From the IMG/VR virus record IMGVR_UViG_3300028283_000231: a stretch of 64,000 nt of DNA; one strand, 5' to 3'. Both the position numbers and the translations under genes were made by a program. The notes beneath the pieces are model-generated. The model had not been told where the DNA came from. It made no database searches and worked only from the letters and a program-made list of their open reading frames with translations. Shown piece by piece: positions 1 through 64,000 of the stretch; within the stretch, counting starts at the first letter, position 1; the number at the start of each line of letters is the position of its first letter. This DNA comes from a virus. Taxonomy: Duplodnaviria; Caudoviricetes.

Positions 1-50
1 GTTTTGAGACGATTCGATGCGTCACAATAAAAATGTAATCTGAAAACAAA

Positions 51-106
51 GAATACTTACAGCAAATAAAAAACTTTCTTCCAAAAAGTGAATAAAAAGT
101 ATTCTG
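51..106 (+). ncRNA. Stem-ACAGCAA structured RNA motif, copy 1, containing a Gly(UCC)-like anticodon stem-loop
   Basis: GAATACTT (51-58) pairs with AAGTATTC (97-104); ACAGCAA at 59-65; inner hairpin ACTTT-CTTCCAA-AAAGT at 73-89. Confidence 0.5.
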
Positions 107-112
107 TAATAC

Positions 113-184
113 GCAGGAGTAGTACAATGGTTAGTACGTCGGCTTGCCAAGCCGAGGATGTGAGTTCGATTCTCATCTCTTGCT
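113..184 (+). tRNA. tRNA-Gly(GCC)
   Basis: Cloverleaf: acceptor GCAGGAG/CTCTTGC, anticodon arm TCGGC-TTGCCAA-GCCGA, T loop TTCGATT, U73, no encoded CCA. Confidence 0.93.
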
Positions 185-202
185 CTATATATTAAAATAA
201 AT

Positions 203-274
203 GCGAAAGTAGTATAAAGGCTATTACTCCAGCCTTCCAAGCTGGACATGAGGGTTCGATTCCCTTCTTTCGCT
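203..274 (+). tRNA. tRNA-Gly(TCC)
   Basis: Acceptor GCGAAAG/CTTTCGC, anticodon arm CCAGC-CTTCCAA-GCTGG, T arm GAGGG-TTCGATT-CCCTT. Confidence 0.93.
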
Positions 275-279
275 CAATT

Positions 280-351
280 GCGAATATAGTTCAGTGATAG
301 AATATTTGCTTCCCAAGCAAAGGGTAGTGGGTTTGAGTCCCACTATTCGCT
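280..351 (+). tRNA. tRNA-Gly(CCC)
   Basis: Acceptor GCGAATA/TATTCGC, anticodon arm TTTGC-TTCCCAA-GCAAA, T arm GTGGG-TTTGAGT-CCCAC. Confidence 0.9.
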
Positions 352-353
352 CA

Positions 354-434
354 GAGATTAACTTACCTTTATTGATGCACACCATTGCGTGATTGGTAGG
401 AGATGTGGAGTAATTCTCCATCTACGTTAATCTC
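354..434 (+). ncRNA. tRNA-sized structured RNA of unknown class
   Basis: Perfect 9-bp closing stem GAGATTAAC/GTTAATCTC encloses two hairpins (TTACC...GGTAG and TGGAG-TAATT-CTCCA); lies between tRNA genes. Confidence 0.45.
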
Positions 435-443
435 AAAATTATT

Positions 444-542
444 GCGGAGGTAGTTTAGTGGGAAAATTGCCATGATCAGCCATACTGTTTAAGTGCAGAT
501 GAATTTGGTGGGTAGTCAAAGGTTCGAATCCTTTTCTTCGCT
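444..542 (+). ncRNA. tRNA-like RNA with Gly-type acceptor, D and T arms and an expanded, non-canonical anticodon arm
   Basis: Acceptor GCGGAGG/TCTTCGC plus U73, D arm GTTT-AGTGGGA-AAAT, T arm AAAGG-TTCGAAT-CCTTT; about 34 nt replace the 7-nt anticodon loop. Confidence 0.7.
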
Positions 543-544
543 CA

Positions 545-650
545 GGGTGGTTGGTATAATAGGTGAAACCATCAATGTTCTCGCCCTTCCCAGTAGCTTC
601 GGTGATTAATAGAACTTCGGTTCGCTGACCAAGGATAAAAGAGAACGCCC
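545..650 (+). ncRNA. Branched structured RNA of unknown class
   Basis: GTTCTC/GAGAAC and CCTT/AAGG stems, two C-UUCG-G tetraloop hairpins (GAAC-TTCG-GTTC is perfect), 5' GGGT able to pair with 3' GCCC. Confidence 0.45.
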
Positions 651-656
651 AACAAT

Positions 657-739
657 GCGGCTATCGTATAATGGCAACGAGAGTTAGATTATGTCGGTCT
701 TCCAAACCGAGGATGTGAGTTCGATTCTCACTAGCCGCT
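657..739 (+). tRNA. tRNA-Gly(TCC) with a hairpin insertion in the D loop
   Basis: Acceptor GCGGCTA/TAGCCGC, anticodon arm TCGGT-CTTCCAA-ACCGA, T arm GTGAG-TTCGATT-CTCAC; D loop contains extra AAC-GAGA-GTT. Confidence 0.85.
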
Positions 740-743
740 CAAT

Positions 744-811
744 GAATGCTCACAGCAACCAAAAGCTTTAATAAGCAACAAACTTGTAATTTGTAGAAAA
801 AAAGCATTCTG
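744..811 (+). ncRNA. Stem-ACAGCAA RNA motif, copy 2, containing a Thr(UGU)-like anticodon stem-loop
   Basis: GAATGCT (744-750)/AGCATTC (803-809); ACAGCAA at 752-758; ACAAA-CTTGTAA-TTTGT at 778-794. Confidence 0.5.
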
Positions 812-815
812 TATA

Positions 816-897
816 TGGCCCTGTAATGGCAGAGTCTTCTAAACTCTAAGCGCATAATGGAAACTGAAAATAAGGGTTCGAGTCCCTTCTGGGTCAC
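816..897 (+). ncRNA. D-armless tRNA-like RNA with Arg(TCT) anticodon loop and long variable region
   Basis: TGGCCCTG/CTGGGTCA acceptor-like stem, only TAATGGC in place of a D arm, AGAGT-CTTCTAA-ACTCT, T arm AAGGG-TTCGAGT-CCCTT. Confidence 0.6.
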
Positions 898-942
898 AAA
901 ATAAATAATTAAAATTGATTTTTTTATATTAAAACTTTGTCG

Positions 943-950
943 TATATTTG
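943..950 (+). promoter_or_regulatory. Bacteroidota sigma-A -7 element (TAnnTTTG)
   Basis: TATATTTG in an intergenic gap, upstream of the second tRNA group. Confidence 0.55.
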
Positions 951-995
951 CAATAAGAAACTAAAATTTAAAGAAAGGAAATGACGTTAAATCAA

Positions 996-1077
996 GTTGG
1001 ATAATGGAAACCCAGCCTGCCTCACTAGCAAGGAAATGAAAGTCCGAATCTTTCTCCGCCCTACTCAAAAAGGGGCG
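996..1077 (+). ncRNA. Degenerate, possibly permuted tRNA-like element
   Basis: D-like arm GTTGG-ATAATGGAAAC-CCAGC, 7-nt loop CTCACTA, T-like arm GAAAG-TCCGAAT-CTTTC; its acceptor complement GGGGCG lies downstream, not upstream. Confidence 0.35.
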
Positions 1078-1144
1078 TGTGGGTAAAAGCCAAATGATGT
1101 CGAAATAGTGTAACGAGATTTGAATATATAATTGATTATCAAAT

Positions 1145-1216
1145 GGTTCCGTAGATCAACGGATAGATCGGGTGACTTCTAATCTCCAGATACAGGTTCG
1201 ATTCCTGTCGGGACTA
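1145..1216 (+). tRNA. tRNA-Arg(TCT)
   Basis: Acceptor GGTTCCG/CGGGACT, loop CTTCTAA, T arm ACAGG-TTCGATT-CCTGT. Confidence 0.9.
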
Positions 1217-1229
1217 CAAATGGAAAACA

Positions 1230-1298
1230 GCGGATGTGGTGTAATGGTAACATACTTGCTTTGGGAGCAAGGGTAGCGGTTCAAGTCCGACATCTGCT
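1230..1298 (+). tRNA. tRNA-Pro(TGG) with a shortened T stem
   Basis: Acceptor GCGGATG/CATCTGC, anticodon arm CTTGC-TTTGGGA-GCAAG; T stem only CGG/CCG. Confidence 0.7.
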
Positions 1299-1341
1299 AC
1301 AAGGATTTAAGTTCAAAACAGAAAAAACTGACTTTTATATA

Positions 1342-1359
1342 TTTATATATAAAGTAAAA
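1342..1359 (+). promoter_or_regulatory. Putative phage promoter motif W(T/A)ATATATA; the 18-mer TTTATATATAAAGTAAAA recurs exactly at 5762-5779
   Basis: Core recurs shortly upstream of many starts on both strands (see findings). Confidence 0.55.
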
Positions 1360-1366
1360 GATTTGT

Positions 1367-2227
1367 ATGAATTATATTGGTTCTGAATATCATATAGAAA
1401 ATGCTAAAAAAGCTTCTGTATTAGGGAATAAGAAAATACAAGAAATTAAGAATGAAAGAATTATAAATTATAATAATTTTCCTAATTTTTGTTTGAATTG
1501 CAATAATCCATTATCTTATAATAAAAGAAGTAATAAATTTTGCTCAAGTTCTTGTTCGGCTACTTATAATAATAGAAATAGAATAGTCACAGAAGATCAT
1601 AAATTAAAAACAAGTTTGAGTCTAAAGGGAGTTAGTAAAGGTGGTAAAAGAGAACTCAAAGATTATAAAAGAAATTGTGGGGAATGTGGTAATGTTTTTA
1701 TAGTTCCTAGAATTGAAAATGGAAAATTATCACAACAAAAATATTGTTGTGATAAGTGTTCTAAAACAGGAATGAAGAAAAATTTAAGTTTGAATGTTAA
1801 AGAAAAAGTTAGAAACGGAACACATAAAGGTTGGACAAGTAGGAATATAATATCATACCCTGAGAAGTTTTTCATTGAAGTATTGAAAAATAACAAATTG
1901 GAATACAAACAAAACTTTGTAATAAGTAAAAGAGATTTAGGATTAAACGATATAAGTAATTATTTTTTAGACTTTTATTTTGAAGATGGGAAAATAGATT
2001 TAGAAATTGATGGTAAACAACATTCATACAAGGATAGAAAAGAAAAAGATATAACAAGGGATAAGTTGTTGGAAAGTGTTGGTATAAAAGTTTATAGGAT
2101 AAAATGGAAGAATCCAATAAATGAATCAAATAAAGAATATTTAGATAAAGAAATACATAAATTTTTAAAATTTTATGAAATTAATAAACTTATATTTAGG
2201 TTTAAAGGATCAAATGCCTTTGAGTAG
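1367..2227 (+). CDS. Putative homing endonuclease, Zn-finger repeats plus DUF559/Vsr-like PD-(D/E)xK domain
   Basis: CxxC...CSSSC repeats; C-terminal DFYFEDGKIDLEIDGKQH...RD..L...G..VYRI; directly downstream of the tRNA array. Confidence 0.8.
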   Translation: MNYIGSEYHIENAKKASVLGNKKIQEIKNERIINYNNFPNFCLNCNNPLSYNKRSNKFCSSSCSATYNNRNRIVTEDHKLKTSLSLKGVSKGGKRELKDYKRNCGECGNVFIVPRIENGKLSQQKYCCDKCSKTGMKKNLSLNVKEKVRNGTHKGWTSRNIISYPEKFFIEVLKNNKLEYKQNFVISKRDLGLNDISNYFLDFYFEDGKIDLEIDGKQHSYKDRKEKDITRDKLLESVGIKVYRIKWKNPINESNKEYLDKEIHKFLKFYEINKLIFRFKGSNAFE

Positions 2228-2444
2228 ATTTATACGTAATCTACGTAAAGGTCACGTCTTGGGTTTATTTCATAAAAGAAGTCATTTTACTTTCGAAGGA
2301 AAAGAAAAGGTATCATATGGTTCCAAAGAGTCAGCAACCAAGGCTGCTCAAAAGATGAGAGAAAAGAAAGGAACTTATTATTCTAATTATAAATGTATTT
2401 TTTGTGACGGTTATCATTTAGGTAGAAATAGAGAAAACAAATAA
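2214..2444 (+). CDS. Small basic hypothetical protein with CxxC..H motif
   Basis: ORF track 2175-2444; ATG at 2214 fits better; YKCIFCDGYH. Confidence 0.55.
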   Translation: MPLSRFIRNLRKGHVLGLFHKRSHFTFEGKEKVSYGSKESATKAAQKMREKKGTYYSNYKCIFCDGYHLGRNRENK

Positions 2445-2446
2445 AC

Positions 2447-2947
2447 ATGGAAACAGTTAAAAATGTAACAGATCCTTACGGGGAGGAGAATTGGAGTGAC
2501 GTAAAAGAATCACCAAAGAAGAAGAAAATTGAATGGGTGCCCACTGCGGGTTTATGTTTTATGTTCTTACTCCTTGCTTTTATGGTAACTACTTGCGCTT
2601 TTCATGATAAAATGAAATATGATAATATTAAGAGAATTGAAGTAAAAATGGTTGTTACTAATGAAATTTTCAGAGATGAAAGAGAAGGTAAACAAGACGT
2701 GACTAACTTCTATCTTCGTGTAGAAAGTCCTTTTATGAAGACTCCTGAACCTGATTATTTACTGAGGTCTAAAGATTATCCAGCAGCAAGAATACATGAT
2801 ACTCTTGTTTGTTTAGTTAAATATTCAAATACTTTTAGAAAAGAATGGTATTCAAATATATCAAGATTAACTGAAAATAATATAGACGAAAGAGAGAAAA
2901 TTCTATTCAATATAGTAGGACTATCAAAGATTATAAAATCTAAATAA
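2447..2947 (+). CDS. Hypothetical membrane protein with N-terminal DPYGEExW motif
   Basis: One hydrophobic segment; DPYGEENW near the N terminus. Confidence 0.6.
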   Translation: METVKNVTDPYGEENWSDVKESPKKKKIEWVPTAGLCFMFLLLAFMVTTCAFHDKMKYDNIKRIEVKMVVTNEIFRDEREGKQDVTNFYLRVESPFMKTPEPDYLLRSKDYPAARIHDTLVCLVKYSNTFRKEWYSNISRLTENNIDEREKILFNIVGLSKIIKSK

Positions 2948-2958
2948 CATTAAAAGAT

Positions 2959-3864
2959 ATGATTGGAAGAATAAACTATGGTGGTGTAACATGGGAGCAT
3001 CTTGTTAAACCAACTAGCGCTGAATTTATAGAAATAAAAGACGCTTATAATTTTCACCCTCTCACTATGGAAGACTGTAAAACTAATAGTCTTCATCCAA
3101 AGGTTGATACATATGATGGTTACTATTTTTTAAACTTGCATTTTCCATATTTAGATAAATCTGGAACAGTAGTAGATATTAAAGAGGTAAAAATATTTTG
3201 GGGAAACAATTTTCTTGTAACTATTGGAAAAACACATTGGTTGTTTACACAAGAATTTGAAAAGGAAAAAGCTTTAGCGTCAGATAAAAGAATGGTAGTA
3301 ACAAGTTCTGATATGCTTCTCTACACTCTACTTGATAAAGTTATGAAGGCTACTCAGCAATTAGTTGATAAAGTTGACGAAGAGGTTGATAAATGTGGTA
3401 AATCTATTTTCGGTAAAAGAGCAGAAAAAATAATTGAACATATTAGTATTACTAGGAAGAATGTTATCGTGATGAATACTATGTTCAAACCACAGTTAGC
3501 TATTTTCAGTAAACTCACCAATGGAGCAATTAAAGGTTTTGCTGAAGATATGGAAAACTACTGGGGTAACATTCACGATTATTACCAGAATATATGGGAC
3601 ACAGTTGAAGACGCTGGTGAACTTATAAAGGGTTATAGTACAACATTCGACTCTTTACAGGTAAATAAAACAAACGAAGTGATGAAAATATTAGCTTTAG
3701 TTTCTTCTATTTTATTACCAATATCGTTCTTAGCTAATCTTTACGGTATGAATATTAAAATACCTTTTCAGAACCACGATCAATTTTATATGTATCTTGG
3801 TGGTTTAATGTTAGTTATGATAGTTGGAATGTTTTCGTATTTCAAATTTAAGAAATGGATGTAA
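2959..3864 (+). CDS. corA: CorA/ZntB-family Mg/Co/Zn transporter
   Basis: FHPLTMED, HPKVDTYDGYYFLNLHF, TNEVMKIL, YGMN signature and two C-terminal TM helices. Confidence 0.92.
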   Translation: MIGRINYGGVTWEHLVKPTSAEFIEIKDAYNFHPLTMEDCKTNSLHPKVDTYDGYYFLNLHFPYLDKSGTVVDIKEVKIFWGNNFLVTIGKTHWLFTQEFEKEKALASDKRMVVTSSDMLLYTLLDKVMKATQQLVDKVDEEVDKCGKSIFGKRAEKIIEHISITRKNVIVMNTMFKPQLAIFSKLTNGAIKGFAEDMENYWGNIHDYYQNIWDTVEDAGELIKGYSTTFDSLQVNKTNEVMKILALVSSILLPISFLANLYGMNIKIPFQNHDQFYMYLGGLMLVMIVGMFSYFKFKKWM

Positions 3865-3878
3865 TTATATATAGTAGA

Positions 3879-4206
3879 ATGAGAATAATTTTTATATTTT
3901 TAATAGGTATATTTTTCTTATTTGTTGGGTGTAAAAAGAAGGAACCAACAATTATACCTTTTACTTATACAAGTTTAAAAGCATCTGATTCAACTATCAG
4001 AGTGAATGAAATGACTAACATTGTTGCTGAGGCAACAGGTGATGAATTGGTTTATAAATGGAGCTACTTATGGAACATTTGTAGGTAGTGGGAATACAGT
4101 TCAGTGGACGGTTTGCCACGCTGATAATTTTATAATCACATGTGAAGTAGTAGATAAGAATAATCATTCAGATACAAAAAGTGTAACTATTAAGGTAATT
4201 AATTAA
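3879..4206 (+). pseudogene. Frameshifted PKD/Ig-like lipoprotein (pseudogene or sequence error)
   Basis: Lipobox FVGC; the frame ending ...GDELVYKW continues sensibly as ATYGTFVGSG... in the second track ORF; shift near 4070. Confidence 0.55.
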
Positions 4207-4236
4207 AATATATACAAATATGAATAAGAAAGGAGA

Positions 4237-4273
4237 GGTTTTTCGGTAAGTGTTAAAAATTAATCGAAAAACC
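4237..4273 (+). promoter_or_regulatory. 11-bp hairpin abutting the start codon at 4275
   Basis: GGTTTTTCGGT pairs with ATCGAAAAACC. Confidence 0.5.
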
Positions 4274-4274
4274 C

Positions 4275-4580
4275 ATGAGTTACAAATGTAAAGTAGAAAT
4301 GGATATTACTGATAACAGGTATGTCTATAACAGATCAAGAAAAGTTTACCTCGAACAAAAAGGTAAAATTCATTGCTCTCGCTGTGGTTATCACAGAGGA
4401 GAAAATGATGAAAGAAAATCATACGGCACCACAGGATTTTGGAGAAAGACTGGAAAGCGTCTTCGTCACCCAAACTGGAAATTGGTTTCTAAAAACAGAA
4501 AACAATGGATGAAAAAACCAATTATAAGAGTGGTTAAAAAAAGCCAATGGTTCGAGGATTATCTTAATATTGATTTTTAA
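4275..4580 (+). CDS. Small basic hypothetical protein with CxxC..H motif
   Basis: CSRCGYH, Arg/Lys/Trp-rich C terminus. Confidence 0.6.
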   Translation: MSYKCKVEMDITDNRYVYNRSRKVYLEQKGKIHCSRCGYHRGENDERKSYGTTGFWRKTGKRLRHPNWKLVSKNRKQWMKKPIIRVVKKSQWFEDYLNIDF

Positions 4581-4587
4581 GAATTAA

Positions 4588-4672
4588 GCCTGGTTCCGAT
4601 AGCGATCGATTCGACCTGTTTCGTAAACAGGAGTATGATATACCATCGTTGGTTTGAATCCAACACCAGGCT
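4588..4672 (+). tRNA. tRNA-Thr(CGT)-like gene with long variable arm and atypical D arm
   Basis: Acceptor GCCTGGT/ACCAGGC, CCTGT-TTCGTAA-ACAGG, variable hairpin GTAT-GAT-ATAC, T arm GTTGG-TTTGAAT-CCAAC. Confidence 0.75.
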
Positions 4673-4704
4673 CGAGAGTACATTAAAAAATAATAATAGA
4701 ATTA

Positions 4705-4923
4705 ATGAAATATTGTAAAGTTTGCGGTGAAGAGATTCCAGAAGGAAGAGTTAAGGCGTTACCAAACGCTGAGACCTGTGTGGAACATTCAGGAGCAAAA
4801 AAGAAGAAAGGATTTGTTGTAATTAGTAGTAAAACTACATACAGCGAATTAGATATAGTGGATGATAACACTTATAAAATGTTAAAGAAATTAGATAGAG
4901 ACGGTTGGCACGCTTGTAATTAA
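4705..4923 (+). CDS. TraR/DksA-type C4 zinc-finger protein
   Basis: CKVCGEEIPEGRVKALPNAETCVEH matches the DksA/TraR finger pattern. Confidence 0.8.
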   Translation: MKYCKVCGEEIPEGRVKALPNAETCVEHSGAKKKKGFVVISSKTTYSELDIVDDNTYKMLKKLDRDGWHACN

Positions 4924-4944
4924 TAAAAAATAAAAACAAATAAA

Positions 4945-5628
4945 ATGAAAAAGATTCAAATCGAAATCATGGCTTCCGAGGGAGGTAATGATTCAAAACT
5001 ATTAGTGGTAGATCTTATGGATATTTATATCAGATCAGCAAAAAACCAAAACTTCAATTGAAGAGTAGTTGAAGTCAAAGATGGTTTTGCTTCGATATGA
5101 ATAGAAGGTGATAGCGTAAACAAATTTTACGCAAACGAAAGTGGAGCACATTGCTTTTCGAGGATACCACCAACAGAAAGAAATGGTAGAACTCAAACAA
5201 GTATAGTTAAAGTGGCGATAATGAACCCAGAAAAAGAAGCGGGATACGTTTTGAATAGAAATGATGTAACAAAAAATTATATCAGATCTTCAAAAAAAGC
5301 GGGTGGCCAAAATTTAAACAAAGTTTCTTCTTGTGTTCAATTAATACATATTCCAACTGGTATTCAGGTTAAAGTTCAGGACACAAGAGATCAAACCAAA
5401 AATGAAATTATCGCGTGGGAAAGATTGACTCAAAAATTAAAAGTCATCGAAGACAAGAACGATCGTGAAAAAATTGATAACAAACGCAAGGATCAAATTG
5501 GAGAACATGGTAGAGGAAATAAAAGAAGAACATACAGATTGAAAGAAGATATCGTGCAAGATCATATCACTGGCAAATCATGTAGATGGAAGGATATATT
5601 GAAAGGTAAAATAGAGTTACTTTTCTAA
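4945..5628 (+). CDS. Class I peptide chain release factor homolog (RF1-like PxT, GGQ; lacks domain 1) with in-frame TGA at 5059 and 5098
   Basis: Reading from ATG 4945: EIMASEGGNDSKLLVVDLMDIYIRSA...NFN*RVVEVKDGFASI*IEG...ESGAHCFSRIPPTERNGRTQTS...KKAGGQNLNKVSSCV...RRTY; in frame with track ORF 5212-5628. Confidence 0.85.
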
Positions 5629-5784
5629 TTTTTCTTTGAATTTTTCACTTATTTTTATATATTTTTCGTTGTTTAAAGTCAGATTTTTTAATCTTAGTAT
5701 TTTTTATTTGAAGAAAAAATTCTTAACTTTGAATATAATCTTCAATTAGGTCATACAAGTTTTTATATATAAAGTAAAAACTTT

Positions 5785-6423
5785 ATGAATTTCACAATAT
5801 ATGGATTGAAGGAGAAGGGCAATGATGAAATCAAATATATTGGTTTAACAACATCTAAATTAAGCATTAGATTCAGTAAACATTTAAGTGATAAAAAGGT
5901 TGATCATAAAACCAATTGGATAAAAAAAATTGGCAAGGATAATGTTGAAATTGTTGTTATAGAAGATGAAATATCAGATATAGATACATTACATGAAAAA
6001 GAGATATTTTATATTAATAAATATAAAAAGGAAGGCCATAATTTAACTAATATAACTAATGGTGGAGAAGGCTGGTATAATATGGTTTTCTCAGATGAAC
6101 ACAAAAAAAATATTAGTTTAAATCATGCTGATGTAAGTGGAGAAAATAATCCCATGTTTGGTAAAGAACACACTATTAATGTGAAAAATAAAATAAGGGA
6201 TTTTAGATTGAATTATAAAATTTCAGATGAAACAAAAGAAAAAATGAAGTGTAGTAAATTAGGTGAAAAAAATACTAATGTTAAATTAACATCCGATGAT
6301 GTATTGAAAATAAGACAATACGTTAATGAATACACACAAAAGGAATTAGCATCTATGTTTAATGTTAAACCTGGGGCAATTAGTAAGATAATAAATCACA
6401 CTACTTGGAAACATTTAAAATGA
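5785..6423 (+). CDS. GIY-YIG homing endonuclease with NUMOD3 and HTH
   Basis: IYGL...KYIGLT...R...H, LTNITNGGEG, GENNPMFGK, C-terminal HTH. Confidence 0.88.
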   Translation: MNFTIYGLKEKGNDEIKYIGLTTSKLSIRFSKHLSDKKVDHKTNWIKKIGKDNVEIVVIEDEISDIDTLHEKEIFYINKYKKEGHNLTNITNGGEGWYNMVFSDEHKKNISLNHADVSGENNPMFGKEHTINVKNKIRDFRLNYKISDETKEKMKCSKLGEKNTNVKLTSDDVLKIRQYVNEYTQKELASMFNVKPGAISKIINHTTWKHLK

Positions 6424-6962
6424 ATTATATGAGTTATTTTGATAATTTCGTTTTGGCGCCTTATATTTTAAAAGCGACAGCTCTTATAGGGGTTCATCGT
6501 AAATGTGGCGGAAATCAATTTCGTCATCAATTCGCAACACTTGGAATCTTATTAGACTATAAATATTTCAATGATTCGGTTCTTTTAAAAGCCGCGTTGT
6601 TGCATGATATTATAGAGGACGTTGTCGATTCAGAAATGGATGCTATTCGTTCTTTAGATGGTGACGGACAAGCAGTTATAAACTTAGTACAAGAAGTATC
6701 TAAAAGTAAGGAGGAGACTAAGGCTGATTATCTTAAAAGAATTTTGGAAACTGGTTCGGATAGGGCTAAGATTTTGAAATGTGCAGATAGAATCAGTAAT
6801 CTTACTGATATGCACTTAGATACACATACATCAGGTAAGATAGCACAATATCTTGATCAGACTGAGCGGTATATTATTCCAATGGCTCTTTCTATTTCTA
6901 ATCTTGATTTTGTAAGGGAATTAGCAGATTTAATTATTCAGAGAAGATTATTAATTGCGTGA
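6420..6962 (+). CDS. HD-domain hydrolase, Mesh1/SpoT-like small alarmone hydrolase
   Basis: H..R..G...F.H, AALLHDIIED, KCADRISNL; ATGA overlap with upstream gene. Confidence 0.8.
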   Translation: MNYMSYFDNFVLAPYILKATALIGVHRKCGGNQFRHQFATLGILLDYKYFNDSVLLKAALLHDIIEDVVDSEMDAIRSLDGDGQAVINLVQEVSKSKEETKADYLKRILETGSDRAKILKCADRISNLTDMHLDTHTSGKIAQYLDQTERYIIPMALSISNLDFVRELADLIIQRRLLIA

Positions 6963-7230
6963 AATGGACAACACGGTTGAAGTAGCAAAAGATTTCATTA
7001 AGGATATTGATGAAATTATAGAAGAAGGTTGGTCGGAAGACAGGGATTATCTAGCCGAACAATTTGTTAAATATGCTAGTTTAATTGATAATAAAATGAT
7101 AACTAAAGATTGTCAGGCGTTAGATTTTAAAAATTGTGAATACTGGCAAAATACATTATACGGTTGTTCTAGCTGTTATCATTGGCATAAATTCGAAACG
7201 AATTCAAAATTTAATTATAATATAACTTGA
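6955..7230 (+). CDS. Hypothetical protein
   Basis: ORF track, tightly packed in operon. Confidence 0.5.
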   Translation: MREMDNTVEVAKDFIKDIDEIIEEGWSEDRDYLAEQFVKYASLIDNKMITKDCQALDFKNCEYWQNTLYGCSSCYHWHKFETNSKFNYNIT

Positions 7231-7562
7231 ACACAACTCTTTATAGACCAGTAAATAAAGCAGAATTGGATCTTATCATAGCAAGCGATTGGACCCAATT
7301 TCCACCACGTTTACCCGAGCAACCAATATTCTATCCAGTTCTTAGTTTAAGTTACGCTAAGAAAATAAACGAATGGAACGTAAACGCTTACGGTGAAGGG
7401 TTTATAGTGGAATTTCAAATTGATAATATGTATTTAGTTATACATAATATTGATGTTCATAATGTTGGAGATAAAGACGATAATGAATTTTGGATAAGAG
7501 CAGATCAATTAGATTCTTTCAATAAAAATATAGTAGGAAAAATAAAATTATGTATTACATAG
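7227..7562 (+). CDS. Small protein of the family annotated ADP-ribosylation/crystallin J1-associated
   Basis: TLYRPV...EL.LI..S.W..FPPRLPEQPIFYPVL, recognised family pattern. Confidence 0.65.
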   Translation: MNTTLYRPVNKAELDLIIASDWTQFPPRLPEQPIFYPVLSLSYAKKINEWNVNAYGEGFIVEFQIDNMYLVIHNIDVHNVGDKDDNEFWIRADQLDSFNKNIVGKIKLCIT

Positions 7563-8344
7563 TACAAGAAAGATTATACAGAGAAGACGAGTGGGACGAT
7601 CTTATTCACGCACTGGAAAGATTCAATCTTAATTACGAGATTGTTAAACTTATTCCATTCGTTGACGATTTTGAATTTGAGACAAAAGAAAAAAATGTCT
7701 TTTGTTTTGGTGCGCTTAAGATGGCAAGACTTGCTCCAAAGTACGGTTGGTATCCTGGAATTCTTATGACGCCTAATCACGATTTTAATGTTTATAAAGA
7801 ATATTACAAAGAAAACTTATTGAATTATGACTCAAAAATATACAGAATATCCGAAGATTTTGAATGGAACGGTGATTTCTTTGTTAGGCCTGTATTGGAC
7901 ACTAAGATTTTTAATGGAAGACCTTATGCCATGCAAGACTGGAAAAAAGAAAGCAATCGTCTCTTGTGTAACTCCAAAAGTGATAAGGATAATGGAATAA
8001 CCAACATAGTTAGCGAAGACACTCTTATACAAGTTAGTAGTCTTAAAAATATTCAAAAAGAATTTAGATTCTATATCGTTGATGGTAAGATAGCTACAGC
8101 GAGCCTTTATAAAGAAGGATATTTTGTGAGGTATAGTGATATAGTTGATCAAGGGGCTATAGATTATTGTAACGAGATGATAAAAGTGTTTCAGTTGGCT
8201 GACGCTTTTGTAATGGATATTTGTTTGACTGACGATGAGTGGAAGATAATTGAGTGTGGTTGCCTTTCGTGCGCTGGTCTCTACAAAGCTAACATACCTA
8301 AACTTCTAATGGCATTAGAAGATAAATTTAACATTGAGATATAA
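7550..8344 (+). CDS. ATP-grasp protein (DUF4343/R2K-like)
   Basis: FFVRP..DTK.FNG, EFRFYIVDGKI, FVMDIC, IIECGC.SCAGLY. Confidence 0.75.
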   Translation: MYYIVQERLYREDEWDDLIHALERFNLNYEIVKLIPFVDDFEFETKEKNVFCFGALKMARLAPKYGWYPGILMTPNHDFNVYKEYYKENLLNYDSKIYRISEDFEWNGDFFVRPVLDTKIFNGRPYAMQDWKKESNRLLCNSKSDKDNGITNIVSEDTLIQVSSLKNIQKEFRFYIVDGKIATASLYKEGYFVRYSDIVDQGAIDYCNEMIKVFQLADAFVMDICLTDDEWKIIECGCLSCAGLYKANIPKLLMALEDKFNIEI

Positions 8345-9144
8345 TCTTCTTCTAATCTTTTATTTTTAGAAGAATTAGTGGATCTTGTTGTTATACATAA
8401 GTTATCGATGGATGATATAATTGATGGTAATATACCGTTATCAAATCCATGTTTTATGGATATTTTATGATCTATTGTTGGATATTTTTTATCATTACTA
8501 TTTAAGATTAAATCGTTTTTAATATATTCACCAGTGTAATGATCGAATCCGTCCCATTTATCAAAAACCTGATTAGCAATTAGTAAGGTATATTTATTAA
8601 CTAATAATTCATATTTATGATAATCGCTTCTTTCTTCACGAGAAGACCATCTCTTACTTACAACATTAGATATATACATTTTTTCTTTAACTTCTTCACT
8701 CATAGTTGGATACGGGACATTTAATTTTTCCATACACGTATTCACTTTTTTCAGCTTTATATCTGGTCTTTGAGATGGATGTTCAAATCCATATTTTTTC
8801 AAATTTGTAATTTTAAATTTATTTTTACCTATTTCTGATTGTATTGAAACCTCGGTTCCATAATTTTTTAAGCAAGTTTGTTTACTCTTATCGTTTGAAC
8901 ATTTTTGGGAACAGGAATAATAACCATAGTTATTTACACTTTTCATATATTCTCTATATTGTAATATTTTAATTTTTTCACAAACATCACATTTAACTGT
9001 TATTTTAACAGGACTGCCTGATATTAAATCATTTATATTAACAATAAAAATATCATACATTTTTGTAAAAATATAACCTTTATCAACATAATATTTTTTA
9101 TTGTTACTGTTCCAAGTCATTTTAACTTCTTTATCTAAAATCAT
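8281..9144 (-). CDS. Putative HNH-type homing endonuclease with Zn ribbon
   Basis: CDVC...CSQKC, KYG repeats, TIDHKISIKHGF...NLCITTRSTNSSK. Confidence 0.7.
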   Translation of the reverse strand: MILDKEVKMTWNSNNKKYYVDKGYIFTKMYDIFIVNINDLISGSPVKITVKCDVCEKIKILQYREYMKSVNNYGYYSCSQKCSNDKSKQTCLKNYGTEVSIQSEIGKNKFKITNLKKYGFEHPSQRPDIKLKKVNTCMEKLNVPYPTMSEEVKEKMYISNVVSKRWSSREERSDYHKYELLVNKYTLLIANQVFDKWDGFDHYTGEYIKNDLILNSNDKKYPTIDHKISIKHGFDNGILPSIISSIDNLCITTRSTNSSKNKRLEEDYISMLNLSSNAIRSLGMLAL

Positions 9145-9308
9145 AATATATAAAATTCTTTTTCATTTATAACATCATTCTTAATAAGATCTGTATATAT
9201 TAAATGTTCAATATATTTAGATTTATTTTGAAAATTATCTTCCAAGTATGTCTTTATCTTATCATCTAATGTTATTGATATTTTAACTCTTGATTTTACT
9301 TTTTTCAT
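9141..9308 (-). CDS. Ribbon-helix-helix DNA-binding protein (missed by ORF track)
   Basis: MKKVKSRVKISITLDDKIKTYLEDNFQNKSKYIEHLI; stop overlaps the HNH start (ATGA). Confidence 0.65.
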   Translation of the reverse strand: MKKVKSRVKISITLDDKIKTYLEDNFQNKSKYIEHLIYTDLIKNDVINEKEFYIL

Positions 9309-9389
9309 ATTAATAGGGTTTTAATAGTATATATTAATAAAATAAAGTCATATTTTTCTATTTTGGTTTTTTTATTCAAAATAAATTAG

Positions 9390-9397
9390 TAAATTTG
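9390..9397 (+). promoter_or_regulatory. Bacteroidota -7 element (TAAATTTG)
   Basis: 20 nt upstream of the RHH-clpB operon. Confidence 0.5.
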
Positions 9398-9417
9398 TAA
9401 TTCAAAAAAAAATAGTT

Positions 9418-9582
9418 ATGGGAAGACCTAAAGTTAAAGACAAGAAAGTATCTATATCTGTTACTATTAACGAAAAACTTAATCAGGAACTAGACAAGTT
9501 TCTGGTTGAGAATAATTTAAGTAAATCGGAGTATATAGAATATCTAATCAAGAAAAACAATCCTAATTTAGATCAGAAATAA
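9418..9582 (+). CDS. Ribbon-helix-helix (CopG/Arc-like) protein (missed by ORF track)
   Basis: MGRPKVKDKKVSISVTINEKLNQELDKFLVENNLSKSEYIEYLI. Confidence 0.75.
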   Translation: MGRPKVKDKKVSISVTINEKLNQELDKFLVENNLSKSEYIEYLIKKNNPNLDQK

Positions 9583-10284
9583 ATGGATTTTACAAAGTTT
9601 ACAGTTAAAGCAAAAACCGCAATCCAAAAGGCTAGAGAGATTGCCCAAGTCAAAGGACATAAATCTATTGAAACTTCACATATTCTTAAAGGGATTATGT
9701 TAGTTGACGATAATGTTGCTCCTTACATTCTTAAAAAGATGAATGTTGACGTTGACCTTCTTATGAAGATCGTTGATAATATTATAAAATATTATCCAAG
9801 AGATCTCATTAGTAGAGAACACTTGTCACCTTACTCAAATCAGGCATTAGATAGAGCTATCACTTATTCTCTTGAATATGGTGATGAGTTTGTTTCTGTT
9901 GAACATATTCTTATGGGTATTCTTGGTGGAACAGACGTTTTAGCTAAAGAGTTTGTAAAAGAAGGTATTACAATAGAAGGGATTAAATCTGGTTTAGAAG
10001 ATATTAGAAAAGGTGTTAAAATCACTTCTCCAGAAGCTGATATAGCAATCAACGCCACAAATAAATATACTAGAAATCTTAATGAATTGGTAAAAGCAGG
10101 CAAACTTGACCCAGTTATCGGAAGAGACGACGAAATTAAAAGAATTCTTCAAATTCTTTCAAGGAGAACAAAAAATAATCCACTTATCATAGGTGAATCG
10201 GGATGTGTAGACGGTGATACTATTATTACTATTAGAAAAATTTCAAATGATACTACACATGAAAATATAGAAATAGACTATTAA
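9583..10284 (+). CDS. clpB: ClpB-like ATPase, N-terminal fragment fused to split-intein N part
   Basis: Clp_N repeats, KLDPVIGRDDEIKRILQILSRRTKNNPLIIGESG then CVDGDT... Confidence 0.92.
   Translation: MDFTKFTVKAKTAIQKAREIAQVKGHKSIETSHILKGIMLVDDNVAPYILKKMNVDVDLLMKIVDNIIKYYPRDLISREHLSPYSNQALDRAITYSLEYGDEFVSVEHILMGILGGTDVLAKEFVKEGITIEGIKSGLEDIRKGVKITSPEADIAINATNKYTRNLNELVKAGKLDPVIGRDDEIKRILQILSRRTKNNPLIIGESGCVDGDTIITIRKISNDTTHENIEIDY
10204..10281 (+). mobile_element. Split intein N fragment, only 26 aa
   Basis: Block A CVDGDTII directly after the Walker A half GESG, stop after 26 residues. Confidence 0.85.
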
Positions 10285-10341
10285 ATTTTTATATATAACT
10301 TTATCAGGGACAGGAAAAAACCTAACCCTGATGAACTAAAT

Positions 10342-11511
10342 ATGGAAATAAATATAAAAGGTAAACAAAAATTAATATTATCTGATTTTATTGAATTTTA
10401 CGATTATGTTATTAATAATATAATTTTTGAATTGAAATTTGATAAAGATAAAAAATTAGAGCGTTTTTATGAAAATAATAATTATATAAATGGAATAAAA
10501 TTATTTAGATTGAAAATAAGATCTATGTATTATAATTTAACAACATTAAAAATTGATTATTGGTTAAGTAGAGGATGGTCATATGATGAATCTGTAAACA
10601 GAATAAAAGAAATACAATCTATTAGAAGTAATATTTCTAAAGAAAAAATGTTAACATTAAAAGAAATAGATTATAAAAAATGGTGTGAAACGCGTAACAC
10701 AAGGAAAGAATTTTATATGAAGAAGGGGTTAACAGAAGAAGAATCTGTAGATCTTTTAAAAGATAGACAAAAAACATTTTCAATAGAATCCTGTATAATT
10801 AAATATGGCGATAATGGATATGATGTGTGGAAGAATAGGCAAATTAAATGGTATAGTAAAATAAAGAATATAGATTGTGATAGAGATTCAAATTCATCTG
10901 ATTTCTATAAAAATAAATATGGTGATAATTGGATTTTTAAAGCAATTGATGATTGTTCTTTTTTAAATAAAGATTTAATTAAAAATATTATTCAAAAAAC
11001 GAATAATGATTTTGTGTTTTTCATTAAAGAATTAGATGAAAGAATAGAAATAGTAGCTTTAAACGACATTTATTTCATATTTAATTCAAAACTATTGCAA
11101 AATTATTTTGGTAAAAATAAAGAAGAATTAACTGAAATAATATTAGGCACATTAAATATAAACATAAAAGGATTTGGAAATATAAGATATTTCAACAGAC
11201 ATATATGTAGAAGTAATGGAGAATATTATATAGCTAAAAAATTAAAAGAACTTAACATAGATTATGTTTATGAGAAAAAATATCCAAATTCAAAATATGT
11301 CTGTGATTTTTATATACCAATTTTAAATCTTTACGTTGAATATATGGGTATGCTAAAAAGTAATTATATACAAGAAAATCGTCTTGACATATATTTAAAA
11401 TATAAAACTAGATATGATGATAAAGAGAAATTTTGTAAAGATAATAATATAAAATATTTATTTAATAATAATATGGTGGAAATAATAAAAAAAATAACAA
11501 ATGGAAATTAA
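10342..11511 (+). CDS. Free-standing homing endonuclease (PD-(D/E)xK/Vsr-like C terminus) between the split-intein halves
   Basis: SNGEYYIAKKL...YVYEK...CDFYIPILNLYVEYMG; N-terminal W.SRG/KYG repeats. Confidence 0.78.
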   Translation: MEINIKGKQKLILSDFIEFYDYVINNIIFELKFDKDKKLERFYENNNYINGIKLFRLKIRSMYYNLTTLKIDYWLSRGWSYDESVNRIKEIQSIRSNISKEKMLTLKEIDYKKWCETRNTRKEFYMKKGLTEEESVDLLKDRQKTFSIESCIIKYGDNGYDVWKNRQIKWYSKIKNIDCDRDSNSSDFYKNKYGDNWIFKAIDDCSFLNKDLIKNIIQKTNNDFVFFIKELDERIEIVALNDIYFIFNSKLLQNYFGKNKEELTEIILGTLNINIKGFGNIRYFNRHICRSNGEYYIAKKLKELNIDYVYEKKYPNSKYVCDFYIPILNLYVEYMGMLKSNYIQENRLDIYLKYKTRYDDKEKFCKDNNIKYLFNNNMVEIIKKITNGN

Positions 11512-11911
11512 AATTGAAGATTTTTATAATTTAATTAAAAATGATGGTGGCACTTTTGAAGTACTAACGCCAGATGGATTTAAATTAATTGGATATGTTT
11601 ATAAAAAAAATAATAAACAAATATATTCAATAAAATTAGAAAATGGTTTAATCTTGAAAGGTTCAAATGATCATCTAGTTAAAATATATACGTATAATAT
11701 TGAAGAAAACAATATTAACCCTAATATAGAAATATTAGATAACGATACATGGATTAGATTTTCTAATATTAAATATAATGATATAATATGCACTAAAATT
11801 GGAGAATTCAGTGTAGTTAAAATTGACAAGTTAAATAAAAATATAACATATGATTTAGAAGTATTGGATGATAGACACCAATATTATTCTAATGATATAA
11901 TTTCTCACAAT
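11501..11911 (+). mobile_element. Split intein C fragment, 137 aa
   Basis: Block B-like GSNDH, block F YDLEV, terminal HN followed by Thr +1. Confidence 0.85.
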
Positions 11912-13525
11912 ACTGGTAAAACTGCTGTAGCACTTGGTATAGCACACAAGATTGTTAGTGGTGACGTTCCAGATAGTCTGAAAACTAAACAAATCTATTC
12001 ACTTGACCTCACAAATATTGTATCTGGGGCTAAATATAAAGGTGAATTCGAAGAAAGACTTAAAGGCGTCTTTAACGAAATTATCGCATCCAACGGTGAG
12101 ATCATTCTTTTCATTGATGAGATTCATAACCTCATTGGAACTAACGGGGGTGAAGGTTCAATGGATGGTGCTGATATTCTTAAACCCATATTATCAAGGG
12201 GTGAGATGTTAGTTATTGGTGCTACTACTACAAAGGAGTATCATAAATATTTTGAACAAGATAAATCATTTGAGCGTAGATTTCAAACTGTTACCATTGA
12301 AGAACCAACAGTTGAAGAAGCTATTGCCATCTTAATAGGATTGAAAGGAAAATATGAAACTTTCCACAATGTAACTATTAAAGATGAAGCTGTTGTGGCT
12401 GCAGTAGAACTTTCTAAAAGATATATTTCTAATAGATTTTTACCAGATAAAGCCATTGATATTCTCGATGAGGCCTCTTCTAAATTAAAGTTGGACGCTG
12501 AAGTAAAAGAAAAAGTGGTTGACGCCGATCAAATTGCTATAGTTGTATCGGAAGTAAGTCAAATTCCTGTTAATAAATTAAAAGGCAGTGAAAAGGAAAG
12601 ACTTGTAAATCTTGAAAAAGAATTACATAAAAGGGTTATTGGACAAAATGAAGCCATCAAAGCTGTTTCAGATGCTATACGTAGAAGTAGAACAGGTCTT
12701 CAAGATCCAAAGAAACCCATCGGTTCATTCATATTCCTTGGTACCACAGGGGTTGGAAAAACAGAGCTTGCTAAGGCTCTTGCTGAATTTCTTTTCAATG
12801 ACGAAAATTCTATGGTTAGGATTGATATGTCTGAATACATGGATAAAAGCTCAGCTAGTAAACTTATTGGTTCTGCACCAGGTTACGTTGGTTATGATGA
12901 GGGTGGACAACTCACTGAAGCAGTTAAGAGGAAACCTTATAGTGTAGTTCTCCTTGATGAAATCGAGAAGTCCCACCCAGACGTCTTTAATACACTTTTA
13001 CAGGTATTGGACGACGGTAGATTAACAGACAATAAAGGTTATCTTGTTGATTTCAAGAATACTATTATAGTAATGACTTCAAATCTCGGTTCTAGCATCA
13101 TTCAGTCTAATATGCAAGGAATGACTGATGAGACAAGGGATGAAGTTATTAAGAAAACAAAAGATGAAGTTATCGCGATGTTAAGGAGAACAATTAGACC
13201 AGAACTTCTTAATCGTATTGATGAGACTATTGTATTCCAACCTCTTACAAAATCTGAAATTCTTGATATTGTTAAGATGCAGTTTAATGGTATAAAGAAG
13301 ATGTTAAAGAAGAATGGTGTGGATATGACGGCATCTGATGAAGCTTTAAAACAGATTGCTGAGTGGGGATATGATCCTCAGTTTGGTGCAAGACCTGTTA
13401 AGAGGGTAATTCAGGAAAAAGTTATCAATGTACTTTCTGGTTTAATGTTGGAAGATAAGGTATCGAAAGATAATGCAATATTTATTGATGTAAAGGACGG
13501 TCAGTTATTATTTATAAATAAATAG
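11501..13525 (+). CDS. clpB: Split-intein C part fused to the ClpB-like C-terminal fragment (rest of NBD1 and NBD2)
   Basis: ...YYSNDIISHN/TGKT, LFIDEIH, GTTGVGKTELAK, RIDMSEY, LLDEIEKSHPDV, FGARP. Confidence 0.93.
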   Translation: MEIKIEDFYNLIKNDGGTFEVLTPDGFKLIGYVYKKNNKQIYSIKLENGLILKGSNDHLVKIYTYNIEENNINPNIEILDNDTWIRFSNIKYNDIICTKIGEFSVVKIDKLNKNITYDLEVLDDRHQYYSNDIISHNTGKTAVALGIAHKIVSGDVPDSLKTKQIYSLDLTNIVSGAKYKGEFEERLKGVFNEIIASNGEIILFIDEIHNLIGTNGGEGSMDGADILKPILSRGEMLVIGATTTKEYHKYFEQDKSFERRFQTVTIEEPTVEEAIAILIGLKGKYETFHNVTIKDEAVVAAVELSKRYISNRFLPDKAIDILDEASSKLKLDAEVKEKVVDADQIAIVVSEVSQIPVNKLKGSEKERLVNLEKELHKRVIGQNEAIKAVSDAIRRSRTGLQDPKKPIGSFIFLGTTGVGKTELAKALAEFLFNDENSMVRIDMSEYMDKSSASKLIGSAPGYVGYDEGGQLTEAVKRKPYSVVLLDEIEKSHPDVFNTLLQVLDDGRLTDNKGYLVDFKNTIIVMTSNLGSSIIQSNMQGMTDETRDEVIKKTKDEVIAMLRRTIRPELLNRIDETIVFQPLTKSEILDIVKMQFNGIKKMLKKNGVDMTASDEALKQIAEWGYDPQFGARPVKRVIQEKVINVLSGLMLEDKVSKDNAIFIDVKDGQLLFINK

Positions 13526-13527
13526 AA

Positions 13528-13749
13528 ATGAATTTACTTTGTTTAATATTTGGTCATAAGAAGATTGTAAGAAATTGGTACCCAACTGATCCGATAACAT
13601 CGTTGGGATGTACAAGATGTAGGAAAACTCTTGATCAGAGACCGAATCCTGGTTATATAGCAGATTGGTATTATTCGGGATTAAGGCAAACTTTTAAAAG
13701 GGTATTTTCAGCAAATGATCCATATGGTGAAGAAATATGGGACGAATAA
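13528..13749 (+). CDS. Small hypothetical protein, C..FGH/CxxC, ending in DPYGEEIW
   Basis: ORF track and motif. Confidence 0.6.
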   Translation: MNLLCLIFGHKKIVRNWYPTDPITSLGCTRCRKTLDQRPNPGYIADWYYSGLRQTFKRVFSANDPYGEEIWDE

Positions 13750-13784
13750 GATATTTTAAATTTTTTTATAATTAAATTTTTTAC

Positions 13785-13792
13785 TATATTTG
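13785..13792 (+). promoter_or_regulatory. Bacteroidota -7 element (TATATTTG)
   Basis: 18 nt upstream of the CDF gene. Confidence 0.55.
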
Positions 13793-13810
13793 TAAAAAAT
13801 ATAGAAAAAT

Positions 13811-14728
13811 ATGTCCAATAACAACGGCTCAATGGTAGCAGTATTTTATGCACTGGGTGGTAATGCTCTTATTGCCGCTATCAAATTTACTGCTGCAATA
13901 TTAACAAGTAGTGCTGCTATGATGGCTGAATCTATACATTCAGCAGCAGATACTCTCAATCAAGTATTTCTTTTAATTGGTAATAAAAGATCTCAAAAAG
14001 AACCAACAGAAGCTCATCCATTTGGTCACGAAAGAGAATCTTTCTATTGGGCTTTATTGGTAGCTGGTCTTTTATTTGTTGGAGGTGGTATTTTCTCTAT
14101 ATATGAGGGTATTCATAAGATTTACAATCCTGAACCAATACACAATATATATTTGATATTTGTAATATTATTCGTTTCAATAGGAATTGAAGCCAAATCT
14201 TTCTCTGTTGCTTATAAAGAATTCAAAAAGAAATCAAAAGAAAGTTTCTTTAAGGGTATTAAGAATTCAACCGATACTAATCTAATTGTAGTTTTACTTG
14301 AAGACTTCGCTGCTCTTGCTGGTCTTATTGTTGTTGTGATTACAACAGTATTATCTTTATTTAATCCAATTTTTGACGCTTTTGGTTCGATTTGTGTTGG
14401 ATTATTGTTATTATCCATTTCTCACACTCTGGCTAACGAAATTAGAAAACTCATTGTGGGTGAAAGCATGCCAAGAGAATCAAGAGCTAAGATTAAAGGT
14501 ATAATTCATCAATATGATATAGTTGAACATATTAACGGTGTTAAAACTATGGCTATTGGTAATAATAAATATTTAGTTGTTATATCAGTAGATATCGACG
14601 ATGATGCCACTGGATATGATATTGAAGATCACTTTGAACAAATTAAAATTGATATTTTCAAGGAGTTGCCAGAAGTCAAAGTTATAACTATCGATATTCA
14701 GGATCCAAATAAAAGTACACTAATGTAA
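13811..14728 (+). CDS. Cation diffusion facilitator (CDF) metal transporter
   Basis: S.AMMAESIHS.AD, HPFGH.RE, LLEDFAAL, six TM segments and C-terminal dimerisation domain. Confidence 0.92.
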   Translation: MSNNNGSMVAVFYALGGNALIAAIKFTAAILTSSAAMMAESIHSAADTLNQVFLLIGNKRSQKEPTEAHPFGHERESFYWALLVAGLLFVGGGIFSIYEGIHKIYNPEPIHNIYLIFVILFVSIGIEAKSFSVAYKEFKKKSKESFFKGIKNSTDTNLIVVLLEDFAALAGLIVVVITTVLSLFNPIFDAFGSICVGLLLLSISHTLANEIRKLIVGESMPRESRAKIKGIIHQYDIVEHINGVKTMAIGNNKYLVVISVDIDDDATGYDIEDHFEQIKIDIFKELPEVKVITIDIQDPNKSTLM

Positions 14729-14734
14729 AATAAA

Positions 14735-15058
14735 ATGGAAAACGTAAATTATTTTGACGATAAAATGTCTGATCCTCAGGGACGTGGATACGTTATGTAT
14801 CGTATGTATGACGACGGAGTTCATGTACTTATGGGAAGTCATACTGATTTTGCACATAGGGGTAAAGGAATTTTTAAAACTCTATTTGAAAGGTTCTTAG
14901 AGAATGAGGTTAAATTGGGAGAGATTGTTTATATTGCGCTTATTAATAAAAAAATTCTTCCTTACCTTTTAGGTAAAGGATTTGTTAAAATAAAAGAACC
15001 TATCAGACATTGGGGTAAGGTAGGTAATGGTGTGAATTTGAAATACGTGAAGAAATGA
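14735..15058 (+). CDS. GNAT-like acetyltransferase
   Basis: HRGKGIFKTL acetyl-CoA motif A. Confidence 0.55.
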   Translation: MENVNYFDDKMSDPQGRGYVMYRMYDDGVHVLMGSHTDFAHRGKGIFKTLFERFLENEVKLGEIVYIALINKKILPYLLGKGFVKIKEPIRHWGKVGNGVNLKYVKK

Positions 15059-15246
15059 AGAAAGGTAAAAATGTAGGATTTAATATTCTAGTGGTTGGAG
15101 AATGGATTTGTCCATACTGTCATGAAGTTATAAAGATTGAATATAATACAAGTCCTTATAGGGAAATTGCTGAAGACCCGCCAGATCATAAATGTCCTAT
15201 TTGCAGAGAATATTTCACTTTAGATTTTTATGATAACGAAGAATAG
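15055..15246 (+). CDS. Small double-CxxC Zn-ribbon protein
   Basis: CPYC...CPIC. Confidence 0.6.
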   Translation: MKKGKNVGFNILVVGEWICPYCHEVIKIEYNTSPYREIAEDPPDHKCPICREYFTLDFYDNEE

Positions 15247-15250
15247 ATAA

Positions 15251-23999: not shown

Positions 24000-24843
24000 T
24001 GTGATTGATTCTGAATTAAAGGCTTATCTAATTGGACTTTTTTATGCTGATGCTTATCTATCAGATCGTGTTTTACAATTATATTTGTCTATAAAAGACA
24101 AAGAGTATGTTGAAAAATTAGCAAATATATTAGGAGTTAAAACACATAATAAAAAATTATCTATTGGATTTAATATATGCAACAAAAAAATTGTAGATTC
24201 CTTGTATAAAATGGGATTTATTAAAAGGAAATCATACCAAAGAGATGATATAGTCTTTAAAAATATACCAGATGAATTAAAAAGACACTTTATTAGGGGG
24301 TATTTTGATGGTGATGGAACAATATACATATCTAAATATAAAAAGAAAAATGTTGATTGGAAGGAAAGTATTAAATATGGAATTGGTTTTATATCAATAA
24401 ATAAAGAATTATTGAATAGTATTAAAAATTACTTCTCTGTATCATTAAGTTTATCAGATAAAAAACTGAGAAGTGAAAACTCTGGAAGATTTATAAGTGA
24501 TATTAACGATGAAGATCCATATGGTGAAGAACAATGGGAAAACAACGAAATTAAATATATTAGACTGATTTATAGTGGAAACATTATTTGTAAAAAAATA
24601 TTAGATTTTTTATATGAGGGATCTACTATCTATATGGATAGAAAACATGATAAATATAAAGAGATAAGTATATTTAAACCGAAAAATTATCATTTTCATA
24701 AAAGAAGTAATAAATGGAGATATGTGTATGATGATAATGGATTAAAGAAGTATAAATTGTTTAAAACAGAAGATGAAGTTAAAAACTTTATAAAAAATAA
24801 AATTAAAAATTATGAAAGCTTTACTAGCAAAATGGTTGGATAG
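23983..24843 (+). CDS. Two-motif LAGLIDADG homing endonuclease with AP2-like C terminus
   Basis: AYLIGLFYADA and HFIRGYFDGDG; overlaps both DUF2828 fragments. Confidence 0.88.
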   Translation: MKINFDVIDSELKAYLIGLFYADAYLSDRVLQLYLSIKDKEYVEKLANILGVKTHNKKLSIGFNICNKKIVDSLYKMGFIKRKSYQRDDIVFKNIPDELKRHFIRGYFDGDGTIYISKYKKKNVDWKESIKYGIGFISINKELLNSIKNYFSVSLSLSDKKLRSENSGRFISDINDEDPYGEEQWENNEIKYIRLIYSGNIICKKILDFLYEGSTIYMDRKHDKYKEISIFKPKNYHFHKRSNKWRYVYDDNGLKKYKLFKTEDEVKNFIKNKIKNYESFTSKMVG

Positions 24844-25846
24844 AAAAGGTCCAAAGGCAAATAAAATTAGAAAATATCTTGGTTTAACACCAAAGGATTA
24901 CAGAAAGATGATAGTATCGCTATCACAGACTGTTGAGCAGTTAATGTGCGCAAAGCAATTTGAAGGCATTAACTACGAACACGTTCCTTCTGTAGCTATG
25001 AACAAGTACAGAAAAGCTTTCTACAAGAAAGATTCTGGTAGGTTCGCAGAATACATCGCAAATGTAAAGAGTGGTGTTGCCAAGATGTGCGCAAGCGCTA
25101 TCTACCCATACCAACTTTACGACGCTTTCCTAAGAGCTAGGACAGAATTCGATAATTTGGCTATTGAGGCTCAATGGTATTCGTTGCCAAACTACATGGA
25201 AGGATCAACCGAGAGGTTGCTTCCAATGGTTGATACATCGGGTTCTATGGAATTCTATGGTGGATTACCAGCAAGAGCAGGTTGGTCACTTGGTCTTTAT
25301 ATTTCTGAAAGAAACGAGAGCATTTTCAAGGACGCTTTCATGACTTTCCATACTCATCCAAAGATGATGTACTTACAGGGTAGCATCGCCGAAAGGGTTC
25401 GTGCTATCAGAGGAGTAGAATGGAAAGGTACTACAAACCTTGAAGCAGCGTTTGAATTATTGCTTAACAAAGCAATTGAGAACAAGATTTCTGAAGCAGA
25501 AATGCCAACAGTTATCTTGATCTTATCAGATATGCAGTTTGACCCATCGAAAGCTTGCTACAACGCAAACGCTTACGAAATGATGAAAGCTCATTACGCT
25601 GCAGCTGGATATAAGATTCCAAGAATCATCTTCTGGAACCTTAGAGCAGCAGAGGATAAAGTAACAGCATCAGCATTTGACGAAAATGTTGGTCTTGTAT
25701 CTGGTTTCAGCCCAAGTGGTTTGAAGGCTATTCTTCAAGGAGAAGAAATTCAAGATGAAGTAAAGGTCGAACCAAAGAAAGAAACTCCTTACGAATTGAT
25801 GATGAAAGTCATTGACGGTGAGAGATACGCAGCAGTTACTATATAA
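24812..25846 (+). CDS. DUF2828 protein, C-terminal fragment with vWA domain
   Basis: LLAKWL, INYEHVPSVAM..Y.KAF, MIDAS VDTSGSM, ILSDMQFD, IIFWNL. Confidence 0.88.
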   Translation: MKALLAKWLDRKGPKANKIRKYLGLTPKDYRKMIVSLSQTVEQLMCAKQFEGINYEHVPSVAMNKYRKAFYKKDSGRFAEYIANVKSGVAKMCASAIYPYQLYDAFLRARTEFDNLAIEAQWYSLPNYMEGSTERLLPMVDTSGSMEFYGGLPARAGWSLGLYISERNESIFKDAFMTFHTHPKMMYLQGSIAERVRAIRGVEWKGTTNLEAAFELLLNKAIENKISEAEMPTVILILSDMQFDPSKACYNANAYEMMKAHYAAAGYKIPRIIFWNLRAAEDKVTASAFDENVGLVSGFSPSGLKAILQGEEIQDEVKVEPKKETPYELMMKVIDGERYAAVTI

Positions 25847-25924
25847 TGATCAAACACGTGTAACCTGAAAAGGTGAAAGGTCTCGCGAGCCTAGGTAAAG
25901 GAATATCCCACGTTTCCCTGATCA
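25847..25924 (+). ncRNA. Candidate multi-stem RNA in the 3' end of the DUF2828 transcript
   Basis: TGATCA/TGATCA and ACGTG/CACGT closing stems; CCT-GAAA-AGG, C-GCGA-G, GGA-ATA-TCC; GC-rich island. Confidence 0.4.
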
Positions 25925-25926
25925 AT

Positions 25927-25954
25927 AAAAAACCCAGTTTATCTGGGTTTTTTT
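25927..25954. terminator. Bidirectional intrinsic terminator
   Basis: AAAAAACCCAG-TTTAT-CTGGGTTTTTTT between convergent genes. Confidence 0.85.
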
Positions 25955-26700
25955 ATGCCTATTATAATAAAATCTAATCCTATATCAGCAATGAAAATAA
26001 CTGTTAAATTAAACATTTCATATATTTTTTCTAAAATATTTAAATCAAAACAATGCTGGTGAAGGCATCTATTTTCAAAATTCTTTAGACTTCTTTCTCT
26101 GAAATTGGGGACAGGATGTAATTGCATATCGTGTAAAGTTAATATTTCATCCAAATGTGAAAGGTCGTCTTCTTTTATGTCGTTTTTAAAATCTTCGACG
26201 AGATGTTCAAATTTTACAATTTCTCTTTTATGATCAAAATTGGATTCTTTATTGGGGGCAATTACTACAAGCGCACCACCTTCATTTAATATAGATAACC
26301 ATTGTTCTATTGCTTTAAGTGGATTTGCTATATGTTCTATATTATTACAAGATAATACAAAATCATATTTTTCTTTTATAGATGATAGATCAGTAGCGTC
26401 AAGTATGTACTGATTACCTAATCTTTTACCTTCTACGACAAAACCTTTATCTACTTCTATTTTACCTGTCCATACAGTTGATGAAGAGAAATTTATGCCA
26501 TCTAATCTAGCTACCGATTTTCCGTCGGGTATATGCCAAAATTGGTCTCCGTATATGTGCATTTTTGGATTACTAAAATATCTCATGCTAGGTCCACCTA
26601 TTTCGATACCAACTTTACCGTAAAAATATTCATTTAATATACTAGTCATCTTATCTTGATATTCTTTTGATAAAATGAGAGTGGCGTTTTCGTTTACCAT
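25939..26700 (-). CDS. Class I SAM-dependent methyltransferase
   Basis: GIEIGG, YDFVLSCNNIEHIANPLKA..W..IL..GG; start reassigned to ATG 26700. Confidence 0.8.
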   Translation of the reverse strand: MVNENATLILSKEYQDKMTSILNEYFYGKVGIEIGGPSMRYFSNPKMHIYGDQFWHIPDGKSVARLDGINFSSSTVWTGKIEVDKGFVVEGKRLGNQYILDATDLSSIKEKYDFVLSCNNIEHIANPLKAIEQWLSILNEGGALVVIAPNKESNFDHKREIVKFEHLVEDFKNDIKEDDLSHLDEILTLHDMQLHPVPNFRERSLKNFENRCLHQHCFDLNILEKIYEMFNLTVIFIADIGLDFIIIGIKKPR

Positions 26701-26722
26701 AAAAATTTTTGTTTTATATATT

Positions 26723-26751
26723 AAAAAACCCAGTCCTTTCGGGCTGGGTTT
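26723..26751 (-). terminator. Intrinsic terminator
   Basis: Minus strand AAACCCAGCC-CGAAA-GGACTGGG-TTTTTT downstream of ORF 26795-27622. Confidence 0.8.
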
Positions 26752-26794
26752 ATCATTCACTCTGTTACGTTCAAAGAAGAGGCTTTACAGAGCA

Positions 26795-27622
26795 TCATAA
26801 GTTTTCAAGAATATTCTTCAATCTTGATGGATCAATAGGTCTTACATCTGGATTTTCCTCACCAATAAGAGAATAATTTAAATTGAGAATATCAATAATA
26901 ATAAATTTAGGAGATTCAACTCCTTTTTCTCTCTCAGGCACGTAAACTATGAAATTATATTCGTTAAGTTTATCTGCTATTTTCTTTTCGTAGGGAATTT
27001 GAAATTTATATTTATTTTCTTTCGAATATTTTCTTTCTGGACCAGGATCTGCCATAGGTTGTTCAACTGGTTGCTCAACTGGTTGTTCTACTGGTTCTTC
27101 AGCTGCTTCTTTTAAAAAAGACTTATAATTTTTTAATACACTCTTTTCCATGATTTCTCTTTTGTTTTTTGGCTCTTCTTCATCGAAGATTAATTCGTCC
27201 TCATCCTCATCGTAATCAACTTTGTCTGTTCCTAATTCATCCTCTTCGTAGTCTTCATCGTCATCAACTTCATCATAGTCATCTTCACTATTCATAAAAG
27301 ATTCAATATCCTTTTTAGCTTTTTCTCTATTATTTATACCCTTTAATTCATCGTAAAGATTTATAGCGTCCTCTTCATCTGCTATACCAGAAGCTACTAA
27401 TTTATCGTAATATTCATCGTCCTGAGCAAGATGATCCATTGCCACTTCCGTAGCTATATCTGGGTTATCAGTATGTTCACGTTCGATTTTTGTTCCAATT
27501 TCTATATCATCTGGATTGAAATCATCTGGTGTTTTATCATCAGCTCTCCCACCTTTTAAATGATCTTTCCACTTTCTGTTTCCGAAATCTGTAAAATCTA
27601 ATATAACTTTGCCCTTTTTCAT
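26795..27622 (-). CDS. DUF5661-containing phage protein with acidic linker and EQPV repeats
   Basis: IEIGTKIEREHTDNPDIATEVAMDHL..D.EYYDKL. Confidence 0.75.
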   Translation of the reverse strand: MKKGKVILDFTDFGNRKWKDHLKGGRADDKTPDDFNPDDIEIGTKIEREHTDNPDIATEVAMDHLAQDDEYYDKLVASGIADEEDAINLYDELKGINNREKAKKDIESFMNSEDDYDEVDDDEDYEEDELGTDKVDYDEDEDELIFDEEEPKNKREIMEKSVLKNYKSFLKEAAEEPVEQPVEQPVEQPMADPGPERKYSKENKYKFQIPYEKKIADKLNEYNFIVYVPEREKGVESPKFIIIDILNLNYSLIGEENPDVRPIDPSRLKNILENL

Positions 27623-27665
27623 AATATTATATATTAAATTGTTTTATTAATGTTTTTTCTTTTTG

Positions 27666-28352
27666 TTAACGAACTTCATATAATTCATTCTTCTTTTCAT
27701 TATATCTAAAAAACTTACATTTTAATTTATCAATAATTTCATTTTGCCTGATAATATCCCTATTTTTCAAATTTCCGTTACTATCATAATGTTTTGGTTC
27801 ATCGTATTCAATTGCTATGTTGTTATTTTTATCATACGCGTCAATAAAATATCCTAGATCAGATATATATAATTCCCCACCGTTTAAAGCATGTTGCAAA
27901 TTCCAATGGTTTGTTTTTGATAATTCATCAAAATATTTACAAGCGTTTATATTATGCATTGGGCAAACTCCACCATTTTTGTTTTGAATATAGTTTATTT
28001 TAGACAATCTCATTTTCTTTTTTGTTTCATTCGACGCCTTTTTACCTATCATTTTTAATCTCATTTTTTCTATAGATCCTGGAGTGTGCGCATTTTTTGT
28101 AAAATTTTCGATGTTTGATCTCAATCTTTCTTTATATTCGTCACTGTGAGTTTCACCAAACATTCCGTTATTCATTCCTGAATTTTTTTCTGATATTTTT
28201 TGTTTAGTTAATTCAGATGTTTCATGCCCCTTTAAAGATGAACTAATTTTTTCTTTAGTATCATCAGATAATTTTCTACCAATCATCCATTTTCCAATTC
28301 CTTTATTTTTACAGGATTCACTTATTTTCCTTTTGGTTTCTTCTGAATGCAT
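27666..28352 (-). CDS. NUMOD3 plus Vsr-like homing endonuclease
   Basis: HSEETKRKIS repeats; FIDAYDKNNNIAIEYDEPKH. Confidence 0.82.
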   Translation of the reverse strand: MHSEETKRKISESCKNKGIGKWMIGRKLSDDTKEKISSSLKGHETSELTKQKISEKNSGMNNGMFGETHSDEYKERLRSNIENFTKNAHTPGSIEKMRLKMIGKKASNETKKKMRLSKINYIQNKNGGVCPMHNINACKYFDELSKTNHWNLQHALNGGELYISDLGYFIDAYDKNNNIAIEYDEPKHYDSNGNLKNRDIIRQNEIIDKLKCKFFRYNEKKNELYEVR

Positions 28353-28383
28353 GCCTCTATATATTAATTATTTTTATCCGTTT

Positions 28384-28614
28384 TTATTCTTTCGATGGTA
28401 AGTCCAATAAATATAATATTTTAGTGTAATCCTTATCCCTATAAACATACGATTGTAACCTCTCACTCCAACTCACAAGTTGTTGAATTTTAGAATGATC
28501 CTTTCTTTTTATTTCAAAATATAGTCCGCTAGGTAGTCCAACGAGTTCCATAATTTCATCGGGATCGTATTCGTCTTCGAGATAACCTATATGTTCATTA
28601 AAACTTTTTATCAT
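28384..28614 (-). CDS. Small hypothetical protein with leader-like N terminus
   Basis: MIKSFNEHI. Confidence 0.55.
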   Translation of the reverse strand: MIKSFNEHIGYLEDEYDPDEIMELVGLPSGLYFEIKRKDHSKIQQLVSWSERLQSYVYRDKDYTKILYLLDLPSKE

Positions 28615-29465
28615 TTCTTTAATTTAAAATATCTTGTACTATAATAAGTATTATCACCTTTAACCCAAACAGCGTCGCCACTTGGTTTAGTTATATCAAA
28701 TATAGTATATTCTTTTCCTATTTCCAGTCTTCTGCCACCACCGCCTTCTTTATTTGTACAAATAATAATATCACCGTCTTCCCAAAGAGAAGGATCATTT
28801 AAATCTATATCTGGTTTATCCCATACTTCTTCACCGTAGGGATCTAAGTCTTCTACGTTTTCTTTAATCATTCCAGTATTTATAAATATATGTTTTGGCC
28901 ACCATATAGGTATTATACCTTCATATTTTATAATTTTATCATCTGATTCAAATTCGTCTAATGCTTTGCTTTTACCGTAATATTTAAAAAAATCAGCTTT
29001 AATTAAATTCGCTTTTCCTCTAACTTCAATAAAATATCCATCTTCATCTGGACTTATATTAATAATTTCATACTCTTCTCCCTCACTAAGTTCAATTCCT
29101 TCTGTTGTACATGTTGTAGTACATCTGATAATACTTCCAATTTTTTCAATGTCTTCATCACTCCACCATTCTTCACCGTAAGGATCTAAATCTTCTACGT
29201 TCTCTTTAATATATGTATCCTTTTTAAATCTTTTCATCATCCACCAACCACCTAAACCTTTTAGATTTATATGATTATGATGTACAGAGATAACCTCGTA
29301 ATCAACTCCTAATTTGATTTTATTTGGAAAATCCAATCCACTATCGTCTATACAAATAACTATATCTCCCTCATGAATCCTATCTTCATTATCGTTCCAA
29401 ACCTCTTCACCGTAAGGAACAAGATCATTATTCTCTTTAATATATGTATGAAATTTCTTTATCAT
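28611..29465 (-). CDS. Three-module repeat protein (KE-N..DPYGEExW plus SH3-like beta module)
   Basis: Three PYGEE.W copies, each followed by GD.(V/I).C...G.(D/E)Y.(V/I). Confidence 0.7.
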   Translation of the reverse strand: MIKKFHTYIKENNDLVPYGEEVWNDNEDRIHEGDIVICIDDSGLDFPNKIKLGVDYEVISVHHNHINLKGLGGWWMMKRFKKDTYIKENVEDLDPYGEEWWSDEDIEKIGSIIRCTTTCTTEGIELSEGEEYEIINISPDEDGYFIEVRGKANLIKADFFKYYGKSKALDEFESDDKIIKYEGIIPIWWPKHIFINTGMIKENVEDLDPYGEEVWDKPDIDLNDPSLWEDGDIIICTNKEGGGGRRLEIGKEYTIFDITKPSGDAVWVKGDNTYYSTRYFKLKK

Positions 29466-30256
29466 TAGTAACCTCCTTGTTGTCCCACTGCTATAATAGC
29501 TGGATTTGAGGAAGTCCCTACTCTATCGGCGCCAGCGTTAACATAGGCTTCTATATCTTGTAAAGTTCTTACGCCACCACTGGCTTTAATTTTGATATGG
29601 TCGGGTAATATACTTCTCATAAATCTAACTTTATCAATTTCAGCGCCTTTTGTGGCGTAACCTGTTGAAGTTTTAACAAAATCAACACCAGCTTTTGTAC
29701 AAAGTTCACAAGCCTTTTTTACTTGGTCCAAAGTTAATTCACCAGATTCAATAATAACCTTTAATACAACACTATCCGATCCGTGGCAAACATCAGCAAC
29801 TTTTCTAATATCATCAAATAACTTTTGTTCCATATCTTTCTTCTTTTCGTCATCTGATTCCTTTGACCATTTCTGTAAAAGTTTCCAATTCATAACCATA
29901 TCAATCTCGTCAGCACCATTGGATATAGCTTTTTGTGTCTCTACAACTTTCTCTTGTGTTTTATCTTCGCCCTTATGGAAAGAAATAACAGTACACACTT
30001 TAACATTCGTTCCTTCTAAGAAATTAACAGCATAAGATACGAAATCAGGTCTTATACAAACGCTATAAAATCCGTTCTCTTTTGCCTGTTGGCAGATCTC
30101 TTCAATTTTATCTATATTAGCGTCTTCACGAAGATAAGTATAATCAATGATACTATTAAATCTACGTGGATCAGGGCCACCCTTTACTTTAGGTTTGGCT
30201 ATAACTTGGGGGTTATCTAATGCCTCTCTTACGAATTTATCAAATTTTTTTACCAT
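29465..30256 (-). CDS. deoC: Deoxyribose-phosphate aldolase with N-terminal extension
   Basis: IDYTYL, SVCIRP, GADEIDMV, LKVIIE, DFVKTSTG, IKASGGVRT, GADRVGTS. Confidence 0.93.
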   Translation of the reverse strand: MVKKFDKFVREALDNPQVIAKPKVKGGPDPRRFNSIIDYTYLREDANIDKIEEICQQAKENGFYSVCIRPDFVSYAVNFLEGTNVKVCTVISFHKGEDKTQEKVVETQKAISNGADEIDMVMNWKLLQKWSKESDDEKKKDMEQKLFDDIRKVADVCHGSDSVVLKVIIESGELTLDQVKKACELCTKAGVDFVKTSTGYATKGAEIDKVRFMRSILPDHIKIKASGGVRTLQDIEAYVNAGADRVGTSSNPAIIAVGQQGGY

Positions 30257-30354
30257 AATGTGCTGTATATTTTTCTGTATATATTAATTTTTTGTTCCCA
30301 ATTTTAAACAACGACCTAGTTCAATGTTATATATAAATAAAATCAAAAGAACTT

Positions 30355-31173
30355 ATGGTATCAATAAAAATAGACGATATATTGTTTGCCCACGGTGATT
30401 ATAGTACTGCTATTCAACAATCTAAATATATCAAATGGAACAGAAATTTTATAGTTGGAAACGAAGACATGGCTATTTACACAGATGGTTCTCTACCAAG
30501 AGTTAATAATAGAATTAAAACAAAAATTGCTTGGTTACTTGAATCCCCAGCAGTTAGTGCTTATCAACACGAATGGATAAAAAACAACTACAAAGCATTT
30601 GATATAATATTCACCAATAACAGAGATTTATTAGAAATGAATAGTAAATTTAAGTTTCTGCCCACTGGTGGTTGTTGGATAAGGAACGAAGAGCAATATA
30701 TTTATCCTAAGACTAAATTAATATCTATCATTGCATCTAATAAGAATTGGACAGACGGACACGCTTTACGTAATAACATTGTTAATGAAATTAGAAACGG
30801 TCAAATAAAATGTGATCTTTACGGTAGAGGGTTTAATGAATTACCAGAGAAATTAGATGGTTTAAAGGACTATATGTTTTCTATTGTGGTTGAGAATACA
30901 AAGAAGGATTACTATTTTACTGAAAAACTTATAGATTGTTTTATGACTGGAACAATACCTATTTATTGGGGATGCCCATCCATAGGTAATTATTTTGACG
31001 AAAGGGGAATGTTGGTGTTTAATACCGTACAGGAATTGAAGAATATAGTGAATGGCATAAGTCCAGAGTTGTATAATTTGAAATTAGAATATGCTAGAAA
31101 GAATTTTGAAGTAGCCAAGGATTATATGATTGCTGAGGATTACATGTACGAAAAATATTTGAAACAATTATGA
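30355..31173 (+). CDS. GT10 (fucosyltransferase-like) glycosyltransferase
   Basis: YMFSIVVEN...YFTEKLIDCF..GTIPIYWG. Confidence 0.82.
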   Translation: MVSIKIDDILFAHGDYSTAIQQSKYIKWNRNFIVGNEDMAIYTDGSLPRVNNRIKTKIAWLLESPAVSAYQHEWIKNNYKAFDIIFTNNRDLLEMNSKFKFLPTGGCWIRNEEQYIYPKTKLISIIASNKNWTDGHALRNNIVNEIRNGQIKCDLYGRGFNELPEKLDGLKDYMFSIVVENTKKDYYFTEKLIDCFMTGTIPIYWGCPSIGNYFDERGMLVFNTVQELKNIVNGISPELYNLKLEYARKNFEVAKDYMIAEDYMYEKYLKQL

Positions 31174-31721
31174 AATACCTAGTAGTATCTTATGGTGGAG
31201 TCGGTACTTATATGATGATGGATGTAATAGGTAAAAATAACTTTTTAAAAATACCAGAAACAAGTGGAATATGGCAAAAAGAATATCATCACATTAAATG
31301 TCCACCAAAAACTTTCGGTGAACCCGTTAAAGTTATATATATCTACGGTGATCCGTACAACGCTCTAATATCTCATTTTAGAAGAAGATGCATTTTAAAA
31401 GAGTGGGCACGTAATCATTGTAAAAACATGCACGGTGAATGGTGGAAATTAAATACTGATTGGGAATTGCTGGATTATTTAAAAAATGGTGAGGACTTGT
31501 TTAAATTCGAGGAACATTTTGATAATTGGGTAAATATAAAAGATAAAGATTATGACGTTATGGTGTTAAAATATGAGTTTGTAAAAAAATACGAAAATGT
31601 GGTATTATCATATTTAGATTCAGAAAATCCTATTAATTATAAAGAACGTTTATCAAATTGGAACGATCTAGATAGTGATAGTTTCGAATTGTTAAAAAAT
31701 TATGTATGGAAAATTTTATGA
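31170..31721 (+). CDS. Sulfotransferase-like hypothetical protein
   Basis: SYGGVGT P-loop-like N terminus, IYIYGDPYNALIS; weak. Confidence 0.4.
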   Translation: MKYLVVSYGGVGTYMMMDVIGKNNFLKIPETSGIWQKEYHHIKCPPKTFGEPVKVIYIYGDPYNALISHFRRRCILKEWARNHCKNMHGEWWKLNTDWELLDYLKNGEDLFKFEEHFDNWVNIKDKDYDVMVLKYEFVKKYENVVLSYLDSENPINYKERLSNWNDLDSDSFELLKNYVWKIL

Positions 31722-31774
31722 TAAATATTTATCATATCCGCCCATTATAATTTATTAAAAAATAAATAAATATT

Positions 31775-32308
31775 ATGAGAAGAATAAAAGATTTATTAAA
31801 AGAATACAGGATGGGGGATATATTAGATGATTGCGGTGGAGTTAATTTATTACACGGATTAAATCAATTAATACATGAAAATTTAAATAAAGATTCTGTT
31901 ATTTGTGAAATAGGATCATACGAGGGAAAATCATCAGAGCTTTTTGCTTTATTATGTAAGGAAGTTTATTGTGTTGACGTTTTTTATGATCAGAGGGCTA
32001 CCAAAATATTCGATGATATGATTAGAAATTATAGTAATATATGGAAAATTGAAAAATTGAGTTCTTTGGCATCTAAAGAATTTCCAAATAATTTTTTTGA
32101 TTTCATATATATTGACGCCAATCACGATTACGATTCTGTTAAACAGGATATTATAAATTGGATCGATAAAATTAAAATTGATGGATATGTTGGTGGACAT
32201 GACTATCACCAAGGATCTGGTGGAGTATATGAAGCAACGCAAGAATTATTTAAAGATAAAGATTTGAAAATATATCCAGATTCTAGTTGGATATTAAAAA
32301 TAAATTAA
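31775..32308 (+). CDS. Class I SAM methyltransferase (Methyltransf_24-like)
   Basis: EIGSYEG.S, DFIYIDANH.Y, GGHDY. Confidence 0.85.
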   Translation: MRRIKDLLKEYRMGDILDDCGGVNLLHGLNQLIHENLNKDSVICEIGSYEGKSSELFALLCKEVYCVDVFYDQRATKIFDDMIRNYSNIWKIEKLSSLASKEFPNNFFDFIYIDANHDYDSVKQDIINWIDKIKIDGYVGGHDYHQGSGGVYEATQELFKDKDLKIYPDSSWILKIN

Positions 32309-32312
32309 AACG

Positions 32313-33482
32313 ATGTTATTAGAAATAGCTAGGAAGTACAATGTAGATAAAGCCGAATTAGGACAATCGGGAGGGCATAATTATATCCCCTTCTACGAAC
32401 AAATTTTAAGAGATAAGAAAGAATCAGCTAAAAATGTATTAGAAATAGGTGTGGCTGGAGGAGCATCATTGAAAATGTGGAGAGACTATTTTGAAAATGC
32501 CACTATATATGGATGGGACATTTTAGACACATCACATTTAAACGAAGACAGAATAAAAACTTTTATTATCGATCAATCCAATATAAATAGTATAAATAAT
32601 TTTTTCTTTAAAAATGATATAACATTTGATTATATTATAGATGATGGTAGTCATATGCTTAAAGATCAAATGATTAGTTTATTCGAATTATTTCCAAAAT
32701 TAACGAAAGGTGGGATTTATATCATAGAGGATTTGTGGCATCATAATATAGATAGTTTTTTAAAATTGGGCAAAAAGGATGAATATATTGAATTAATTGA
32801 TCCTGTTATTAAAAGTTTTGCGACAGAGGATAAAATAAAATTTTTACTGGATAATCTTATTTGTTGCCAAAAAAATAACGTCATTTTTTCTTCAGCTATA
32901 GATAAAACAGATCATCATTTTTATACTTTCTATAAAAAAATAATATGTAATGTGGGTCTAAGATATAATATTTTTAATAAATATTTAAACGAATATTTCG
33001 TTGAAACTGGTAGTTTTAATGGTGGTGGGATATCGTGGGCTTTAGATTCTGGGTTTAAAAATGTGGTATCAATAGAACTATCTGAATTATATTATAATAA
33101 ATGCAAAGAATTATATAAAACTAAAGATAACGTTTTTTTATATTTGGGTGATAGTAGTATAATTTTAGGTGATATTATAAGGAGTATAAATACTCCAATG
33201 ACTTTCTGGTTAGATGGGCATTATTCTGGTGGTGATACAGCGATAGGTAAATATAATAGTCCATTAATGCAAGAGCTGGATATAATAAAAGATCATCCTA
33301 TAAAGACTCATACAATATTGATAGATGATATGAGGTGTTGGAATGACTTACATGAATTCAATAAAAATGATATTCTCAATAAATTAGAAGAGATCAATAA
33401 AGATTATGAAATAACTTACGAAGACGGATTTATAGATAAAGACATTTTAGTGGCAAAAATAAATAATAAAAATGTTTTATAG
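32313..33482 (+). CDS. Tandem two-domain SAM methyltransferase-like protein
   Basis: LEIGV..G.S, IIDDGSH, YIIED; second domain VETGS..G, FWLDGH.SGG, ILIDD. Confidence 0.78.
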   Translation: MLLEIARKYNVDKAELGQSGGHNYIPFYEQILRDKKESAKNVLEIGVAGGASLKMWRDYFENATIYGWDILDTSHLNEDRIKTFIIDQSNINSINNFFFKNDITFDYIIDDGSHMLKDQMISLFELFPKLTKGGIYIIEDLWHHNIDSFLKLGKKDEYIELIDPVIKSFATEDKIKFLLDNLICCQKNNVIFSSAIDKTDHHFYTFYKKIICNVGLRYNIFNKYLNEYFVETGSFNGGGISWALDSGFKNVVSIELSELYYNKCKELYKTKDNVFLYLGDSSIILGDIIRSINTPMTFWLDGHYSGGDTAIGKYNSPLMQELDIIKDHPIKTHTILIDDMRCWNDLHEFNKNDILNKLEEINKDYEITYEDGFIDKDILVAKINNKNVL

Positions 33483-34077
33483 TCAACAAAAAGAAGATGA
33501 GATACTTTATAATAAGTATTTAAATTATAAAAATGGATTTTTTATTGAAATTGGGGCGATGAATGGTATAGACTATTCAAATACAAAATTTTTCGAAGAC
33601 AATCTTGTTTGGAATGGTATTTTAATTGAACCAACTAGTCAATTTATCGAATTGGAAAAGAATAGACCAAAGTGTTTAAATTTCAATCTTGCCATTTCTG
33701 AAAAAATTGGTGAAATTGAATTTATAGGGAAAGGAGCCCTTAGTGGATGTAAAGAAAGTATGAGTGATTCGTATAAAAAATTATGGGGAATAGATGAAAA
33801 ACTATCATATAAAGTAAAATCTGTCCCTTTCCATGTTCTGACAAGTAAAATAGATATAAAAAAAGTAGATCTATTTTCAATTGATGTAGAAGGCGGAGAG
33901 ATAGAAGTTTTAAATACATTTGATTGGAGAATACCAGTTTATATTATTCTTATTGAACTAGATACACACAATCCAGATAAAGATGAAAAATGTAGAGAAA
34001 TTTTAAGAAAAAGGGGATTTGAATTCAAATTGAGAATAGGGTCTAATGATGTTTGGATAAATAGAGAGAATATATGA
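33472..34077 (+). CDS. FkbM-family methyltransferase
   Basis: FYSQ..ED, FFIEIGA..G, GILIEP, SIDVEGGE. Confidence 0.88.
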   Translation: MFYSQQKEDEILYNKYLNYKNGFFIEIGAMNGIDYSNTKFFEDNLVWNGILIEPTSQFIELEKNRPKCLNFNLAISEKIGEIEFIGKGALSGCKESMSDSYKKLWGIDEKLSYKVKSVPFHVLTSKIDIKKVDLFSIDVEGGEIEVLNTFDWRIPVYIILIELDTHNPDKDEKCREILRKRGFEFKLRIGSNDVWINRENI

Positions 34078-34946
34078 AAATAATTTACGTTATATTATTG
34101 GATGAAAGTGAAAGGCATCATTGTTATTTACCAGATGTTTTAAAAACTTGGATAGTGCCATCTATTAATCAGTGCCATAGATTAAATCCAGATTGTGAAA
34201 TAGTTGTCATAACTGATACTAAAATATTCGAAAATGAATTACCGTTTGTTAAATTTTTTGAAATTGAAGATTATGTGGATGATGATATTATGTGGTTCAA
34301 AAATAATTATATTCATTTGAGCACAAATCAATATCAATTTGAAAAAAATGCCATCCTTAGATTTTTATATCTTAAAAATTTCTGTGTTAAACATAAAATA
34401 GATCATTTTCTTCATTTGGAACCAGATGTATTAGTTTTTAGTGACATTTTGGAAGATATGATTTTTTTTAAAAATTATAATATTACATTGATACATCATA
34501 TAGGCGCTGGTGTTTGTTTCTTTAATAACGCTACAAATGTTTTACTCGAATTTTTTACATATATAAAAAATTCATATACTATTCCACAGTTAAATCCAAG
34601 AGCCTTTGACATTAAATCTGAAAAGGAATTTTATGATCACAATATAAAAAATGAAATTGGAGCAGGTGGTGTATCTGATATGCATTTTTGGAATCTTTAT
34701 AATTCTTTACACGAAAATGAATCGTTTTGCGAAATGGATAGAAATATAGATAATATTTTTTATCACACCTTTTTAGTGGATCAAACAAAAGAACAAAATT
34801 GGTTAAAGGAAAATAATTTGAAAAAATTATTTCTTGAAGAAGACAAATGTTACGGTTTTCACGTTGATAAAAAAGTTAGAATTAAATATTTACACTGCCA
34901 CGGAAATAACAAATTGTTGATACCAAAAATAATAAACAATGAATGA
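34074..34946 (+). CDS. Putative GT-A fold glycosyltransferase
   Basis: RFLYL, HLEPDV.VF, SDM. Confidence 0.55.
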   Translation: MKIIYVILLDESERHHCYLPDVLKTWIVPSINQCHRLNPDCEIVVITDTKIFENELPFVKFFEIEDYVDDDIMWFKNNYIHLSTNQYQFEKNAILRFLYLKNFCVKHKIDHFLHLEPDVLVFSDILEDMIFFKNYNITLIHHIGAGVCFFNNATNVLLEFFTYIKNSYTIPQLNPRAFDIKSEKEFYDHNIKNEIGAGGVSDMHFWNLYNSLHENESFCEMDRNIDNIFYHTFLVDQTKEQNWLKENNLKKLFLEEDKCYGFHVDKKVRIKYLHCHGNNKLLIPKIINNE

Positions 34947-35860
34947 TATACAATTTAAAAAATGTTTACCTAAGTAGAAATGGATCTATATTAGATGAAG
35001 ATTTCAATCTGATAGAAGATGCGTCAGAATTGTTCATCAAATGGGATTCTTTTGGTTATGAAAATAATATACCACTTAAAGATTATACTGAAAATAAAAT
35101 AAAGAGCGGTAACTTAAAAAAATTAGATAATAAACAATATATTTATGCTTATCCGTATCATAACATATACGTATATGGCCATTTATGGGATTCTTTTAGA
35201 CAAATAAAAGAGATTGAGGAAAATAATATAAAAGGTAGTCTTTTATTGGGGATTGAATCGCGACATATAACTAATCTATATCATCATCTGGATATATTCG
35301 GATATGATAGGTCGAAGACCTTAAGTTGTGATTGTATGAATTATGTTTATTTTGTTCCAAATTTAATAGTGCCTGTTGATGGAGTCTACATGTCAAGATT
35401 GAATAAAGACGAATTTGAATGGCTAAGAAATAGATATTTTTATAAAAATAAATTAATGAATGTATCAAAGATTAACAACGATGATAAATTTAAATTGTAT
35501 TTATCAAGAGGATCTTCAAATTCAGATTATAGAAGTGTTATAAATGATAATGAGGTGTCTGACTTTTTATTAAAGAATGGATATATAAAAATAACAGGGA
35601 ACGAATCTTTAGAAGAACATATATACTATTTTTCTAATGCCACACATATCATTGGCTATCACGGTGCAATATTTAAAAATTGTATATTTTGCTGTAAACA
35701 ACCAATAATACATGAATTCTGTTCAAAAAATTGTGAAAAATGTTTTTTAAATGTTAGTGATACATGTGAAATAACAAAAAATCATCAGCAGATCAAAATA
35801 GATTCCGATGATAGATATAATACTACAATAGATATTGAAATAATAAAAAATATAATATGA
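34943..35860 (+). CDS. GT61/DUF563 glycosyltransferase
   Basis: YGH.WD, LYLSR...R.V.N, YFSNA..IIG.HGA...N. Confidence 0.75.
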   Translation: MIYNLKNVYLSRNGSILDEDFNLIEDASELFIKWDSFGYENNIPLKDYTENKIKSGNLKKLDNKQYIYAYPYHNIYVYGHLWDSFRQIKEIEENNIKGSLLLGIESRHITNLYHHLDIFGYDRSKTLSCDCMNYVYFVPNLIVPVDGVYMSRLNKDEFEWLRNRYFYKNKLMNVSKINNDDKFKLYLSRGSSNSDYRSVINDNEVSDFLLKNGYIKITGNESLEEHIYYFSNATHIIGYHGAIFKNCIFCCKQPIIHEFCSKNCEKCFLNVSDTCEITKNHQQIKIDSDDRYNTTIDIEIIKNII

Positions 35861-36627
35861 AAAAAATATCATTTATTCCAAATATGGGCGCCAGATTTGG
35901 TCATCAGTTCGTAGAATGGTTATATGGATATATCTATTGTAGAAATAATAATTATATATTCTATCATCATGAATTTATCGGTAAATCTCCAAAATTTGAT
36001 AATTTTTTAAATTTATCTCACGGTGAGAGAAATTTTAATTCCTACGGTGAAAAAATCATAACAATGAAAGATATGTCAATAGAGGAATATTTGTCTTCAA
36101 ATTGCATGGAACTATATCTTTATGATTATTATAATGATGATTCAAGAGTTTATGCTACAAACGATATGATGATAGAAGATGATATTAGAAATATATTAAG
36201 AAATAAATATTTCTCAAATCATAATAAAATTAATTATGATAATACTATATCAGTGCATATTAGAAGAGATGACGTTTTTAAAGATAGTCCTTATTGGGCC
36301 AGTAGATATATACCAATAGAATATTTTATTAATATTCTAAACGACTTGCATGATGAGTATCCATCATTTGATGTGAGAATTTTTTCGAGTAATGTAGACG
36401 AATCTTTTAAAGATATAAAAAATATTAAATATGAAAATATATATTATCACATAGATGACAGTATAGAGAACACATTAAATTATTTGATAAAATCTAAAAT
36501 ATTAATAACCAGTAACAGCGGTATATCTTTTATACCAACTTTATTATCGAAAGTGGATAACATTAAAATATGTCAGGATAATTTCTGGCTTAAATGGCCA
36601 AAAGAATGCATTATAAAAAATACTTAA
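35857..36627 (+). CDS. GT11-like (alpha-1,2-fucosyltransferase-like) protein
   Basis: FGHQ, ISVHIRRDD, IFS, LITSNSG.S. Confidence 0.72.
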   Translation: MKKISFIPNMGARFGHQFVEWLYGYIYCRNNNYIFYHHEFIGKSPKFDNFLNLSHGERNFNSYGEKIITMKDMSIEEYLSSNCMELYLYDYYNDDSRVYATNDMMIEDDIRNILRNKYFSNHNKINYDNTISVHIRRDDVFKDSPYWASRYIPIEYFINILNDLHDEYPSFDVRIFSSNVDESFKDIKNIKYENIYYHIDDSIENTLNYLIKSKILITSNSGISFIPTLLSKVDNIKICQDNFWLKWPKECIIKNT

Positions 36628-36632
36628 ATTGA

Positions 36633-39600
36633 ATGAAAAAATTACAAAGGAAAATAATAGATGATACTGAACATCTTAGACCATTACCAAAATATCCTAC
36701 TTATCCACCATATCATGTTGGATATTACATAGAAGATTATTTTTTCAACTATTATTTGAAAAATAATGTGGAGACAGATAGAATTTATCTACCAATTTTC
36801 TGGACCAGTTGTTATAACAATACTTGGTATGATAATAATATAGTTATGCCAGATATACAATCTTTTTTAAATACGCTAGATCCAAATTTAAAATATTTTA
36901 CTGTTTGTCAACACGAACGCGCGCCTCAAGAAAAATTACCAAATAACACTTTAATTTTTTCTTCCAGTGGTAAAATTCACGCTGATAATAAAAGTAATAA
37001 TCATGTTCCTATTCCACTTGTTTGTTCACCTATAAAAAACATAAAATTGAACAAAAAAAGAGATATTTTTTGTTCTTTTATTGGGGCAAATACACATAAG
37101 ATAAGAAAGGATATGTTCAACGCATTAAAAAGTGAAGACAGATATTATCTATCTTTAAATGAATGGAATATTGACACACCAAAACCAAAAGAAGATGAAT
37201 TCAAAAATATTACAGAGAGATCTGTTTTCGCCTTATCACCAAGAGGAGATGGACCTACTAGTTTCAGAACTTATGAGGCTATGCAGTTAGGAGCAATACC
37301 CGTTTATATTTATGATTATAAATGGATACCATATGAAAATAAAATAAATTGGAATGATTTATGTATTTTTATACATGAAAACGAAATACCTCATTTGAAA
37401 GATATTTTAGAACATATACCCGAAGATAAAATAGAAAAAATGAGATTAGAAATTAAAAGGGTATATAACGATTTTTTCACATTGCAATCAGTGTCTAAAA
37501 ATATAATATCACATTTAAAGGAAGAAAAAATGAGATTGATCACATTTTATACAGAATCACATAAAGAACTCATAGAAAATTATTTTTTACCAACGATTGA
37601 AAAATTCAACGAATTTGATGTTAAAATAGAAAATTTCGATCAGAACTGTGAAGGTTATTACAGATGTGATGGTTGGGGTGATGCCATGTTAAATAAAGTA
37701 AATCTAATTATTAGAACTATAAAAGAAACATGGGGAGATTATTTTGTTTATTCTGATTGTGATATTATGTTTTTTGATAAAATAAAAGATCAATTATTGA
37801 AATCAATAAGAAATCATGATATATCATTTCAACACGATGGTAATAGTGTGTGTGCTGGATTTTTTATATGTAAATCAAATGAAAACACTTTAAAATTGTG
37901 GGAAACTGTGAAAGAAAATACATATAAATTTAATGACGATCAATTAACTTTAAATCAATATCTTGATATTATAAATTATAATAGACTACCAATATCGTTT
38001 TTTACTATTGGTAATGTTAACGGATTTAAGAGATGGGATGGAGAGAAAAGTTACTCCATACCAAAAAATATAGTTATGTTTCATGCCAATTGGACGATTG
38101 GAGTTAATAGAAAAATTGAACTTTTTAATTATATCATAGACAATATGAAACATAAAATTGATCTTTCGGACATGAAGATTGAATATTTCAATAAAAAAAC
38201 AGTACACAATTTTAATAATGGGAAAGTACTTATTGGCGATTTGGTTGATGGAAATATCACTAATCCAATATATTTGAACATTAATATAATTAGTGATATT
38301 GTTTTTAATGAGAAAGGTATTAATGTATTTTATAATTACTACGATGTAAAAAACAAAGATAGGAAAAAAGAGTTAAAATATTGTTTGGATATGTTATTAT
38401 CAAATAAAAAAATAAGTAACCTTTATATACTATGTAGTAATAAATTAGACATTGAACAAAATAACGTGACAAAAATAGATTTCAATTTTGAGCAACCATC
38501 GTTTAAAGATTATTTTAATATTATCAATTTTTATTCAAGTGATGAGAGTATTAATATTCTTTTGAATTCTGACTGTTTTGTTGATGAAAAGAATATAGAT
38601 TTAATATCAAAAAATATAAAAGAAAATGAAGTTTATTGTTTATCCAGATGGGATATAGTTTCGAATAAAGATTTTAAAAGTACTCATTATGATATAGAGT
38701 GTAGTCAAGACGCTTGGATTAAAATAGGTAAATTTTCTAATCGTATAGAGGGTAATTATAAAATGGGTGTACCAGGTTGTGATAACGCGATTGCCTACGA
38801 ATTTCAAAAAATTGGATATAAAATATCTAATCCTTCCAAAGATATTAAAATATACCATTACCATTTATCTGATGTTAGAACATATGGAGTATCACATGAT
38901 GATAAAGAAAGTCATAGAATTCGAAGACCTTATGTATTCGTTCAAAGTTCGAAACTCGATGAAAATACAATAACAAAAAAAATAATATCTGATGATGTAA
39001 CTGAGAAAAAAGAAAATTTCAACTCATCTACTTTGAATAAATTCGTTGATAATGTTTATCTTATAAATCTTAAAAGAAGAGATGATAGATTAAACCATAT
39101 GATAAATGAATTTGATAAAATAAATGTTTCTTTTAAAAGGTTCAACGCAATAGATGGTAAAATTATGGGTGATGGTCTTAAATCTTCTCAAGTGGCATGT
39201 TTAAGAAGTCATGTTGGAGTTATTAGAGACGCTTTAAGGATGGGATATAATAGGTTTGTTATTTTTGAAGATGACGTCATATTTTGTGACGATTTTGAAA
39301 AAAGGTTCAAGTATTATTCTGAGAATGTGCCAGACGATTGGGATATAATGTATCTTGGATGTAATTTACATAGTTCCAGCAATCCAAAATTCATTAAAAA
39401 TTTTATCTATAAAGTAGAAGAATGTTACGGGTGCTTTGCTATGATTTTAAATAATAAAAATGGATTGTTTGAAAAAATTATAGAAATAACTAAAGACGAA
39501 GAAAAACCAATAGATAATTATTATCACGAACAAATATTGAAAGAATTTAAAGCTTACGTATTTGCCCCATTTTTCGTTAAGACATTAAATACTATATCTG

Positions 39601-39935
39601 ATATAAGTGATAATAAAAACAAATTTTCTTACGAAGAGGTGGATAAATATTTTAAGAATGAAGTCGATCTTACTATATTTTCGAAAATACCTATTTTCCC
39701 TAAAACGTTTCCAACTCCACCTCCTCCTAAACCGCAAATAGACTATGTTAAAAGTAATCAAGATATATGTGAAGATTTTGTAAAAGGTAATTTACCTTTC
39801 CAAATATTCCATAATAATAGATTGATATTTGATAGTGATTCATCAGATAAAATGAACTTGAGATTCTTTAGAGATAGTTTTACACTATACGGAAGACAAT
39901 TTAACTACCAAGGCATGTTAATAAAAAGAAAATAA
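36633..39935 (+). CDS. Multidomain glycosyltransferase (exostosin/GT47-like, nucleotide-diphospho-sugar transferase, unknown domain, GT25-like)
   Basis: FALSPRGDGPTSFRTYEAMQLGAIPV; YSDCDI, CAGF, DDQ, FHANW; YLINLKRRDDR, IFEDDV. Confidence 0.82.
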   Translation: MKKLQRKIIDDTEHLRPLPKYPTYPPYHVGYYIEDYFFNYYLKNNVETDRIYLPIFWTSCYNNTWYDNNIVMPDIQSFLNTLDPNLKYFTVCQHERAPQEKLPNNTLIFSSSGKIHADNKSNNHVPIPLVCSPIKNIKLNKKRDIFCSFIGANTHKIRKDMFNALKSEDRYYLSLNEWNIDTPKPKEDEFKNITERSVFALSPRGDGPTSFRTYEAMQLGAIPVYIYDYKWIPYENKINWNDLCIFIHENEIPHLKDILEHIPEDKIEKMRLEIKRVYNDFFTLQSVSKNIISHLKEEKMRLITFYTESHKELIENYFLPTIEKFNEFDVKIENFDQNCEGYYRCDGWGDAMLNKVNLIIRTIKETWGDYFVYSDCDIMFFDKIKDQLLKSIRNHDISFQHDGNSVCAGFFICKSNENTLKLWETVKENTYKFNDDQLTLNQYLDIINYNRLPISFFTIGNVNGFKRWDGEKSYSIPKNIVMFHANWTIGVNRKIELFNYIIDNMKHKIDLSDMKIEYFNKKTVHNFNNGKVLIGDLVDGNITNPIYLNINIISDIVFNEKGINVFYNYYDVKNKDRKKELKYCLDMLLSNKKISNLYILCSNKLDIEQNNVTKIDFNFEQPSFKDYFNIINFYSSDESINILLNSDCFVDEKNIDLISKNIKENEVYCLSRWDIVSNKDFKSTHYDIECSQDAWIKIGKFSNRIEGNYKMGVPGCDNAIAYEFQKIGYKISNPSKDIKIYHYHLSDVRTYGVSHDDKESHRIRRPYVFVQSSKLDENTITKKIISDDVTEKKENFNSSTLNKFVDNVYLINLKRRDDRLNHMINEFDKINVSFKRFNAIDGKIMGDGLKSSQVACLRSHVGVIRDALRMGYNRFVIFEDDVIFCDDFEKRFKYYSENVPDDWDIMYLGCNLHSSSNPKFIKNFIYKVEECYGCFAMILNNKNGLFEKIIEITKDEEKPIDNYYHEQILKEFKAYVFAPFFVKTLNTISDISDNKNKFSYEEVDKYFKNEVDLTIFSKIPIFPKTFPTPPPPKPQIDYVKSNQDICEDFVKGNLPFQIFHNNRLIFDSDSSDKMNLRFFRDSFTLYGRQFNYQGMLIKRK

Positions 39936-39939
39936 AATT

Positions 39940-40608
39940 ATGTTAAGTATAGTTACAGGTACATTAGATAGACTTGATTTACTCAAAGAAGTCATAAAGA
40001 ATACAGTAGATAGATCTGATAAAATAGAACTAGTTCTATTAGACGGTGGTTCAACTGACGGTACAATAGAATATGTTAAAAGTCTAGACAACGAAAGAAT
40101 AAATTTAATTGAAATAGGTGGAAGATCTACTTACCCGAGTTTTATGAACACTGGTATAAGAGCAGCAAAGTACGAATGGATAGTCCAATGGAACGATGAT
40201 GTACTTCTGATAAACGAATGGGACGATGTTATTAATATGTTAAACGACGGCAACGATGTTTATATATTCGACTGGAACAGAGGTACACTAGAAGAATACA
40301 CCAATAAAACGCATGAAAACCAATGGATATGTTTTCACGACTGTATGAATTTTGGTATTTACAGGAAAGAAATATTCAGAAAAATAGGTATGTATGATAG
40401 CCAATTTAAATATTACGAATGTGATCACGATATGGCAACACGTTGTTTATCATTTGGTTATAAAGTAGTTAACGCTCATAATATAAAGGTTATGGAAGTT
40501 AGAACAGAGAAAAGATGTATAGAATACGGTGGTGATAGATCTATATGGTTCAAGAATAGAGAGTTATATCACGCTGGTATAATACCAAATACAATTGAGA
40601 AATTATGA
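39940..40608 (+). CDS. GT2-family glycosyltransferase
   Basis: LLDGGSTDGT, MNTGI..AK, WNDD, DHD...R. Confidence 0.85.
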   Translation: MLSIVTGTLDRLDLLKEVIKNTVDRSDKIELVLLDGGSTDGTIEYVKSLDNERINLIEIGGRSTYPSFMNTGIRAAKYEWIVQWNDDVLLINEWDDVINMLNDGNDVYIFDWNRGTLEEYTNKTHENQWICFHDCMNFGIYRKEIFRKIGMYDSQFKYYECDHDMATRCLSFGYKVVNAHNIKVMEVRTEKRCIEYGGDRSIWFKNRELYHAGIIPNTIEKL

Positions 40609-41285
40609 AGAAGGTTATAAGTTTTAGTATATATGGATCAGATCCTAAATACACAATTGGGTTATTAAGGAATTTAGAATTATCCAGTAAGATATATCCT
40701 GGTTGGGTAGTTTACGTTTATTATAATAGTACTGTTTCAGATTTTATGATTGAAGAATATAAGAAATTTAATAACGTTGAGTTAATAAATATGGACGGGA
40801 ATGATTTACCTGGAATGTTTTGGAGATTCACACCAAAGGAGGGAGTAGAGAGATTCATAAGTAGAGATGTTGATAGTAGATTATCTATAAGGGAAAAATT
40901 AGCTGTTGATGATTGGATAATTTCAAATAAAACTTTACATATTTTGAGAGATCACCCTCATCACGAACACGAGGTAAATGGAGGTATGTTTGGACTTGTT
41001 ATAAATGAAAAATTTGATATGTTGAGTGAAATCAATAAATGGTTAGAAGGTAAGCATTTAGATTTATTTAATAAATTTGGAGATCTAGATTTTTTAGATA
41101 ATGTTATGTTTGTTGAATTAAAAGACGACTTAATAGCTCACGATTCCGTGTGGAGAAGTAGAGTTGGTTCTGTTCCTTTTCCAACACCTATGGAAGATTA
41201 TAAATTTGTTGGTGAAATTTACGACGAGAACGAAAACAGGTATCATCAATATCAAGAATGGGTAAATAGAAAGGAAGTTAGATGA
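40605..41285 (+). CDS. Putative glycosyltransferase-like protein
   Basis: ISFSIYG...Y..G, MFWRF, SRDVDSR, RDHP.H...GGMFG, DLDFL. Confidence 0.55.
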   Translation: MKKVISFSIYGSDPKYTIGLLRNLELSSKIYPGWVVYVYYNSTVSDFMIEEYKKFNNVELINMDGNDLPGMFWRFTPKEGVERFISRDVDSRLSIREKLAVDDWIISNKTLHILRDHPHHEHEVNGGMFGLVINEKFDMLSEINKWLEGKHLDLFNKFGDLDFLDNVMFVELKDDLIAHDSVWRSRVGSVPFPTPMEDYKFVGEIYDENENRYHQYQEWVNRKEVR

Positions 41286-42754
41286 AAGATAATATAGCGA
41301 TTGGCATAATGACTTCTATAAATCTTAAACAACGTTTTATGGCTTGTAAAAACACTTGGACCAAAGATTTCGATAACGTTTTCTTTTTTGGTGGAGATAA
41401 ACAAGACGATAATCTAATAAGATTGGAAGGAATAGGAGAAGATTATAGTAGTGCCTTTATGAAACAACAATTAGGCATGAAACGTATGTTCGAAGCTAGT
41501 CCGGAATTTGATTGGTACTGTATGATAGGTTGTGATCATATAATATTCAAAGATAGTCTTTTAGAGTCCTTGAAAAATTTTGATAGAAATGAAGATATAA
41601 TAATAAGTCAAGTGCGTGATAAAATCATCATAGATAATATTGAGACTGTAATATTTTCAGGAGGAGCTAGCTTTTTCATGAGTAATTCTTTAATGAAAAA
41701 AATATATCCAAAAATAGATGAGTTTAATGTTCATTGGGGGAATATAACTAACCCTACAACTTATTTTTCAAATGTTTCTTACGACTGGGCTGATATAGCT
41801 ATAGCCTATATAGTGAAAAAATATACTAATATAGACGCTACTAATGTGTTAGGTATGTATTCACAAAATCCGTCATTCTACGATGAGTATAACATTCAAG
41901 AAGGTATAAAATACGGAGGGTTAAAACAAGATAATGTTAGTCATCTTAAAAATCCAATTTCATTTCATTATATAAGACCAGATGAAATGAAATCAGTTTA
42001 CGAAAAATTTAGAAAGAAAAAGTACTTATTTTATCACATATATCTCTACGATAAAATAAACGATATAGTGGGTGATCAATTAAAGAAATTAAAAAATAGT
42101 GGATTATTAGATATATCTGAATTGCATGTTACTATAATGGATAATTATGATGGATCTTATAAAATAGATGACGCTAATATGGAAATTATAAATAAATACG
42201 CTACGGAAATATATTACGATAATAGTAACACTTTTGAATTATTCACTCTTCAAAAACTTCATCAACACGCTTTAACACACTGCGGTAATTATCTTTATTT
42301 TCACACAAAGGGATGTACAAGAGTTAACGACACTAATGTTGAAAATTTCGCCTTTGGTCCTTATGTTGGTAATTATTCTTACAAGAACGTAGAAAATTGG
42401 AGAAATATAATGGAACATTTTACAATAGAACATTGGTTGGAATGTGTGGAGTATCTTAATAATGGTAGTGATTTAGCTGGTTGTAATTATAACAGTAAAT
42501 GGAGTCCTCAACATTACTCTGGTAATTTTTGGTGGGCAAGTTCAGATTTTTTAAAAAAATTACCAGATCCTTTTTCTTTTGGAGTAGATAGAATGAACGC
42601 TGAAATGTGGATAGGTAGAATTAAACATAAAGCTACATGTTTATATCCCTTACCAATTAAAGAAGATGAACATAATAGATTTGTTGTATATACCGACCCA
42701 GAAGATTACTTAAACAAGATCGATATAAAAGAATATTATAATTATGATAAATAA
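41282..42754 (+). CDS. Fringe/GT31-like domain fused to an H.KG...GNFWW domain
   Basis: TW, DWYCMIGCD, FSGGA, D.AI, FHY; YFHTKG...WR..M...HYSGNFWWASS. Confidence 0.65.
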   Translation: MKDNIAIGIMTSINLKQRFMACKNTWTKDFDNVFFFGGDKQDDNLIRLEGIGEDYSSAFMKQQLGMKRMFEASPEFDWYCMIGCDHIIFKDSLLESLKNFDRNEDIIISQVRDKIIIDNIETVIFSGGASFFMSNSLMKKIYPKIDEFNVHWGNITNPTTYFSNVSYDWADIAIAYIVKKYTNIDATNVLGMYSQNPSFYDEYNIQEGIKYGGLKQDNVSHLKNPISFHYIRPDEMKSVYEKFRKKKYLFYHIYLYDKINDIVGDQLKKLKNSGLLDISELHVTIMDNYDGSYKIDDANMEIINKYATEIYYDNSNTFELFTLQKLHQHALTHCGNYLYFHTKGCTRVNDTNVENFAFGPYVGNYSYKNVENWRNIMEHFTIEHWLECVEYLNNGSDLAGCNYNSKWSPQHYSGNFWWASSDFLKKLPDPFSFGVDRMNAEMWIGRIKHKATCLYPLPIKEDEHNRFVVYTDPEDYLNKIDIKEYYNYDK

Positions 42755-43967
42755 TAATATATGTCCTATAACAAATAGTAAAAAGAAATTAAAATATTTT
42801 GATCTTGGTGAAATGCCATTAGTTAATAATTTAACCGATACATTCGAGGAATCTTTATTCGTAAAAAAATATCCATTATCTGTATCTTTATTCGACGAAT
42901 CAAATCTTAGTGTACTCGATGTTATTATAGATCCAGACGAAATGTTTGAAAATTATACATTTAGATCAAGCACCAATAAACCGTATTTTTTTCATTGTAA
43001 AAAAATGTACCTGTACTTACAAGATTTCATAGATATTAAAAAAGAAGATTTGTGTATTGATATCGGTGGGAATGACGGTACTTTATTACTGGCGTTTAAC
43101 GAAGTAAGTAAAGATATGGATTTACCAATCTGTGATAAAATAAATATAGATCCAGCCAAAAATATATCAAAAATATCTATCAGTAAAGGCATCAACACGA
43201 TGGTAGAATATTTCGGTGAAAACACATATAAAAACATAGATAAAAAAGCCAAATTAATAATATCTACAAACGTATTCCAACACCTGTACGATATAAAGAG
43301 TTTTGTAAAAGGTATAAATAACTTATTAGATGATAATGGTATATGGTGTTTAGAATTTCCGTATTGGGCATATACAATGGAAACAAATCAGTTTGATCAA
43401 GTTTATCACGAACACATATATTATTATTTAGTTACACCACTTAAACAATTCTTTGAAAATAATAATTTGAAAATAATTAACATATCAGAACATTTCATTC
43501 ACGGTGGTTCATTAAGATTAATCATAACTAAAAAAGGATCAAATAGAGAACCAGATCATACCATACAACCTTATATAGACAAAGAAAAGAAATACGATAT
43601 AAATTATTACGATAATTGGTACGTTAAAGTTAACGAACATTTGGAAAAATGTAGAGAAGTTTTAAGAAATTTAAATGGTAATTTATTTGGTTTCGGTGCA
43701 GCGGCCAAAGGATGCATTTTTTTAAATACTTTAAATTTGAATTATAATGATATTCAATATGTTATAGATGATACAGTTTTAAAACAGAATAAATACATAC
43801 CTGGAACTGGAATTAAAATAATAGACAGATCAATCATTAAGGTTTACGATATAGATTACATACTTATATTAGCACATAATTTTGCTGATTATATTATGAA
43901 ATCTTTAAACGAATACGGTTATAAAGGAAAATATATTATTCTTCTACCTGAAATAAAAATAATTTAA
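42744..43967 (+). CDS. NDP-sugar C-methyltransferase-like protein
   Basis: DLG.MPL.N, DIGGNDGTLL, NVFQH, YHEH..Y, HGGSLR, GFGAAAKG, IDD...KQ.KY.PG. Confidence 0.85.
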   Translation: MINNNICPITNSKKKLKYFDLGEMPLVNNLTDTFEESLFVKKYPLSVSLFDESNLSVLDVIIDPDEMFENYTFRSSTNKPYFFHCKKMYLYLQDFIDIKKEDLCIDIGGNDGTLLLAFNEVSKDMDLPICDKINIDPAKNISKISISKGINTMVEYFGENTYKNIDKKAKLIISTNVFQHLYDIKSFVKGINNLLDDNGIWCLEFPYWAYTMETNQFDQVYHEHIYYYLVTPLKQFFENNNLKIINISEHFIHGGSLRLIITKKGSNREPDHTIQPYIDKEKKYDINYYDNWYVKVNEHLEKCREVLRNLNGNLFGFGAAAKGCIFLNTLNLNYNDIQYVIDDTVLKQNKYIPGTGIKIIDRSIIKVYDIDYILILAHNFADYIMKSLNEYGYKGKYIILLPEIKII

Positions 43968-43971
43968 TAAA

Positions 43972-44529
43972 ATGATAAGTTATATACCAACAAAAAGAGA
44001 AAATCCAAAAGTTATGACTGATATGCCATCAGCCTGGTGCGATATACCAACTATCCTTAAAGATATTATAGATAGATTTAATATTAAACAAAATAAAGCA
44101 CTAGAATTCGGCGTTGAATGGGGTTACTCCACATCAGCCTTATCTAACTACTTCGAAACAGTCACAGGAGTCGATACATTCACCGGCGACGTTAACTCCT
44201 ACCTCAAAGAAAATCACTTTGAAAAAACTAAAGATCTACTAAAAGATTATAAAAATATTCAACTTGTGGAGTCTGATTATCAAGATTTTATAAAAAATAA
44301 TAACGATATTTACGATTTAATTCACGTGGATATTGTGCATAATTATGACCAAACTTATAAATGTGGAGAGTGGTGTGTTCAACATTCTAAAATTACTATA
44401 TTCCACGACACCATATCTTTTGCGGAGGTTTATAAAGTATGTGAAGATTTATCCAATAAGTATAATTTAGAATTTTACAATTATCCAAATTCTAACGGTT
44501 TAGGTATATTAATTAATAACAGTATATGA
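43972..44529 (+). CDS. Class I SAM methyltransferase-like protein
   Basis: LEFGVEWGYS, DLIHVD..H.Y, FHD. Confidence 0.75.
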   Translation: MISYIPTKRENPKVMTDMPSAWCDIPTILKDIIDRFNIKQNKALEFGVEWGYSTSALSNYFETVTGVDTFTGDVNSYLKENHFEKTKDLLKDYKNIQLVESDYQDFIKNNNDIYDLIHVDIVHNYDQTYKCGEWCVQHSKITIFHDTISFAEVYKVCEDLSNKYNLEFYNYPNSNGLGILINNSI

Positions 44530-45176
44530 GAGAACTTTACATCTATCATCACATGGGGCTAGGTGACCATTTAATTTGCCATGGCATCATTAGACACTAC
44601 GCTAATGAATACGATGTGGTGCATAATTTTGTAAAACCTCATAATTTTAAGAGTGTAAGTTTCATGTACAGAGATTTAAAGAACGTTGATTTAATTGAGG
44701 ATTACGATCAAGACGCTGAAAAATATACAAAAAATGTATTAAAAATAGGATTTGATAATTTGTTTTACGGTGGTAATACTTTTGATAAAGGGTTTTACGA
44801 ACAAATTGGTTTACCATTTGAAAATAGATGGGAATTATTTAAAATTGAAAGGGATATTAAGAAAGAAAAAACAATTTATAACGAATATAATATAACAGGC
44901 AATTATAATTTTGTACACGATGATAGTAGATTTCCTATTCCGTTGCAGTATAAAAACAATAGTGTTTCACCTAGAATTGGTTTAACAGAAAACATATTTG
45001 ATTATTTGACGTTAATAGAAAAGGCTGATGAAATACATTGTATAGAAAGTAGTTTTCTATTTATGATTGATTCCGTTATTAAAGGAAAAAAGGTTTTCGT
45101 ACACAGATCCTCAAGATGGAACCCAAGTAACGAAATACCACATTATAGTAATAAAAATGAATATATTATATTATGA
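44526..45176 (+). CDS. Putative GT-B/GT9-like protein
   Basis: HHMGLGDHL, A.EIHC.ESSF. Confidence 0.45.
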   Translation: MRELYIYHHMGLGDHLICHGIIRHYANEYDVVHNFVKPHNFKSVSFMYRDLKNVDLIEDYDQDAEKYTKNVLKIGFDNLFYGGNTFDKGFYEQIGLPFENRWELFKIERDIKKEKTIYNEYNITGNYNFVHDDSRFPIPLQYKNNSVSPRIGLTENIFDYLTLIEKADEIHCIESSFLFMIDSVIKGKKVFVHRSSRWNPSNEIPHYSNKNEYIIL

Positions 45177-45703
45177 AATATAAACAAGCAATTATAGAAT
45201 CAATGGAATTACTATCCAAAGATACAAAAACACTGTTCCTTGGATACGGTATTAAATACGGCGGTAAAGCTGGTGGTACCTTATCAACAATAAATACTGA
45301 ACAATTAATAGAAACTCCGTTGGCTGAAAACTTAATGGCTGGTTTATCAGTAGGATTATCTATTGAAGGATATAAACCAGTTTTATTTGTGGAAAGATTC
45401 GATTTCATCTTAAACGCTTTAGACGCTATTGTTAATCACCTTGATAAATTTAAAATTATATCAGAAAATCAATATAAACCTAAAGTCATAATAAGAACCT
45501 GTATTGGTAGAAGATTATCTCCGTTTTTAACTGGACCAACTCATACTCAGGACTTTACAGATGCTATGAAAGAATTAGTATCTTTTCCCATATTAAGACC
45601 AAGAACAGCAAGTGAATTAATTGATTGTTACAAGATGGCTTATAATTATAATGATAGTGTTATGATTGTAGAGGAGTTGGACTTATATGATATTGATTTC
45701 TAA
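45173..45703 (+). CDS. ThDP enzyme E1-beta/transketolase pyrimidine-binding domain (truncated)
   Basis: LIETPLAEN.MAG.SVG.S..G.KPV......F..NA.DAIVNH, GPTHTQ. Confidence 0.8.
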   Translation: MKYKQAIIESMELLSKDTKTLFLGYGIKYGGKAGGTLSTINTEQLIETPLAENLMAGLSVGLSIEGYKPVLFVERFDFILNALDAIVNHLDKFKIISENQYKPKVIIRTCIGRRLSPFLTGPTHTQDFTDAMKELVSFPILRPRTASELIDCYKMAYNYNDSVMIVEELDLYDIDF

Positions 45704-45719
45704 AAAATAATGTAAAGAT

Positions 45720-46772
45720 GTGACTTCTAATAAATATGACGATAAGAAGATAGTTTGGTTTCCAGAGAAATTGTTCTCAATGAAAGATGATATAGTGAAA
45801 CCACCTATATATGTAAGAGTAAAACCTATAAATAGATGTTGCCATAAATGTTTCTTTTGTGTATATAACAGTGATTTTTCAAATATGCACGAAACAATGG
45901 ATAAGAAAGACATTTTAAGTAAAGATAAAATGTTTGAAATACTTGATGATTTTAAAGATATGGGAGTTAAAGCCATAACCTACTCTGGTGGTGGTGAACC
46001 ATTAATGCATCCAAATATATTAGATATAATAAGAAAAACAAAAGAAAATGGAATTGATTTATCAATAATAACTAACGGTCAATTATTGAAAGGTGAAATA
46101 GCTAAAGAATTTTACGATAGTAAATGGGTTAGAGTATCAGTAGATTATTTTAATAGTAAATTGTTTAGTGAATCAAGAGGAGTAAAAGAGAAATTCTTTT
46201 ACGAAATTGTTGAAAATATAAAAGATTTTGTTGAAAATAAAAATAAAGAATGTGAAATAACATTAAATTATATAATAACAAAAATTAATCACGACACTAT
46301 ATACGAAGCTTGTAAATTCTTTAAAGACTTAGGAATTGATAATATAAGACTATCACCAATGTGGACACCGGATTTTATGGAATATCATAAAGATATTAAG
46401 GACTTGGTGCTTAGTTCAATAGATAAAGCTAGGAATGATTTACAGGACGATAGTTATATGGTATATGATAGTTACAGAATAACACCAGATGCGACTAAAA
46501 GAACTTATCATAAATGTTACGTGATGCAGATAATACCTGTAATTGGGGCTGATGGTATTGTTTATAATTGTCACAATAAAGCTTACTCAGAAGATGGTGT
46601 GATAGGGGATATTAATAATCAATCGTTTAAAGAAATGTGGTTTAGTAAAGAAACAAATGAATATTTTAAGACGTTTGATCCAGTGGTACATTGTAATCAT
46701 CAGTGTTCGAACGATAATAAAAATATTATTATTCGTGACTTGGTAAATGTTTACGGTGATAATTTTGTATAA
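45720..46772 (+). CDS. Radical SAM/SPASM-domain protein
   Basis: CCHKCFFC (CxxxCxxC), SGGGEP, TNG, C-terminal C...ADG.VY.C. Confidence 0.9.
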   Translation: MTSNKYDDKKIVWFPEKLFSMKDDIVKPPIYVRVKPINRCCHKCFFCVYNSDFSNMHETMDKKDILSKDKMFEILDDFKDMGVKAITYSGGGEPLMHPNILDIIRKTKENGIDLSIITNGQLLKGEIAKEFYDSKWVRVSVDYFNSKLFSESRGVKEKFFYEIVENIKDFVENKNKECEITLNYIITKINHDTIYEACKFFKDLGIDNIRLSPMWTPDFMEYHKDIKDLVLSSIDKARNDLQDDSYMVYDSYRITPDATKRTYHKCYVMQIIPVIGADGIVYNCHNKAYSEDGVIGDINNQSFKEMWFSKETNEYFKTFDPVVHCNHQCSNDNKNIIIRDLVNVYGDNFV

Positions 46773-46785
46773 AATAAATATAAAT

Positions 46786-47391
46786 ATGAATAAAGAAGAT
46801 TTAATTAATTTTGAGAAAGAAGTCATAGAAATGTTTGAGGATGGTGACGTGCCTTATCTTTTACATATATGTGGGGGAAACGAAGAAGAGTTAATAAATA
46901 TATTTAAAAACATTAAACAGACTGATTATAAAATATCAACTCATAGAACGCACTATCATTATTTGCTTTCGGGTGGTGATCCAGTTAAATTAAAAGAAGA
47001 TATAAAGAGAGGTAAGAGTATGTTTATTTTTGATAAAGAATTAAATTTCTTATCTACTTCTATTGTAGCTGGTGGACCTTGTATAGCGGCCGGTATAGCT
47101 TACGGTTTAAAAATGAAAAATTCAGATCAAAAAGTTTGGTGTTTCTTGGGTGACGGAGCAGAGGATGAAGGACATTTTTACGAGGCAGTAAGATTTGTAG
47201 ATGGTTACGATTTACCGTGTACTTTTGTAATAGAAGATAACAATAGGAACGTATCTACAACAAGAGAACAAAGAATGGGTAAATCAACAATCGTTTGGCC
47301 TTCTTGTGTAGTCAGATATAACTACGTAGCAACGTTTCCACACACTGGGACAAATAGTGGTAAAAGAATAAATTTTAAATTCAATTCTTAA
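46786..47391 (+). CDS. ThDP enzyme E1-alpha-like subunit (truncated)
   Basis: H...G.EE, STHR.H.H, GDGAEDEG.F.E...F...Y.LP..FVIEDN. Confidence 0.82.
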   Translation: MNKEDLINFEKEVIEMFEDGDVPYLLHICGGNEEELINIFKNIKQTDYKISTHRTHYHYLLSGGDPVKLKEDIKRGKSMFIFDKELNFLSTSIVAGGPCIAAGIAYGLKMKNSDQKVWCFLGDGAEDEGHFYEAVRFVDGYDLPCTFVIEDNNRNVSTTREQRMGKSTIVWPSCVVRYNYVATFPHTGTNSGKRINFKFNS

Positions 47392-47438
47392 ACAAACCCT
47401 TCTTTTTCTAGTATATTCTAAAAAACAATCATATAACG

Positions 47439-48665
47439 ATGAAAGAACTTTTTACGCTTGGTAAGTTAAACGTATCAGACTTTATTCCAACAAATAAAAT
47501 CACTTTATTCACTAAACCACACGAACTTAAATTGATGTTGGAAGAAGAAACTGGCGCTGTTAGATTAGAAAAACCAGCTCCAATGGACGCAATGTACGGT
47601 AAATACTGGTACAGAAGTGGTATCAATCAAACAATGCGAGACGAACTTAAAAATGTTGTAGAATCTGTATTAAAAGTACATAAATTAAAAGAGAATGATA
47701 TTTGGCTAGATATAGCTTGTAATGACGGCACGATGTTTGAATTTATGCCAAAGAATATAATAAAAGTTGGAGTTGATCCTTGTGACGATTCTTATAAAGA
47801 CGAGTCTGAAAAGAAGGCAGATTGTATAGTTCAAGATTATTTCAATTACGAAAATTATAGTAAATCTAAATTCGGTAAAATGAAAGCTAAAGTTATATCT
47901 ATCATAGCAATGTTCTACGATTTAGATAAACCAGATCCTTTCTTACAAGACGTCTTTAAAGTTTTAGATGACGATGGTTTATTGGTTATGCAAATGAGTT
48001 ATACACCATTAATGATAAAACAATTAGCATTTGATAATATTTGTCACGAACACATTTACTACTACTCTCTTTTCAATATAAAGAAAATACTTGAAAGAAA
48101 CGGATTTAGTGTAGTAGATTGTACATTAAACGATATTAACGGTGGTAGTTTCAGAGTCTTTATGAAGAAGACTGGGCACGAGAATGAATTTTACACACAA
48201 CCGTATCGAGACGTTGCTAATTTTAGAGTAGATTCTTTATTAGAGTATGAAAAGACATTGAAATTAGATAGTGAAGAAACTTGGTTAGATTTCTTTCGTA
48301 GAATAAATGAATTAAAAGTACAAACAGTTAAATTTATTAAAGAAGCAAAAGCTAATGGTAAAACTGTTTGGGGATACGGGGCGTCGACGAAAGGTAACAC
48401 TACACTTCAATATTTTGGTCTAGATGAAACATTAATCGATGGTATAGCAGAAAGAAGTACTTATAAATGGGGATTAAAGACAAGTGGCACTAATATTCCA
48501 ATTTATTCAGAAGAAGAGATGAGACACGCAAAACCCGATTATCTTTTAATTTTACCGTGGCATTTTATAAATGAATTTAAAGAAAGAGAAAAAGATTATT
48601 TGATAGGTGGAGGAAAATTCATTGTTCCTTGCCCAAAATTTGAAGTTGTGAGTTATGGAAAATGA
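47439..48665 (+). CDS. NDP-sugar C-methyltransferase-like protein (second paralog)
   Basis: YWYRSG.N..M, DIACNDGT, ICHEH..YYS, NGGSFR, YGASTKGNT, LPWHF. Confidence 0.85.
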   Translation: MKELFTLGKLNVSDFIPTNKITLFTKPHELKLMLEEETGAVRLEKPAPMDAMYGKYWYRSGINQTMRDELKNVVESVLKVHKLKENDIWLDIACNDGTMFEFMPKNIIKVGVDPCDDSYKDESEKKADCIVQDYFNYENYSKSKFGKMKAKVISIIAMFYDLDKPDPFLQDVFKVLDDDGLLVMQMSYTPLMIKQLAFDNICHEHIYYYSLFNIKKILERNGFSVVDCTLNDINGGSFRVFMKKTGHENEFYTQPYRDVANFRVDSLLEYEKTLKLDSEETWLDFFRRINELKVQTVKFIKEAKANGKTVWGYGASTKGNTTLQYFGLDETLIDGIAERSTYKWGLKTSGTNIPIYSEEEMRHAKPDYLLILPWHFINEFKEREKDYLIGGGKFIVPCPKFEVVSYGK

Positions 48666-48828
48666 ACAATTACCAATAGTTAAAAGATTATTGGATCAAA
48701 TAGGTGATAGAGATATCGTGGGGTACGGATCGTCTGTTAAAAAAGAACTCATAGTTGACGAAAATTATCATATTTTTCTATTTTTAAAACAAAAAGGTAG
48801 AAAAATAATATAAAATAAAAAAAAGATT

Positions 48829-48990
48829 ATGGGAAGACCTAAGATAAAAGATAAGAAAGTTGTTATGTCGATAACAATCAACGAATTACTCAATGAAAAA
48901 TTAGATAAATATATAGGAGAGAAAAAACTAAGTAAATCGGAGTATGTTGAGTATCTTATCAAAAAAGATATTCATAAAGATGCATCCTAA
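48829..48990 (+). CDS. Ribbon-helix-helix protein, paralog of 9418-9582 (not in track)
   Basis: MGRPKIKDKKVVMSITINELLNEKLDKYIGEKKLSKSEYVEYLI. Confidence 0.75.
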   Translation: MGRPKIKDKKVVMSITINELLNEKLDKYIGEKKLSKSEYVEYLIKKDIHKDAS

Positions 48991-49753
48991 TATTATTTCT
49001 GTCTCACGAAGAGAAGATATTCCGGGTTTTGATAACAGATCAGAATGGTTTATGCAAAAATTGAAAGAAGGTAAAATTGATCTTTCTAATTTTTACCAGA
49101 GTTATGAAGTATCTTTTGATAAGACTTACTTTGCTGTGTTCTGGACTAAAAATCCAAGACCCTTTATGAAACATATAAAGGATTTACCATTTAACTATTA
49201 TTTTCAATATACTCTAAATGATTATCCCGAATACGAACTTCGTGTTCCACCCTTAGAAGAAAGAATACAAACATTTAAAGATTTATCTACTGAAATAGGA
49301 CAAGAAAAAGTTATATGGAGATTCGATCCTATTATAGTCAATGACGATATAAGTGAAGACGAAATCGTTAAAAGAATTAAAAATATTGGCGATCAAATAT
49401 ATCAATACACCAATAAATTAGTCTTTAGTTACATTGATCCTTATAAAAAATTAGCTAAATATTTTAAAGAAATAGATGACAGAACCAAAATATCTATAGC
49501 AGAAAAACTCATAGAACTAAATAAAATATGGGGATTAACATTAGCAACATGTGCTGAAGTGATTAATTTAGATGGGATTGAACACAATAAATGTATTGAT
49601 CCTGTTTTAATAGAGCAGATTTGTGGTCCTAATAAATGGATAACAAGGAAAAAGGATAAGGCTCAGAGACCAGTTTGTGGTTGTATTGCTAGTGCTGATA
49701 TAGGAACATTTAAAACATGTAGACATTGCTGCACCTATTGCTACGCTAGTTAA
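48980..49753 (+). CDS. DUF1848 family protein
   Basis: ISVSRREDIP, FWTKNP, WRFDPI, CAE, CID, CGC..S.DIG...TC.H.C.YCYA. Confidence 0.88.
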   Translation: MHPNIISVSRREDIPGFDNRSEWFMQKLKEGKIDLSNFYQSYEVSFDKTYFAVFWTKNPRPFMKHIKDLPFNYYFQYTLNDYPEYELRVPPLEERIQTFKDLSTEIGQEKVIWRFDPIIVNDDISEDEIVKRIKNIGDQIYQYTNKLVFSYIDPYKKLAKYFKEIDDRTKISIAEKLIELNKIWGLTLATCAEVINLDGIEHNKCIDPVLIEQICGPNKWITRKKDKAQRPVCGCIASADIGTFKTCRHCCTYCYAS

Positions 49754-49768
49754 AAAATAAATAATATA

Positions 49769-50992
49769 ATGTATTACGCTGAAAATGAAACAGATAAATA
49801 TATAAGGGAAACTTATTTTCCTGATTTTTCTTATAGGGGGATTATGGTTGAAGTAGGTGCTGGTCCTCCAGAGTGGATTAGTATGTCAAAACATTTTAGG
49901 GAAGAAGGTTGGAGATGTATTTGTGTAGAGCCTAATCCTAAATTCGTAAAGATGCACAAAGAAGCTGGTAATGAAATATATCAATGTGCTTGTTCGAACG
50001 ATGATAAAGTTTCAAATTTTAAAATTGTAAATACACATAATTGGGACGAAGATAAAGAAGGAGTGAGCTATTCTTCACTAGGAATAAGATACATGCCGTT
50101 TGATCCTAATAAAAATGAAGTCGAAAATATACAAGTAGAAGTTAAAAAATTAAATACTATCTTAGAAAATGTTAATGTACAACACGTTGATTTTGTGTCT
50201 ATTGATACAGAGGGATGGGAGATTGATGTAATGATGGGGTTTGATGTAGTTAGATATAATCCTAAAGTTATATTACTTGAAAATTACGGTCATAATTCAA
50301 ATTATACAACTTATATGGAGAGTTTGGGTTATTATTTAGATAAAAAAATAGAATTTAATTATATGTATGTGAAAAAGAATATAAATTATTACGGACAGCA
50401 TGGTGAAGACAAGGTTATAGAAAAATATTTCCCAGGAGGATTTGTAGGAGGTTGTATAGATATTGGGGCCACAGATGGAGTATCCATTAGTAATACTTTA
50501 CATTTTGAACAGAACGGTTGGTATTGTTTGTGTGTTGAGCCAAATCCTAAATTCTATAATAATTTGAAGAATAATAGAAAGAACGCTTTAAATTTGGCTG
50601 TATCAGATCACAATGAGGATTTTGCTACTTTTAATATAGTTGTTTTGAATAATCAAATAGAGGACGCTATAAGCAGTTTGAAAATTGATGATAGATTAAT
50701 AAAAGATCACTCTCAATACGATATAAAAATAATACCTATAACTTGTGATATAAGAACTCTTGATTATTGTATTGATAATCATTATAAATATGATACAATT
50801 GATTTTGTAAGCGTTGACACAGAAGGGACAGAATTAGATGTTTTAAAGGGGTTTGATATTAATAAGTGGAGCCCTAAATTATTTATCATTGAGAACAATT
50901 ACGAAGATAAAAACATAGAGGAGTATATGAACAGTTTTGGTTACGTGAAAGATCAGAGATTAGCTGTTAACGATTTTTATATTAAAAAATAA
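49769..50992 (+). CDS. Tandem double FkbM-family methyltransferase
   Basis: Two units each with (E/D)(V/I)GA, CVEPN and S(I/V)DTEG.E. Confidence 0.88.
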   Translation: MYYAENETDKYIRETYFPDFSYRGIMVEVGAGPPEWISMSKHFREEGWRCICVEPNPKFVKMHKEAGNEIYQCACSNDDKVSNFKIVNTHNWDEDKEGVSYSSLGIRYMPFDPNKNEVENIQVEVKKLNTILENVNVQHVDFVSIDTEGWEIDVMMGFDVVRYNPKVILLENYGHNSNYTTYMESLGYYLDKKIEFNYMYVKKNINYYGQHGEDKVIEKYFPGGFVGGCIDIGATDGVSISNTLHFEQNGWYCLCVEPNPKFYNNLKNNRKNALNLAVSDHNEDFATFNIVVLNNQIEDAISSLKIDDRLIKDHSQYDIKIIPITCDIRTLDYCIDNHYKYDTIDFVSVDTEGTELDVLKGFDINKWSPKLFIIENNYEDKNIEEYMNSFGYVKDQRLAVNDFYIKK

Positions 50993-51001
50993 GATTAATT
51001 A

Positions 51002-51253
51002 ATGGAAACATTTGGAAATTTAGTGGACAAACTTACGATAGTAAATCTTAAAATATGGAAATATGAAGATATTAAAAGAGACTCTAAAGAGGATAGTGAA
51101 ATAGCTGAGGCCACTAGAAAAACAAATATATTAAATCAACAGAGAACAGATTTAATACAAGAAATTGACGAGATGTTGATTGAAGCTTCTAAAGGTAAAA
51201 TATCATTCAAGAATTATAAACAGGGTGATACAAAAAGTTACGGTAAGAAATGA
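51002..51253 (+). CDS. DUF4254-like coiled-coil protein
   Basis: DKL.I.NLKIW..ED..R...N..NQ.R.DL...ID. Confidence 0.65.
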   Translation: METFGNLVDKLTIVNLKIWKYEDIKRDSKEDSEIAEATRKTNILNQQRTDLIQEIDEMLIEASKGKISFKNYKQGDTKSYGKK

Positions 51254-51930
51254 CTACAAATTTCATAACATACTACGATGATAAAGGTGATAGTAGATAT
51301 TTAAGAGAGGCTAATAGGACTAAAAATAGTGCTGTTAAATTTTTTGACAGTGTTACTGTTTATAATAGAGATACTTTAATTAAAGAACCTTTTTACGAAG
51401 ATAATAAAACCATATTAGATCAAACTAGATACGCTGGTTGGTGTCTTTGGAAACCATTTTATATTCACAAAAAATTAATGGAAATGGAATATGGTGACGT
51501 TCTTTTTTATATGGATGTAGGTGATATATTACATTATAATATAAAAGGTTTTTTGTTAAGTATAATAGAACAAAATGACGGTTTCTTCTTAGTTCAGTCC
51601 ACTCACTCCAATAAAGTTTGGACAACCAAAGATTGTTTTGTTTTAATGGGGTGTGACGAACCTAAATACTGGGAAGCCAACCAATTAGAGGCGGGTGCTA
51701 TAGGATTTAAGAAAACTGATGAAACAATTAAATTTGTAGAAGAGTGGTTAATGTTTTGTAAAAATGAACATATTTTAACTAAAAATAATATAAATGAAAA
51801 CCATTCTGAATATTGTGGTGATAATAGGGCAGATCAATCTGTTTTAACTAATTTGAAAATTAAACACGATATTAAAACGGTATCTATTTTTTCCATCTTA
51901 ACGTTCATTCAACATAATATACCAGGATAA
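51250..51930 (+). CDS. Putative glycosyltransferase-like protein
   Basis: W.LWKP..I...L, LFYMD.G, DQSVL. Confidence 0.55.
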   Translation: MTTNFITYYDDKGDSRYLREANRTKNSAVKFFDSVTVYNRDTLIKEPFYEDNKTILDQTRYAGWCLWKPFYIHKKLMEMEYGDVLFYMDVGDILHYNIKGFLLSIIEQNDGFFLVQSTHSNKVWTTKDCFVLMGCDEPKYWEANQLEAGAIGFKKTDETIKFVEEWLMFCKNEHILTKNNINENHSEYCGDNRADQSVLTNLKIKHDIKTVSIFSILTFIQHNIPG

Positions 51931-51944
51931 AATAATGAAATTTA

Positions 51945-52907
51945 ATGAGAGTATTAATAACAGGAGGATTAGGTTTTATAGGTTCAAATTTAGCGACAAT
52001 TCTTTCTAACACTGGTAATGAAGTTACTGTGATAGACAATTTAAATCCGCTTTACGGTGGCAACGAATTTAATTTATTCGACGCCAATAAAGATAATATT
52101 AAAGTAGTTAAAGGCGACGTTAGAGATAAGGAATTATTAAATGAATTAATTAAAGACGTTGATGTAGTTTTTCATTTCGCTGCACAGGTTAGTTATATTG
52201 ATAGTTTGAGTATGGTATATGAAGACGCTGATGTTAATTCAGTTTCCACTTTAAATATACTTGAAAGTATTAAAAAAATAAATCCTAATATCCTTGTATT
52301 TTTCACTAGTTCTAGATTAGTTTACGGTAAAGTTGATGTTATGGTTAATGAAGAATACGCTACAGTGCCAACATCAATATACGGTACTCATAAATTAACG
52401 TCTGAAAGATATTTGGAAATATATCATAGAAATTTTGGTATTCCTTATGTCATATTAAGATTGGCTAATCCTTACGGTATTAAGCAACAAATGAAACACA
52501 GTAAGTATTCTATGGTTGGTTGGTTTATTCGACAAGCGATGGAAGGTAAGACTATAAATATATTTGGGGACGGTAATCAAAATAGAGATTATATTTATAT
52601 AGATGATATTATTTCAGCCATATTAAATCTTATAAATGAAAATTATTATAATAACATTTATAACTTGGGTTATGGTCATTCGATAAGATTTAAGGATATG
52701 GTGGAAAAAATTGTAAGTATTGTTAAATGTGGTGAAGTTAAATACGTTGAGTGGCCATCAAATTACGAAAAGATTGAAACTGGCAATTTTGAGATAGATA
52801 ATCGTAAATTAATAAGAATTGGATGGTACCCTAAAATAACTTTTGAAGAAGGTATATTTAAAACTTACGATTTTTATAAAAAATATAAAGAACATTATTT
52901 CACATGA
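51945..52907 (+). CDS. NAD-dependent NDP-sugar epimerase/dehydratase
   Basis: ITGGLGFIGS, FHFAAQ, YGTHK (YxxxK), LRL.NPYG, RDYIYIDD. Confidence 0.92.
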   Translation: MRVLITGGLGFIGSNLATILSNTGNEVTVIDNLNPLYGGNEFNLFDANKDNIKVVKGDVRDKELLNELIKDVDVVFHFAAQVSYIDSLSMVYEDADVNSVSTLNILESIKKINPNILVFFTSSRLVYGKVDVMVNEEYATVPTSIYGTHKLTSERYLEIYHRNFGIPYVILRLANPYGIKQQMKHSKYSMVGWFIRQAMEGKTINIFGDGNQNRDYIYIDDIISAILNLINENYYNNIYNLGYGHSIRFKDMVEKIVSIVKCGEVKYVEWPSNYEKIETGNFEIDNRKLIRIGWYPKITFEEGIFKTYDFYKKYKEHYFT

Positions 52908-53713
52908 AAAATTTAATAATAGGTGAATCATCACAATTATCACATTTCTTCCCAGATGATTACGAAAAAATATCGTCCAGAAATATAGATGTGAGTTATC
53001 TTAGATATAATAAATGGGACTCAGTTTATATTACATTCGCGGAGCAGCGTGTTTACATGAGTGATATAGATTATATTACTCCAAATTTTATATATACTAG
53101 AGATATTATAGAAAATCTTGTAGGTTCTTCAAATAAAATAGTTATATACGGAACCTGCGACCTTTGGAACAATATAATAGGTTGTGTTTATCATGGTGAT
53201 GAATTCTTCTACTCTTACTCAAATGATTATTGTCTATCTAAAGAGAAGTTAATCAAATATATATGGGATAGGAGAGATAACGGATGGTGGAAGAACGTTA
53301 TTATAATTCAGCCATTTAATTTCAATTCTACTTATAGGAAACAAGAGTTTTTATTTGGTAAAATTTTTAATTCTATAATAACAAAAACCCCGGTTGAAAT
53401 AGGTAATACTTATTTTTACAGAGATTTAGTACACACTAAATATATGGTAGAAAGATCTATGAAAGCCACAGAAGATGAAATGGTTGGAAGTGGTAGATTG
53501 TTTTTTGTTAACGATTTTATTAAGGATTTATATAAATATTTTGGTATGGATTATGATAAATACGTTAAAGATAATAATGTGACTAAGAGCAGACATTCAG
53601 AGAAATTGTTTTATTCTTATCAAAAAAATATCTACACTTACGATATGTTATTAATGGACACGATTGAGGATATAGAAAAAAGAATTAAACAATTAAAAGA
53701 AAATAAAGTATAA
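52904..53713 (+). CDS. Degenerate NDP-sugar epimerase/dehydratase-like protein
   Basis: YCLSK (YxxSK), PFNFNS..R...F..KI, G.....RD.VH. Confidence 0.6.
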   Translation: MKNLIIGESSQLSHFFPDDYEKISSRNIDVSYLRYNKWDSVYITFAEQRVYMSDIDYITPNFIYTRDIIENLVGSSNKIVIYGTCDLWNNIIGCVYHGDEFFYSYSNDYCLSKEKLIKYIWDRRDNGWWKNVIIIQPFNFNSTYRKQEFLFGKIFNSIITKTPVEIGNTYFYRDLVHTKYMVERSMKATEDEMVGSGRLFFVNDFIKDLYKYFGMDYDKYVKDNNVTKSRHSEKLFYSYQKNIYTYDMLLMDTIEDIEKRIKQLKENKV

Positions 53714-53720
53714 TCGCGAT

Positions 53721-53924
53721 ATGAACAGAAAAAATACAATAGAAAGTTTTTTAAATCTAAAAGACCCCGAAATAGATATGTTATATAGATCTTGGGATAA
53801 AGGGGATTGTTCCGAAGTTGGACTTTGTGAAATACTTTTATATCAAATCATTAAAGAACATAAAGAAGAGAACGGTGTGTATTACGACACAGATTACGAT
53901 CAGATAGTATTAAGAATAAAATAA
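53721..53924 (+). CDS. Hypothetical protein
   Basis: ORF track. Confidence 0.5.
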   Translation: MNRKNTIESFLNLKDPEIDMLYRSWDKGDCSEVGLCEILLYQIIKEHKEENGVYYDTDYDQIVLRIK

Positions 53925-53937
53925 AAGAATAAACAAA

Positions 53938-54294
53938 ATGGTAAAGATAAAGAAATACAAAAGCCTCATGGATGGTTGGACTCTTAAAAGATACGAGGAT
54001 TATAAAGATCCAAAATATGATAAAAAAAGAAGGACATCTGATGAGTTGACAAATGAAGAATTTAAAAACGTTGATTGGACAAAATTTAAAATTATAGTTC
54101 CAACACAAAAAGATAAAAAGGAATTAGAAGAAACATTACATTATCTTCACAACGCTGATATAGATACCGATTATATTACCGTTAATCAATTAGTACATGG
54201 GTATCTAAATGAAGATGAGGGTTATGAAAACAATATTATTGTGGATAAAGATTTGTACGATAAATTACCAGAGTATAAAAAAGTAAATGAATAA
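53938..54294 (+). CDS. Hypothetical protein
   Basis: ORF track. Confidence 0.55.
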   Translation: MVKIKKYKSLMDGWTLKRYEDYKDPKYDKKRRTSDELTNEEFKNVDWTKFKIIVPTQKDKKELEETLHYLHNADIDTDYITVNQLVHGYLNEDEGYENNIIVDKDLYDKLPEYKKVNE

Positions 54295-54296
54295 AT

Positions 54297-54845
54297 ATGG
54301 AAAATAAATGGTACGTGATTAGATGTTCAAGTGGGAAAGAAAAGAAAGCCTACAAACATATAGAAAAAGAGTTTGAAAAACAAAATTTAAACGAATTTGT
54401 TACTAGAATGGTTATACCTACTAGGAAAGAAGTCTACGTTAAAAACGGTAAAAAAGTTAATAGGGAAGTAAATTACTATCCTGGTTATATTCTTATTGAA
54501 GCAGACCTAAGAGGTGAGATTCAACACATTATAAAAGAAACTTCTGGTGTTATAAGTATATTAGGTGGAAAAGATAAAAATGGTAAAGACGTACCAGATG
54601 CTATTCGTCCTGAAGAGGTTAAGAAGATTCTAGGTAAGATTGACGCTTTGGCTGAAGCGGGTGATAGTACCAAATTAGATTTTGTAACTGGTGAAAATAT
54701 AGTAATATCGGAAGGTCCTTTTGCTAATTTCAATGGTTGTATAGAAGAAATTAACGAAGAGAAGAAACGTCTTAAAGTTAGTATTAAGATTTTCGGAAGA
54801 AAAACTCCAGTTGAATTGGATTTTGCACAAGTAATTAAAAATTAA
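54297..54845 (+). CDS. nusG: Transcription elongation factor NusG
   Basis: KWYVI...SGKE, YPGYILIE, KOW GE.I.I.EGPFANF.G.IEE, IFGRKTPVELDF.QV. Confidence 0.94.
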   Translation: MENKWYVIRCSSGKEKKAYKHIEKEFEKQNLNEFVTRMVIPTRKEVYVKNGKKVNREVNYYPGYILIEADLRGEIQHIIKETSGVISILGGKDKNGKDVPDAIRPEEVKKILGKIDALAEAGDSTKLDFVTGENIVISEGPFANFNGCIEEINEEKKRLKVSIKIFGRKTPVELDFAQVIKN

Positions 54846-54849
54846 AGTT

Positions 54850-55194
54850 ATGAATTATTTTGAAGAAATAACAGGTAAGAAGTACTTTTTTGTAGAATGT
54901 GATGAGTTTTATTGGAACGTAGTTCACAAAGAGCCTTTTGGTAAAATAAGACCTAATGATTCTTTTGATCAATTTTTCTCTAATAATTTCACAAGGGCTC
55001 ATACAAAAGATATAGAAATAAATGATACATATACAATTGAAGACTTTCTAGAAGAGTCTGGTGATAATTATTTAGTATTCTGTTTGAACGGTGAAAGTAT
55101 TTATCATTACGGTAATCATAACGTGGCTTACTGTGAACATCCAGAGGGATGTACAAAAAAATTTATTAGAGTTTATATAGATTATAAAAATTAA
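54850..55194 (+). CDS. Hypothetical protein
   Basis: ORF track. Confidence 0.55.
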   Translation: MNYFEEITGKKYFFVECDEFYWNVVHKEPFGKIRPNDSFDQFFSNNFTRAHTKDIEINDTYTIEDFLEESGDNYLVFCLNGESIYHYGNHNVAYCEHPEGCTKKFIRVYIDYKN

Positions 55195-55202
55195 TAATTA
55201 TT

Positions 55203-55415
55203 ATGAAAGTAAAAATAGGTAATAAAATTTACGATAGTAAAGATGAACCAATAATGCTCATCTTTTCTGATGACGATATGCGCAAAAATGTAGCTCAACA
55301 TTTAACTGATATGCCTGAAAAAGAAGGCATTAGAAAGTATGCTATATTTAATAACGAACATCCAAAGGAAGAAATAGATAAGTTTATGGATTTAAAAAAT
55401 AACGATGAATTATGA
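55203..55415 (+). CDS. Hypothetical protein
   Basis: ORF track. Confidence 0.55.
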   Translation: MKVKIGNKIYDSKDEPIMLIFSDDDMRKNVAQHLTDMPEKEGIRKYAIFNNEHPKEEIDKFMDLKNNDEL

Positions 55416-55639
55416 TGGAAAGTATTCAAGAAGAAGATGGTATATTATTTAATGTTGTTAGGGCTGATGTAAGTAGTTACGATCCTTATGATATAATGGA
55501 TTTCGTAAAAGGTGGATTTTGTAAAGTTATTTTAATTATTGATGAGATCACTATTAGAACGTATTATTTTAAAAACGGAGTGGAGACGTCGAAAGAGAAA
55601 ATACTTCAGGACGAGAGACTAAAACAATTAAGGAGATAA
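55412..55639 (+). CDS. Hypothetical protein
   Basis: ORF track. Confidence 0.5.
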   Translation: MMESIQEEDGILFNVVRADVSSYDPYDIMDFVKGGFCKVILIIDEITIRTYYFKNGVETSKEKILQDERLKQLRR

Positions 55640-55643
55640 ACAT

Positions 55644-57230
55644 ATGAATAGAAATTTTTATATCATTACAATTTTCAATAAAGAAAAATTAATATCTGAT
55701 GTAGTTTACGGGGTTATAAATAATTTAAGTGAAGACTCTAAAAATTACATCATTTGTGTGCTAGATGGGTGTAAGGATAATACTGAAAATATAATAGATG
55801 AAATCGCGTCTAAAAATTTAGCGAACATTATTAAATTAAAAGTGAACGACGTGCACGAGCTATTGTCTTTGAACGCCGCTTTTAAATATATTGATGATAA
55901 TTTCCCCATTTTACCTGAACCAGATAGATCTATATCTGAATTTGGTTATAATATTCCAAATGATATTTATTACTTGTTGCAAGACGATGTAATACTGGAT
56001 GAAAATTTTGAAAAACCATCAAGAGAAATATATAATGAATATCCCACTCTTGGTTATATTTCTTTTAGATGTGGAATGACTTTAAAATCTAACGGTGCTT
56101 CTATCGACGAGTACGAGTTTGTAGAATCAGAATTTGGGCATTGGAAACAAATGGGGTCCACAAATTTCAGAGAACTAAAACATGGCGAGATGATATTTTG
56201 TGAAAGTCTTATAAAAAGTCCAACAGCGATTAAAAGAGATGTTTTAAATCACGTTGGTTATTTCGATGAAAAACTCGCACCTTTCGGACACGACGATACT
56301 GACTTATGTATAAGATTAAACATGCTAGGTTACCAGAACGTTGTAAAAGGTGTTAAATTTAAAAGTTTATTATCATGGGGAGGCACAAGAGAACACGGTC
56401 GACCAGATCACGATAGAATCATTGTAAGAAATAACCAATATTTATCTAAAAAACACGCAAATTATTTTAAAAATAGAACACCATTAAAAGATTTATTATT
56501 AGAATACGAAAAATCTAAACAATGGGTAGATACTTACGAATATAACAATTTCATTTACGATTGGTATTTATCCAAAGTTGATTCTTACGATTTTCTATCA
56601 AATCACCATCAAATTGTTTTAAGTAGAGGATTAGGTTACGGTGAAAGAGCTTTCAGATATTTTTGGCTTCTAATAGGTGCTATGATGCGACCAAATAGTA
56701 AATTTCTAGAAATAGGTGTTTATAAAGGATCTATTCTTGCCCTGATGCAACTAATAAGTAATAAATTAAATAAATCATTTAAAATATACGGTGCCACACC
56801 TTTAGACTCAACAGGAGATAAATACGGTTCTTACGATAATACCAACTACTTAGAAGATATTAAAAATTTATATTCTTTGTTAGGATTAAATATTAGTAAT
56901 CTCACGTTAATAAAAGGATTATCCACTAGCGATGAAGTGAAAACAAATATTCATAATTTTGGAACATATGATTGTATGTACATTGACGGAGGACACGATT
57001 ACGAAACAGTTGTTAACGATTTACTAATAGCTGAAAAAGAACTAAAACCTGGTGGTTTTCTAATTTTAGACGACTCATCAAGTGATTTAAAATTATCTGG
57101 AAGAGAAGGCAGATTTAACGGTCATCCAGATGTAGCTAAAGCGATAAAAGATTACATAGATACCAACGATAATTATACACATTTATTCGCCTGTGGACAC
57201 AATAGATTATGGAGAAAGAAATATGAATAA
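55644..57230 (+). CDS. GT2 glycosyltransferase fused to SAM methyltransferase
   Basis: VLDGC.DNT, LLQDDV, GYFDE...HDD.D.C.R; LEIGVYKG, MYIDGGHDY, L.PGG..I.DD. Confidence 0.85.
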   Translation: MNRNFYIITIFNKEKLISDVVYGVINNLSEDSKNYIICVLDGCKDNTENIIDEIASKNLANIIKLKVNDVHELLSLNAAFKYIDDNFPILPEPDRSISEFGYNIPNDIYYLLQDDVILDENFEKPSREIYNEYPTLGYISFRCGMTLKSNGASIDEYEFVESEFGHWKQMGSTNFRELKHGEMIFCESLIKSPTAIKRDVLNHVGYFDEKLAPFGHDDTDLCIRLNMLGYQNVVKGVKFKSLLSWGGTREHGRPDHDRIIVRNNQYLSKKHANYFKNRTPLKDLLLEYEKSKQWVDTYEYNNFIYDWYLSKVDSYDFLSNHHQIVLSRGLGYGERAFRYFWLLIGAMMRPNSKFLEIGVYKGSILALMQLISNKLNKSFKIYGATPLDSTGDKYGSYDNTNYLEDIKNLYSLLGLNISNLTLIKGLSTSDEVKTNIHNFGTYDCMYIDGGHDYETVVNDLLIAEKELKPGGFLILDDSSSDLKLSGREGRFNGHPDVAKAIKDYIDTNDNYTHLFACGHNRLWRKKYE

Positions 57231-58206
57231 TATAGTAATAACAACAATAAATCCACTAAACGATAATATTAAACAATTCACAAAAGTTCCTAATTTTAAA
57301 ACTATTATAGTTGGAGACGATAAAAGCACTATTTATCACTATAAAGATTTGATATTTTTATCGTTAGATGATCAATTAGATTTAAAATATAGATCTATAT
57401 CTACCACACCTGAAAATCATTATTCGAGAAAGAATATTGGTTATCTTTACGCTATGGTTAATGGGGCTGAGGTTATATATGAATCTGATGATGATACGTT
57501 TATAAATAACGATAATTTTCTTAAAGATTTCAAGTTTGAGTGTAATAATAAGATAAATTCATCTTCTAGTATTATCAATATTTATAAATTGTTTACTAAA
57601 GAGAATATATGGCATCGAGGATTTGATATAACTAAAATAAATGAAAATATAGATTATAAAGAAGAAAGATATTCTTCCAGTATAGGAGTATGGCAAGGTT
57701 TAATAAATAGGGACACTGATGTAGATGCCATATATAGATTAACAAATAAGAAAGTGGATATAAAATTCGATGAGGGTAAAGAAATTTCTTTAAACATGGG
57801 GTTGTATAGTCCATTTAACACGCAGAATACGCTATGGAGGAAAGAATGTTTCCCATTGATGTATTTACCCATGTCTGTTAATTTTAGATTTACTGATATT
57901 TTAAGAGGTTACGTAGCGCAAAGAATAATGTGGGAATACGGTTATAATTTAGGATTTCACAGTCCTGATACTTACCAGATAAGAAATAAACACGATTATT
58001 TGAAAGATTTTAAAGATGAAATGTCTATGTACCTAATTGTTCCAAGATTGATAGATATTTTAAATAATGTTAAATTATCTGGAATAAGTATGACTACCGA
58101 TTTGTGTTTAGTATATCATAAGTTATTTGACGAGGATATAGTATCGAAATACGAACTTCTCTCAATTAAAAATTGGGTGATGGATTTAAACTATCTTTTG
58201 AAATAA
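57223..58206 (+). CDS. STELLO/DUF288-like glycosyltransferase
   Basis: VITTIN, RKNIGYLYAM..GA..IYE.DDD, W.RGF, QGL...D.DVDA.YR, PFN.QNT, RFTDI.R. Confidence 0.82.
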   Translation: MNNIVITTINPLNDNIKQFTKVPNFKTIIVGDDKSTIYHYKDLIFLSLDDQLDLKYRSISTTPENHYSRKNIGYLYAMVNGAEVIYESDDDTFINNDNFLKDFKFECNNKINSSSSIINIYKLFTKENIWHRGFDITKINENIDYKEERYSSSIGVWQGLINRDTDVDAIYRLTNKKVDIKFDEGKEISLNMGLYSPFNTQNTLWRKECFPLMYLPMSVNFRFTDILRGYVAQRIMWEYGYNLGFHSPDTYQIRNKHDYLKDFKDEMSMYLIVPRLIDILNNVKLSGISMTTDLCLVYHKLFDEDIVSKYELLSIKNWVMDLNYLLK

Positions 58207-59295
58207 GTACTGATTAGTTTCATCGTTGTAAAATTTGCATTTTACTATTGTTCCTGTCCTATAATATCCGTGAGGAGTTATCCAATGGAATATGCCCTTT
58301 TTAAATTCTGTTTTATAACTATAAAGTAACTCTTTATCCTGGTAAAAATCAATTCTTATTTTATGAGGAGCGTCTTCAAAAGGCGTGATTATTATTTTAT
58401 TATCTTTACTAACTACGTCAACTATATTGTTATAGTTATTCTGTTTTAATAATTCTCTTTTTATTGTTTCGTATATGTTATCAAATTCGTAATTATTTAT
58501 CCATACTTTTGAGCATAATGTTTGGTCGTACCAAGCACCGTCACTAAATATGTTGCAAATAAATATAAAAGTTTTATCAACGTCATCAAAGTTCTCTTTT
58601 ACTTCCGTAAATGAATAAGGACCCGACGCCCTACCTATAATGACAGTACAGAAAGTAGATAAATAAGAAATTTCATTTAAATCTGCGCCAGCTTTAATAA
58701 TATCGGAAGTATATAAAACATTTTCTCTTTCTATAACGTCTTTCTTATCAGTTAATATAAAATGAGTTTTTGGAAATTCGTCCGCTAATTTTTCAATTAA
58801 AGCTTTAAAATCAATAGGAAGAGATTGATTAGAATAAACGTCACCGTTACAAACAATGACTTTAGAGAAAGCTCTATTATTTTCAATATATTCATTGATT
58901 CCAGATATTTCAAATTGTTTATAATCTATTACTGGTAAGTAATGTTTTTTCTTTTCCATCGGCACTCTCAACTTATTAAAAATTATTTGAAAATAATCGT
59001 AAAATATTGGTAAACTAACGTCGTTAACTTTATCAACAAATATCTCGTAAACTCCAAGATGGGTATTAATATACGTTTCATTATTGATAATGTGAAAAGG
59101 TGAATCAATTTTACAATTTTCGTTTAGTTGTCCGTGTTGTAATTTTGGTATATCCATTAACAATTTAGGACTTCTTTTATGAAGAAAGTAATATTCGTCG
59201 TAATTAGTTTTTTGAACTATATCTCTAACGAATTCCCTAGTGAAATGTATATCACCGTTGTTATGATTATTATAAAAAATAAGTTTGTTTATCAT
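58186..59295 (-). CDS. Hypothetical, possibly GT-B-like protein
   Basis: H.NGDIH..R, DL.EI.YLS..C..IIGR.SGP. Confidence 0.5.
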   Translation of the reverse strand: MINKLIFYNNHNNGDIHFTREFVRDIVQKTNYDEYYFLHKRSPKLLMDIPKLQHGQLNENCKIDSPFHIINNETYINTHLGVYEIFVDKVNDVSLPIFYDYFQIIFNKLRVPMEKKKHYLPVIDYKQFEISGINEYIENNRAFSKVIVCNGDVYSNQSLPIDFKALIEKLADEFPKTHFILTDKKDVIERENVLYTSDIIKAGADLNEISYLSTFCTVIIGRASGPYSFTEVKENFDDVDKTFIFICNIFSDGAWYDQTLCSKVWINNYEFDNIYETIKRELLKQNNYNNIVDVVSKDNKIIITPFEDAPHKIRIDFYQDKELLYSYKTEFKKGIFHWITPHGYYRTGTIVKCKFYNDETNQYLFQKIV

Positions 59296-59310
59296 ACGCT
59301 TTCTATATTT

Positions 59311-60027
59311 TTATTTCCAAAGGTTAACAATTTTATTCATTGTGCAAAATAGAACAAAGAATTTAAATCCCATAGGTACAAATCTTTTATGAATTAAGTC
59401 CTCCATTAAAGATTGATCAAGATTGTCGTGAAATTCAAAAGCTATTTTTCTAATACCTAATTTTTCAATTGTACTATCTGATAACCCCTTAAATATTTTA
59501 ACTTCACATCCTTCTGTATCAATTTTTAAGAAATCCACTTTTTCTATTAATCCACATTCATATAAATCATCAATGGTAGTTGTATAAATTTTCTCAGTAG
59601 AATAACATTCATCTATGTTAGATACGGTAGCACACCCTAAATGATTTATATTTGGTGTAGTAAGAGTTTCAACTCCTCTCTTATCAGATATAGCAAATTT
59701 ATAAGCTTCAGCGTTATCTGGAAGATTATCTAATAAACATTTAAAAGATAATTTTGATGGCTCCACACTTATTATTTTTGAAGCCCCGTCGTGGGCAGCT
59801 CTATTAGTAAATAATCCAACATTAGCACCTATATCTAACACTATATCCCCTTTTTCGATTTTACATCCGTGTCTTTGGTATATACATCCATTAGAATCAT
59901 AATCTGCATTTTTCCACATTTCTGAATAAATCAAATTATATTCATCGAAAATTATATTATCGTCTCTGAATATTCTTTTAACGTAAACCCCTTCTGGGGA
60001 TAAGACAGTATATTCTTTATCTTTCAT
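59311..60027 (-). CDS. FkbM-family methyltransferase
   Basis: VLDIGANVG.F, VEP, DFLKIDTEG.E. Confidence 0.88.
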   Translation of the reverse strand: MKDKEYTVLSPEGVYVKRIFRDDNIIFDEYNLIYSEMWKNADYDSNGCIYQRHGCKIEKGDIVLDIGANVGLFTNRAAHDGASKIISVEPSKLSFKCLLDNLPDNAEAYKFAISDKRGVETLTTPNINHLGCATVSNIDECYSTEKIYTTTIDDLYECGLIEKVDFLKIDTEGCEVKIFKGLSDSTIEKLGIRKIAFEFHDNLDQSLMEDLIHKRFVPMGFKFFVLFCTMNKIVNLWK

Positions 60028-63000
60028 ATGCTCTCTATGTTTTTTCTATCTATAAAATTACCGTAAGATTTAATATTGGTAAACACTTCATCGTTAACTT
60101 TTATAATTTTATTCTTCAACACCTCATTGCCATTAATAACTCTGAAATTGATTTCAAAATTATCACCTTTAGTGAATTTAACCTTTTTGTAATATATAAA
60201 CTTTTTATCAATTGGTTTAAGATCAGTTAATATGATATTACCATTCTTTCTCACTGCTATATTAAAATCTCTACTATCGAGTGAGTTTGCTGAGCTAAAC
60301 CATATAACGAATTTATCTGGTTCGTTCTCAACTGGTAATATAGTATTATATTCAATTAAAGAAAATAAATTAATTTGACTTGTTGGGAACAACTGATCCT
60401 CATTAATTTCCTCCAATAACAAATCTTTAGTTTTATTTTTTAAAGAATGATATACGAAATTTTCAAGACAATTGGTATTTGAACCCACTTTTTGCATTTC
60501 TTCTATGTAAAGTTTTTCGTTGGTTATGTATTTAAATGTATTAATAAAATAATCAACATCAGTTATAAAGAATATTGTTTTATAATGTACACCTTCTGTT
60601 TCAGGTGTGTTCATAAAGAATGCCTTTTTACCTTCCATTCTCATTCTATTTATTCTATCGTCTATTACTTTTTTATCTTCAGCACTAAACACCATATCAA
60701 AATTGGTACAAACAGCGGTGTTAAATCCTTGTGATTTAGCTAAAATTAAACTGTTATAATAATTTAAGAAGACGCCAAGAGCGTGATTAAAATTATTGTC
60801 TTCTTTAGTTATGTTTAAATGAGCGTGATAATCAGTTGCTGGAAACCAACTGTTTGTGTAAAAGTCGTGTTTTATAAGAGGATTATTCTTATCGTAAATA
60901 AAATAATCAGCTAATTTTTGTATATCTGTTGATACAGGACAATGTGCTGACAAAATAACTTTTTCACCAAATAATCTAATGTTTTCTAAAGTCTTTTTAG
61001 TTATGTCTTCTGACATTTTATAATTAGGGTGAGAAGTGATAATATAAACTGAATTTGGTTTTATGAATTCTATTGGTTCTGCAATAGATTCAACGATAAC
61101 TGGTTCATCTTCTTTCTGTTTAAAATCGTGAAAAATAACAGAGGTATCGTCCTTTAAACAATCTTTATATTCGTTTCTTAAATATAAAAAATCAAATTTC
61201 ATTCCGTTTATTTTACTTTTAGTATCTTTATCTTCAAGAATAAAAGTTAAATTATTGTATTCTTTATTTAATTTTCTAATTTGTTCAGTTTCTTCTTTAT
61301 CAATTAATACTACTTTATCGAATATATTACAGAAACAATAAGTAGATCCGTAATATTTAGATCCAATTTCTAAAACACTTTGATTTCCTTTTATCATTAA
61401 ACTTTTAATAAAGTCTTTATAGTCGTATTTATTTTCTTGTTCGCCATATTTTCTAAAAGACCAAGAAACTAATTCGTTGGCAAATTCTTCATGATCTGTT
61501 CTGTAAATTAAAGGATGGAACCATTGTAAATAAAGATTCTTATATCCTATTTTTTCGTAGTTGAAATTTTCATACACTTTCACGTTAGGATTGCTTGTTA
61601 TCCAGATTTCAGAAAGAAATCTATTTTCATTATTTTCTGGTTCGCCTAGTGTTCTAATATATTCAGATTTAGTCCAGAAGAAATGTCCACCTAAAACATA
61701 TCTTTGATGCATGTCGTTAAAATTCCAATCTACACAAACAACATCGTTATCTTTTAAATGTTCTATATTTTCTTTCCATTTATTTATAGTAAAGTAGTTA
61801 AGATATTTTCTCCACGTTGGTATTCCAACATTTGGATCTATTTCCTTACTTATAACACCTTTCAAATGAAAATAACAGATATAGGTGTGTTTATCTTCAC
61901 TATATTTTTTAAGATGCTTGAGAGCGTCGTACTCGTAATTATTCTGTTGTAACTCTATTATTTTCCATTTTTTAAGTGTATCTTCCTGTTCTATAATATT
62001 TCTAAATTCATTAATATTATTTTTATCGTCAGCGTAAATTGTGGCAAATATTTCTGTACATCCTTCATAAAGACCGTTATTTTTCATTAAAAATATTTGT
62101 TCTTCCAGTATATCTTTCCAACCATATCTTAGATAACAATGATGAACGATAACAATTCTTGGTATGACTTCACCAAAGAATCTATGACTTGCTAAAACAT
62201 CTGGAATATATTTAATTTTTAAATTTTGAGCGTTAACGACATTTTCACAAGCTTTAATATATCTATGATCGTGTCCAAAATAATCGTCCCAATTAAACAT
62301 TTTACCAATGTCCGCTTTAAATAATATTCCTAGTTGATCTATTTCACAATCTTGTATTCTATCAGCCAATGGTAGTACGTAGTTTGTCCATTCTTTATCG
62401 TTATAATGTATTCTACAAATAACCATTCCAGTTTTATTATCGATTTGAGCAATCATTTTTTCAAAATAATCTGGATAAATTATATTATCGTCGTCTAAAT
62501 GTAATATGTAATCACCAGTTACTTTCTCCAACATGAAATTTCTTTGAGCAGCACCGTAGTTATTCCTTCTTTCTATCTCATAATAAAATATCTTATCGTG
62601 TTTATTATCTTCTTTAAATTTATTATATTCGTCTGAAGGTCCGTCGTGACAAACAAGAATTTCAAAATTATCGTAGTTTTGATCTAACACAGATTTTATA
62701 GCTTCTTTTAAAAGATTAAACCTATTATAAGTTGGAATAAGAACACTAATCTTGTAATGAGAATCCCCCTTATAATCTTTAGCGTCTATTGGAGCGTAAT
62801 AAAAACCGTAATCTTTTGGAATATAAAAATTATAAAATTTATTAGGTATTCTATTTATCCATTTCTCACATTCAACTCTACACCAAGTCTTCGCTTCATC
62901 GTTGGGATCTGGATCGTTCTCTTTAACGTACTCGAGTTTTGGTAACTTCTTTATATACTTAGAGTTAGCCCACCAGAAATTACCGCTAAAGAGTGGTTCT

Positions 63001-64000
63001 TTTTCGTTATAGTTATAGAGTGCTCCGACTACCTCGTAACCTTCGTCTAATTTCTTTACACAATTTTTCCATTTTTCTATATTAAAATATTCAAGACATT
63101 CCCTCCAACTATCTATCGCTAATCTATTACCAGCGCTATTATAAATGCTCCAAACTCCTTTTAAATGGAAATATAAAATATAAGCGTTTTCGATTTTAAC
63201 GAATTCCTGTAAAGCTTGAAGTGTAGGATATTCAAAAAAGTTTTCTTCTATTCTAATTATATTAATTCTGAATAAATTATCGTAAGAATTTACCTTACCT
63301 TGAAATTTATTAAACTCTTTATCTTCTCCAAAAACGTACATGAATAAGATTGTGAGTTCGTCGTATAGTCCGCTTTCTTTTAATATTTTAAGTTGATTAT
63401 CTAATATAGAGTTCCAATTGTTCACAAGATAATTATGTGAAAAAGCGTAAATTGGTATAGTTTTATTTTCTTCACCTATAACTTGCACTGATTGGAAGTC
63501 ACATCTTTTATTAAAATCAGATATAGAAGTTAAACTAAAAGGTCTATTGTGTGAACCACAACCACCTGATAAATTCCAATCACTTAATCTATCAGCTACA
63601 CCAGCTGATCTTCTAGTCATGTATTTATGTGCTATCCATTTAAAATGTAAATGTTTTATATCTCTTGTTTCACTATATTTAACTGGACCTATTGGATCAC
63701 ATCCGTGACTACCTATATGATAGTTAATATCAATGGATGATTTGAATATTGATTTCTTATCTAAAAAGACTGAGTCTCTTACTCCCCTGTTTACGATATC
63801 TGGTAAATATTTCCCTTCTTCGAATTTTGGAATTTTTTTACTTATCATGTCATAACCCTCTGTTAATGGTATAGTTACACCGTTTTTATCGTATTCTTTA
63901 AGTTTTTCTTTAAGATTTGGGTGATATATAAATTCATCTATATCGCAGACTATTATCCAGTCGTATTGTTCCCTGTATGGTTTCCAACCATCGTTTCTAA
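60024..64000 (-). CDS. Large multidomain glycosyltransferase, 5' partial (GT2-like, two H.KG/FFW domains, GT2, degenerate methyltransferase)
   Basis: Frame stays open past track start 63848 to the window edge (WIIVCDIDEF DxD); YFHLKG...GNFWWA; VLIPTYNR...HLDDDN; YFHLKG...GGHFFW; LEIGS. Confidence 0.8.
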   Translation of the reverse strand, partial: RNDGWKPYREQYDWIIVCDIDEFIYHPNLKEKLKEYDKNGVTIPLTEGYDMISKKIPKFEEGKYLPDIVNRGVRDSVFLDKKSIFKSSIDINYHIGSHGCDPIGPVKYSETRDIKHLHFKWIAHKYMTRRSAGVADRLSDWNLSGGCGSHNRPFSLTSISDFNKRCDFQSVQVIGEENKTIPIYAFSHNYLVNNWNSILDNQLKILKESGLYDELTILFMYVFGEDKEFNKFQGKVNSYDNLFRINIIRIEENFFEYPTLQALQEFVKIENAYILYFHLKGVWSIYNSAGNRLAIDSWRECLEYFNIEKWKNCVKKLDEGYEVVGALYNYNEKEPLFSGNFWWANSKYIKKLPKLEYVKENDPDPNDEAKTWCRVECEKWINRIPNKFYNFYIPKDYGFYYAPIDAKDYKGDSHYKISVLIPTYNRFNLLKEAIKSVLDQNYDNFEILVCHDGPSDEYNKFKEDNKHDKIFYYEIERRNNYGAAQRNFMLEKVTGDYILHLDDDNIIYPDYFEKMIAQIDNKTGMVICRIHYNDKEWTNYVLPLADRIQDCEIDQLGILFKADIGKMFNWDDYFGHDHRYIKACENVVNAQNLKIKYIPDVLASHRFFGEVIPRIVIVHHCYLRYGWKDILEEQIFLMKNNGLYEGCTEIFATIYADDKNNINEFRNIIEQEDTLKKWKIIELQQNNYEYDALKHLKKYSEDKHTYICYFHLKGVISKEIDPNVGIPTWRKYLNYFTINKWKENIEHLKDNDVVCVDWNFNDMHQRYVLGGHFFWTKSEYIRTLGEPENNENRFLSEIWITSNPNVKVYENFNYEKIGYKNLYLQWFHPLIYRTDHEEFANELVSWSFRKYGEQENKYDYKDFIKSLMIKGNQSVLEIGSKYYGSTYCFCNIFDKVVLIDKEETEQIRKLNKEYNNLTFILEDKDTKSKINGMKFDFLYLRNEYKDCLKDDTSVIFHDFKQKEDEPVIVESIAEPIEFIKPNSVYIITSHPNYKMSEDITKKTLENIRLFGEKVILSAHCPVSTDIQKLADYFIYDKNNPLIKHDFYTNSWFPATDYHAHLNITKEDNNFNHALGVFLNYYNSLILAKSQGFNTAVCTNFDMVFSAEDKKVIDDRINRMRMEGKKAFFMNTPETEGVHYKTIFFITDVDYFINTFKYITNEKLYIEEMQKVGSNTNCLENFVYHSLKNKTKDLLLEEINEDQLFPTSQINLFSLIEYNTILPVENEPDKFVIWFSSANSLDSRDFNIAVRKNGNIILTDLKPIDKKFIYYKKVKFTKGDNFEINFRVINGNEVLKNKIIKVNDEVFTNIKSYGNFIDRKNIESI

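Follow-up and report, generated by a model that had tools for sequence, protein, structure and literature searches.

RESULTS

Three elements in a phage tRNA array

The window, the whole 64,000-nucleotide stretch of Caudoviricetes DNA analyzed here (IMG/VR record IMGVR_UViG_3300028283_000231), comes from a giant lake phage and opens in a tRNA array of prokaryote-type gene density that carries elements 0, 1, and 2, all on the plus strand. Element 0 is present as its 3' part (1 to 44), the start of the window cutting through it, and the whole element lies at L001:1402-1495 (G000:C1:24431-24524). Element 1 (50 to 108) has a terminal stem in which 50 to 57 pair with 98 to 105, followed by ACAGCAA at 59 to 65, an A-rich linker, and a CUGU tail at 104 to 107. 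Element 2 (743 to 812) lies between a tRNA (657 to 739) and a tRNA-like unit (817 to 896). Its terminal stem pairs 744 to 750 with 803 to 809, and it carries ACAGCAA at 752 to 758, a small hairpin at 765 to 776, and CUGU at 809 to 812. We note that a tRNA-Gly(GCC) starts at 113, downstream of element 1.

Elements 1 and 2 each contain a 5-bp stem that closes a 7-nt loop with U33 and a purine at 37. The first hairpin is ACTTT-CTTCCAA-AAAGT (73 to 89, plus strand; loop C-U-UCC-A-A) and the second is ACAAA-CTTGTAA-TTTGT (778 to 794, plus strand; loop C-U-UGU-A-A). A previous sequence-only reading had described both as anticodon stem-loop mimics inside ACAGCAA elements, and both can be read directly at these positions with the box of each element upstream. 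It had also equated the first loop with those of two tRNA-Gly(TCC) genes and called the second a canonical Thr loop, and the identities are exact. CTTCCAA is the anticodon loop of tRNA-Gly(UCC) (203 to 275, plus strand) and of a second UCC tRNA that contains an insertion and was found by Rfam only (657 to 739), and CTTGTAA is that of the tRNA-Thr(UGU) that the phage encodes about 2.1 kb before the window starts (G000:22354-22426). The cargo of element 0 consists of AACAA-CTGAAAA-TTGTT, a GAA (Phe) loop that shares 6 of 7 positions with the loop of the phage's own Phe tRNA, and a T-loop-like hairpin, GACG-ATTCGATG-CGTC. The claim that D, T, and acceptor arms are all missing holds for elements 1 and 2, the copies to which it referred. 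The stems of the mimics are weak, being A/U rich and 4 to 5 bp long.

The minimum free energy structures predicted by RNAfold for elements 1 and 2 each contain the outer stem plus the hairpin with the 7-nt loop. The fold of element 2 is no better than that of shuffled sequences (z of -0.6), and that of element 0 has a z of -3.1. Model R1 scores elements 0, 1, and 2 at 35.1, 66.1, and 61.1 bits, respectively, and finds four copies in this record and six in LR756501. Searches for tRNAs with RF00005 and ARAGORN gave no match at 50 to 108 or 743 to 812. An Rfam scan brought no ribozyme or other family near threshold besides RF01414, the Class I RNAs of Dictyostelium. Finally, contigs from two lake-water metatranscriptome runs cover 1 to 102 and 209 to 747 at 100% identity. 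These contigs carry no ends, joints, or strand, may contain DNA, and leave 753 to 1081 (including element 2) uncovered, and they weakly suggest that the stretch is transcribed.

A constant handle with variable cargo

The elements belong to a family with a common layout: a terminal stem of 7 to 8 bp that starts with G, a single-stranded NACAGCAA, an A-rich linker with variable cargo, and the 3' strand of the stem followed by UG(U). A stem of 6 to 8 bp that pairs the ends and begins with G is found in elements 1 and 2, and in element 0 the stem reaches 9 bp. In elements 1 and 2, the single-stranded NACAGCAA begins 1 to 2 nt past the 5' strand and UG(U) follows the 3' strand. Across 15 members, the handle pairs in 97% of cells, compared with about 30 to 50% in slid controls, and four of seven pairs have changed on both sides. 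The 15 members were seeds selected for having a stem, and the independent evidence for pairing is therefore the difference between element 0 orthologs. In the window, the handle stem of element 0 is GATTACA/TGTAATC, within a terminal stem of 9 bp, and in LR756501 it is GATTACT/AGTAATC, a compensatory change from T-A to A-T. A literature search found no publication on this handle. A pattern scan of cellular genomes returned at least 122 matches, and none was a convincing element among the matches listed.

What the handle encloses was tabulated for 72 nonidentical family members ascertained by pattern. Cargo was called anticodon stem-loop (ASL)-like if a stem of 4 bp or more closed a 7-nt loop whose second position was U and whose sixth was a purine (U33/R37). 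ASL-like cargo was found in 28 of the 72, against 2.9 +/- 1.6 in dinucleotide shuffles and 4.8 +/- 2.0 in natural sequence of the same loci. The strict loop CU-NNN-AA was found in 21 of the 72, against 0.28 +/- 0.53 and 0.19 +/- 0.42 in the same two controls, and the observed counts were reached in 0 of 1000 and 0 of 300 controls. The 21 strict loops represent 17 distinct hairpins and 11 anticodons, and for Gly, Thr, and Tyr the loop is identical to that of a tRNA encoded by the phage itself. Moreover, one loop can sit on several stems that differ by compensating changes: CTTCCAA on ACTTT, TTCA, and ATTC; CTTGTAA on ACAAA, CAAA, and TTAGA; and CTGTAAA on TCAA and TTCA. Conservation of the loop with covariation of the stem, across 11 different anticodons, supports the earlier reading that the inner hairpins are anticodon stem-loop mimics, and shows them to be under selection. 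The check that it had proposed, whether homologous elements share canonical loop geometry, gave an excess over controls, but the anticodon loop is one class of cargo among several rather than universal. Other members carry T-loop-like cargo, a UGGU loop, permuted acceptor/T/D cargo, or none.

Could the hairpins be decaying tRNA pseudogenes or chance structures without function? The genome is A/T rich, hairpins form easily in it, and, as noted, the fold of element 2 is no better than shuffles. The comparative data already contradict this explanation, however, as unrelated viral and metagenome contigs by the dozen carry the family with a constant handle and constant loops, and its strict loops exceed the control level of 0.2 to 0.3 as described above. 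The elements recovered beside a protein gene in 80 loci (see below) likewise exceed those found with scrambled motifs. We consider a functionless origin very improbable.

Alternatively, the elements might be charged and decode as minimal tRNAs of the armless kind. The 7-bp terminal stem resembles an acceptor stem, the anticodon loop is canonical, and the elements are spaced in the array as tRNA genes are. The sequence of the terminal stem, however, is nearly constant regardless of the anticodon displayed, which is the opposite of what amino acid identity elements require. Moreover, neither the tRNA model nor ARAGORN calls the elements, no T or D arm is present for EF-Tu or for ribosome geometry, and the conserved 3' tail reads UG(U) where a tRNA would have a discriminator and CCA. 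Members that lack cargo or carry cargo of another kind use the same frame. We reject decoding on account of the uniform "acceptor," the lack of a CCA context, and the lack of a tRNA model match, and we give it almost no credence.

Linkage of the handle to DUF2828 and RtcB

Farther along the window, an RtcB RNA ligase gene (22272 to 23312, plus strand; PF01139, E of 1.7e-25) is directly followed by a DUF2828/DUF7788 gene (23529 to 25846, plus strand), whose product has a Ro60-like predicted fold. In the window, the DUF2828 gene is divided into two ORFs (23529 to 23999 and 24812 to 25846) around a 1046-nt insert that bears a LAGLIDADG ORF (23983 to 24843). Unless the insert is spliced out, the DUF2828 protein may be absent here. 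In LR756501, the gene is an intact ORF of 486 amino acids.

Two further copies of the handle lie near these genes. The fourth copy found by R1 (20589 to 20650, plus strand; 20589 to 20639 for the handle) has the stem GGATTAC/GTAATCC, then TT, ACAGCAA at 20598 to 20604, and a U-run after it. It scores 44.6 bits (48.1 bits for the ortholog in LR756501), has a fold with a z of -3.0, contains no anticodon-like hairpin, and lies in a 390-nt noncoding stretch 1.6 kb upstream of RtcB. A minimal handle without cargo (23475 to 23507, plus strand) consists of AGAAAAC, GA, ACAGCAA, 10 nt, and GTTTTCT, and is followed by G. It ends 22 nt before the start codon of the DUF2828 gene and is identical in LR756501. 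Because RNAfold prefers a competing fold for the minimal handle, we take its structure from comparison: analogous minimal hairpins with other stems precede the DUF2828 gene in L417, L419, L422, L500, L501, and L522. The position of the minimal handle in the leader makes it a candidate operator.

The linkage extends across viruses. Of 21 viral records with elements, 11 encode DUF2828, compared with 0 of 18 control records (P of 2e-4), and an element lies at most 160 nt upstream of 8 of the 11 genes. When 80 loci were instead chosen via the protein, they yielded 37 elements, all 37 on the strand of the gene, whereas scrambled motifs gave 0 to 1 in the same loci for five of six controls and 4 for the sixth, which overlaps the real box. 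The earlier reading had tied the elements to a repair operon, and the copies beside RtcB and DUF2828, together with the co-occurrence across records, bear this out. The anticodon-like loop, in turn, is carried by about 40% of pattern-ascertained members and is rare beside the DUF2828 gene (1 to 2 of 37 copies). Thus, the loop is not required for the role of the handle.

The DUF2828 protein resembles Ro60 by predicted fold. The top 13 matches of its structure model (pLDDT of 80) in the PDB are Ro60/TROVE structures, aligned over the full length with E values of 9e-8 to 2e-4 and TM scores of 0.5 to 0.6, and the conserved DxSGS MIDAS motif is present. The TROVE domain PF05731 was not found in DUF2828, and a sequence-profile search of the PDB gave nothing significant (E of 0.88 for TROVE). 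Kinship of DUF2828 with Ro60 is therefore proposed on the predicted fold.

The tRNA context of the array elements could also fit another origin, in which the stem and ACAGCAA are leader and trailer helices for maturation of the tRNA array, the hairpins are relics of tRNA genes, and DUF2828 is no partner. Elements lie 3 to 15 nt from tRNAs on the same strand. Inside the handle, two larger members (LR18 and L271:610) have a permuted tRNA-like body of acceptor (with NCCA), D, and T parts, in which the acceptor 3' strand and NCCA are encoded upstream of the 5' strand and the handle exits between the T arm and the acceptor 3' strand. A copy at L271:5651, considered as a scaffolded tRNA-Tyr, turned out to be broken: its 3' strand is missing, and a whole tRNA-Tyr fills the cargo position. 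Most tRNA junctions in these arrays, however, are without an element, and relics would not retain exact 7-nt loops on compensating stems. Moreover, in the protein-ascertained sample, 33 of 37 handles have no tRNA within 100 nt and instead lie directly before or after DUF2828 genes. Processing helices seem to us an unlikely explanation of the family.

The permuted order of LR18 and L271:610 also prompted the idea of circularization or trans-splicing, with RtcB joining anticodon cassettes into the anticodon-less bodies at 444 to 542. Split, tri-split, and permuted tRNA genes are found in archaea and red algae, and the phage elements resemble them in placing tRNA pieces (an anticodon arm, or an acceptor/T/D body with NCCA) inside a leader-trailer helix in the presence of RtcB. 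Unlike the pieces of split genes, the phage anticodon hairpins are complete in themselves, and their A/U-rich stems differ from those of real tRNAs. We found neither complementary flanks or partner pieces nor a bulge-helix-bulge motif, and the idea was dropped for that reason.

DISCUSSION

The reading that suits the elements best is that of Y-RNA-like partners for a Ro60-like protein, with cargo that mimics anticodon loops. Bacterial Ro60 (Rsr/TROVE) systems include the Y RNAs YrlA and YrlB and the rsr-yrlBA-rtcBA operon of Salmonella (Chen et al. 2014, PMC4201824), and the Thermus phage phiLo has phiRo60 with Yrl1 and Yrl2 (PMC12135203). The phage system resembles these in pairing a ring-shaped HEAT-repeat and vWA protein, here by predicted fold, with small RNAs close to its gene, with a distal RNA module that mimics tRNA, and with RtcB in the neighborhood. 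The handle is also arranged in parallel with Y RNAs, which bind Ro60 via a stem formed by their ends. There are also differences. The phage protein is DUF2828/DUF7788 and not Pfam TROVE, most phage copies lie inside tRNA arrays, and the handle is a short stem with a single-stranded ACAGCAA rather than the Y RNA helix with its CGAA/bulge signature (PMC12135203). Moreover, the YrlA-type module of T arm, D arm, and closed acceptor stem is absent from elements 1 and 2, which hold only an anticodon-type hairpin, exactly the part that YrlA lacks. The YrlA model RF02553 (gathering threshold of 69 bits) matched best at tRNA genes in the window, at 22 bits, with no match at the elements.

We think it probable, though well short of assured, that elements 0 to 2 are small-RNA genes in which a putative DUF2828-recognized handle is joined to an anticodon-loop cargo that serves as bait or adaptor. 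As genes, they would produce RNAs of about 56 to 95 nt that are cotranscribed with the tRNA array. Maturation of the tRNAs on either side would presumably free them, with RNase P acting at the downstream tRNA and 3' trimming acting on the upstream one. The setting is in keeping with this reading: all 35 tRNAs that neighbor elements are on the same strand, and tRNA adjacency is more frequent among members with ASL-like cargo (19 of 28, versus 16 of 44 others; P of 0.015). The handle, with its end-paired stem of 7 to 8 bp, NACAGCAA, and UG(U), would be the recognition module for the Ro60-like ring protein, and through the cargo-less copy in its leader the DUF2828 mRNA is probably bound by the protein that it encodes. 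The cargo, a weak A/U-rich hairpin of 4 to 5 bp, would then present the loop of a tRNA that the phage itself encodes to proteins that read anticodon loops, either host anticodon nucleases or loop modification enzymes. Those proteins might be sequestered on the Ro-like particle, or the mimic might be cut instead of the tRNA and resealed by RtcB. The genetic tie of the handle to a Ro60-like protein beside RtcB points to an undescribed viral RNA-protein particle for tRNA damage or for tRNA-binding enzymes.

The decoy or cleavage-sensor role against anticodon nucleases that the sequence-only reading had put forward is compatible with the data. Its account left out that the ACAGCAA part may be a protein-linked handle of a Y-RNA-like family and that anticodon loops are one of several tRNA parts carried as cargo. 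We know of no anticodon nuclease for several of the displayed anticodons (Gly UCC, Thr UGU, and Phe GAA). The existence of a cognate tRNA for each displayed anticodon is uninformative as to role, since LR756501 has a near-complete tRNA set and the phage lineage is thus nearly complete in tRNAs.

Perhaps the loops act on translation instead, titrating modification enzymes or binding codons in the ribosome or in leader RNAs, and tune decoding independently of nuclease defense. The mimics are richer in C32, A37, and A38 (21 of 28) than the real tRNAs of the same loci that have U33/R37 (65 of 162; P of 8e-4), and A36 or U36 closes 9 of the 11 displayed anticodons, the classes in which A37 is modified to i6A or t6A. 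The strict CU-NNN-AA filter is itself biased to A37/A38, however. Moreover, no link to a modification enzyme or a codon-like partner was seen, and the linkage found was to a Ro60-like protein and RtcB. A role in tuning decoding is improbable in our view, and we continue to favor bait or adaptor RNAs of a Ro60-like particle.

A related strategy is already described: a tRNA-Lys variant of phage T5 neutralizes the PARIS defense (PMC11464382). Like phage tRNAs of this kind, the elements are phage encoded, lie in tRNA clusters, and offer an anticodon loop where host defenses that target tRNA may be at work. Unlike them, the elements are not full-length tRNAs that decode and replace or resist cleavage, but a single frame for many anticodons with a tie to a Ro60-like protein. 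If our reading is correct, Y-like RNAs can show an isolated anticodon loop, which would give a testable anti-nuclease strategy for phages besides spare tRNAs. The Ro60/Y-RNA principle would extend to a new handle, and RNA partners could be named for DUF2828, a large protein family without known function.

A close match to the handle is found outside bacteria and their phages. Class I RNAs, reported as unique to dictyostelids (Kjellin et al. 2021, PMC7919456), are about 42 to 65 nt long and have a 6-bp stem with a 5' G, an adjacent 11-nt motif (CCUUACAGCAA), and a CUGU end (PMC7919456). The phage elements share with them a terminal stem of about 6 to 7 bp with an initial G, often preceded by AA, then (C)CUUACAGCAA right after the stem. 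In both, the interior is A rich and variable, the 3' end reads CUG(U), and the RNA measures about 55 to 60 nt. Element 1 has the exact CUUACAGCAA, matches 10 of the 11 motif positions, closes its stem with a G-C pair, carries CUGU, and is about 58 nt long. Element 2 reads CACAGCAA at the motif and is about 69 nt long. RF01414 scores of 37.1 bits for element 1, 33 bits for the LR756501 copy, and 25.7 bits for element 2 all lie below the gathering threshold of 41.5. In contrast to Class I genes, the phage elements belong to a virus of bacteria and not to a social amoeba, and they lack the DUSE promoter found about 60 nt upstream in Class I. The Class I interiors in the supplement of that study show no 7-nt anticodon-type loops, and the known direct binder of Class I RNA in Dictyostelium is the RRM protein Rnp1A.

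We speculate, and regard as rather unlikely in its full extent, that DUF2828 handle RNAs form a second, unrecognized Ro/Y-RNA branch across hundreds of phages and some cellular genomes, the Class I RNAs of Dictyostelium included. In large phages, the handle would be a programmable frame showing tRNA parts (anticodon loops of chosen isoacceptors, T-loop-like hairpins, and acceptor-CCA) as baits for host nucleases that target tRNA, and RtcB would reseal cut baits and tRNAs. If our main reading is correct, what Class I RNAs bind and do would become directly testable, given the near-identical handle, through a search for a DUF2828-type partner. Relatives of DUF2828 were counted on at least 556 contigs of viruses, and Atlas rows place the family in eukaryotes as well.

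RESULTS

The window derives from a 108-kb IMG/VR record (span G000:C1:24481-88480) and shares ~90% identity with the uncultured 735-kb phage LR756501 across the first 1.4 kb. A tRNA array occupies the first 1.3 kb; in it, ARAGORN called five tRNAs and Rfam added three aberrant ones that ARAGORN missed, at 444-542, 657-739, and 817-896 (38.6, 53.6, and 30.5 bits, respectively). In one of the aberrant genes, a 34-nt insert replaces the anticodon loop; another, a tRNA-Gly(UCC), is lengthened by ~11 nt between its D and anticodon arms; and the third is a poor tRNA-like unit immediately 3' of element 2 (743-812). By eye, an acceptor 3' strand lies 5' of its acceptor 5' strand at 983-1101.

The sequence-only reading had reported two anticodon stem-loop mimics here, and both hairpins were present exactly as described: ACTTT-CTTCCAA-AAAGT at 73-89 and ACAAA-CTTGTAA-TTTGT at 778-794, with ACAGCAA boxes at 59-65 and 752-758. 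Each hairpin is enclosed by a larger unit with a terminal stem on the plus strand. In element 1 (50-108), AGAATACT at 50-57 pairs with AGTATTCT at 98-105, and in element 2, GAATGCT at 744-750 pairs with AGCATTC at 803-809. Between the two stems, an A-to-G change is compensated by a T-to-C change in the opposite strand, and both elements end 3' in CUGU. The elements lie 3 to 8 nt from adjoining tRNA genes, share their strand, and have an RNAfold minimum-energy fold consisting of the terminal stem plus the 7-nt-loop hairpin. A third unit, element 0 (L001:1402-1495), is split by the window start and carries AACAA-CTGAAAA-TTGTT plus a T-loop-like hairpin; in the LR756501 ortholog, a T-A pair of the terminal stem has become A-T, a compensatory change.

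The elements belong to a family. When viral and metagenome contigs were scanned for the pattern and the matches filtered for a closing stem, dozens of members remained, and a covariance model (A2, R1) built from 15 of them found 4 copies in the window's record and 6 in LR756501. Besides the elements of the window, two copies in LR756501 adjoin tRNAs: LR14, with the loop CTGTAAA, and LR18, 138 nt long with a tRNA-like body. The consensus reads (A)AG, a stem of ~6 to 8 bp (often GAWURC), 1 to 2 nt, ACAGCAA, NN and AAAA, then a variable cargo, an A-rich linker, the 3' stem strand, and UG(U). Tandem runs of two to five units occur at many loci, for example L302 and L325. The arrays at L302:2058-2560:- and L325:71-400:- have five handle RNAs each, with UAA before each unit, UGAUAA or UGAAUA after it, and no tRNA called in either locus. 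Among the 122 matches listed from a pattern scan of cellular genomes, none was a convincing member.

Anticodon-like loops are in excess among the cargos. In 72 nonidentical members, all 7-nt loops closed by 4 bp or more were tabulated. U at loop position 2 with a purine at position 6 occurred 28 times, against 2.9 ± 1.6 in dinucleotide shuffles and 4.8 ± 2.0 in natural sequence (windows of equal length from the same loci, tRNAs masked), and the strict form CU-NNN-AA occurred 21 times, against 0.28 ± 0.53 and 0.19 ± 0.42; no control run approached either count. The strict set amounts to 17 distinct hairpins, which display 11 anticodons (UCC, UGU, GUA, GAA, UUU, UGA, CGA, GAU, GUC, GCA, and ACU). 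Moreover, CTTCCAA is borne by three stems (ACTTT, TTCA, and ATTC), CTTGTAA by three (ACAAA, CAAA, and TTAGA), and CTGTAAA by two (TCAA and TTCA), with complementarity kept in every case, which argues that the inner hairpins are under selection for both loop sequence and pairing. The mimic loops are those of the phage lineage's own tRNA-Gly(UCC), tRNA-Thr(UGU), and tRNA-Tyr(GUA), and the Phe mimic matches the phage's own tRNA loop at 6 of 7 positions. Anticodon-type cargo is commoner within 100 nt of tRNA genes (19/28 versus 16/44, P = 0.015), and neighboring tRNAs are co-oriented with the element in 35 of 35 cases.

Thus, inner loops are not random, because their counts exceed the controls and they stay constant on varying stems. 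The homologous elements are not consistently anticodon-like, however; other cargos are T-loop-like hairpins, tetraloops, none at all, and a recurrent UUUC-AAUGGU-GAAA type of hairpin. Hairpins of the latter kind, with an A-A/U-U-G-G-U loop resembling a D-loop, occur at L419:471, L386:1065, L302:2500, L325:284, L447:4509, and L451:4775. LR18 (L018:1499-1639, minus strand) and L271:610-735 carry a circularly permuted tRNA-like body with no anticodon arm, ordered as acceptor 3' strand, N-CCA, 5- to 6-nt linker, acceptor 5' strand, D arm, mini hairpin, and T arm. The acceptor stems of these two orthologs are wholly unlike and both still paired, and NCCA is conserved.

The elements had also been linked to repair genes, and that link is supported. 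RtcB (22272-23312, plus strand) is followed immediately by a DUF2828/DUF7788 gene (23529-25846, plus strand). A fourth handle lies 1.6 kb 5' of RtcB (20589-20639, plus strand) followed by a U-run, and a minimal handle lacking cargo (23475-23507, plus strand) ends 22 nt 5' of the DUF2828 start codon. Elements occurred within 160 nt upstream of 8 of 11 DUF2828 genes examined. Among viral records, DUF2828 was encoded in 11 of the 21 that carry true elements, most of them small fragments, versus 0 of 18 control records in which the search pattern matched and the stem was absent (P = 2e-4). Conversely, DUF2828 relatives are found on at least 556 viral contigs, and strict element criteria applied within 5 kb on either side of the best 80 of these loci gave 37 elements in 29 loci, all 37 on the gene's strand and just 5' or just 3' of it. 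Five of six scrambled motifs of equal composition gave 0 to 1 match, and the sixth, which overlaps the real box, gave 4, compared with 37 for the real motif.

In the window's record, the DUF2828 gene is split by a 1,046-nt insert (23831-24876) with a LAGLIDADG open reading frame (ORF) (23983-24843), such that the region has three ORFs in three different frames; LR756501 has an intact 486-aa ORF. The insert may be a mobile intron. A 61-codon ORF 3' of RtcB (23314-23497) ends inside the minimal handle, with ACAGCAA among its last codons. The 390-nt noncoding stretch at 20340-20730, 5' of an S24-peptidase-like gene, has several strong hairpins and a short stem-plus-ACAGCAA at 20420-20449 besides the fourth handle, and may be an independent small RNA gene. 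Gene-distal copies just downstream of DUF2828 (L460, L462, L465, L466, L469, L471, L479, and L494) share a GGTTCC/GGAACC stem, contain repeated AAGCAA/CGCAA boxes and no hairpin, and look like a separate subfamily.

Pfam TROVE was absent. An AlphaFold model of one DUF2828 protein (pLDDT 80, pTM 0.75) gave Ro60/TROVE structures as its top 13 PDB matches, all over the full length (E = 9e-8 to 2e-4) and including phage phiLo Ro60, Xenopus and human Ro60, and Deinococcus Rsr. Isolated vWA domains ranked below these, and the DUF2828 alignment contains a DxSGS MIDAS motif.

DISCUSSION

The element is best read as one of the Ro/Y-RNA kind with anticodon-loop display. Y RNAs bind the Ro60 ring through their stem and use the distal module to recruit other factors or to block them. 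In bacteria, YrlA is a tRNA mimic, and the rsr-yrlBA-rtcBA operon is responsive to tRNA damage. By analogy, the phage element and DUF2828 would work like a Ro60/Y-RNA system, although the YrlA model does not hit the elements and Pfam TROVE is absent. Because of this analogy, we propose that a DUF2828 ring would bind the RNA-end stem and the adjoining single-stranded ACAGCAA, with the cargo directed away from the ring. The handle copy in the DUF2828 gene's own leader suggests feedback control.

Plausible cargo targets would be proteins that read anticodon loops, and the tRNA-array copies in this phage group combine an exact anticodon loop with a weak stem. For host anticodon nucleases, the loop might be a bait, a competitor, or a substrate that is sacrificed and could be resealed by RtcB; alternatively, the targets might be loop-modifying enzymes. 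The sequence-only proposal of decoys or cleavage sensors is compatible with this mechanism, whose steps beyond genomic linkage and fold we infer. The original observation was confirmed and its interpretation gained partial support. That the element is a DUF2828-linked handle RNA is probable; that it serves as a bait or adaptor is a tentative and rather doubtful proposal. We lean modestly toward the explanation as a whole, a handle RNA partner of DUF2828 with anticodon-loop bait or adaptor cargo. Contigs identical to 1-102, 209-747, and 1109-1279 occur in two lake-water metatranscriptome runs, in which ends and strand are not resolvable and libraries may contain DNA, and they weakly support transcription of the tRNA array.

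Among Rfam families, only Dicty_Class_I_RNA (cutoff 41.5 bits) came near, with element 1 scoring 37.1 bits and element 2 scoring 25.7. All described mature-RNA features of Dictyostelium Class I RNAs match the phage handle, namely the 5' G stem, CUUACAGCAA, the CUGU end, and size (PMC7919456), but the handle falls below the Rfam cutoff and is located in phage. The likeness may reflect homology, or the two may have converged toward the same partner. Full-text literature searches found no paper linking DUF2828 to RNA and none describing anticodon-loop mimics of this kind; a jumbo-phage survey mentions only TROVE proteins with tRNA-like partners (PMC7824862).

Two weaker stem-plus-AACAGCAA units adjoin tRNA-Leu and tRNA-Pro at 965-1200:- of L079, an IMG/VR contig labeled GVMAG and binned as a giant-virus metagenome-assembled genome. 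Two suppressor-type tRNA(UUA) genes lie beside a family element at L066:7343-8570, and LR756501 has, at loci L437 to L443 near family members, two suppressor-type tRNA(CUA) genes and three tRNAs called with 2- or 4-base anticodons.

What the first reader, a model, noticed from the sequence alone, without database searches (positions are those of the whole stretch)
444..542. tRNA-Gly-like scaffold whose anticodon loop is replaced by a 34-nt insert
Seen: intact acceptor (G1-C72, C2-G71, U73), D arm and T arm, but the anticodon loop is replaced by GATCAGCCATACTGTTTAAGTGCAGATGAATTTG, which contains CTGT/GCAG and TCA/TGA pairings; no U33-anticodon can be placed. Inference: an aminoacylatable but non-decoding tRNA mimic, a decoy, or a tRNA with a small intron that needs cleavage and RtcB ligation. 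RtcB is the tRNA-splicing ligase in archaea and animals, and one is encoded in this window.
Basis: partly seen in the sequence, partly recalled or inferred. Interest (0 to 1): 0.7.

Follow-up and report, generated by a model that had tools for sequence, protein, structure and literature searches.

The report
Anticodon-less tRNA look-alike in huge phage
A giant lake phage keeps, inside its tRNA gene cluster, a perfectly conserved tRNA-shaped gene that has an irregular 47-base hairpin where the anticodon arm should be. It cannot read codons and fits no known tRNA intron type, so it is most likely a tRNA mimic of unknown job.

Summary
Window 444-542 scores as tRNA in Rfam (38.6 bits, cut-off 29). 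Its acceptor, D and T arms and its tertiary-core bases are intact. About 39-50 nt stand in place of the anticodon arm. No single excision gives a 5-bp stem with U33 and a purine at 37. There is no bulge-helix-bulge motif and no splicing endonuclease, and the insert's pairings are no better than in shuffled sequence.

The 99 nt are identical in the 735-kb phage LR756501, although neighbouring spacers and the RNA next door have diverged. A third lineage lacks the gene altogether. Contigs from RNA libraries cross it unspliced.

The RtcB in the window sits beside a split gene whose close homologue folds like Ro60, so it looks like an RNA-repair pair and not a splicing ligase.

My odds:
- Conserved non-decoding tRNA mimic (decoy, Ro60/Y-RNA-like adaptor, or processing handle for the adjacent 106-nt RNA): about 0.5.
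- Young pseudogene: about 0.25.
- 'Enigmatic' megaphage-type mini-intron: about 0.2.

Relatives do carry clean mini-inserts, and this scan has seen such phage tRNA inserts before on other DNA. Function is unproven, because no sequence variation exists to test the structure.

The parts
444..450 (+). Acceptor stem, 5' strand (GCGGAGG)
   Evidence: Pairs 7 of 7 with 535-541, two of them G.U. Rfam alignment.
453..467 (+). D arm: stem GUUU/AAAU and loop AGUGGGA with the G18-G19 pair of Gs
   Evidence: 4 of 4 pairs. A14, G15, GG and A21 are present.
468..517 (+). Central 50 nt that replace position 26, the anticodon arm and the variable loop. The predicted fold is an irregular hairpin of 16 pairs in four short stems with apical loop UUAAGU.
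   Evidence: Fold -10.7 kcal/mol, z about -0.2 to -0.4 against shuffles. No canonical anticodon arm by any single excision. No BHB motif. Identical in LR756501.
518..534 (+). T arm: stem AAAGG/CCUUU and loop UUCGAAU
   Evidence: 5 of 5 pairs. G53, U54, U55, C56, A58 and C61 are present.
535..542 (+). Acceptor stem 3' strand (UCUUCGC) and discriminator U. No CCA is encoded; CAG follows.
   Evidence: The canonical Gly tRNAs of the array also end in GCU without CCA.
545..650 (+). Context: a 106-nt structured RNA that starts 2 nt after the element. It is present or absent together with the element. A functional link is inferred, not shown.
   Evidence: 545-592 and 631-650 are identical in LR756501, while 593-630 has 17 mismatches and 10 gap columns. 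Both units are missing in lineage L027/L030. No Rfam family matches.
22272..23312 (+). No link to the element is shown.
   Evidence: PF01139 90.6 bits; NCBIfam RtcB family below the equivalog cut-offs.
23529..25846 (+). Context: a Ro60-like gene (DUF2828 + DUF7788/vWA) in two pieces (23529-23999 and 24812-25846), with a LAGLIDADG endonuclease ORF (23983-24843) between them.
   Evidence: Pfam. The pieces match residues 4-127 and 145-486 of the unsplit homologue P0124. The model of P0124 hits Ro60/TROVE structures first.

Best explanation
Window 444-542 is a single-copy, conserved gene for a tRNA-shaped RNA that does not decode.

Inferred from the anatomy:
- It is transcribed with the phage's tRNA array.
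- It is recognised through its intact acceptor/T-arm elbow by the enzymes that need only that part of a tRNA: RNase P at its 5' end, 3' trimming and CCA addition, and probably T-loop modification.
- It then folds into an L-shaped body whose anticodon limb is an irregular, roughly 16-pair hairpin with no anticodon loop. It therefore cannot pair with a codon, and it lacks the C35/C36 that bacterial GlyRS needs.

Its job would be that of a tRNA mimic. Three sub-mechanisms remain open. I rate them as shares of the whole, summing to 0.5:
(a) A decoy or sponge for host or phage factors that bind tRNA bodies, about 0.2.
(b) A Y-RNA-like adaptor for the phage's Ro60-like protein and RtcB, about 0.15.
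(c) A processing handle whose 3' cleavage sets the 5' end of the adjacent 106-nt RNA, with which it is gained and lost, about 0.15.

Shown: the anatomy, the lack of any anticodon arm, the conservation, the distribution, and the Ro60-like/RtcB pair. Inferred: transcription, processing, and every functional role.
For: - The tRNA body is intact down to the tertiary-core bases, and the Rfam score is above the gathering score.
- No excision restores an anticodon arm.
- 99 of 99 bases are identical to LR756501. In the same alignment the spacers show 57/66 and 27/43 identity and indels of 14 and 84 nt. The middle of the adjacent RNA has 17 mismatches plus 10 gap columns in 38. The odd tRNA-like genes at 657-739 and 817-896 show 76/83 and 70/80.
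- A nearby protein of the two genomes is only 52% identical.
- The element is also identical in assemblies from other samples and in a DNA contig of the LR756501 type.
- It is single copy in both genomes.
- An RNA-library contig bridges 209-747 with no joint and no differences. This is weak evidence, because DNA carry-over is not excluded.
- The element and the 106-nt RNA are absent together in lineage L027/L030.
- A Ro60-like gene sits beside RtcB, and the same order occurs in L053.
- Bacterial Y RNAs with tRNA-like domains that work with Ro60 are established (PMC4201824).
Against: - There is no sequence variation among the known copies, so there is no covariation test of the hairpin.
- The hairpin's stability is ordinary.
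- The element is missing in a related lineage, so it is dispensable there.
- The array contains decaying and rearranged tRNA pieces: element B has a duplicated 5' half, and its LR756501 copy is truncated with a broken T stem.
- For (b): the gene is 22 kb from the Ro60-like gene, its ends lie in the acceptor stem and not in a Ro-binding stem, there is no YrlA match, and no tRNA-like RNA lies next to the Ro60-like gene in three relatives.
- For (a): no target is known.
- No significant complementarity to other parts of the genome was found.
Confidence: 0.5

Rival explanations
1. Young or hitch-hiking pseudogene. A tRNA gene of the array lost its anticodon arm through an insertion or an illegitimate recombination in this endonuclease-rich region. 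It has not yet had time to decay, or survives only as a spacer that tRNA-processing enzymes still cut.
For: - No anticodon can be placed, and the insert's fold is ordinary.
- The gene is absent in lineage L027/L030.
- The array holds clear debris. The 5' half of this element recurs as a stray copy at G000 23797-23817. Element B is truncated by an ORF in LR756501 and has lost G53 there.
- DUF559, GIY-YIG and LAGLIDADG endonuclease genes lie in and around the array.
Against: - There are zero changes in 99 nt, while the middle of the RNA 50 nt downstream (593-630) has 17 mismatches and 10 gap columns in 38, and the spacers differ by 14-37%.
- All 16 stem pairs of the three arms and all core bases are intact.
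- Other odd tRNA-like genes in the same array have accumulated changes over the same time.
Confidence: 0.25
2. Intron-bearing tRNA of the 'enigmatic' megaphage kind. An unknown protein machinery cuts out about 26-30 nt and a ligase such as RtcB rejoins the halves. The product would be an unusual decoding tRNA, for example ARAGORN's Phe(GAA) or a Gln(UUG) form.
For: - ARAGORN with the intron option calls tRNA-Phe(GAA) with a 26-nt intron.
- Lak megaphages of the same clade have tRNA genes with small introns that are identical across genomes (PMC6784885).
- Relatives hold clean cases. LR756501 207096-207213 becomes a perfect tRNA-Arg(UCU) on removal of 45 nt. L042/L043 becomes a perfect tRNA-Asn(GUU) on removal of 41 nt. 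LR756502 388572-388674 has an intact 5-bp anticodon stem closing a loop that holds a 31-nt insert.
- RtcB is encoded in the window.
Against: - Unlike those clean cases, no excision here gives a normal arm. The Phe form has U37, no nucleotide 26 and a 7-nt variable loop. The Gln form has an A.G mismatch, no nucleotide 26 and a 3-nt variable loop. Other forms have A33.
- No BHB motif, no EndA or Archease, and none of the hairpin-plus-CWGCAA signature of the clean inserts.
- The RNA-library contig is unspliced.
- No insert-free allele is known.
Confidence: 0.2

Closest known systems
'Enigmatic', highly conserved tRNA introns of Lak megaphages (Devoto et al. 2019, PMC6784885)
   Same: Huge phage of the same broad clade (Mahaphage; PMC7162821). 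An oversized gene in a tRNA cluster. The insert sequence is identical across genomes. No known splicing mechanism.
   Different: There, removal of the insert leaves a tRNA with an assignable anticodon, and insert-free alleles exist. Here no anticodon arm can be made, and the only lineage without the insert lacks the whole gene.
YrlA-type bacterial and phage Y RNAs bound by Ro60/Rsr (Chen et al. 2014, PMC4201824; Rfam RF02553)
   Same: A non-decoding RNA with tRNA-like D and T arms and an acceptor stem. The genome encodes a Ro60-like protein, and that gene lies next to RtcB.
   Different: In YrlA the RNA ends form the Ro-binding stem and the acceptor stem is closed by a loop. Here the ends are in the acceptor stem. 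There is no RF02553 match. The gene is 22 kb from the Ro60-like gene and not beside it. No Ro-binding motif was recognised.
Archaeal and eukaryal protein-spliced tRNA introns (bulge-helix-bulge, EndA/TSEN, RtcB)
   Same: An insert in the anticodon region. An RtcB-family ligase is encoded by the same genome.
   Different: No BHB motif, no endonuclease or Archease gene, and no canonical mature product.
tmRNA
   Same: A tRNA-like acceptor and T arm, with the anticodon arm replaced by other RNA. Related phages encode tmRNA (L027).
   Different: Only 99 nt long, with no pseudoknots, no tag reading frame, a full D arm, and no tmRNA match in Rfam or ARAGORN.
tRNA-like processing handles such as mascRNA at the MALAT1 3' end, or the tRNA-like parts of MHV68 TMER transcripts (from my own knowledge, not checked here)
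   Same: A tRNA-shaped unit that is not used in translation. Cleavage of it by tRNA enzymes sets the end of the neighbouring RNA. Here a 106-nt RNA starts 2 nt downstream.
   Different: Those are eukaryotic nuclear or herpesviral systems. Nothing here shows that the neighbour depends on this unit.
Stable RNAs 'species 1 and 2' (rnaD, rnaC) in the phage T4 tRNA cluster (from my own knowledge, not checked here)
   Same: Small stable RNAs of unknown function, encoded among phage tRNA genes and cut out by tRNA-processing enzymes.
   Different: No sequence relation was tested, and their architectures are not known to match.

Membership tests
Canonical decoding tRNA (Rfam RF00005) | Score at or above the family's gathering score over the whole model | tested here: met
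   38.6 bits against 29, model 1-71
Canonical decoding tRNA (Rfam RF00005) | 7-bp acceptor stem, D arm, and T arm with the conserved T loop and core bases | tested here: met
   7/7, 4/4 and 5/5 pairs. U8, A14, G15, GG, A21, C48, G53, UUC, A58 and C61 are present.
Canonical decoding tRNA (Rfam RF00005) | 5-bp anticodon stem closing a 7-nt loop with U33 and a purine at 37 | tested here: not met
   None in the gene as it stands, and none after any single excision with normal geometry. Default ARAGORN does not call it.
tRNA-Gly (bacterial identity set, PMC9976931) | G1-C72, C2-G71, U73, G10-Y25 | tested here: met
   Read from the sequence. The gene sits among four Gly tRNA genes.
tRNA-Gly (bacterial identity set, PMC9976931) | C35 and C36 in an anticodon loop | tested here: not met
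   A GCC triplet exists at 479-481, but only in a loop with A33 on a 4-of-5 stem that holds two G.U pairs and an A.C mismatch.
BHB-type (archaeal or eukaryal) tRNA intron | Two 3-nt bulges separated by a 4-bp helix, placed so that excision yields a tRNA | tested here: not met
   Exhaustive scan (strict 3-nt bulges, up to one mismatch in the central helix). Every candidate destroys the T arm or gives a nonsense product.
BHB-type (archaeal or eukaryal) tRNA intron | Splicing endonuclease (PF01974) in the genome | tested here: not met
   Nothing in this record. The best hit in the complete 735-kb relative is 16.9 bits against a cut-off of 27. No Archease.
BHB-type (archaeal or eukaryal) tRNA intron | RtcB-family ligase in the genome | tested here: met
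   Window 22272-23312, PF01139 90.6 bits. However, it is paired with a Ro60-like gene.
BHB-type (archaeal or eukaryal) tRNA intron | Spliced RNA product | tested here: inconclusive
   RNA-library contigs bridge the insert unspliced and show no joint. Contigs cannot show absence of a rare or small product.
Megaphage 'enigmatic' mini-introns (PMC6784885) and the clean inserts seen here in relatives | Removal of one segment leaves a tRNA with a normal anticodon arm | tested here: not met
   Met by LR756501 207096-207213, L042/L043, LR756501 204246-204333 and LR756502 388572-388674. Not met by this element.
Megaphage 'enigmatic' mini-introns (PMC6784885) and the clean inserts seen here in relatives | Insert identical across related genomes | tested here: met
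   99/99 with LR756501.
Megaphage 'enigmatic' mini-introns (PMC6784885) and the clean inserts seen here in relatives | Alleles with and without exactly the insert | tested here: not met
   The only lineage without it (L027/L030) lacks the whole gene and the next RNA as well.
Group I intron in a tRNA gene | Ribozyme core of about 200 nt or more, matching Rfam RF00028 | tested here: not met
   The insert is 34-39 nt with no match. A real one is found in relative L026 at 117.8 bits.
YrlA / Y RNA (RF02553) | Ro60 orthologue encoded by the genome | tested here: met
   The split DUF2828+DUF7788 gene. The model of its unsplit homologue hits Ro60 structures first, E 3e-8, TM up to 0.61. PF05731 itself finds nothing.
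YrlA / Y RNA (RF02553) | RNA gene adjacent to the Ro60 gene | tested here: not met
   About 23 kb apart. No tRNA-like RNA next to the Ro60-like gene in L053, L054 or L055.
YrlA / Y RNA (RF02553) | Match to the family model; RNA ends form the Ro-binding stem | tested here: not met
   No RF02553 match even at E up to 10. The ends lie in the acceptor stem.
YrlA / Y RNA (RF02553) | Binding to Ro60 | not testable with these tools
   Needs a pull-down or a gel shift.
tRNA pseudogene | Loss of constraint: substitutions at the neutral rate and decay of stems and core bases | tested here: not met
   0 changes in 99 nt against diverged flanks, with the core intact. A very young pseudogene is not excluded.

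The most novel reading that the evidence does not exclude
Huge phages of this clade make a class of tRNA-bodied RNAs whose anticodon limb is replaced by a custom hairpin. These RNAs would be processed and CCA-tailed like tRNAs. They would then act off the ribosome, either as adaptors that bring the phage's Ro60-like ring and RtcB ligase to damaged tRNAs, or as decoys that soak up host tRNA-cutting defence nucleases. Alternatively, the element is spliced by a protein route not yet known in bacteria or their viruses.
Probability: 0.2. Interest if true: 0.8.

Novelty: new variant of a known kind. Interest (0 to 1): 0.45.

Why it matters
Phage tRNAs are now seen as weapons against host defences that cut tRNAs, and megaphage tRNA 'introns' have stayed unexplained since 2019. 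This element is a sharp test case. It has a full tRNA body and is held unchanged across diverged genomes, yet it has no way to decode.

If it proves to be stable and unspliced, it would add a tRNA-topology mimic to the small list of tRNA-like regulators (tmRNA, YrlA). It would also give a handle on what the phage Ro60-like/RtcB pair works on. If it is spliced, it would point to a splicing route unknown in bacteria. If it is debris, it shows how fast endonuclease-rich tRNA arrays churn.

Tried and rejected
- **Homologue searches.** Exact-pattern scans of IMG/VR for the acceptor plus T loop, and for the D arm plus T loop, found only unrelated neighbouring tRNAs or nothing. A scan for the neighbouring CorA protein found nothing. 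The conserved tRNA-Gly(CCC) used as an anchor found nothing in IMG/VR and one JGI contig of the L027 lineage that lacks the element. blastn against 50,697 phage records gave only LR756501/LR756503. A looser scaffold pattern gave 21 loci, mostly ordinary Gly tRNAs plus the L042/L043 clean insert. So no diverged orthologue exists for a covariation test.
- **Internal duplication.** The 5' half resembles 495-518, but the score is not significant (p 0.16).
- **Similarity to the LR756502 insert.** Not significant (p 0.39).
- **Antisense targets and primer-binding sites in the 108-kb record.** Only chance 11-12-mers.
- **Pairing of the insert with the 106-nt RNA or other array parts.** Not better than shuffles.
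- **Other RNA families.** Rfam at E up to 10 gives nothing but tRNA for 430-665.
- **HDV-like or theta ribozyme reading of 545-650.** By eye I could not fit the nested double pseudoknot, and Rfam gives no hit. Left open.
- **Phage GlyRS (TIGR00389).** None found.
- **Sigma-70 promoter and terminator scan of 1-1400.** Nothing above shuffles. Bacteroidetes-type promoters are not covered by that scan.
- **Short ORF from ATG 499.** It runs to about 609. With no variation in its conserved part, coding cannot be tested, and I do not propose it.
- **Read laying.** Stretches without cover in runs X16, X4 and X7 say nothing. The low word shares of most DNA runs came from generic tRNA parts.

Full report
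**Setting.** The window is bases 24481-88480 of a 108-kb IMG/VR virus record. Its closest public relative is the 735-kb uncultured phage LR756501/LR756503, at 84.9% identity over 76% of the first 8 kb. That is the largest genome of Al-Shayeb et al. 2020. The paper places it in the Mahaphage clade with the Lak megaphages and predicts Bacteroidetes hosts (PMC7162821).

The finding lies in a tRNA array that runs from about 4 kb upstream of the window to position 1300. Its neighbours are tRNA-Gly(GCC), (UCC) and (CCC) at 113-352 and a fourth tRNA-Gly(UCC) with an enlarged D loop at 657-739.

**The observation.** Rfam's tRNA model matches 444-542 from end to end at 38.6 bits (gathering score 29).

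- The acceptor stem has 7 of 7 pairs, the D stem 4 of 4 and the T stem 5 of 5.
- The T loop is UUCGAAU and the D loop holds the GG pair.
- U8, A14, G15, A21, C48, G53, A58 and C61 are all in place.
- The model has to skip 39 nt (472-510) where 11 columns of the anticodon arm belong. Default ARAGORN does not call the gene.

In the gene as it stands, the only 5+7+5 hairpins have A33 or U37 on weak stems. I then removed every possible single segment, allowing 0-2 nt at position 26 and a 3-9 nt variable loop. Only five products have U33, a purine at 37 and four or more stem pairs, and all five lack nucleotide 26 or have a 3-nt or 9-nt variable loop. ARAGORN's intron mode forces tRNA-Phe(GAA) with U37, no nucleotide 26 and a 7-nt variable loop.

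The central 50 nt can fold into an irregular hairpin of 16 pairs at -10.7 kcal/mol. That is what shuffled sequences reach too (z -0.2 to -0.4).

**Not an intron of a known kind.**

- An exhaustive scan for bulge-helix-bulge motifs finds none that leaves a tRNA.
- The tRNA-splicing endonuclease family is absent from this record and below its cut-off in the complete 735-kb relative. Archease is absent from both.
- The insert is far too small for a group I intron and matches no Rfam family.
- Of four sequencing runs laid on 200-900, the two RNA libraries gave contigs that run through the element: 209-747 in one and 326-476 in the other. They show no differences and no joint. This shows at most an unspliced form. 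DNA carry-over is not excluded, and contigs cannot show that a small spliced product is absent.

**Contrast with relatives.** The same group of phages does hold clean cases.

- LR756501 207096-207213 becomes a perfect tRNA-Arg(UCU) when 45 nt are taken out of the 5' strand of its anticodon stem.
- IMG/VR loci L042/L043 become a perfect tRNA-Asn(GUU) when 41 nt are removed.
- LR756501 204246-204333 and LR756502 388572-388674 have intact 5-bp anticodon stems closing loops that hold inserts of 16 and 31 nt.

The two stem-splitting inserts share one layout: a short lead, an 8-bp hairpin, UYNCWGCAA, and then 8 nt. Neither has a BHB motif (for the Arg gene). The element studied here has neither that signature nor a clean excision. 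Devoto et al. 2019 reported 'enigmatic', highly conserved tRNA introns in Lak megaphages (PMC6784885). Earlier notes of this scan led me to that paper.

**Conservation and distribution.** Against LR756501 the element is identical at 99 of 99 positions. The rest of the same alignment compares as follows.

| Stretch | Identity to LR756501 |
|---|---|
| The five conserved canonical tRNAs (Gly x3, Pro) | 71-73 of 73 |
| tRNA-Arg(UCU), 1145-1217 | 40 of 73 |
| Spacers | 57/66 and 27/43, plus indels of 14 and 84 nt |
| Odd tRNA-like gene 657-739 | 76/83 |
| Odd tRNA-like gene 817-896 | 70/80 |
| Middle of the adjacent RNA (593-630) | 17 mismatches and 10 gap columns in 38 |

A protein encoded 2 kb away is 52% identical between the two genomes. 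The divergence right next door argues that the block is not simply young, so the insert looks constrained. With one informative comparison this remains moderate evidence.

The element is identical in assemblies from other samples and is single copy in both genomes. Its only paralogous trace is a stray 5' half at G000 23797-23817.

A third lineage (ENA contig L027, JGI contig L030) has the same three Gly tRNAs. They are followed directly by the UCC gene, so both this element and the 106-nt RNA behind it are missing there. No diverged orthologue was found in phage records, IMG/VR or JGI metagenomes. Covariation therefore cannot be tested.

**The RtcB argument.** RtcB is real (22272-23312). The genes behind it carry DUF2828 and DUF7788 in two pieces, with a LAGLIDADG ORF between them. 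The pieces match residues 4-127 and 145-486 of an unsplit 486-residue homologue. A confident model of that homologue (pLDDT 88.7) hits Ro60 structures first: frog and human Ro60, Deinococcus Rsr and a Thermus phage Ro60, with E 3e-8 to 1.5e-5 and TM up to 0.61.

The RtcB-then-Ro60-like order recurs in contig L053 but not in L054 or L055. In bacteria, Ro60, tRNA-like Y RNAs and RtcB form an RNA quality-control and repair group (PMC4201824). In jumbo phages RtcB is read as repair of cleaved tRNA (PMC7824862). This weakens the inference that RtcB marks a splicing system for this gene.

It also raises the idea that tRNA-shaped RNAs of the phage are Ro60 partners. For this element that idea fails three membership tests: adjacency, topology and the family model. 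It therefore stays a minority sub-hypothesis.

**Aminoacylation.** The acceptor end carries G1-C72, C2-G71, U73 and G10-U25, as bacterial tRNA-Gly does. The C35/C36 determinants (PMC9976931) cannot be placed. I found no dimeric-type GlyRS in the 735-kb genome. Efficient charging is therefore doubtful.

**Verdict.** The best-supported reading, at 0.5, is a conserved, non-decoding tRNA mimic that tRNA-end-processing enzymes can still handle. Its role is open between three options:

- a decoy;
- a Ro60/Y-RNA-like adaptor;
- a processing handle for the adjacent 106-nt RNA, with which it is gained and lost.

A young pseudogene (0.25) is favoured by the debris in this endonuclease-rich array and by the gene's absence in one lineage. 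A megaphage-type mini-intron (0.2) is favoured by the clean cases in relatives, but it is contradicted by the lack of any acceptable product.

The element is a new variant of known kinds (tRNA-like RNAs, and insert-bearing megaphage tRNA genes). This scan has met related phage tRNA inserts before on other DNA.

Noticed in passing
window 23529-25846: A Ro60-like gene (DUF2828 + DUF7788/vWA) right after RtcB. It is split into two ORFs by a LAGLIDADG endonuclease ORF (23983-24843). The Pfam TROVE model misses it, but the fold of its unsplit homologue matches Ro60 structures.
   Followed up: yes
window 51-106 and 744-811; also near 20425 and 20597, and about 41 nt before the window start: Repeated 'ACAGCAA' elements: a 6-7 bp stem enclosing YUYACAGCAA and, in the two array copies, an anticodon-stem-loop look-alike. 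Both array copies are 100% identical in LR756501. Rfam's Dictyostelium Class I RNA model scores 37.1 and 25.7 bits, below its cut-off of 41.5.
   Followed up: partly
LR756501 207096-207213 (L024, minus strand); L042:4747-4845 and L043:816-914: Clean mini-inserts that split the 5' strand of the anticodon stem: tRNA-Arg(UCU) with 45 nt at 29/30, and tRNA-Asn(GUU) with 41 nt at 28/29. They share one layout: short lead, 8-bp hairpin, UYNCWGCAA, 8 nt. No bulge-helix-bulge motif in the Arg gene; L042/L043 was not scanned. This links the ACAGCAA motif to intron-like inserts.
   Followed up: partly
window 545-650: A 106-nt structured RNA between the element and the next tRNA. Its outer parts (545-592, 631-650) are identical in LR756501, and its middle is replaced by different hairpins. 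The motif CGCCC occurs twice and can pair with the 5' GGGUG either way. No Rfam family matches.
   Followed up: partly
L003:6795-6900 (685-579 nt before the window start): A 106-nt tRNA hit (40.7 bits) that is a composite. A stray 5' half resembling the element studied here is followed by a tRNA-like gene with a 6-nt 'anticodon' loop. In LR756501 the 5' half is replaced by an ORF, and the T stem has lost G53.
   Followed up: partly
window 657-739: tRNA-Gly(UCC) with a 14-nt insertion in the D loop. The inserted part differs between this genome and LR756501, while the rest is identical.
   Followed up: no
window 817-896 and 983-1101: Two more odd tRNA-like genes. One has no D arm and a long variable region (Rfam 30.5 bits). 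The other has its acceptor stem closed by a loop, which is the YrlA-type topology. Both are conserved in LR756501 (70/80 and 117/119).
   Followed up: no
LR756502 388572-388674 (L031:273-375): A 103-nt tRNA-like gene with GCG...CGC-U ends and an intact 5-bp anticodon stem. Its 38-nt loop reads CUC, then a 31-nt insert, then AUAA. The insert's 3' end pairs with the CUC. ARAGORN calls tRNA-Met(CAU).
   Followed up: partly
LR756501 204246-204333 (L024, minus strand): An 88-nt tRNA with an intact anticodon stem and a 23-nt loop. Removing 16 nt after position 37 gives tRNA-Lys(UUU). ARAGORN prefers an ochre-suppressor reading (UUA).
   Followed up: no
L026:6712-6952: A group I intron (Rfam 117.8 bits) inside the tRNA array of a related metagenomic phage contig, next to a partial tRNA hit.
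   Followed up: no
L027:19774-20166 (minus strand): A phage-encoded tmRNA (Rfam 71.4 bits) in the related lineage that lacks the element.
   Followed up: no
L027:8337-8423 and L030:186-272: Another tRNA-like gene without an anticodon, in the third lineage. Its 5-bp stem closes a 25-nt loop that holds a small palindromic hairpin. No excision gives U33.
   Followed up: partly

What the first reader, a model, noticed from the sequence alone, without database searches (positions are those of the whole stretch)
2471..29420. Mobile peptide tag DPYGEExW shared by four unrelated proteins
Seen: six copies at 2471-2494 (N terminus of a membrane protein), 13717-13740 (C terminus of a small Zn protein), 24514-24537 (inserted in a loop of the LAGLIDADG endonuclease) and 28821-28844, 29163-29186, 29397-29420 (three modules of ORF 28611; the last reads VPYGEEVW). 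Codons vary synonymously (CCT/CCA/CCC, TAC/TAT, GGG/GGT, GAG/GAA), implying selection on the peptide. In ORF 28611 it follows IKE-N each time. Inference: a short linear docking or sorting signal, for example for capsid packaging, protease recruitment or a phage compartment, that even a selfish endonuclease has captured.
Basis: partly seen in the sequence, partly recalled or inferred. Interest (0 to 1): 0.75.

Follow-up and report, generated by a model that had tools for sequence, protein, structure and literature searches.

The report
Portable peptide tag of a megaphage
The eight-residue peptide DPYGEExW really is shared by unrelated proteins of this giant freshwater phage; its 735-kb relative carries it on about one predicted protein in twelve, usually at the very C-terminal end, so it looks like a lineage-specific address or docking label whose reader is still unknown.

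Summary
Observation confirmed and greatly extended. All six copies sit where stated, in the sense frame of real ORFs, with none expected by chance. The 108-kb contig holds a seventh copy and a degenerate eighth. The 735-kb Mahaphage LR756501 has 103 copies in 89 ORFs, 29 IMG/VR contigs hold 373, and more than 120 metagenome stretches carry it.

185,579 prokaryote genomes show only the number of single hits expected by chance. A 634-kb Mahaphage has none. With the tag masked, the carriers are unrelated, and orthologs about 50% identical keep it.

Forty-one of the 103 LR756501 copies end the protein (3.4 expected). In ORF 28611 the tags lie in low-confidence linkers before SH3-like barrels. In the LAGLIDADG enzyme the tag is a 17-residue insertion.

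The tag co-occurs with an N-terminal leader like the T4 capsid targeting sequence, and it is enriched on mini-proteins copied from portal, protease, capsid and sheath genes. The tag-free Mahaphage has its own, different C-terminal tag on 53 unrelated proteins.

Best reading: a portable docking or sorting peptide, most likely for the assembling head.

The scan had noted these tags before on this same genome (e1-5338897, e1-5338890).

The parts
2471..2494 (+). Tag copy 1 (DPYGEENW), residues 9-16 of the membrane protein
2447..2947 (+). Carrier 1: a 166-aa protein with an N-terminal tag, a KKKK stretch, then a hydrophobic span at about residues 30-52. The tag is inferred to be cytoplasmic. The LR756501 ortholog (52% identical) keeps the tag.
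13696..13746 (+). Extended C-terminal tail KRVFSAN-DPYGEEIW-DE, which is tag copy 2 at 13717-13740. The protein ends 2 residues after the W.
13528..13749 (+). Carrier 2: a 73-aa Cys-rich DUF1660-like protein directly downstream of the ClpB-like gene. Its LR756501 ortholog is 51% identical and has a 13-residue linker indel, but the RVFSxxDPYGEEIWxE tail is conserved.
24496..24546 (+). A 17-residue insertion SDINDE-DPYGEEQW-ENN holding tag copy 3 (24514-24537). It is absent from three homologous LAGLIDADG proteins.
23983..24843 (+). Carrier 3: a double-motif LAGLIDADG homing endonuclease (PF14528, PF00961)
29397..29420 (-). Tag copy 4 (VPYGEEVW), module 1 of ORF 28611-29465
29163..29186 (-). Tag copy 5 (DPYGEEWW), module 2
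28821..28844 (-). Tag copy 6 (DPYGEEVW), module 3
28611..29465 (-). Carrier 4: a 284-aa protein made of three fused modules. Each module has a leader-like helix ending YIKE|N or MIKE|N, then the tag, then a small beta-barrel. Barrels 1 and 2 are modelled with pLDDT 82-90 and are SH3-like. All three tag segments have pLDDT below 50.
29430..29465 (-). N-terminal leader MIKKFHTYIKEN of ORF 28611. This second lineage-wide tag matches the T4 CTS at that sequence's mapped residues.
30224..30256 (-). The same kind of leader (MVKKFDKFVRE) on the neighbouring DeoC-like aldolase ORF 29465-30256, which has no DPYGEExW

Best explanation
DPYGEExW is a portable short linear docking or sorting peptide, specific to one sub-lineage of Mahaphage-type megaphages. 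Its fuller form is [KR][KR][VI][FY][ST]xx-D-P-Y-G-E-E-x-W-[DE]-[DE]. It is displayed on flexible, cytoplasm-facing ends or linkers of otherwise unrelated accessory proteins, so that many proteins can be recognised by one common partner. Shown: selection on the peptide, portability, conservation in orthologs, a strong preference for the extreme C-terminus, restriction to the lineage, and absence from cells. Inferred: a single reader exists. Further inferred, with about 0.3 probability on its own: the destination is the assembling head. In that reading the tag is a second encapsidation signal working beside a T4 CTS-like N-terminal leader. Proteins such as ORF 28611 would then be loaded into the prohead and cut at YIKE|N-type sites by the T4-type prohead protease into separately tagged SH3-like pieces.
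For: Not chance and not a DNA repeat: (reversed-pattern controls gave 0). There are 103 copies in 89 ORFs of LR756501. The 94 carriers fall into 89 BLAST clusters. Four of the 5 carriers on this contig have LR756501 orthologs that keep the tag at 51-57% overall identity, and a 30%-identical paralog keeps it too. C-terminal placement is 41 observed against 3.4 expected, P 2e-33. The tags in ORF 28611 lie in segments with pLDDT below 50, between confident barrels. The tag-to-domain linker varies in length between orthologs. The 596 Gb of prokaryote genomes gave 72 single hits, close to my estimate of about 69 by chance. There are 0 copies in the 634-kb Mahaphage LR745206, and only LR756501/03 among 50,697 GenBank phages carry it. 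Link to the head: a leader with [FY]xx[FY][IV]xE co-occurs with the tag (24/54 against 62/950, OR 11.5, P 2e-13). That pattern coincides with T4 CTS residues 4 and 7 (targeting) and 8 and 10 (processing) (PMC9026906; PMC8442874). The lineage has a T4-type portal, protease and MCP. The extension after the protease domain repeats YIAE[NH] about 10 times (13 repeats counting YV/YL variants). Eight of 19 mini-proteins copied from portal, protease, MCP or sheath carry the tag (OR 8.6, P 7e-5). Parallel case: LR745206 has a different C-terminal tag on 53 unrelated proteins (53 observed against 5.2 expected at the end).
Against: No partner has been identified. Nearly half the copies (48 of 110) are internal. 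At least 8 of 94 carriers have membrane spans. Carriers also include a homing endonuclease, a CCA-adding enzyme, a methyltransferase and a GNAT, which are not obvious capsid cargo. The main portal, protease, MCP and sheath genes are untagged. A cut-site-like [FY][IVL]xE just upstream of the tag is not generally enriched (6/110 against 2.6% background, P 0.07). In LR745206 the leader and the C-terminal tag do not co-occur (0 of 53). All evidence linking the tag to the head is correlative and comes mostly from the relative LR756501, not from this window.
Confidence: 0.5

Rival explanations
1. Degron or adaptor-binding element. The tag marks accessory proteins, many of them small, for an AAA+ unfoldase or protease, giving timed clearance or unfolding and translocation. 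This would resemble the SspB-binding part of the ssrA tag. The unfoldase could be phage-encoded (ClpB-like) or a host enzyme (Clp, Lon or FtsH).
For: Placement at termini or in linkers suits engagement by an unfoldase. A tagged Zn protein sits directly downstream of a ClpB-like AAA+ gene on this contig and in LR756501. Membrane carriers with cytoplasmic tails would suit FtsH. Many carriers lie in arrays of small genes.
Against: Clp_N is absent from 29 tag-rich IMG/VR contigs totalling about 2.4 Mb. No ClpP was found on this contig or in LR756501. A relative with a 72%-identical Clp has neither the Zn protein nor any tag in 14 kb. The last residues of the tag are variable and acidic, unlike known C-terminal degrons.
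Confidence: 0.12
2. Site of a post-translational modification. The invariant Y-G-E-E-x-W would be the acceptor and recognition element of a phage enzyme, for example the R2K-clade ATP-grasp ligase encoded at 7550-8344. The chemistry would be amino-acid ligation to Glu or side-chain cross-linking, as in tubulin tails or graspetides.
For: An R2K ATP-grasp gene lies next to the clp gene and the tagged Zn protein on this contig and in LR756501. R2K enzymes are predicted to be protein-modifying peptide ligases found in phages (PMC4431377). R2K occurs in 3 of 29 tag-rich fragments, which is compatible with one copy per large genome.
Against: The only evidence is gene neighbourhood. R2K also occurs in a relative's locus without tags. 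A contig rated complete with 37 tags lacks R2K. No Ser, Thr or Lys partner residue is conserved in the N-terminal class.
Confidence: 0.07
3. No separate reader. The tag is a self-contained structural or self-associating element, such as a small hairpin or an acidic-aromatic 'sticker'. It would cap domains or make tagged proteins associate with each other or with basic partners, with multi-tag proteins acting as cross-linkers.
For: DPxG is a turn-forming sequence. The flanks are basic upstream and acidic downstream. Some proteins carry 3-6 tags alternating with SH3-like barrels.
Against: AlphaFold gives no confident structure or packing for the tag segments. Strongly acidic tags should repel one another. 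The extreme invariance of 7 residues across unrelated contexts suits a fixed pocket better than loose association.
Confidence: 0.1
4. Footprint of a DNA-level process, such as a mobile in-frame mini-element or a recombination joint, or a translational-coupling signal for the next gene, with no function for the peptide.
For: Codon usage in the tag is biased towards CCT TAC GGT. Genes ending in the tag are packed tightly against the next gene (median gap 1.5 nt against 12.5). The tag of the homing endonuclease and one LR756501 tag are near-identical over about 33 nt.
Against: All copies are in one frame and one orientation. All synonymous codons occur, and related contigs prefer TAT where LR756501 prefers TAC. 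DNA near-matches that fail to encode the tag are in-frame peptide variants, not decayed or out-of-frame copies. Spacing to the next start ranges from -35 to +92 nt. I estimate the 33-nt identity has about a 0.14 probability by chance.
Confidence: 0.03

Closest known systems
Phage T4 capsid targeting sequence (CTS, MKTYQEFIAE) on internal proteins IPI-III and Alt
   Same: A short peptide shared by otherwise unrelated proteins of a phage with a T4-type head. The lineage's separate N-terminal leader matches the CTS at its mapped residues (aromatic, aromatic+3, Ile+4, Glu+6), and that leader co-occurs with DPYGEExW.
   Different: DPYGEExW itself has no sequence likeness to the CTS, is mostly C-terminal or internal, and carries no I-x-E cut site. 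Packaging is unproven. About 86 proteins carry it, against a handful in T4.
Encapsulin cargo-loading (targeting) peptides
   Same: Short peptides, mostly C-terminal, on flexible linkers. They are shared by unrelated cargo proteins and bind the interior of an HK97-fold shell (my knowledge of the family).
   Different: The sequence differs: encapsulin peptides are Gly/Ser/Leu-rich, not acidic-aromatic. Many copies here are internal or multiple. No shell binding has been tested.
C-terminal capsid-binding tails shared by scaffold and maturation protease (herpesviruses, HK97)
   Same: A tail at the C-terminal end brings the protease or scaffold into the procapsid (my knowledge). Here a protease-domain paralog and a protein carrying scaffold-like repeats both end in the tag.
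   Different: The main protease-scaffold ORF is untagged, and most carriers are not morphogenetic proteins.
ssrA tag with its SspB-binding segment, and other terminal degrons
   Same: A terminal, unstructured, acidic-aromatic recognition peptide that can be appended to any protein.
   Different: No cognate adaptor or protease co-occurs with the tag. The tag is genome-encoded on hundreds of genes, not added during translation.
Dockerin-cohesin, and W-acidic motifs that recruit cargo in eukaryotes
   Same: Many unrelated proteins carry one common module or motif that plugs into a shared scaffold. The EExW[DE] part resembles W-acidic motifs (my knowledge).
   Different: Dockerins are folded domains of about 70 aa. 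No cohesin-like or TPR-like reader has been found here.

Membership tests
T4-type capsid targeting sequence | N-terminal position within about the first 10 residues | tested here: not met
   The tag is at the extreme C-terminus in 41 of 103 LR756501 copies and internal in most of the rest. It is never at residues 1-7.
T4-type capsid targeting sequence | Sequence pattern aromatic-x-x-aromatic-Ile-x-Glu, with protease cleavage after the Glu | tested here: not met
   DPYGEExW lacks the pattern. The co-occurring leader M[IV]KK[FY]xx[FY][IV]xE does have it.
T4-type capsid targeting sequence | The phage has a T4-type prohead protease, portal and gp23-like capsid protein | tested here: met
   In LR756501: PF07068 at 82.9 bits, phrog_213 portal at 1.7e-66, phrog_207 protease at 4.9e-27. 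The head genes are not on the 108-kb contig of this window.
T4-type capsid targeting sequence | Tagged proteins are found inside heads, and the tag suffices to package a reporter | not testable with these tools
   Needs virion proteomics or a packaging assay.
Encapsulin-type cargo-loading peptide | A short terminal peptide on a flexible linker, shared by unrelated cargo | tested here: met
Encapsulin-type cargo-loading peptide | Binds the inner face of an HK97-fold shell protein | not tested
LR756501 proteins cannot be handed to the folding tools.
Terminal degron of an AAA+ protease system | A cognate unfoldase or adaptor co-occurs with the tagged substrates | tested here: not met
   Clp_N occurs in only 2 of 31 tag-bearing records, and ClpP in none of the two records checked (this contig and LR756501). 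Host enzymes were not tested.
In-frame mobile DNA mini-element (e.g. Rickettsia palindromic elements) | Conservation at the DNA level, with copies in any frame, in either orientation and between genes | tested here: not met
SH3-like peptide-binding domain as reader of the tag | The barrel binds the tag in cis or in trans | tested here: inconclusive
   The barrels are SH3-like. The monomer model does not dock the tags. The trans prediction gave no verdict.

The most novel reading that the evidence does not exclude
Mahaphage-type megaphages run a proteome-wide peptide 'postcode' system. Lineage-specific C-terminal tags (DPYGEExW in the LR756501 lineage, [IL]RDxK[IL]xx[IL]L in LR745206) and a T4 CTS-like N-terminal leader together mark roughly 10-15% of all proteins. 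The marked proteins include LRR and SH3-like paralog arrays, tRNA-acting enzymes and copied fragments of head and tail proteins. They would be delivered to one destination, most likely the giant prohead, so that a large and diverse protein cargo is injected with the DNA.
Probability: 0.3. Interest if true: 0.9.

Novelty: new variant of a known kind. Interest (0 to 1): 0.8.

Why it matters
Most genes of huge phages have no known function. A peptide label shared by about 9% of a 735-kb phage's proteins groups about 86 such orphans into one pathway and gives a handle for finding its hub, by peptide pull-down or in-silico screening. If the destination is the head, the tag lists the proteins that a megaphage injects into its host. 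It would also be a natural, very short tag for loading foreign proteins into large capsids. A related megaphage uses a different tag in the same position, which suggests a general system with co-evolving tag and reader. I found no description of the motif in the searchable literature.

Tried and rejected
1. Complex prediction of ORF 28611 residues 1-86 (leader, tag and SH3-like barrel) with the tagged Zn protein gave no verdict: score 0.09 against a mark of 0.32, and the controls were not run. I do not count this either way.

2. This lead came from the tagged Zn protein lying downstream of clp. I set it aside as a general reader because Clp_N is missing from 29 tag-rich contigs and the synteny is lost in a 72%-identical relative.

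3. R2K ATP-grasp as the writer. The only evidence is gene neighbourhood, so I kept it as a low-odds rival.

4. DNA repeat or mobile element: rejected.

5. RBS or coupling signal for the next gene: rejected because the spacing varies.

6. A duplication at the clp split was my first reading. It was wrong; the interruption is an intein.

7. My early label of ORF 11501-13525 as a ribonucleotide reductase was wrong. It is a ClpB-like AAA+ protein.

8. My first impression that the true sheath, capsid protein and protease are tagged was wrong. The tagged proteins are small paralogous fragments of them.

9. The AlphaFold model of the LAGLIDADG protein was too poor (mean pLDDT 54, 4-row alignment) to place the tag in a loop structurally. 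The alignment gap is the evidence for an insertion.

10. Sequence searches for ORF 28611 and the Zn protein found 2 and 0 relatives.

11. A cut-site motif just upstream of the tag is not generally enriched.

12. Literature searches for the motif found nothing relevant.
Full report
OBSERVATION. The degenerate DNA pattern for PYGEExW occurs 6 times in the window and 0.00 times in 100 dinucleotide-preserving shuffles. The window belongs to a 108,427-bp, 29.8% G+C virus contig, which IMG/VR classes as a provirus and CheckV estimates at 50% complete. That contig has a fifth carrier outside the window, at contig 95591-96385, with one full and one degenerate copy (AAYGEEDW). An HMM built from 318 distinct instances finds nothing else on the contig.

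THE CARRIERS IN THE WINDOW.
- ORF 2447-2947 is a 166-aa protein. The tag is at residues 9-16, followed by KKKK and a hydrophobic span, so the tag should face the cytoplasm. That orientation is an inference from the positive-inside rule.
- ORF 13528-13749 is a 73-aa Cys-rich DUF1660-like protein that ends KRVFSAN-DPYGEEIW-DE.
- ORF 23983-24843 is a double-motif LAGLIDADG endonuclease. Its closest homologs align along the protein but lack a 17-residue segment exactly at SDINDE-DPYGEEQW-ENN, so the tag is an insertion. These homologs are an IMG/VR ORF at 31% identity, a second IMG/VR ORF, and one in LR756501. A structure model was too weak to add anything.
- ORF 28611-29465 consists of three fused modules, each made of a leader-like segment ending IKE|N, the tag, and a small barrel. 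AlphaFold models barrels 1 and 2 at pLDDT 82-90, while all three tag segments fall below 50. The barrels match SH3 domains, for example Abl SH3 with TM 0.75 and rmsd 2.3 Å over 58 columns. Foldseek E-values are weak, 5e-4 at best.

A TRAIT OF THE LINEAGE.
- A ClpB-like gene in the window is 89.6% identical in DNA to LR756501.1, a 735,411-bp uncultured phage. I take this record to be the 735-kb Mahaphage with a predicted Bacteroidetes host described in PMC7162821.
- LR756501 holds 103 copies of the pattern and 0 of the reversed control. They lie in 89 ORFs, or 86 of about 1004 non-overlapping predicted genes.
- Twenty-nine IMG/VR contigs hold 373 copies, again with 0 controls. Twenty-six of them have two or more copies, and some are overlapping assemblies.
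- In contrast, 185,579 prokaryote genomes (596 Gb) gave 72 stretches with one hit each. My estimate for chance, assuming equal base frequencies, is about 69.
- The 634,780-bp Mahaphage LR745206 has none.
- A tblastn search of 50,697 GenBank phage records found only LR756501 and its duplicate record.

ANATOMY OF THE TAG.
- Across 318 distinct instances, D, P, Y, G, E, E and W are 98-100% invariant. The position before D is I, L or V; x is mostly D, N or E; and the three residues after W are mostly acidic.
- In LR756501, 41 of 103 copies end the protein, with 0-4 (mostly 2) residues after W. A uniform distribution would give 3.4 (P 2e-33).
- The C-terminal copies usually follow [KR][KR][VI][FY][ST]xx.
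- Another set sits 8-27 residues from the N-terminus, behind a leader such as MIKKFKIFE. The rest are internal, often between modules.
- The flanks are rich in charge, basic upstream and acidic downstream.
- At least 8 of 94 carriers have membrane spans.

SELECTION ON THE PEPTIDE.
- All synonymous codons occur, but CCT, TAC and GGT are over-used relative to the background. Related contigs prefer TAT where LR756501 prefers TAC.
- DNA near-matches that do not encode the tag are in-frame variants inside ORFs, such as SYGEEEW, PYCEEDW and PYAEELW. They are not decayed or out-of-frame copies.
- With the tag masked, the 94 carriers form 89 BLAST clusters, of which 85 are singletons.
- Four of the five carriers on this contig have LR756501 orthologs at 51-57% identity (67% for the N-terminal module of ORF 28611) that keep the tag, and a 30%-identical paralog keeps it as well.
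- The Zn-protein pair is only 51% identical, while its neighbours are 91-97% identical. The pair differs by a 13-residue indel in the linker, yet the tail is intact.

WHAT IS TAGGED. Most carriers are orphans: only a few of the 86 LR756501 ORFs and 135 IMG/VR ORFs scanned match any Pfam family. Named carriers include a CCA-adding enzyme, other nucleotidyltransferases, a methyltransferase, a GNAT, a deaminase, an HD protein and DUF7919. IMG/VR contigs also hold tandem arrays of LRR proteins that start with the leader plus the tag.

LINKS TO HEAD ASSEMBLY.
(a) Leader. M[IV]KK[FY]xx[FY][IV]xE heads 54 LR756501 genes. Twenty-four of these also carry DPYGEExW, against 62 of the other 950 genes (OR 11.5, P 2e-13). 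On this contig the figure is 2 of 7 (P 0.018). The conserved positions coincide with T4 CTS (MKTYQEFIAE) residues 4 and 7, mapped for targeting, and 8 and 10, mapped for processing (PMC8442874; PMC9026906).
(b) Head genes. LR756501 has a T4-type portal, prohead protease and capsid protein. The extension after the protease domain carries about 13 tandem 14-residue repeats, most reading YIAE[NH].
(c) Copied fragments. LR756501 has 19 mini-ORFs that are paralogous fragments of its portal, protease/extension, capsid protein or sheath. Eight of them carry the tag, against 78 of 997 other genes (OR 8.6, P 7e-5). One of the eight combines scaffold-like repeats with a C-terminal tag.
(d) Parallel case. 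The tag-free LR745206 has its own C-terminal tag, [IL]RDxK[IL]xx[IL]L. Fifty-three of its 63 matches lie within 8 residues of the end (5.2 expected), and all 53 are on mutually unrelated proteins. LR745206 also has its own leader, MK[YH]LK, on 72 proteins. LR756501 has 13 proteins ending RT[KE]LID[KE]xL.

These are correlations. They make a common sorting or docking function likely and point to the head, but they do not show binding or packaging.

EVIDENCE AGAINST THE HEAD READING.
- Membrane carriers and a DNA endonuclease are odd cargo.
- Half the copies are internal.
- The main structural genes are untagged.
- Cut-site motifs next to the tag are not generally enriched.
- In LR745206 the leader and the C-terminal tag exclude each other (0 of 53).

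OTHER READERS CONSIDERED. The tagged Zn protein follows a ClpB-like gene and an R2K ATP-grasp gene on this contig and in LR756501. However, Clp_N is absent from the 29 tag-rich contigs and no ClpP was found. A relative with a 72%-identical Clp has neither the Zn protein nor any tag within 14 kb. R2K is present in 5 of 31 records, and its predicted protein-ligase role (PMC4431377) keeps a modification reading alive at low odds. A prediction of the SH3-like module with the Zn protein gave no verdict.

VERDICT. The docking or sorting interpretation is the best available (about 0.5), with the assembling head as the most likely destination (about 0.3). The reader protein remains unidentified. The scan had already noted the motif on this stretch (e1-5338897). 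Another agent, working elsewhere on the same genome, reached a similar reading of two tags plus a protease cut site (e1-5338890). I reached the CTS comparison before reading that note, and I tested its main points here.

Noticed in passing
window 9583-13525 (IntN 10204-10281; ORF 10342-11511; IntC 11501-11911): The ClpB-like AAA+ gene is interrupted in its Walker A loop by a naturally split intein. LR756501 reads GESG|VGKT without interruption. Here the first ORF continues CVDGDT... for 26 residues and stops, a free-standing 389-aa ORF of no known family follows, and the next ORF starts with 137 residues ending SHN|TGKT (Pfam Intein_splicing positions 40-155, E 0.0019). The very short N-fragment and long C-fragment are an unusual split.
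   Followed up: partly
window 9583-13525; LR756501 352512-354770: The phage Clp protein is closest to Bacteroidota and Methanoregula ClpB (about 50% identity in the N-domain). It is about 120 residues shorter (744 aa against about 865), so it probably lacks the middle coiled-coil domain. No ClpP gene was found on this contig or in LR756501.
   Followed up: partly
window 29430-29465, 30224-30256; contig-wide: A second lineage-wide peptide: the N-terminal leader M[IV]KK[FY]xx[FY][IV]xE heads 7 genes of this contig and 54 of LR756501. It matches the T4 capsid targeting sequence at that sequence's four functionally mapped residues. LR745206 uses the variant MK[YH]LK..F.ES on 72 genes.
   Followed up: partly
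LR745206.1 (loci L388-L419): This 634-kb Mahaphage lacks DPYGEExW, but 53 mutually unrelated proteins end in a different tag, [IL]RDxK[IL]xx[IL]L (53 of 63 matches within 8 residues of the end, 5.2 expected). LR756501 has 13 proteins ending RT[KE]LID[KE]xL.
   Followed up: partly
LR756501.1, e.g. 11314-11850, 48028-48549, 145891-146127, 552409-552918, 553796-554236, 619760-620383: Nineteen small ORFs are paralogous fragments (31-85% identical) of the phage's own portal, prohead protease/extension, major capsid protein and tail sheath. Eight of them carry the DPYGEExW tag. Their role is unknown.
   Followed up: partly
LR756501.1 73913-76336 (L035:13913-16336): The prohead protease ORF (807 aa) carries about 13 tandem 14-residue repeats after the protease domain, most with YIAE[NH]. 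They look like a built-in scaffold with many protease cut sites. LR745206 has the same design.
   Followed up: no
IMG/VR loci L156, L151, L118, L106 and others: Tandem arrays of 3-5 paralogous leucine-rich-repeat proteins (LRR_4, E as low as 2e-105), each starting with the leader plus DPYGEExW.
   Followed up: partly
window 1367-2227, 5785-6423, 21036-21941, 23983-24843, 27666-28352: A dense set of homing-endonuclease-like genes within 28 kb: DUF559, GIY-YIG+NUMOD3, GIY-YIG, LAGLIDADG and NUMOD3. Only the LAGLIDADG gene carries the tag.
   Followed up: no
window 2959-3864, 7550-8344, 13811-14728, 18199-19395, 22272-23312, 24812-25846: Auxiliary genes: a CorA Mg2+ channel, an R2K-clade ATP-grasp, a cation-efflux (CDF) transporter, adenylosuccinate synthetase, an RtcB RNA ligase and a DUF2828/DUF7788 protein.
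   Followed up: no
window 24466-24555 vs LR756501 about 577440-577530: The tag of the LAGLIDADG gene and that of an unrelated 111-aa LR756501 protein agree in about 32 of 33 nt, including the rare x = Gln codon. By my estimate this is not significant (P about 0.14), but it might mark a short patch transfer.
   Followed up: partly

Follow-up and report, generated by a model that had tools for sequence, protein, structure and literature searches.

The control of a release factor by a stop codon within its own gene is a textbook case that, to our knowledge, is restricted to bacterial RF2 and to a +1 frameshift at a UGA codon. UGA is terminated only by RF2. Overexpression of release factors is harmful and recoding autoregulates RF2; the frameshift motif of its gene, prfB, never contains TAG, and no programmed frameshift was seen in the RF1 gene, prfA, among more than 12,000 genomes (Prince et al. 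2025, PMC12421855). RF1 and RF2 are encoded by huge phages, and the report that surveyed these phages makes no mention of interrupted release-factor genes (Al-Shayeb et al. 2020, PMC7162821). In our full-text literature searches, we came upon no account of phage RF1-type genes with in-frame stops or frameshifts.

Here we examine such a gene in a 64,000-nucleotide stretch of the virus record IMGVR_UViG_3300028283_000231 (Caudoviricetes), hereafter called the window, which belongs to a contig of 108,427 bp. Over 75% of its length, the contig (30% GC) is colinear with positions 388 to 287 kb of the 735-kb phage genome LR756501, the nucleotide identity being 80 to 93%. It is thus a fragment of a Mahaphage-type genome of several hundred kilobases, as judged from LR756501, and the “provirus” label that it carries in IMG/VR was rejected on the basis of this colinearity. 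Bacteroidetes hosts were predicted for all genomes larger than 634 kb in the survey of huge phages (Al-Shayeb et al. 2020, PMC7162821).

An RF1-like factor gene interrupted by two TGA codons

The gene occupies positions 4945 to 5628 on the plus strand, as a frame of 227 codons that starts with an ATG at 4945 and closes with a TAA at 5626 to 5628. As originally predicted, the frame holds TGA at codon 39 (5059 to 5061, plus strand; AAT TGA AGA) and again at codon 52 (5098 to 5100, plus strand; ATA TGA ATA), wherein A is the +4 base in both cases and the codons define columns 39 and 52 of the family alignment. The translated sequence matches the Pfam models PCRF (PF03462; residues 2 to 90, E 2e-16, 60.7 bits) and RF-1 (PF00472; residues 102 to 207, E 9e-24, 84.1 bits). 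The best NCBIfam model is RF1 at 165.7 bits, aligned to positions 104 to 333 of 347, with lower scores for prfB (118) and prfH (67.7); all three fall below cut-off, which is 400 for the RF1 equivalog and 166.65 for the PrfH model TIGR03072.

The RF1 models align to the phage factor only from model positions 104 to 112 onward, and the protein consists of domains 2 to 4. A TAA lies immediately 5′ of the ATG, and the upstream ORF (4705 to 4923, plus strand) encodes a TraR/DksA-type zinc finger (Pfam zf-dskA_traR). Thus, the roughly 105 residues of domain 1 are truly absent, and the protein is not a full-length RF1 orthologue. The two functional motifs are preserved, as had been claimed from the sequence: the PxT-type codon-recognition tripeptide is PPT (residues 75 to 77, 5167 to 5175, plus strand), with the Pro at its center being characteristic of this phage family, and the catalytic GGQ (residues 120 to 122, 5302 to 5310, plus strand) is invariant among 55 aligned homologues. 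Both Trp codons of the C-terminal half (158 and 215) are TGG, again in agreement with the prediction.

An AlphaFold model built from the alignment of 55 homologues is confident (pLDDT 89.7) and resembles ribosome-bound RF1 (TM 0.90) more closely than RF2 (0.84 to 0.86) or PrfH (0.66). Both TGA codons fall inside predicted β strands (residues 38 to 45 and 48 to 55), which agrees with their anticipated placement. We also considered whether the first TGA stands for the conserved Trp of RF1, and rejected this assignment, as the alignment puts that Trp at Phe37, two residues earlier. By its profile scores, fold, and tripeptide the factor is RF1-like, which suggests that it reads UAA and UAG.

Neighboring genes at 5785 to 8344 and 9583 to 13525 encode a GIY-YIG/NUMOD3 homing endonuclease, an HD-domain hydrolase, an R2K ATP-grasp protein, a Clp_N protein, and a ClpB/ClpC-like AAA+ ATPase. 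A CorA gene lies at 2959 to 3864, and genes for a cation-efflux protein and adenylosuccinate synthetase are found further on. An RtcB ligase homologue at 22272 to 23312 matches only the C-terminal two thirds of its Pfam model, and a LAGLIDADG endonuclease gene (23983 to 24843) is located just downstream of it. An RF-1-domain gene was found exactly once in each of the five phage genomes searched.

In-frame stops across the gene family

A gene with two premature stops could be a decaying pseudogene or the result of an assembly error, all the more so as TGA otherwise terminates in this genome. TGA ends 31 of the 95 contig ORFs of at least 150 amino acids (56 end with TAA and 8 with TAG, and 394 TGG codons lie inside), and the four ATGA overlaps cited in the original prediction (6420, 15055, 17640, and 31170) are all present. 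In the whole contig no other real gene with an internal TGA was found, the remaining TGA-containing frames being antisense or out of frame. Some relatives of the gene do look damaged, with an extra TAA (L072), a frame break near GGQ (L095), or a scrambled N-terminus (L084). The stops of the window gene, however, recur well beyond the window.

A tblastn search of phage records, together with pattern scanning of IMG/VR, gave 417 relatives. The 86 loci that were analyzed correspond to 72 unique sequences and, with the three damaged ones set aside, to 69 clean homologues from huge phages. Among these, 58 carry a 0-frame stop (TGA, rarely TAG), 6 need a +1 frameshift, and 5 are intact. The 0-frame stops are confined to four columns (37, 39, 44, and 52 in window numbering), at which they recur between sequences that are as little as 35 to 45% identical. 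The most widely used is column 52, with 33 TGA and 3 TAG codons; at column 39, TGA is present in 13 of the 69 and the remainder have Y, T, V, or C. These two columns include the TGAs of the window. Column 37, which is Phe in the window and matches the position of cellular RF1's conserved Trp, has a stop in 20 sequences, and column 44 in 8. In some genes (L068, L073), a TGA at column 44 is accompanied by a TAG at column 52. LR756501, which was assembled independently, has both TGAs, and the first 68 residues of its factor are the same as those of the window.

In 22 pairs of homologues, dN/dS is 0.0 to 0.29 for codons 1 to 51 and 0.04 to 0.25 for codons 53 to 227; thus, both sides of the stops are under purifying selection in the same frame, including the upstream portion for which this was in question. 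Over its 227 codons the window gene has no internal TAA or TAG, in a genome of 30% GC. Relative to LR756501 (L001, 2983 to 3660), the first 51 codons have a dN of 0 and a dS of 0.07, whereas codons 53 to 227 have a dN of 0.28 and a dS of 1.4, far beyond the divergence of the flanking genome (88 to 92% nucleotide identity). The gene is thus a mosaic, which suggests that recombination took place within it.

Sequencing support for the stops comes from Logan contigs of four lake runs, two of DNA and two of metatranscriptomes, which match the window exactly across the two TGA codons. One RNA-library contig covers 4735 to 5669, encompassing most of the TraR-like gene and the entire release factor gene. 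This is no proof of transcription, because DNA can contaminate RNA libraries. The presence of the TGAs in the RNA-library contigs nevertheless argues against RNA editing.

UGA-C and UGA-A are the leakiest termination contexts. At the 78 in-frame stops of the family, the +4 base is A in 42 cases, C in 31, G in 5, and T in none, whereas the genuine TGA terminators of three of these genomes are followed by T in 38 to 49% and by C in 3 to 13%. Leu codons directly after the stop are CTN without exception (31 of 31), against a TTR share of 47% among the Leu codons elsewhere in the same genes. Neither count consists of phylogenetically independent events, but the pattern is still seen across clades at 35 to 45% identity. 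A U at +4 makes bacterial termination stronger (PMC5289835). That a weak +4 context is under selection indicates that a release factor competes at these codons, and it disfavors the view that UGA is a plain sense codon in some host or state.

Six of the phage homologues have a +1 frameshift cassette at these positions. In three (L097, L103, and L110), the sequence AGGGGT CTT TGA, which is the prfB cassette, occurs at about column 37 and the ORF goes on in the +1 frame; in the others (L066, L078/L080, and L104), CTT TAG C at column 52 is likewise followed by an ORF in the +1 frame. No prfB-type slippery site is present in the window gene, whose ORF stays in frame 0 through both stops. A scan of 185,579 species genomes returned 80 loci of the family from bacterial genomes and MAGs, many of them of Myxococcota. 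Frameshift sites are found in the forms CTT-TGA (40), CTT-TAG (18), and CTT-TAA (1), with a GGAGG-like element before most of them, as well as 14 loci with a 0-frame TGA and 5 that are intact. One fragment, 70% identical, was binned with Muribaculaceae. Different recoding devices thus occupy the same place in one gene family, which is hard to explain except by regulation.

In light of these findings, we regard a decaying pseudogene or an assembly error as extremely improbable. The same stops are found in independent assemblies and four sequencing runs, they recur in diverged relatives, selection is purifying on either side of them, the +4 context is non-random, and frameshift cassettes stand at the same places. 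On this comparative sequence evidence, the release factor gene is judged to be functional and its in-frame UGAs to be a selected feature.

Hairpins had also been predicted after both TGAs. RNAfold, applied to the 48 nucleotides following each stop, confirms both: one spans 5068 to 5096 (plus strand; −8.8 kcal/mol, z −1.9) and ends just before the second TGA, and the other, of 7 bp, spans 5114 to 5132 (plus strand; −7.1 kcal/mol, z −1.6). The first is also formed by LR756501. A role for them in stimulating readthrough is not borne out, as RNAalifold revealed no consensus structure after the stops among 36 aligned homologues and the mean family z of −0.79 is near that of control segments (−0.53). 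As a separate observation, one subclade (the L061 to L090 group) places the column-52 stop in the loop of a possible 5-bp hairpin made by the codons on either side (GTTAG...CTAAC), whose window equivalent is weaker (CTTC...GAAG).

Two broader uses of UGA were tried and rejected. A selenoprotein, with UGA read as Sec, is disfavored by the lack of conserved structure after the stops, by the replacement of TGA with TAG at column 52, and by our finding no long-arm tRNA-Sec. Genome-wide recoding was assessed by counting in-frame junctions, defined as pairs of ORF segments, each of at least 80 codons, joined in frame by a single stop; TAA junctions give the chance level, since TAA cannot be a sense codon. 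This count replaced a comparison of ORF coverage under codes 11, 4, and 15 in 8-kb loci, which was too noisy, especially at high GC. The contig has 1 TGA, 0 TAG, and 5 TAA junctions, LR756501 (735 kb) has 7, 8, and 52, and a 318-kb relative that is 96% complete by CheckV (G003) has 5, 3, and 30. The TGA junctions do not exceed the TAA chance level, and a code in which TGA specifies Trp (code 4) was therefore discarded. For the same reason, the idea that the phage represents an intermediate of genetic-code switching is not supported in any of the three.

A second UGA at a Trp position was noted in the contig at about 104,655 (minus strand), about 16 kb past the end of the window. The protein encoded there has three repeats, each ending in an R-W-Y-K-K-G-K-L linker, and the TGA occurs at the Trp position of the third repeat's linker. 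This candidate was set aside as a probably genuine terminator, followed by T and with the next stop 20 codons on.

A putative translational gate and its possible decoders

We consider it probable, if by no means assured, that the two codons constitute a translational gate, wherein the full-length phage factor would be made only if ribosomes decode UGA 39 and UGA 52 in frame, and its synthesis would be inverse to RF2 activity. Ribosomes that terminate would release just a 38- or 51-residue peptide and those that read through would yield the factor, for which reason the stops could act as a gate or sensor. The likeliest decoder would be tRNA-Trp, acting by near-cognate readthrough. Given that RF2 alone terminates at UGA and that both UGAs have a weak context, a fall in RF2 activity or a gain in UGA-reading tRNA would be expected to increase output steeply, approximately with the square of the readthrough rate. 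Since the factor presumably reads UAA and UAG, the UGAs of its gene would monitor RF2 rather than the factor. A possible benefit is that termination capacity for UAA and UAG would be supplied only when termination is limiting, as an excess of release factor is harmful.

The conditional switch put forward in the original prediction, dependent on UGA readthrough, is in our view the best reading of the recurrence of the stops, the dN/dS values, the weak +4 context, and the frameshift cassettes. What the sequences show is these features and the absence of genome-wide recoding; readthrough itself, the residue inserted, the control by RF2, and any gain for the phage are our inference. Several considerations weigh against such a gate. 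With two UGAs in series, hardly any protein would be expected if UGA leaks at the rate that is normal for bacteria. As the factor has the appearance of an RF1, UGA would report on RF2 rather than on the factor, and a phage motive for this arrangement is conjecture. The swap of UGA for UAG in the cassette of close relatives also does not fit a purely RF2-specific sensor.

A dedicated decoder was sought among the tRNA genes. No tRNA with a UCA anticodon was found among the 15 to 20 tRNAs of the contig, either by ARAGORN in its standard, intron, and relaxed modes or with the Rfam tRNA model. The 108-kb contig is a genome fragment, in which such an absence is uninformative, and its 735-kb relative is the best proxy; there too, ARAGORN reported no tRNA(UCA) among 59 to 66 tRNAs of LR756501. 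The scan for a tRNA with a TCA anticodon that was proposed along with the original prediction thus came back empty in both. None was found in G003 or in the scanned tRNA clusters of a 482-kb genome that is 100% complete by CheckV (G002). One relative that is more distant, G005, has a tRNA(UCA) gene.

LR756501 has two tRNA(CUA) and two tRNA-Trp(CCA) genes, and both of the latter have 4-bp anticodon stems, with an unpaired terminal pair that is A27·C43 in one and C31·C39 in the other. Similar 31:39 mismatches are present in G003 and G004, whereas the tRNA-Trp of G002 has a normal stem. A tRNA-Trp(CCA) whose stem is 4 bp long raised UGA readthrough about 2.5-fold in Escherichia coli (PMC13092985). 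The shortened stem was rejected as a Trp-specific mark, being weakly informative: 13 of 59 LR756501 tRNAs have such a mismatch, and the tRNA-Trp of G002 has none. The stems of the LR756501 tRNA-Trp genes are a lead to the UGA decoder, not a finding.

These tRNAs bear on a different account, wherein the stops would be a timer set by a phage suppressor and the factor would appear late, once the phage has altered how stop codons are read, much as has been suggested for the code-switch modules of recoded phages. The weak stems of the tRNA-Trp genes and their precedent in E. coli are in keeping with it, as are the tRNA(UCA) of the distant relative, the tRNA(CUA) genes of several relatives, and the modules of RF1, suppressor tRNA, and TrpRS in TGA-recoded phages (Borges et al., bioRxiv 2021.08.26.457843). 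We nonetheless hold this account to be unlikely. LR756501, which was circularized (PMC7162821), has no tRNA(UCA), nor do G003 or the scanned clusters of G002, and with mismatches so frequent among LR756501 tRNAs, two of two Trp genes is weak evidence. There is, moreover, no recoded gene set to switch on, since no other genes use in-frame TGA, and a selected weak +4 context speaks of competition with RF2 and not of efficient cognate decoding.

Further peculiarities of the tRNA genes were recorded. Genes for the amber suppressor tRNA(CUA) are common in these huge phages (LR756501 690585 to 690738, and also G001, G002, and G005) and in-frame TAG is scarce; in LR756501, 8 TAG junctions compare with 34 TAG-terminated long ORFs, a slightly raised ratio. 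tRNA-like genes with anticodon loops of 6 or 8 nucleotides or with very long extra arms occur in LR756501 (c204050-204160, c204243-204333, and c228902-229090) and in a cluster of G001, one gene of which has a 6-nt loop containing UCA. The tRNA array at window positions 1 to 1300 (20.5 to 25.8 kb of the contig) is restricted to the codon boxes of Arg, Thr, Val, Ala, Gly, and Pro. Rfam finds in it tRNA-like genes that ARAGORN misses or reads differently, at 444 to 542 (with a 39-nt insert in the anticodon arm), 657 to 739 (with a 14-nt insert in the D-loop), and 817 to 896 (weak score); no clear UCA anticodon was seen in these three. Conversely, ARAGORN but not the Rfam tRNA model reports at 4588 to 4673 (plus strand) an atypical 86-nt gene that resembles tRNA-Thr(CGU) and has a long extra arm; it is syntenic with a normal 74-nt tRNA-Thr(CGU) of LR756501 and is no UGA decoder.

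The specificity of the factor itself affects how the gate would be read. By the tripeptide rule attributed to Ito and colleagues (2000), Pro in the first place together with Thr in the third is said to denote UAA and UAG. Within the family, the tripeptide varies to SPT, PPN, and PAN. The residue three before the tripeptide is Ser in the window, S, V, I, or L in the window clade, and Gln in other clades; the GRxHTS segment is GRTQTS in the window clade, with Gln replacing His. From termination-complex structures, we take the Gln of RF1 at the first of these positions to serve in third-base recognition, where RF2 has Val, and the Gln and His that other clades keep are presumably RF1's own decoding residues. 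The tripeptide variants, the altered decoding positions, and the UGA/UAG swap leave a UAA-only or broadened specificity as a candidate.

Classical autoregulation, wherein a broadened phage factor reads UGA (and UAG) and the product would thus read its own stops as prfB does, draws on the same variation in the tripeptide and on the S, V, I, or L found in place of Gln. It also draws on the interchange of CTT-TGA and CTT-TAG (40 versus 18) in an otherwise identical cassette, for which prfB has no TAG counterpart in 8,164 genomes (PMC12421855), and on the genes that hold TGA and TAG together. The profile scores and fold, however, are nearer to RF1 than to RF2, and the combination of Pro and Thr in the tripeptide reportedly specifies UAA and UAG; we judge autoregulation of this kind to be quite improbable. 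In a related proposal, the stops would be part of a phage program that reshapes termination in infected cells, and readthrough would switch on a factor whose decoding pocket is altered such that its specificity is non-canonical, either UAA-only or able to read all three stop codons. This we regard as distinctly unlikely, if a shade less so than autoregulation. If true, phage termination would no longer depend on the host's RF1 and RF2, and the gate would be a sensor, occurring in nature, that measures release-factor activity through readthrough.

Should the RF2-responsive gate work as inferred above, it would represent a natural, compact sensor of RF2 activity and would point to the control of termination as something that is at stake when huge phages take over host translation. 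It would also be a warning to annotators, as such genes are routinely split or called pseudogenes. The family spans phages and mobile elements, and the window, from a relative of the largest known phage, offers a clean example of the putative double-readthrough form.

Comparison with known systems

The closest parallel is prfB. In both, a release-factor gene has a conserved premature in-frame stop early in its ORF (codons 39 and 52 of 227 in the window; 58 of 69 homologues in the family) that sets full-length synthesis against termination, and relatives of the window gene carry the literal prfB cassette, as AGGGGT CTT TGA or GGAGG..CTT TGA. The prfB device consists of a Shine–Dalgarno-like element, CUU UGA C, and a +1 frameshift, whereas the window gene has two 0-frame UGAs and would depend on readthrough. 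The prfB site is in domain 1, and the stops of the window gene are in domain 2. Furthermore, RF2 reads the UGA of its own gene, whereas UGA is probably not a codon of the RF1-like phage factor, and UAG is used by relatives of the window gene but never by prfB (PMC12421855).

With cellular RF1 (prfA), the window factor shares the PCRF and RF-1 domains, a PxT-type tripeptide, GGQ, and its fold (TM 0.90). It differs in the absence of domain 1, in its score of 165.7 against a cut-off of 400 bits, and in having Ser and Gln at two decoding positions. Moreover, cellular prfA is not known to undergo programmed recoding (PMC12421855). PrfH, which is paired with RtcB2, also lacks domain 1 and is similar in length, and an RtcB gene is present in the same window. 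However, the PrfH score of 67.7 is well under 166.65, the TM value is 0.66, the RtcB gene is 17 kb away, and the window factor keeps an RF1-like recognition loop.

The code-change modules of Jade phages resemble this locus in that an RF1-type factor is encoded by phages that also have translation genes and tRNAs (Borges et al., bioRxiv 2021.08.26.457843). In those modules the factor gene is written in the standard code, next to tRNA(UCA) and TrpRS, and the late genes are full of in-frame TGA. In the window this order is inverted, with TGA situated in the release factor gene and the rest of the genome not recoded. Viewed as a whole, the family, with 0-frame UGA, 0-frame UAG, CUU-UGA, and CUU-UAG as putative gates of an RF1-type factor, departs from what has been described for release-factor genes.
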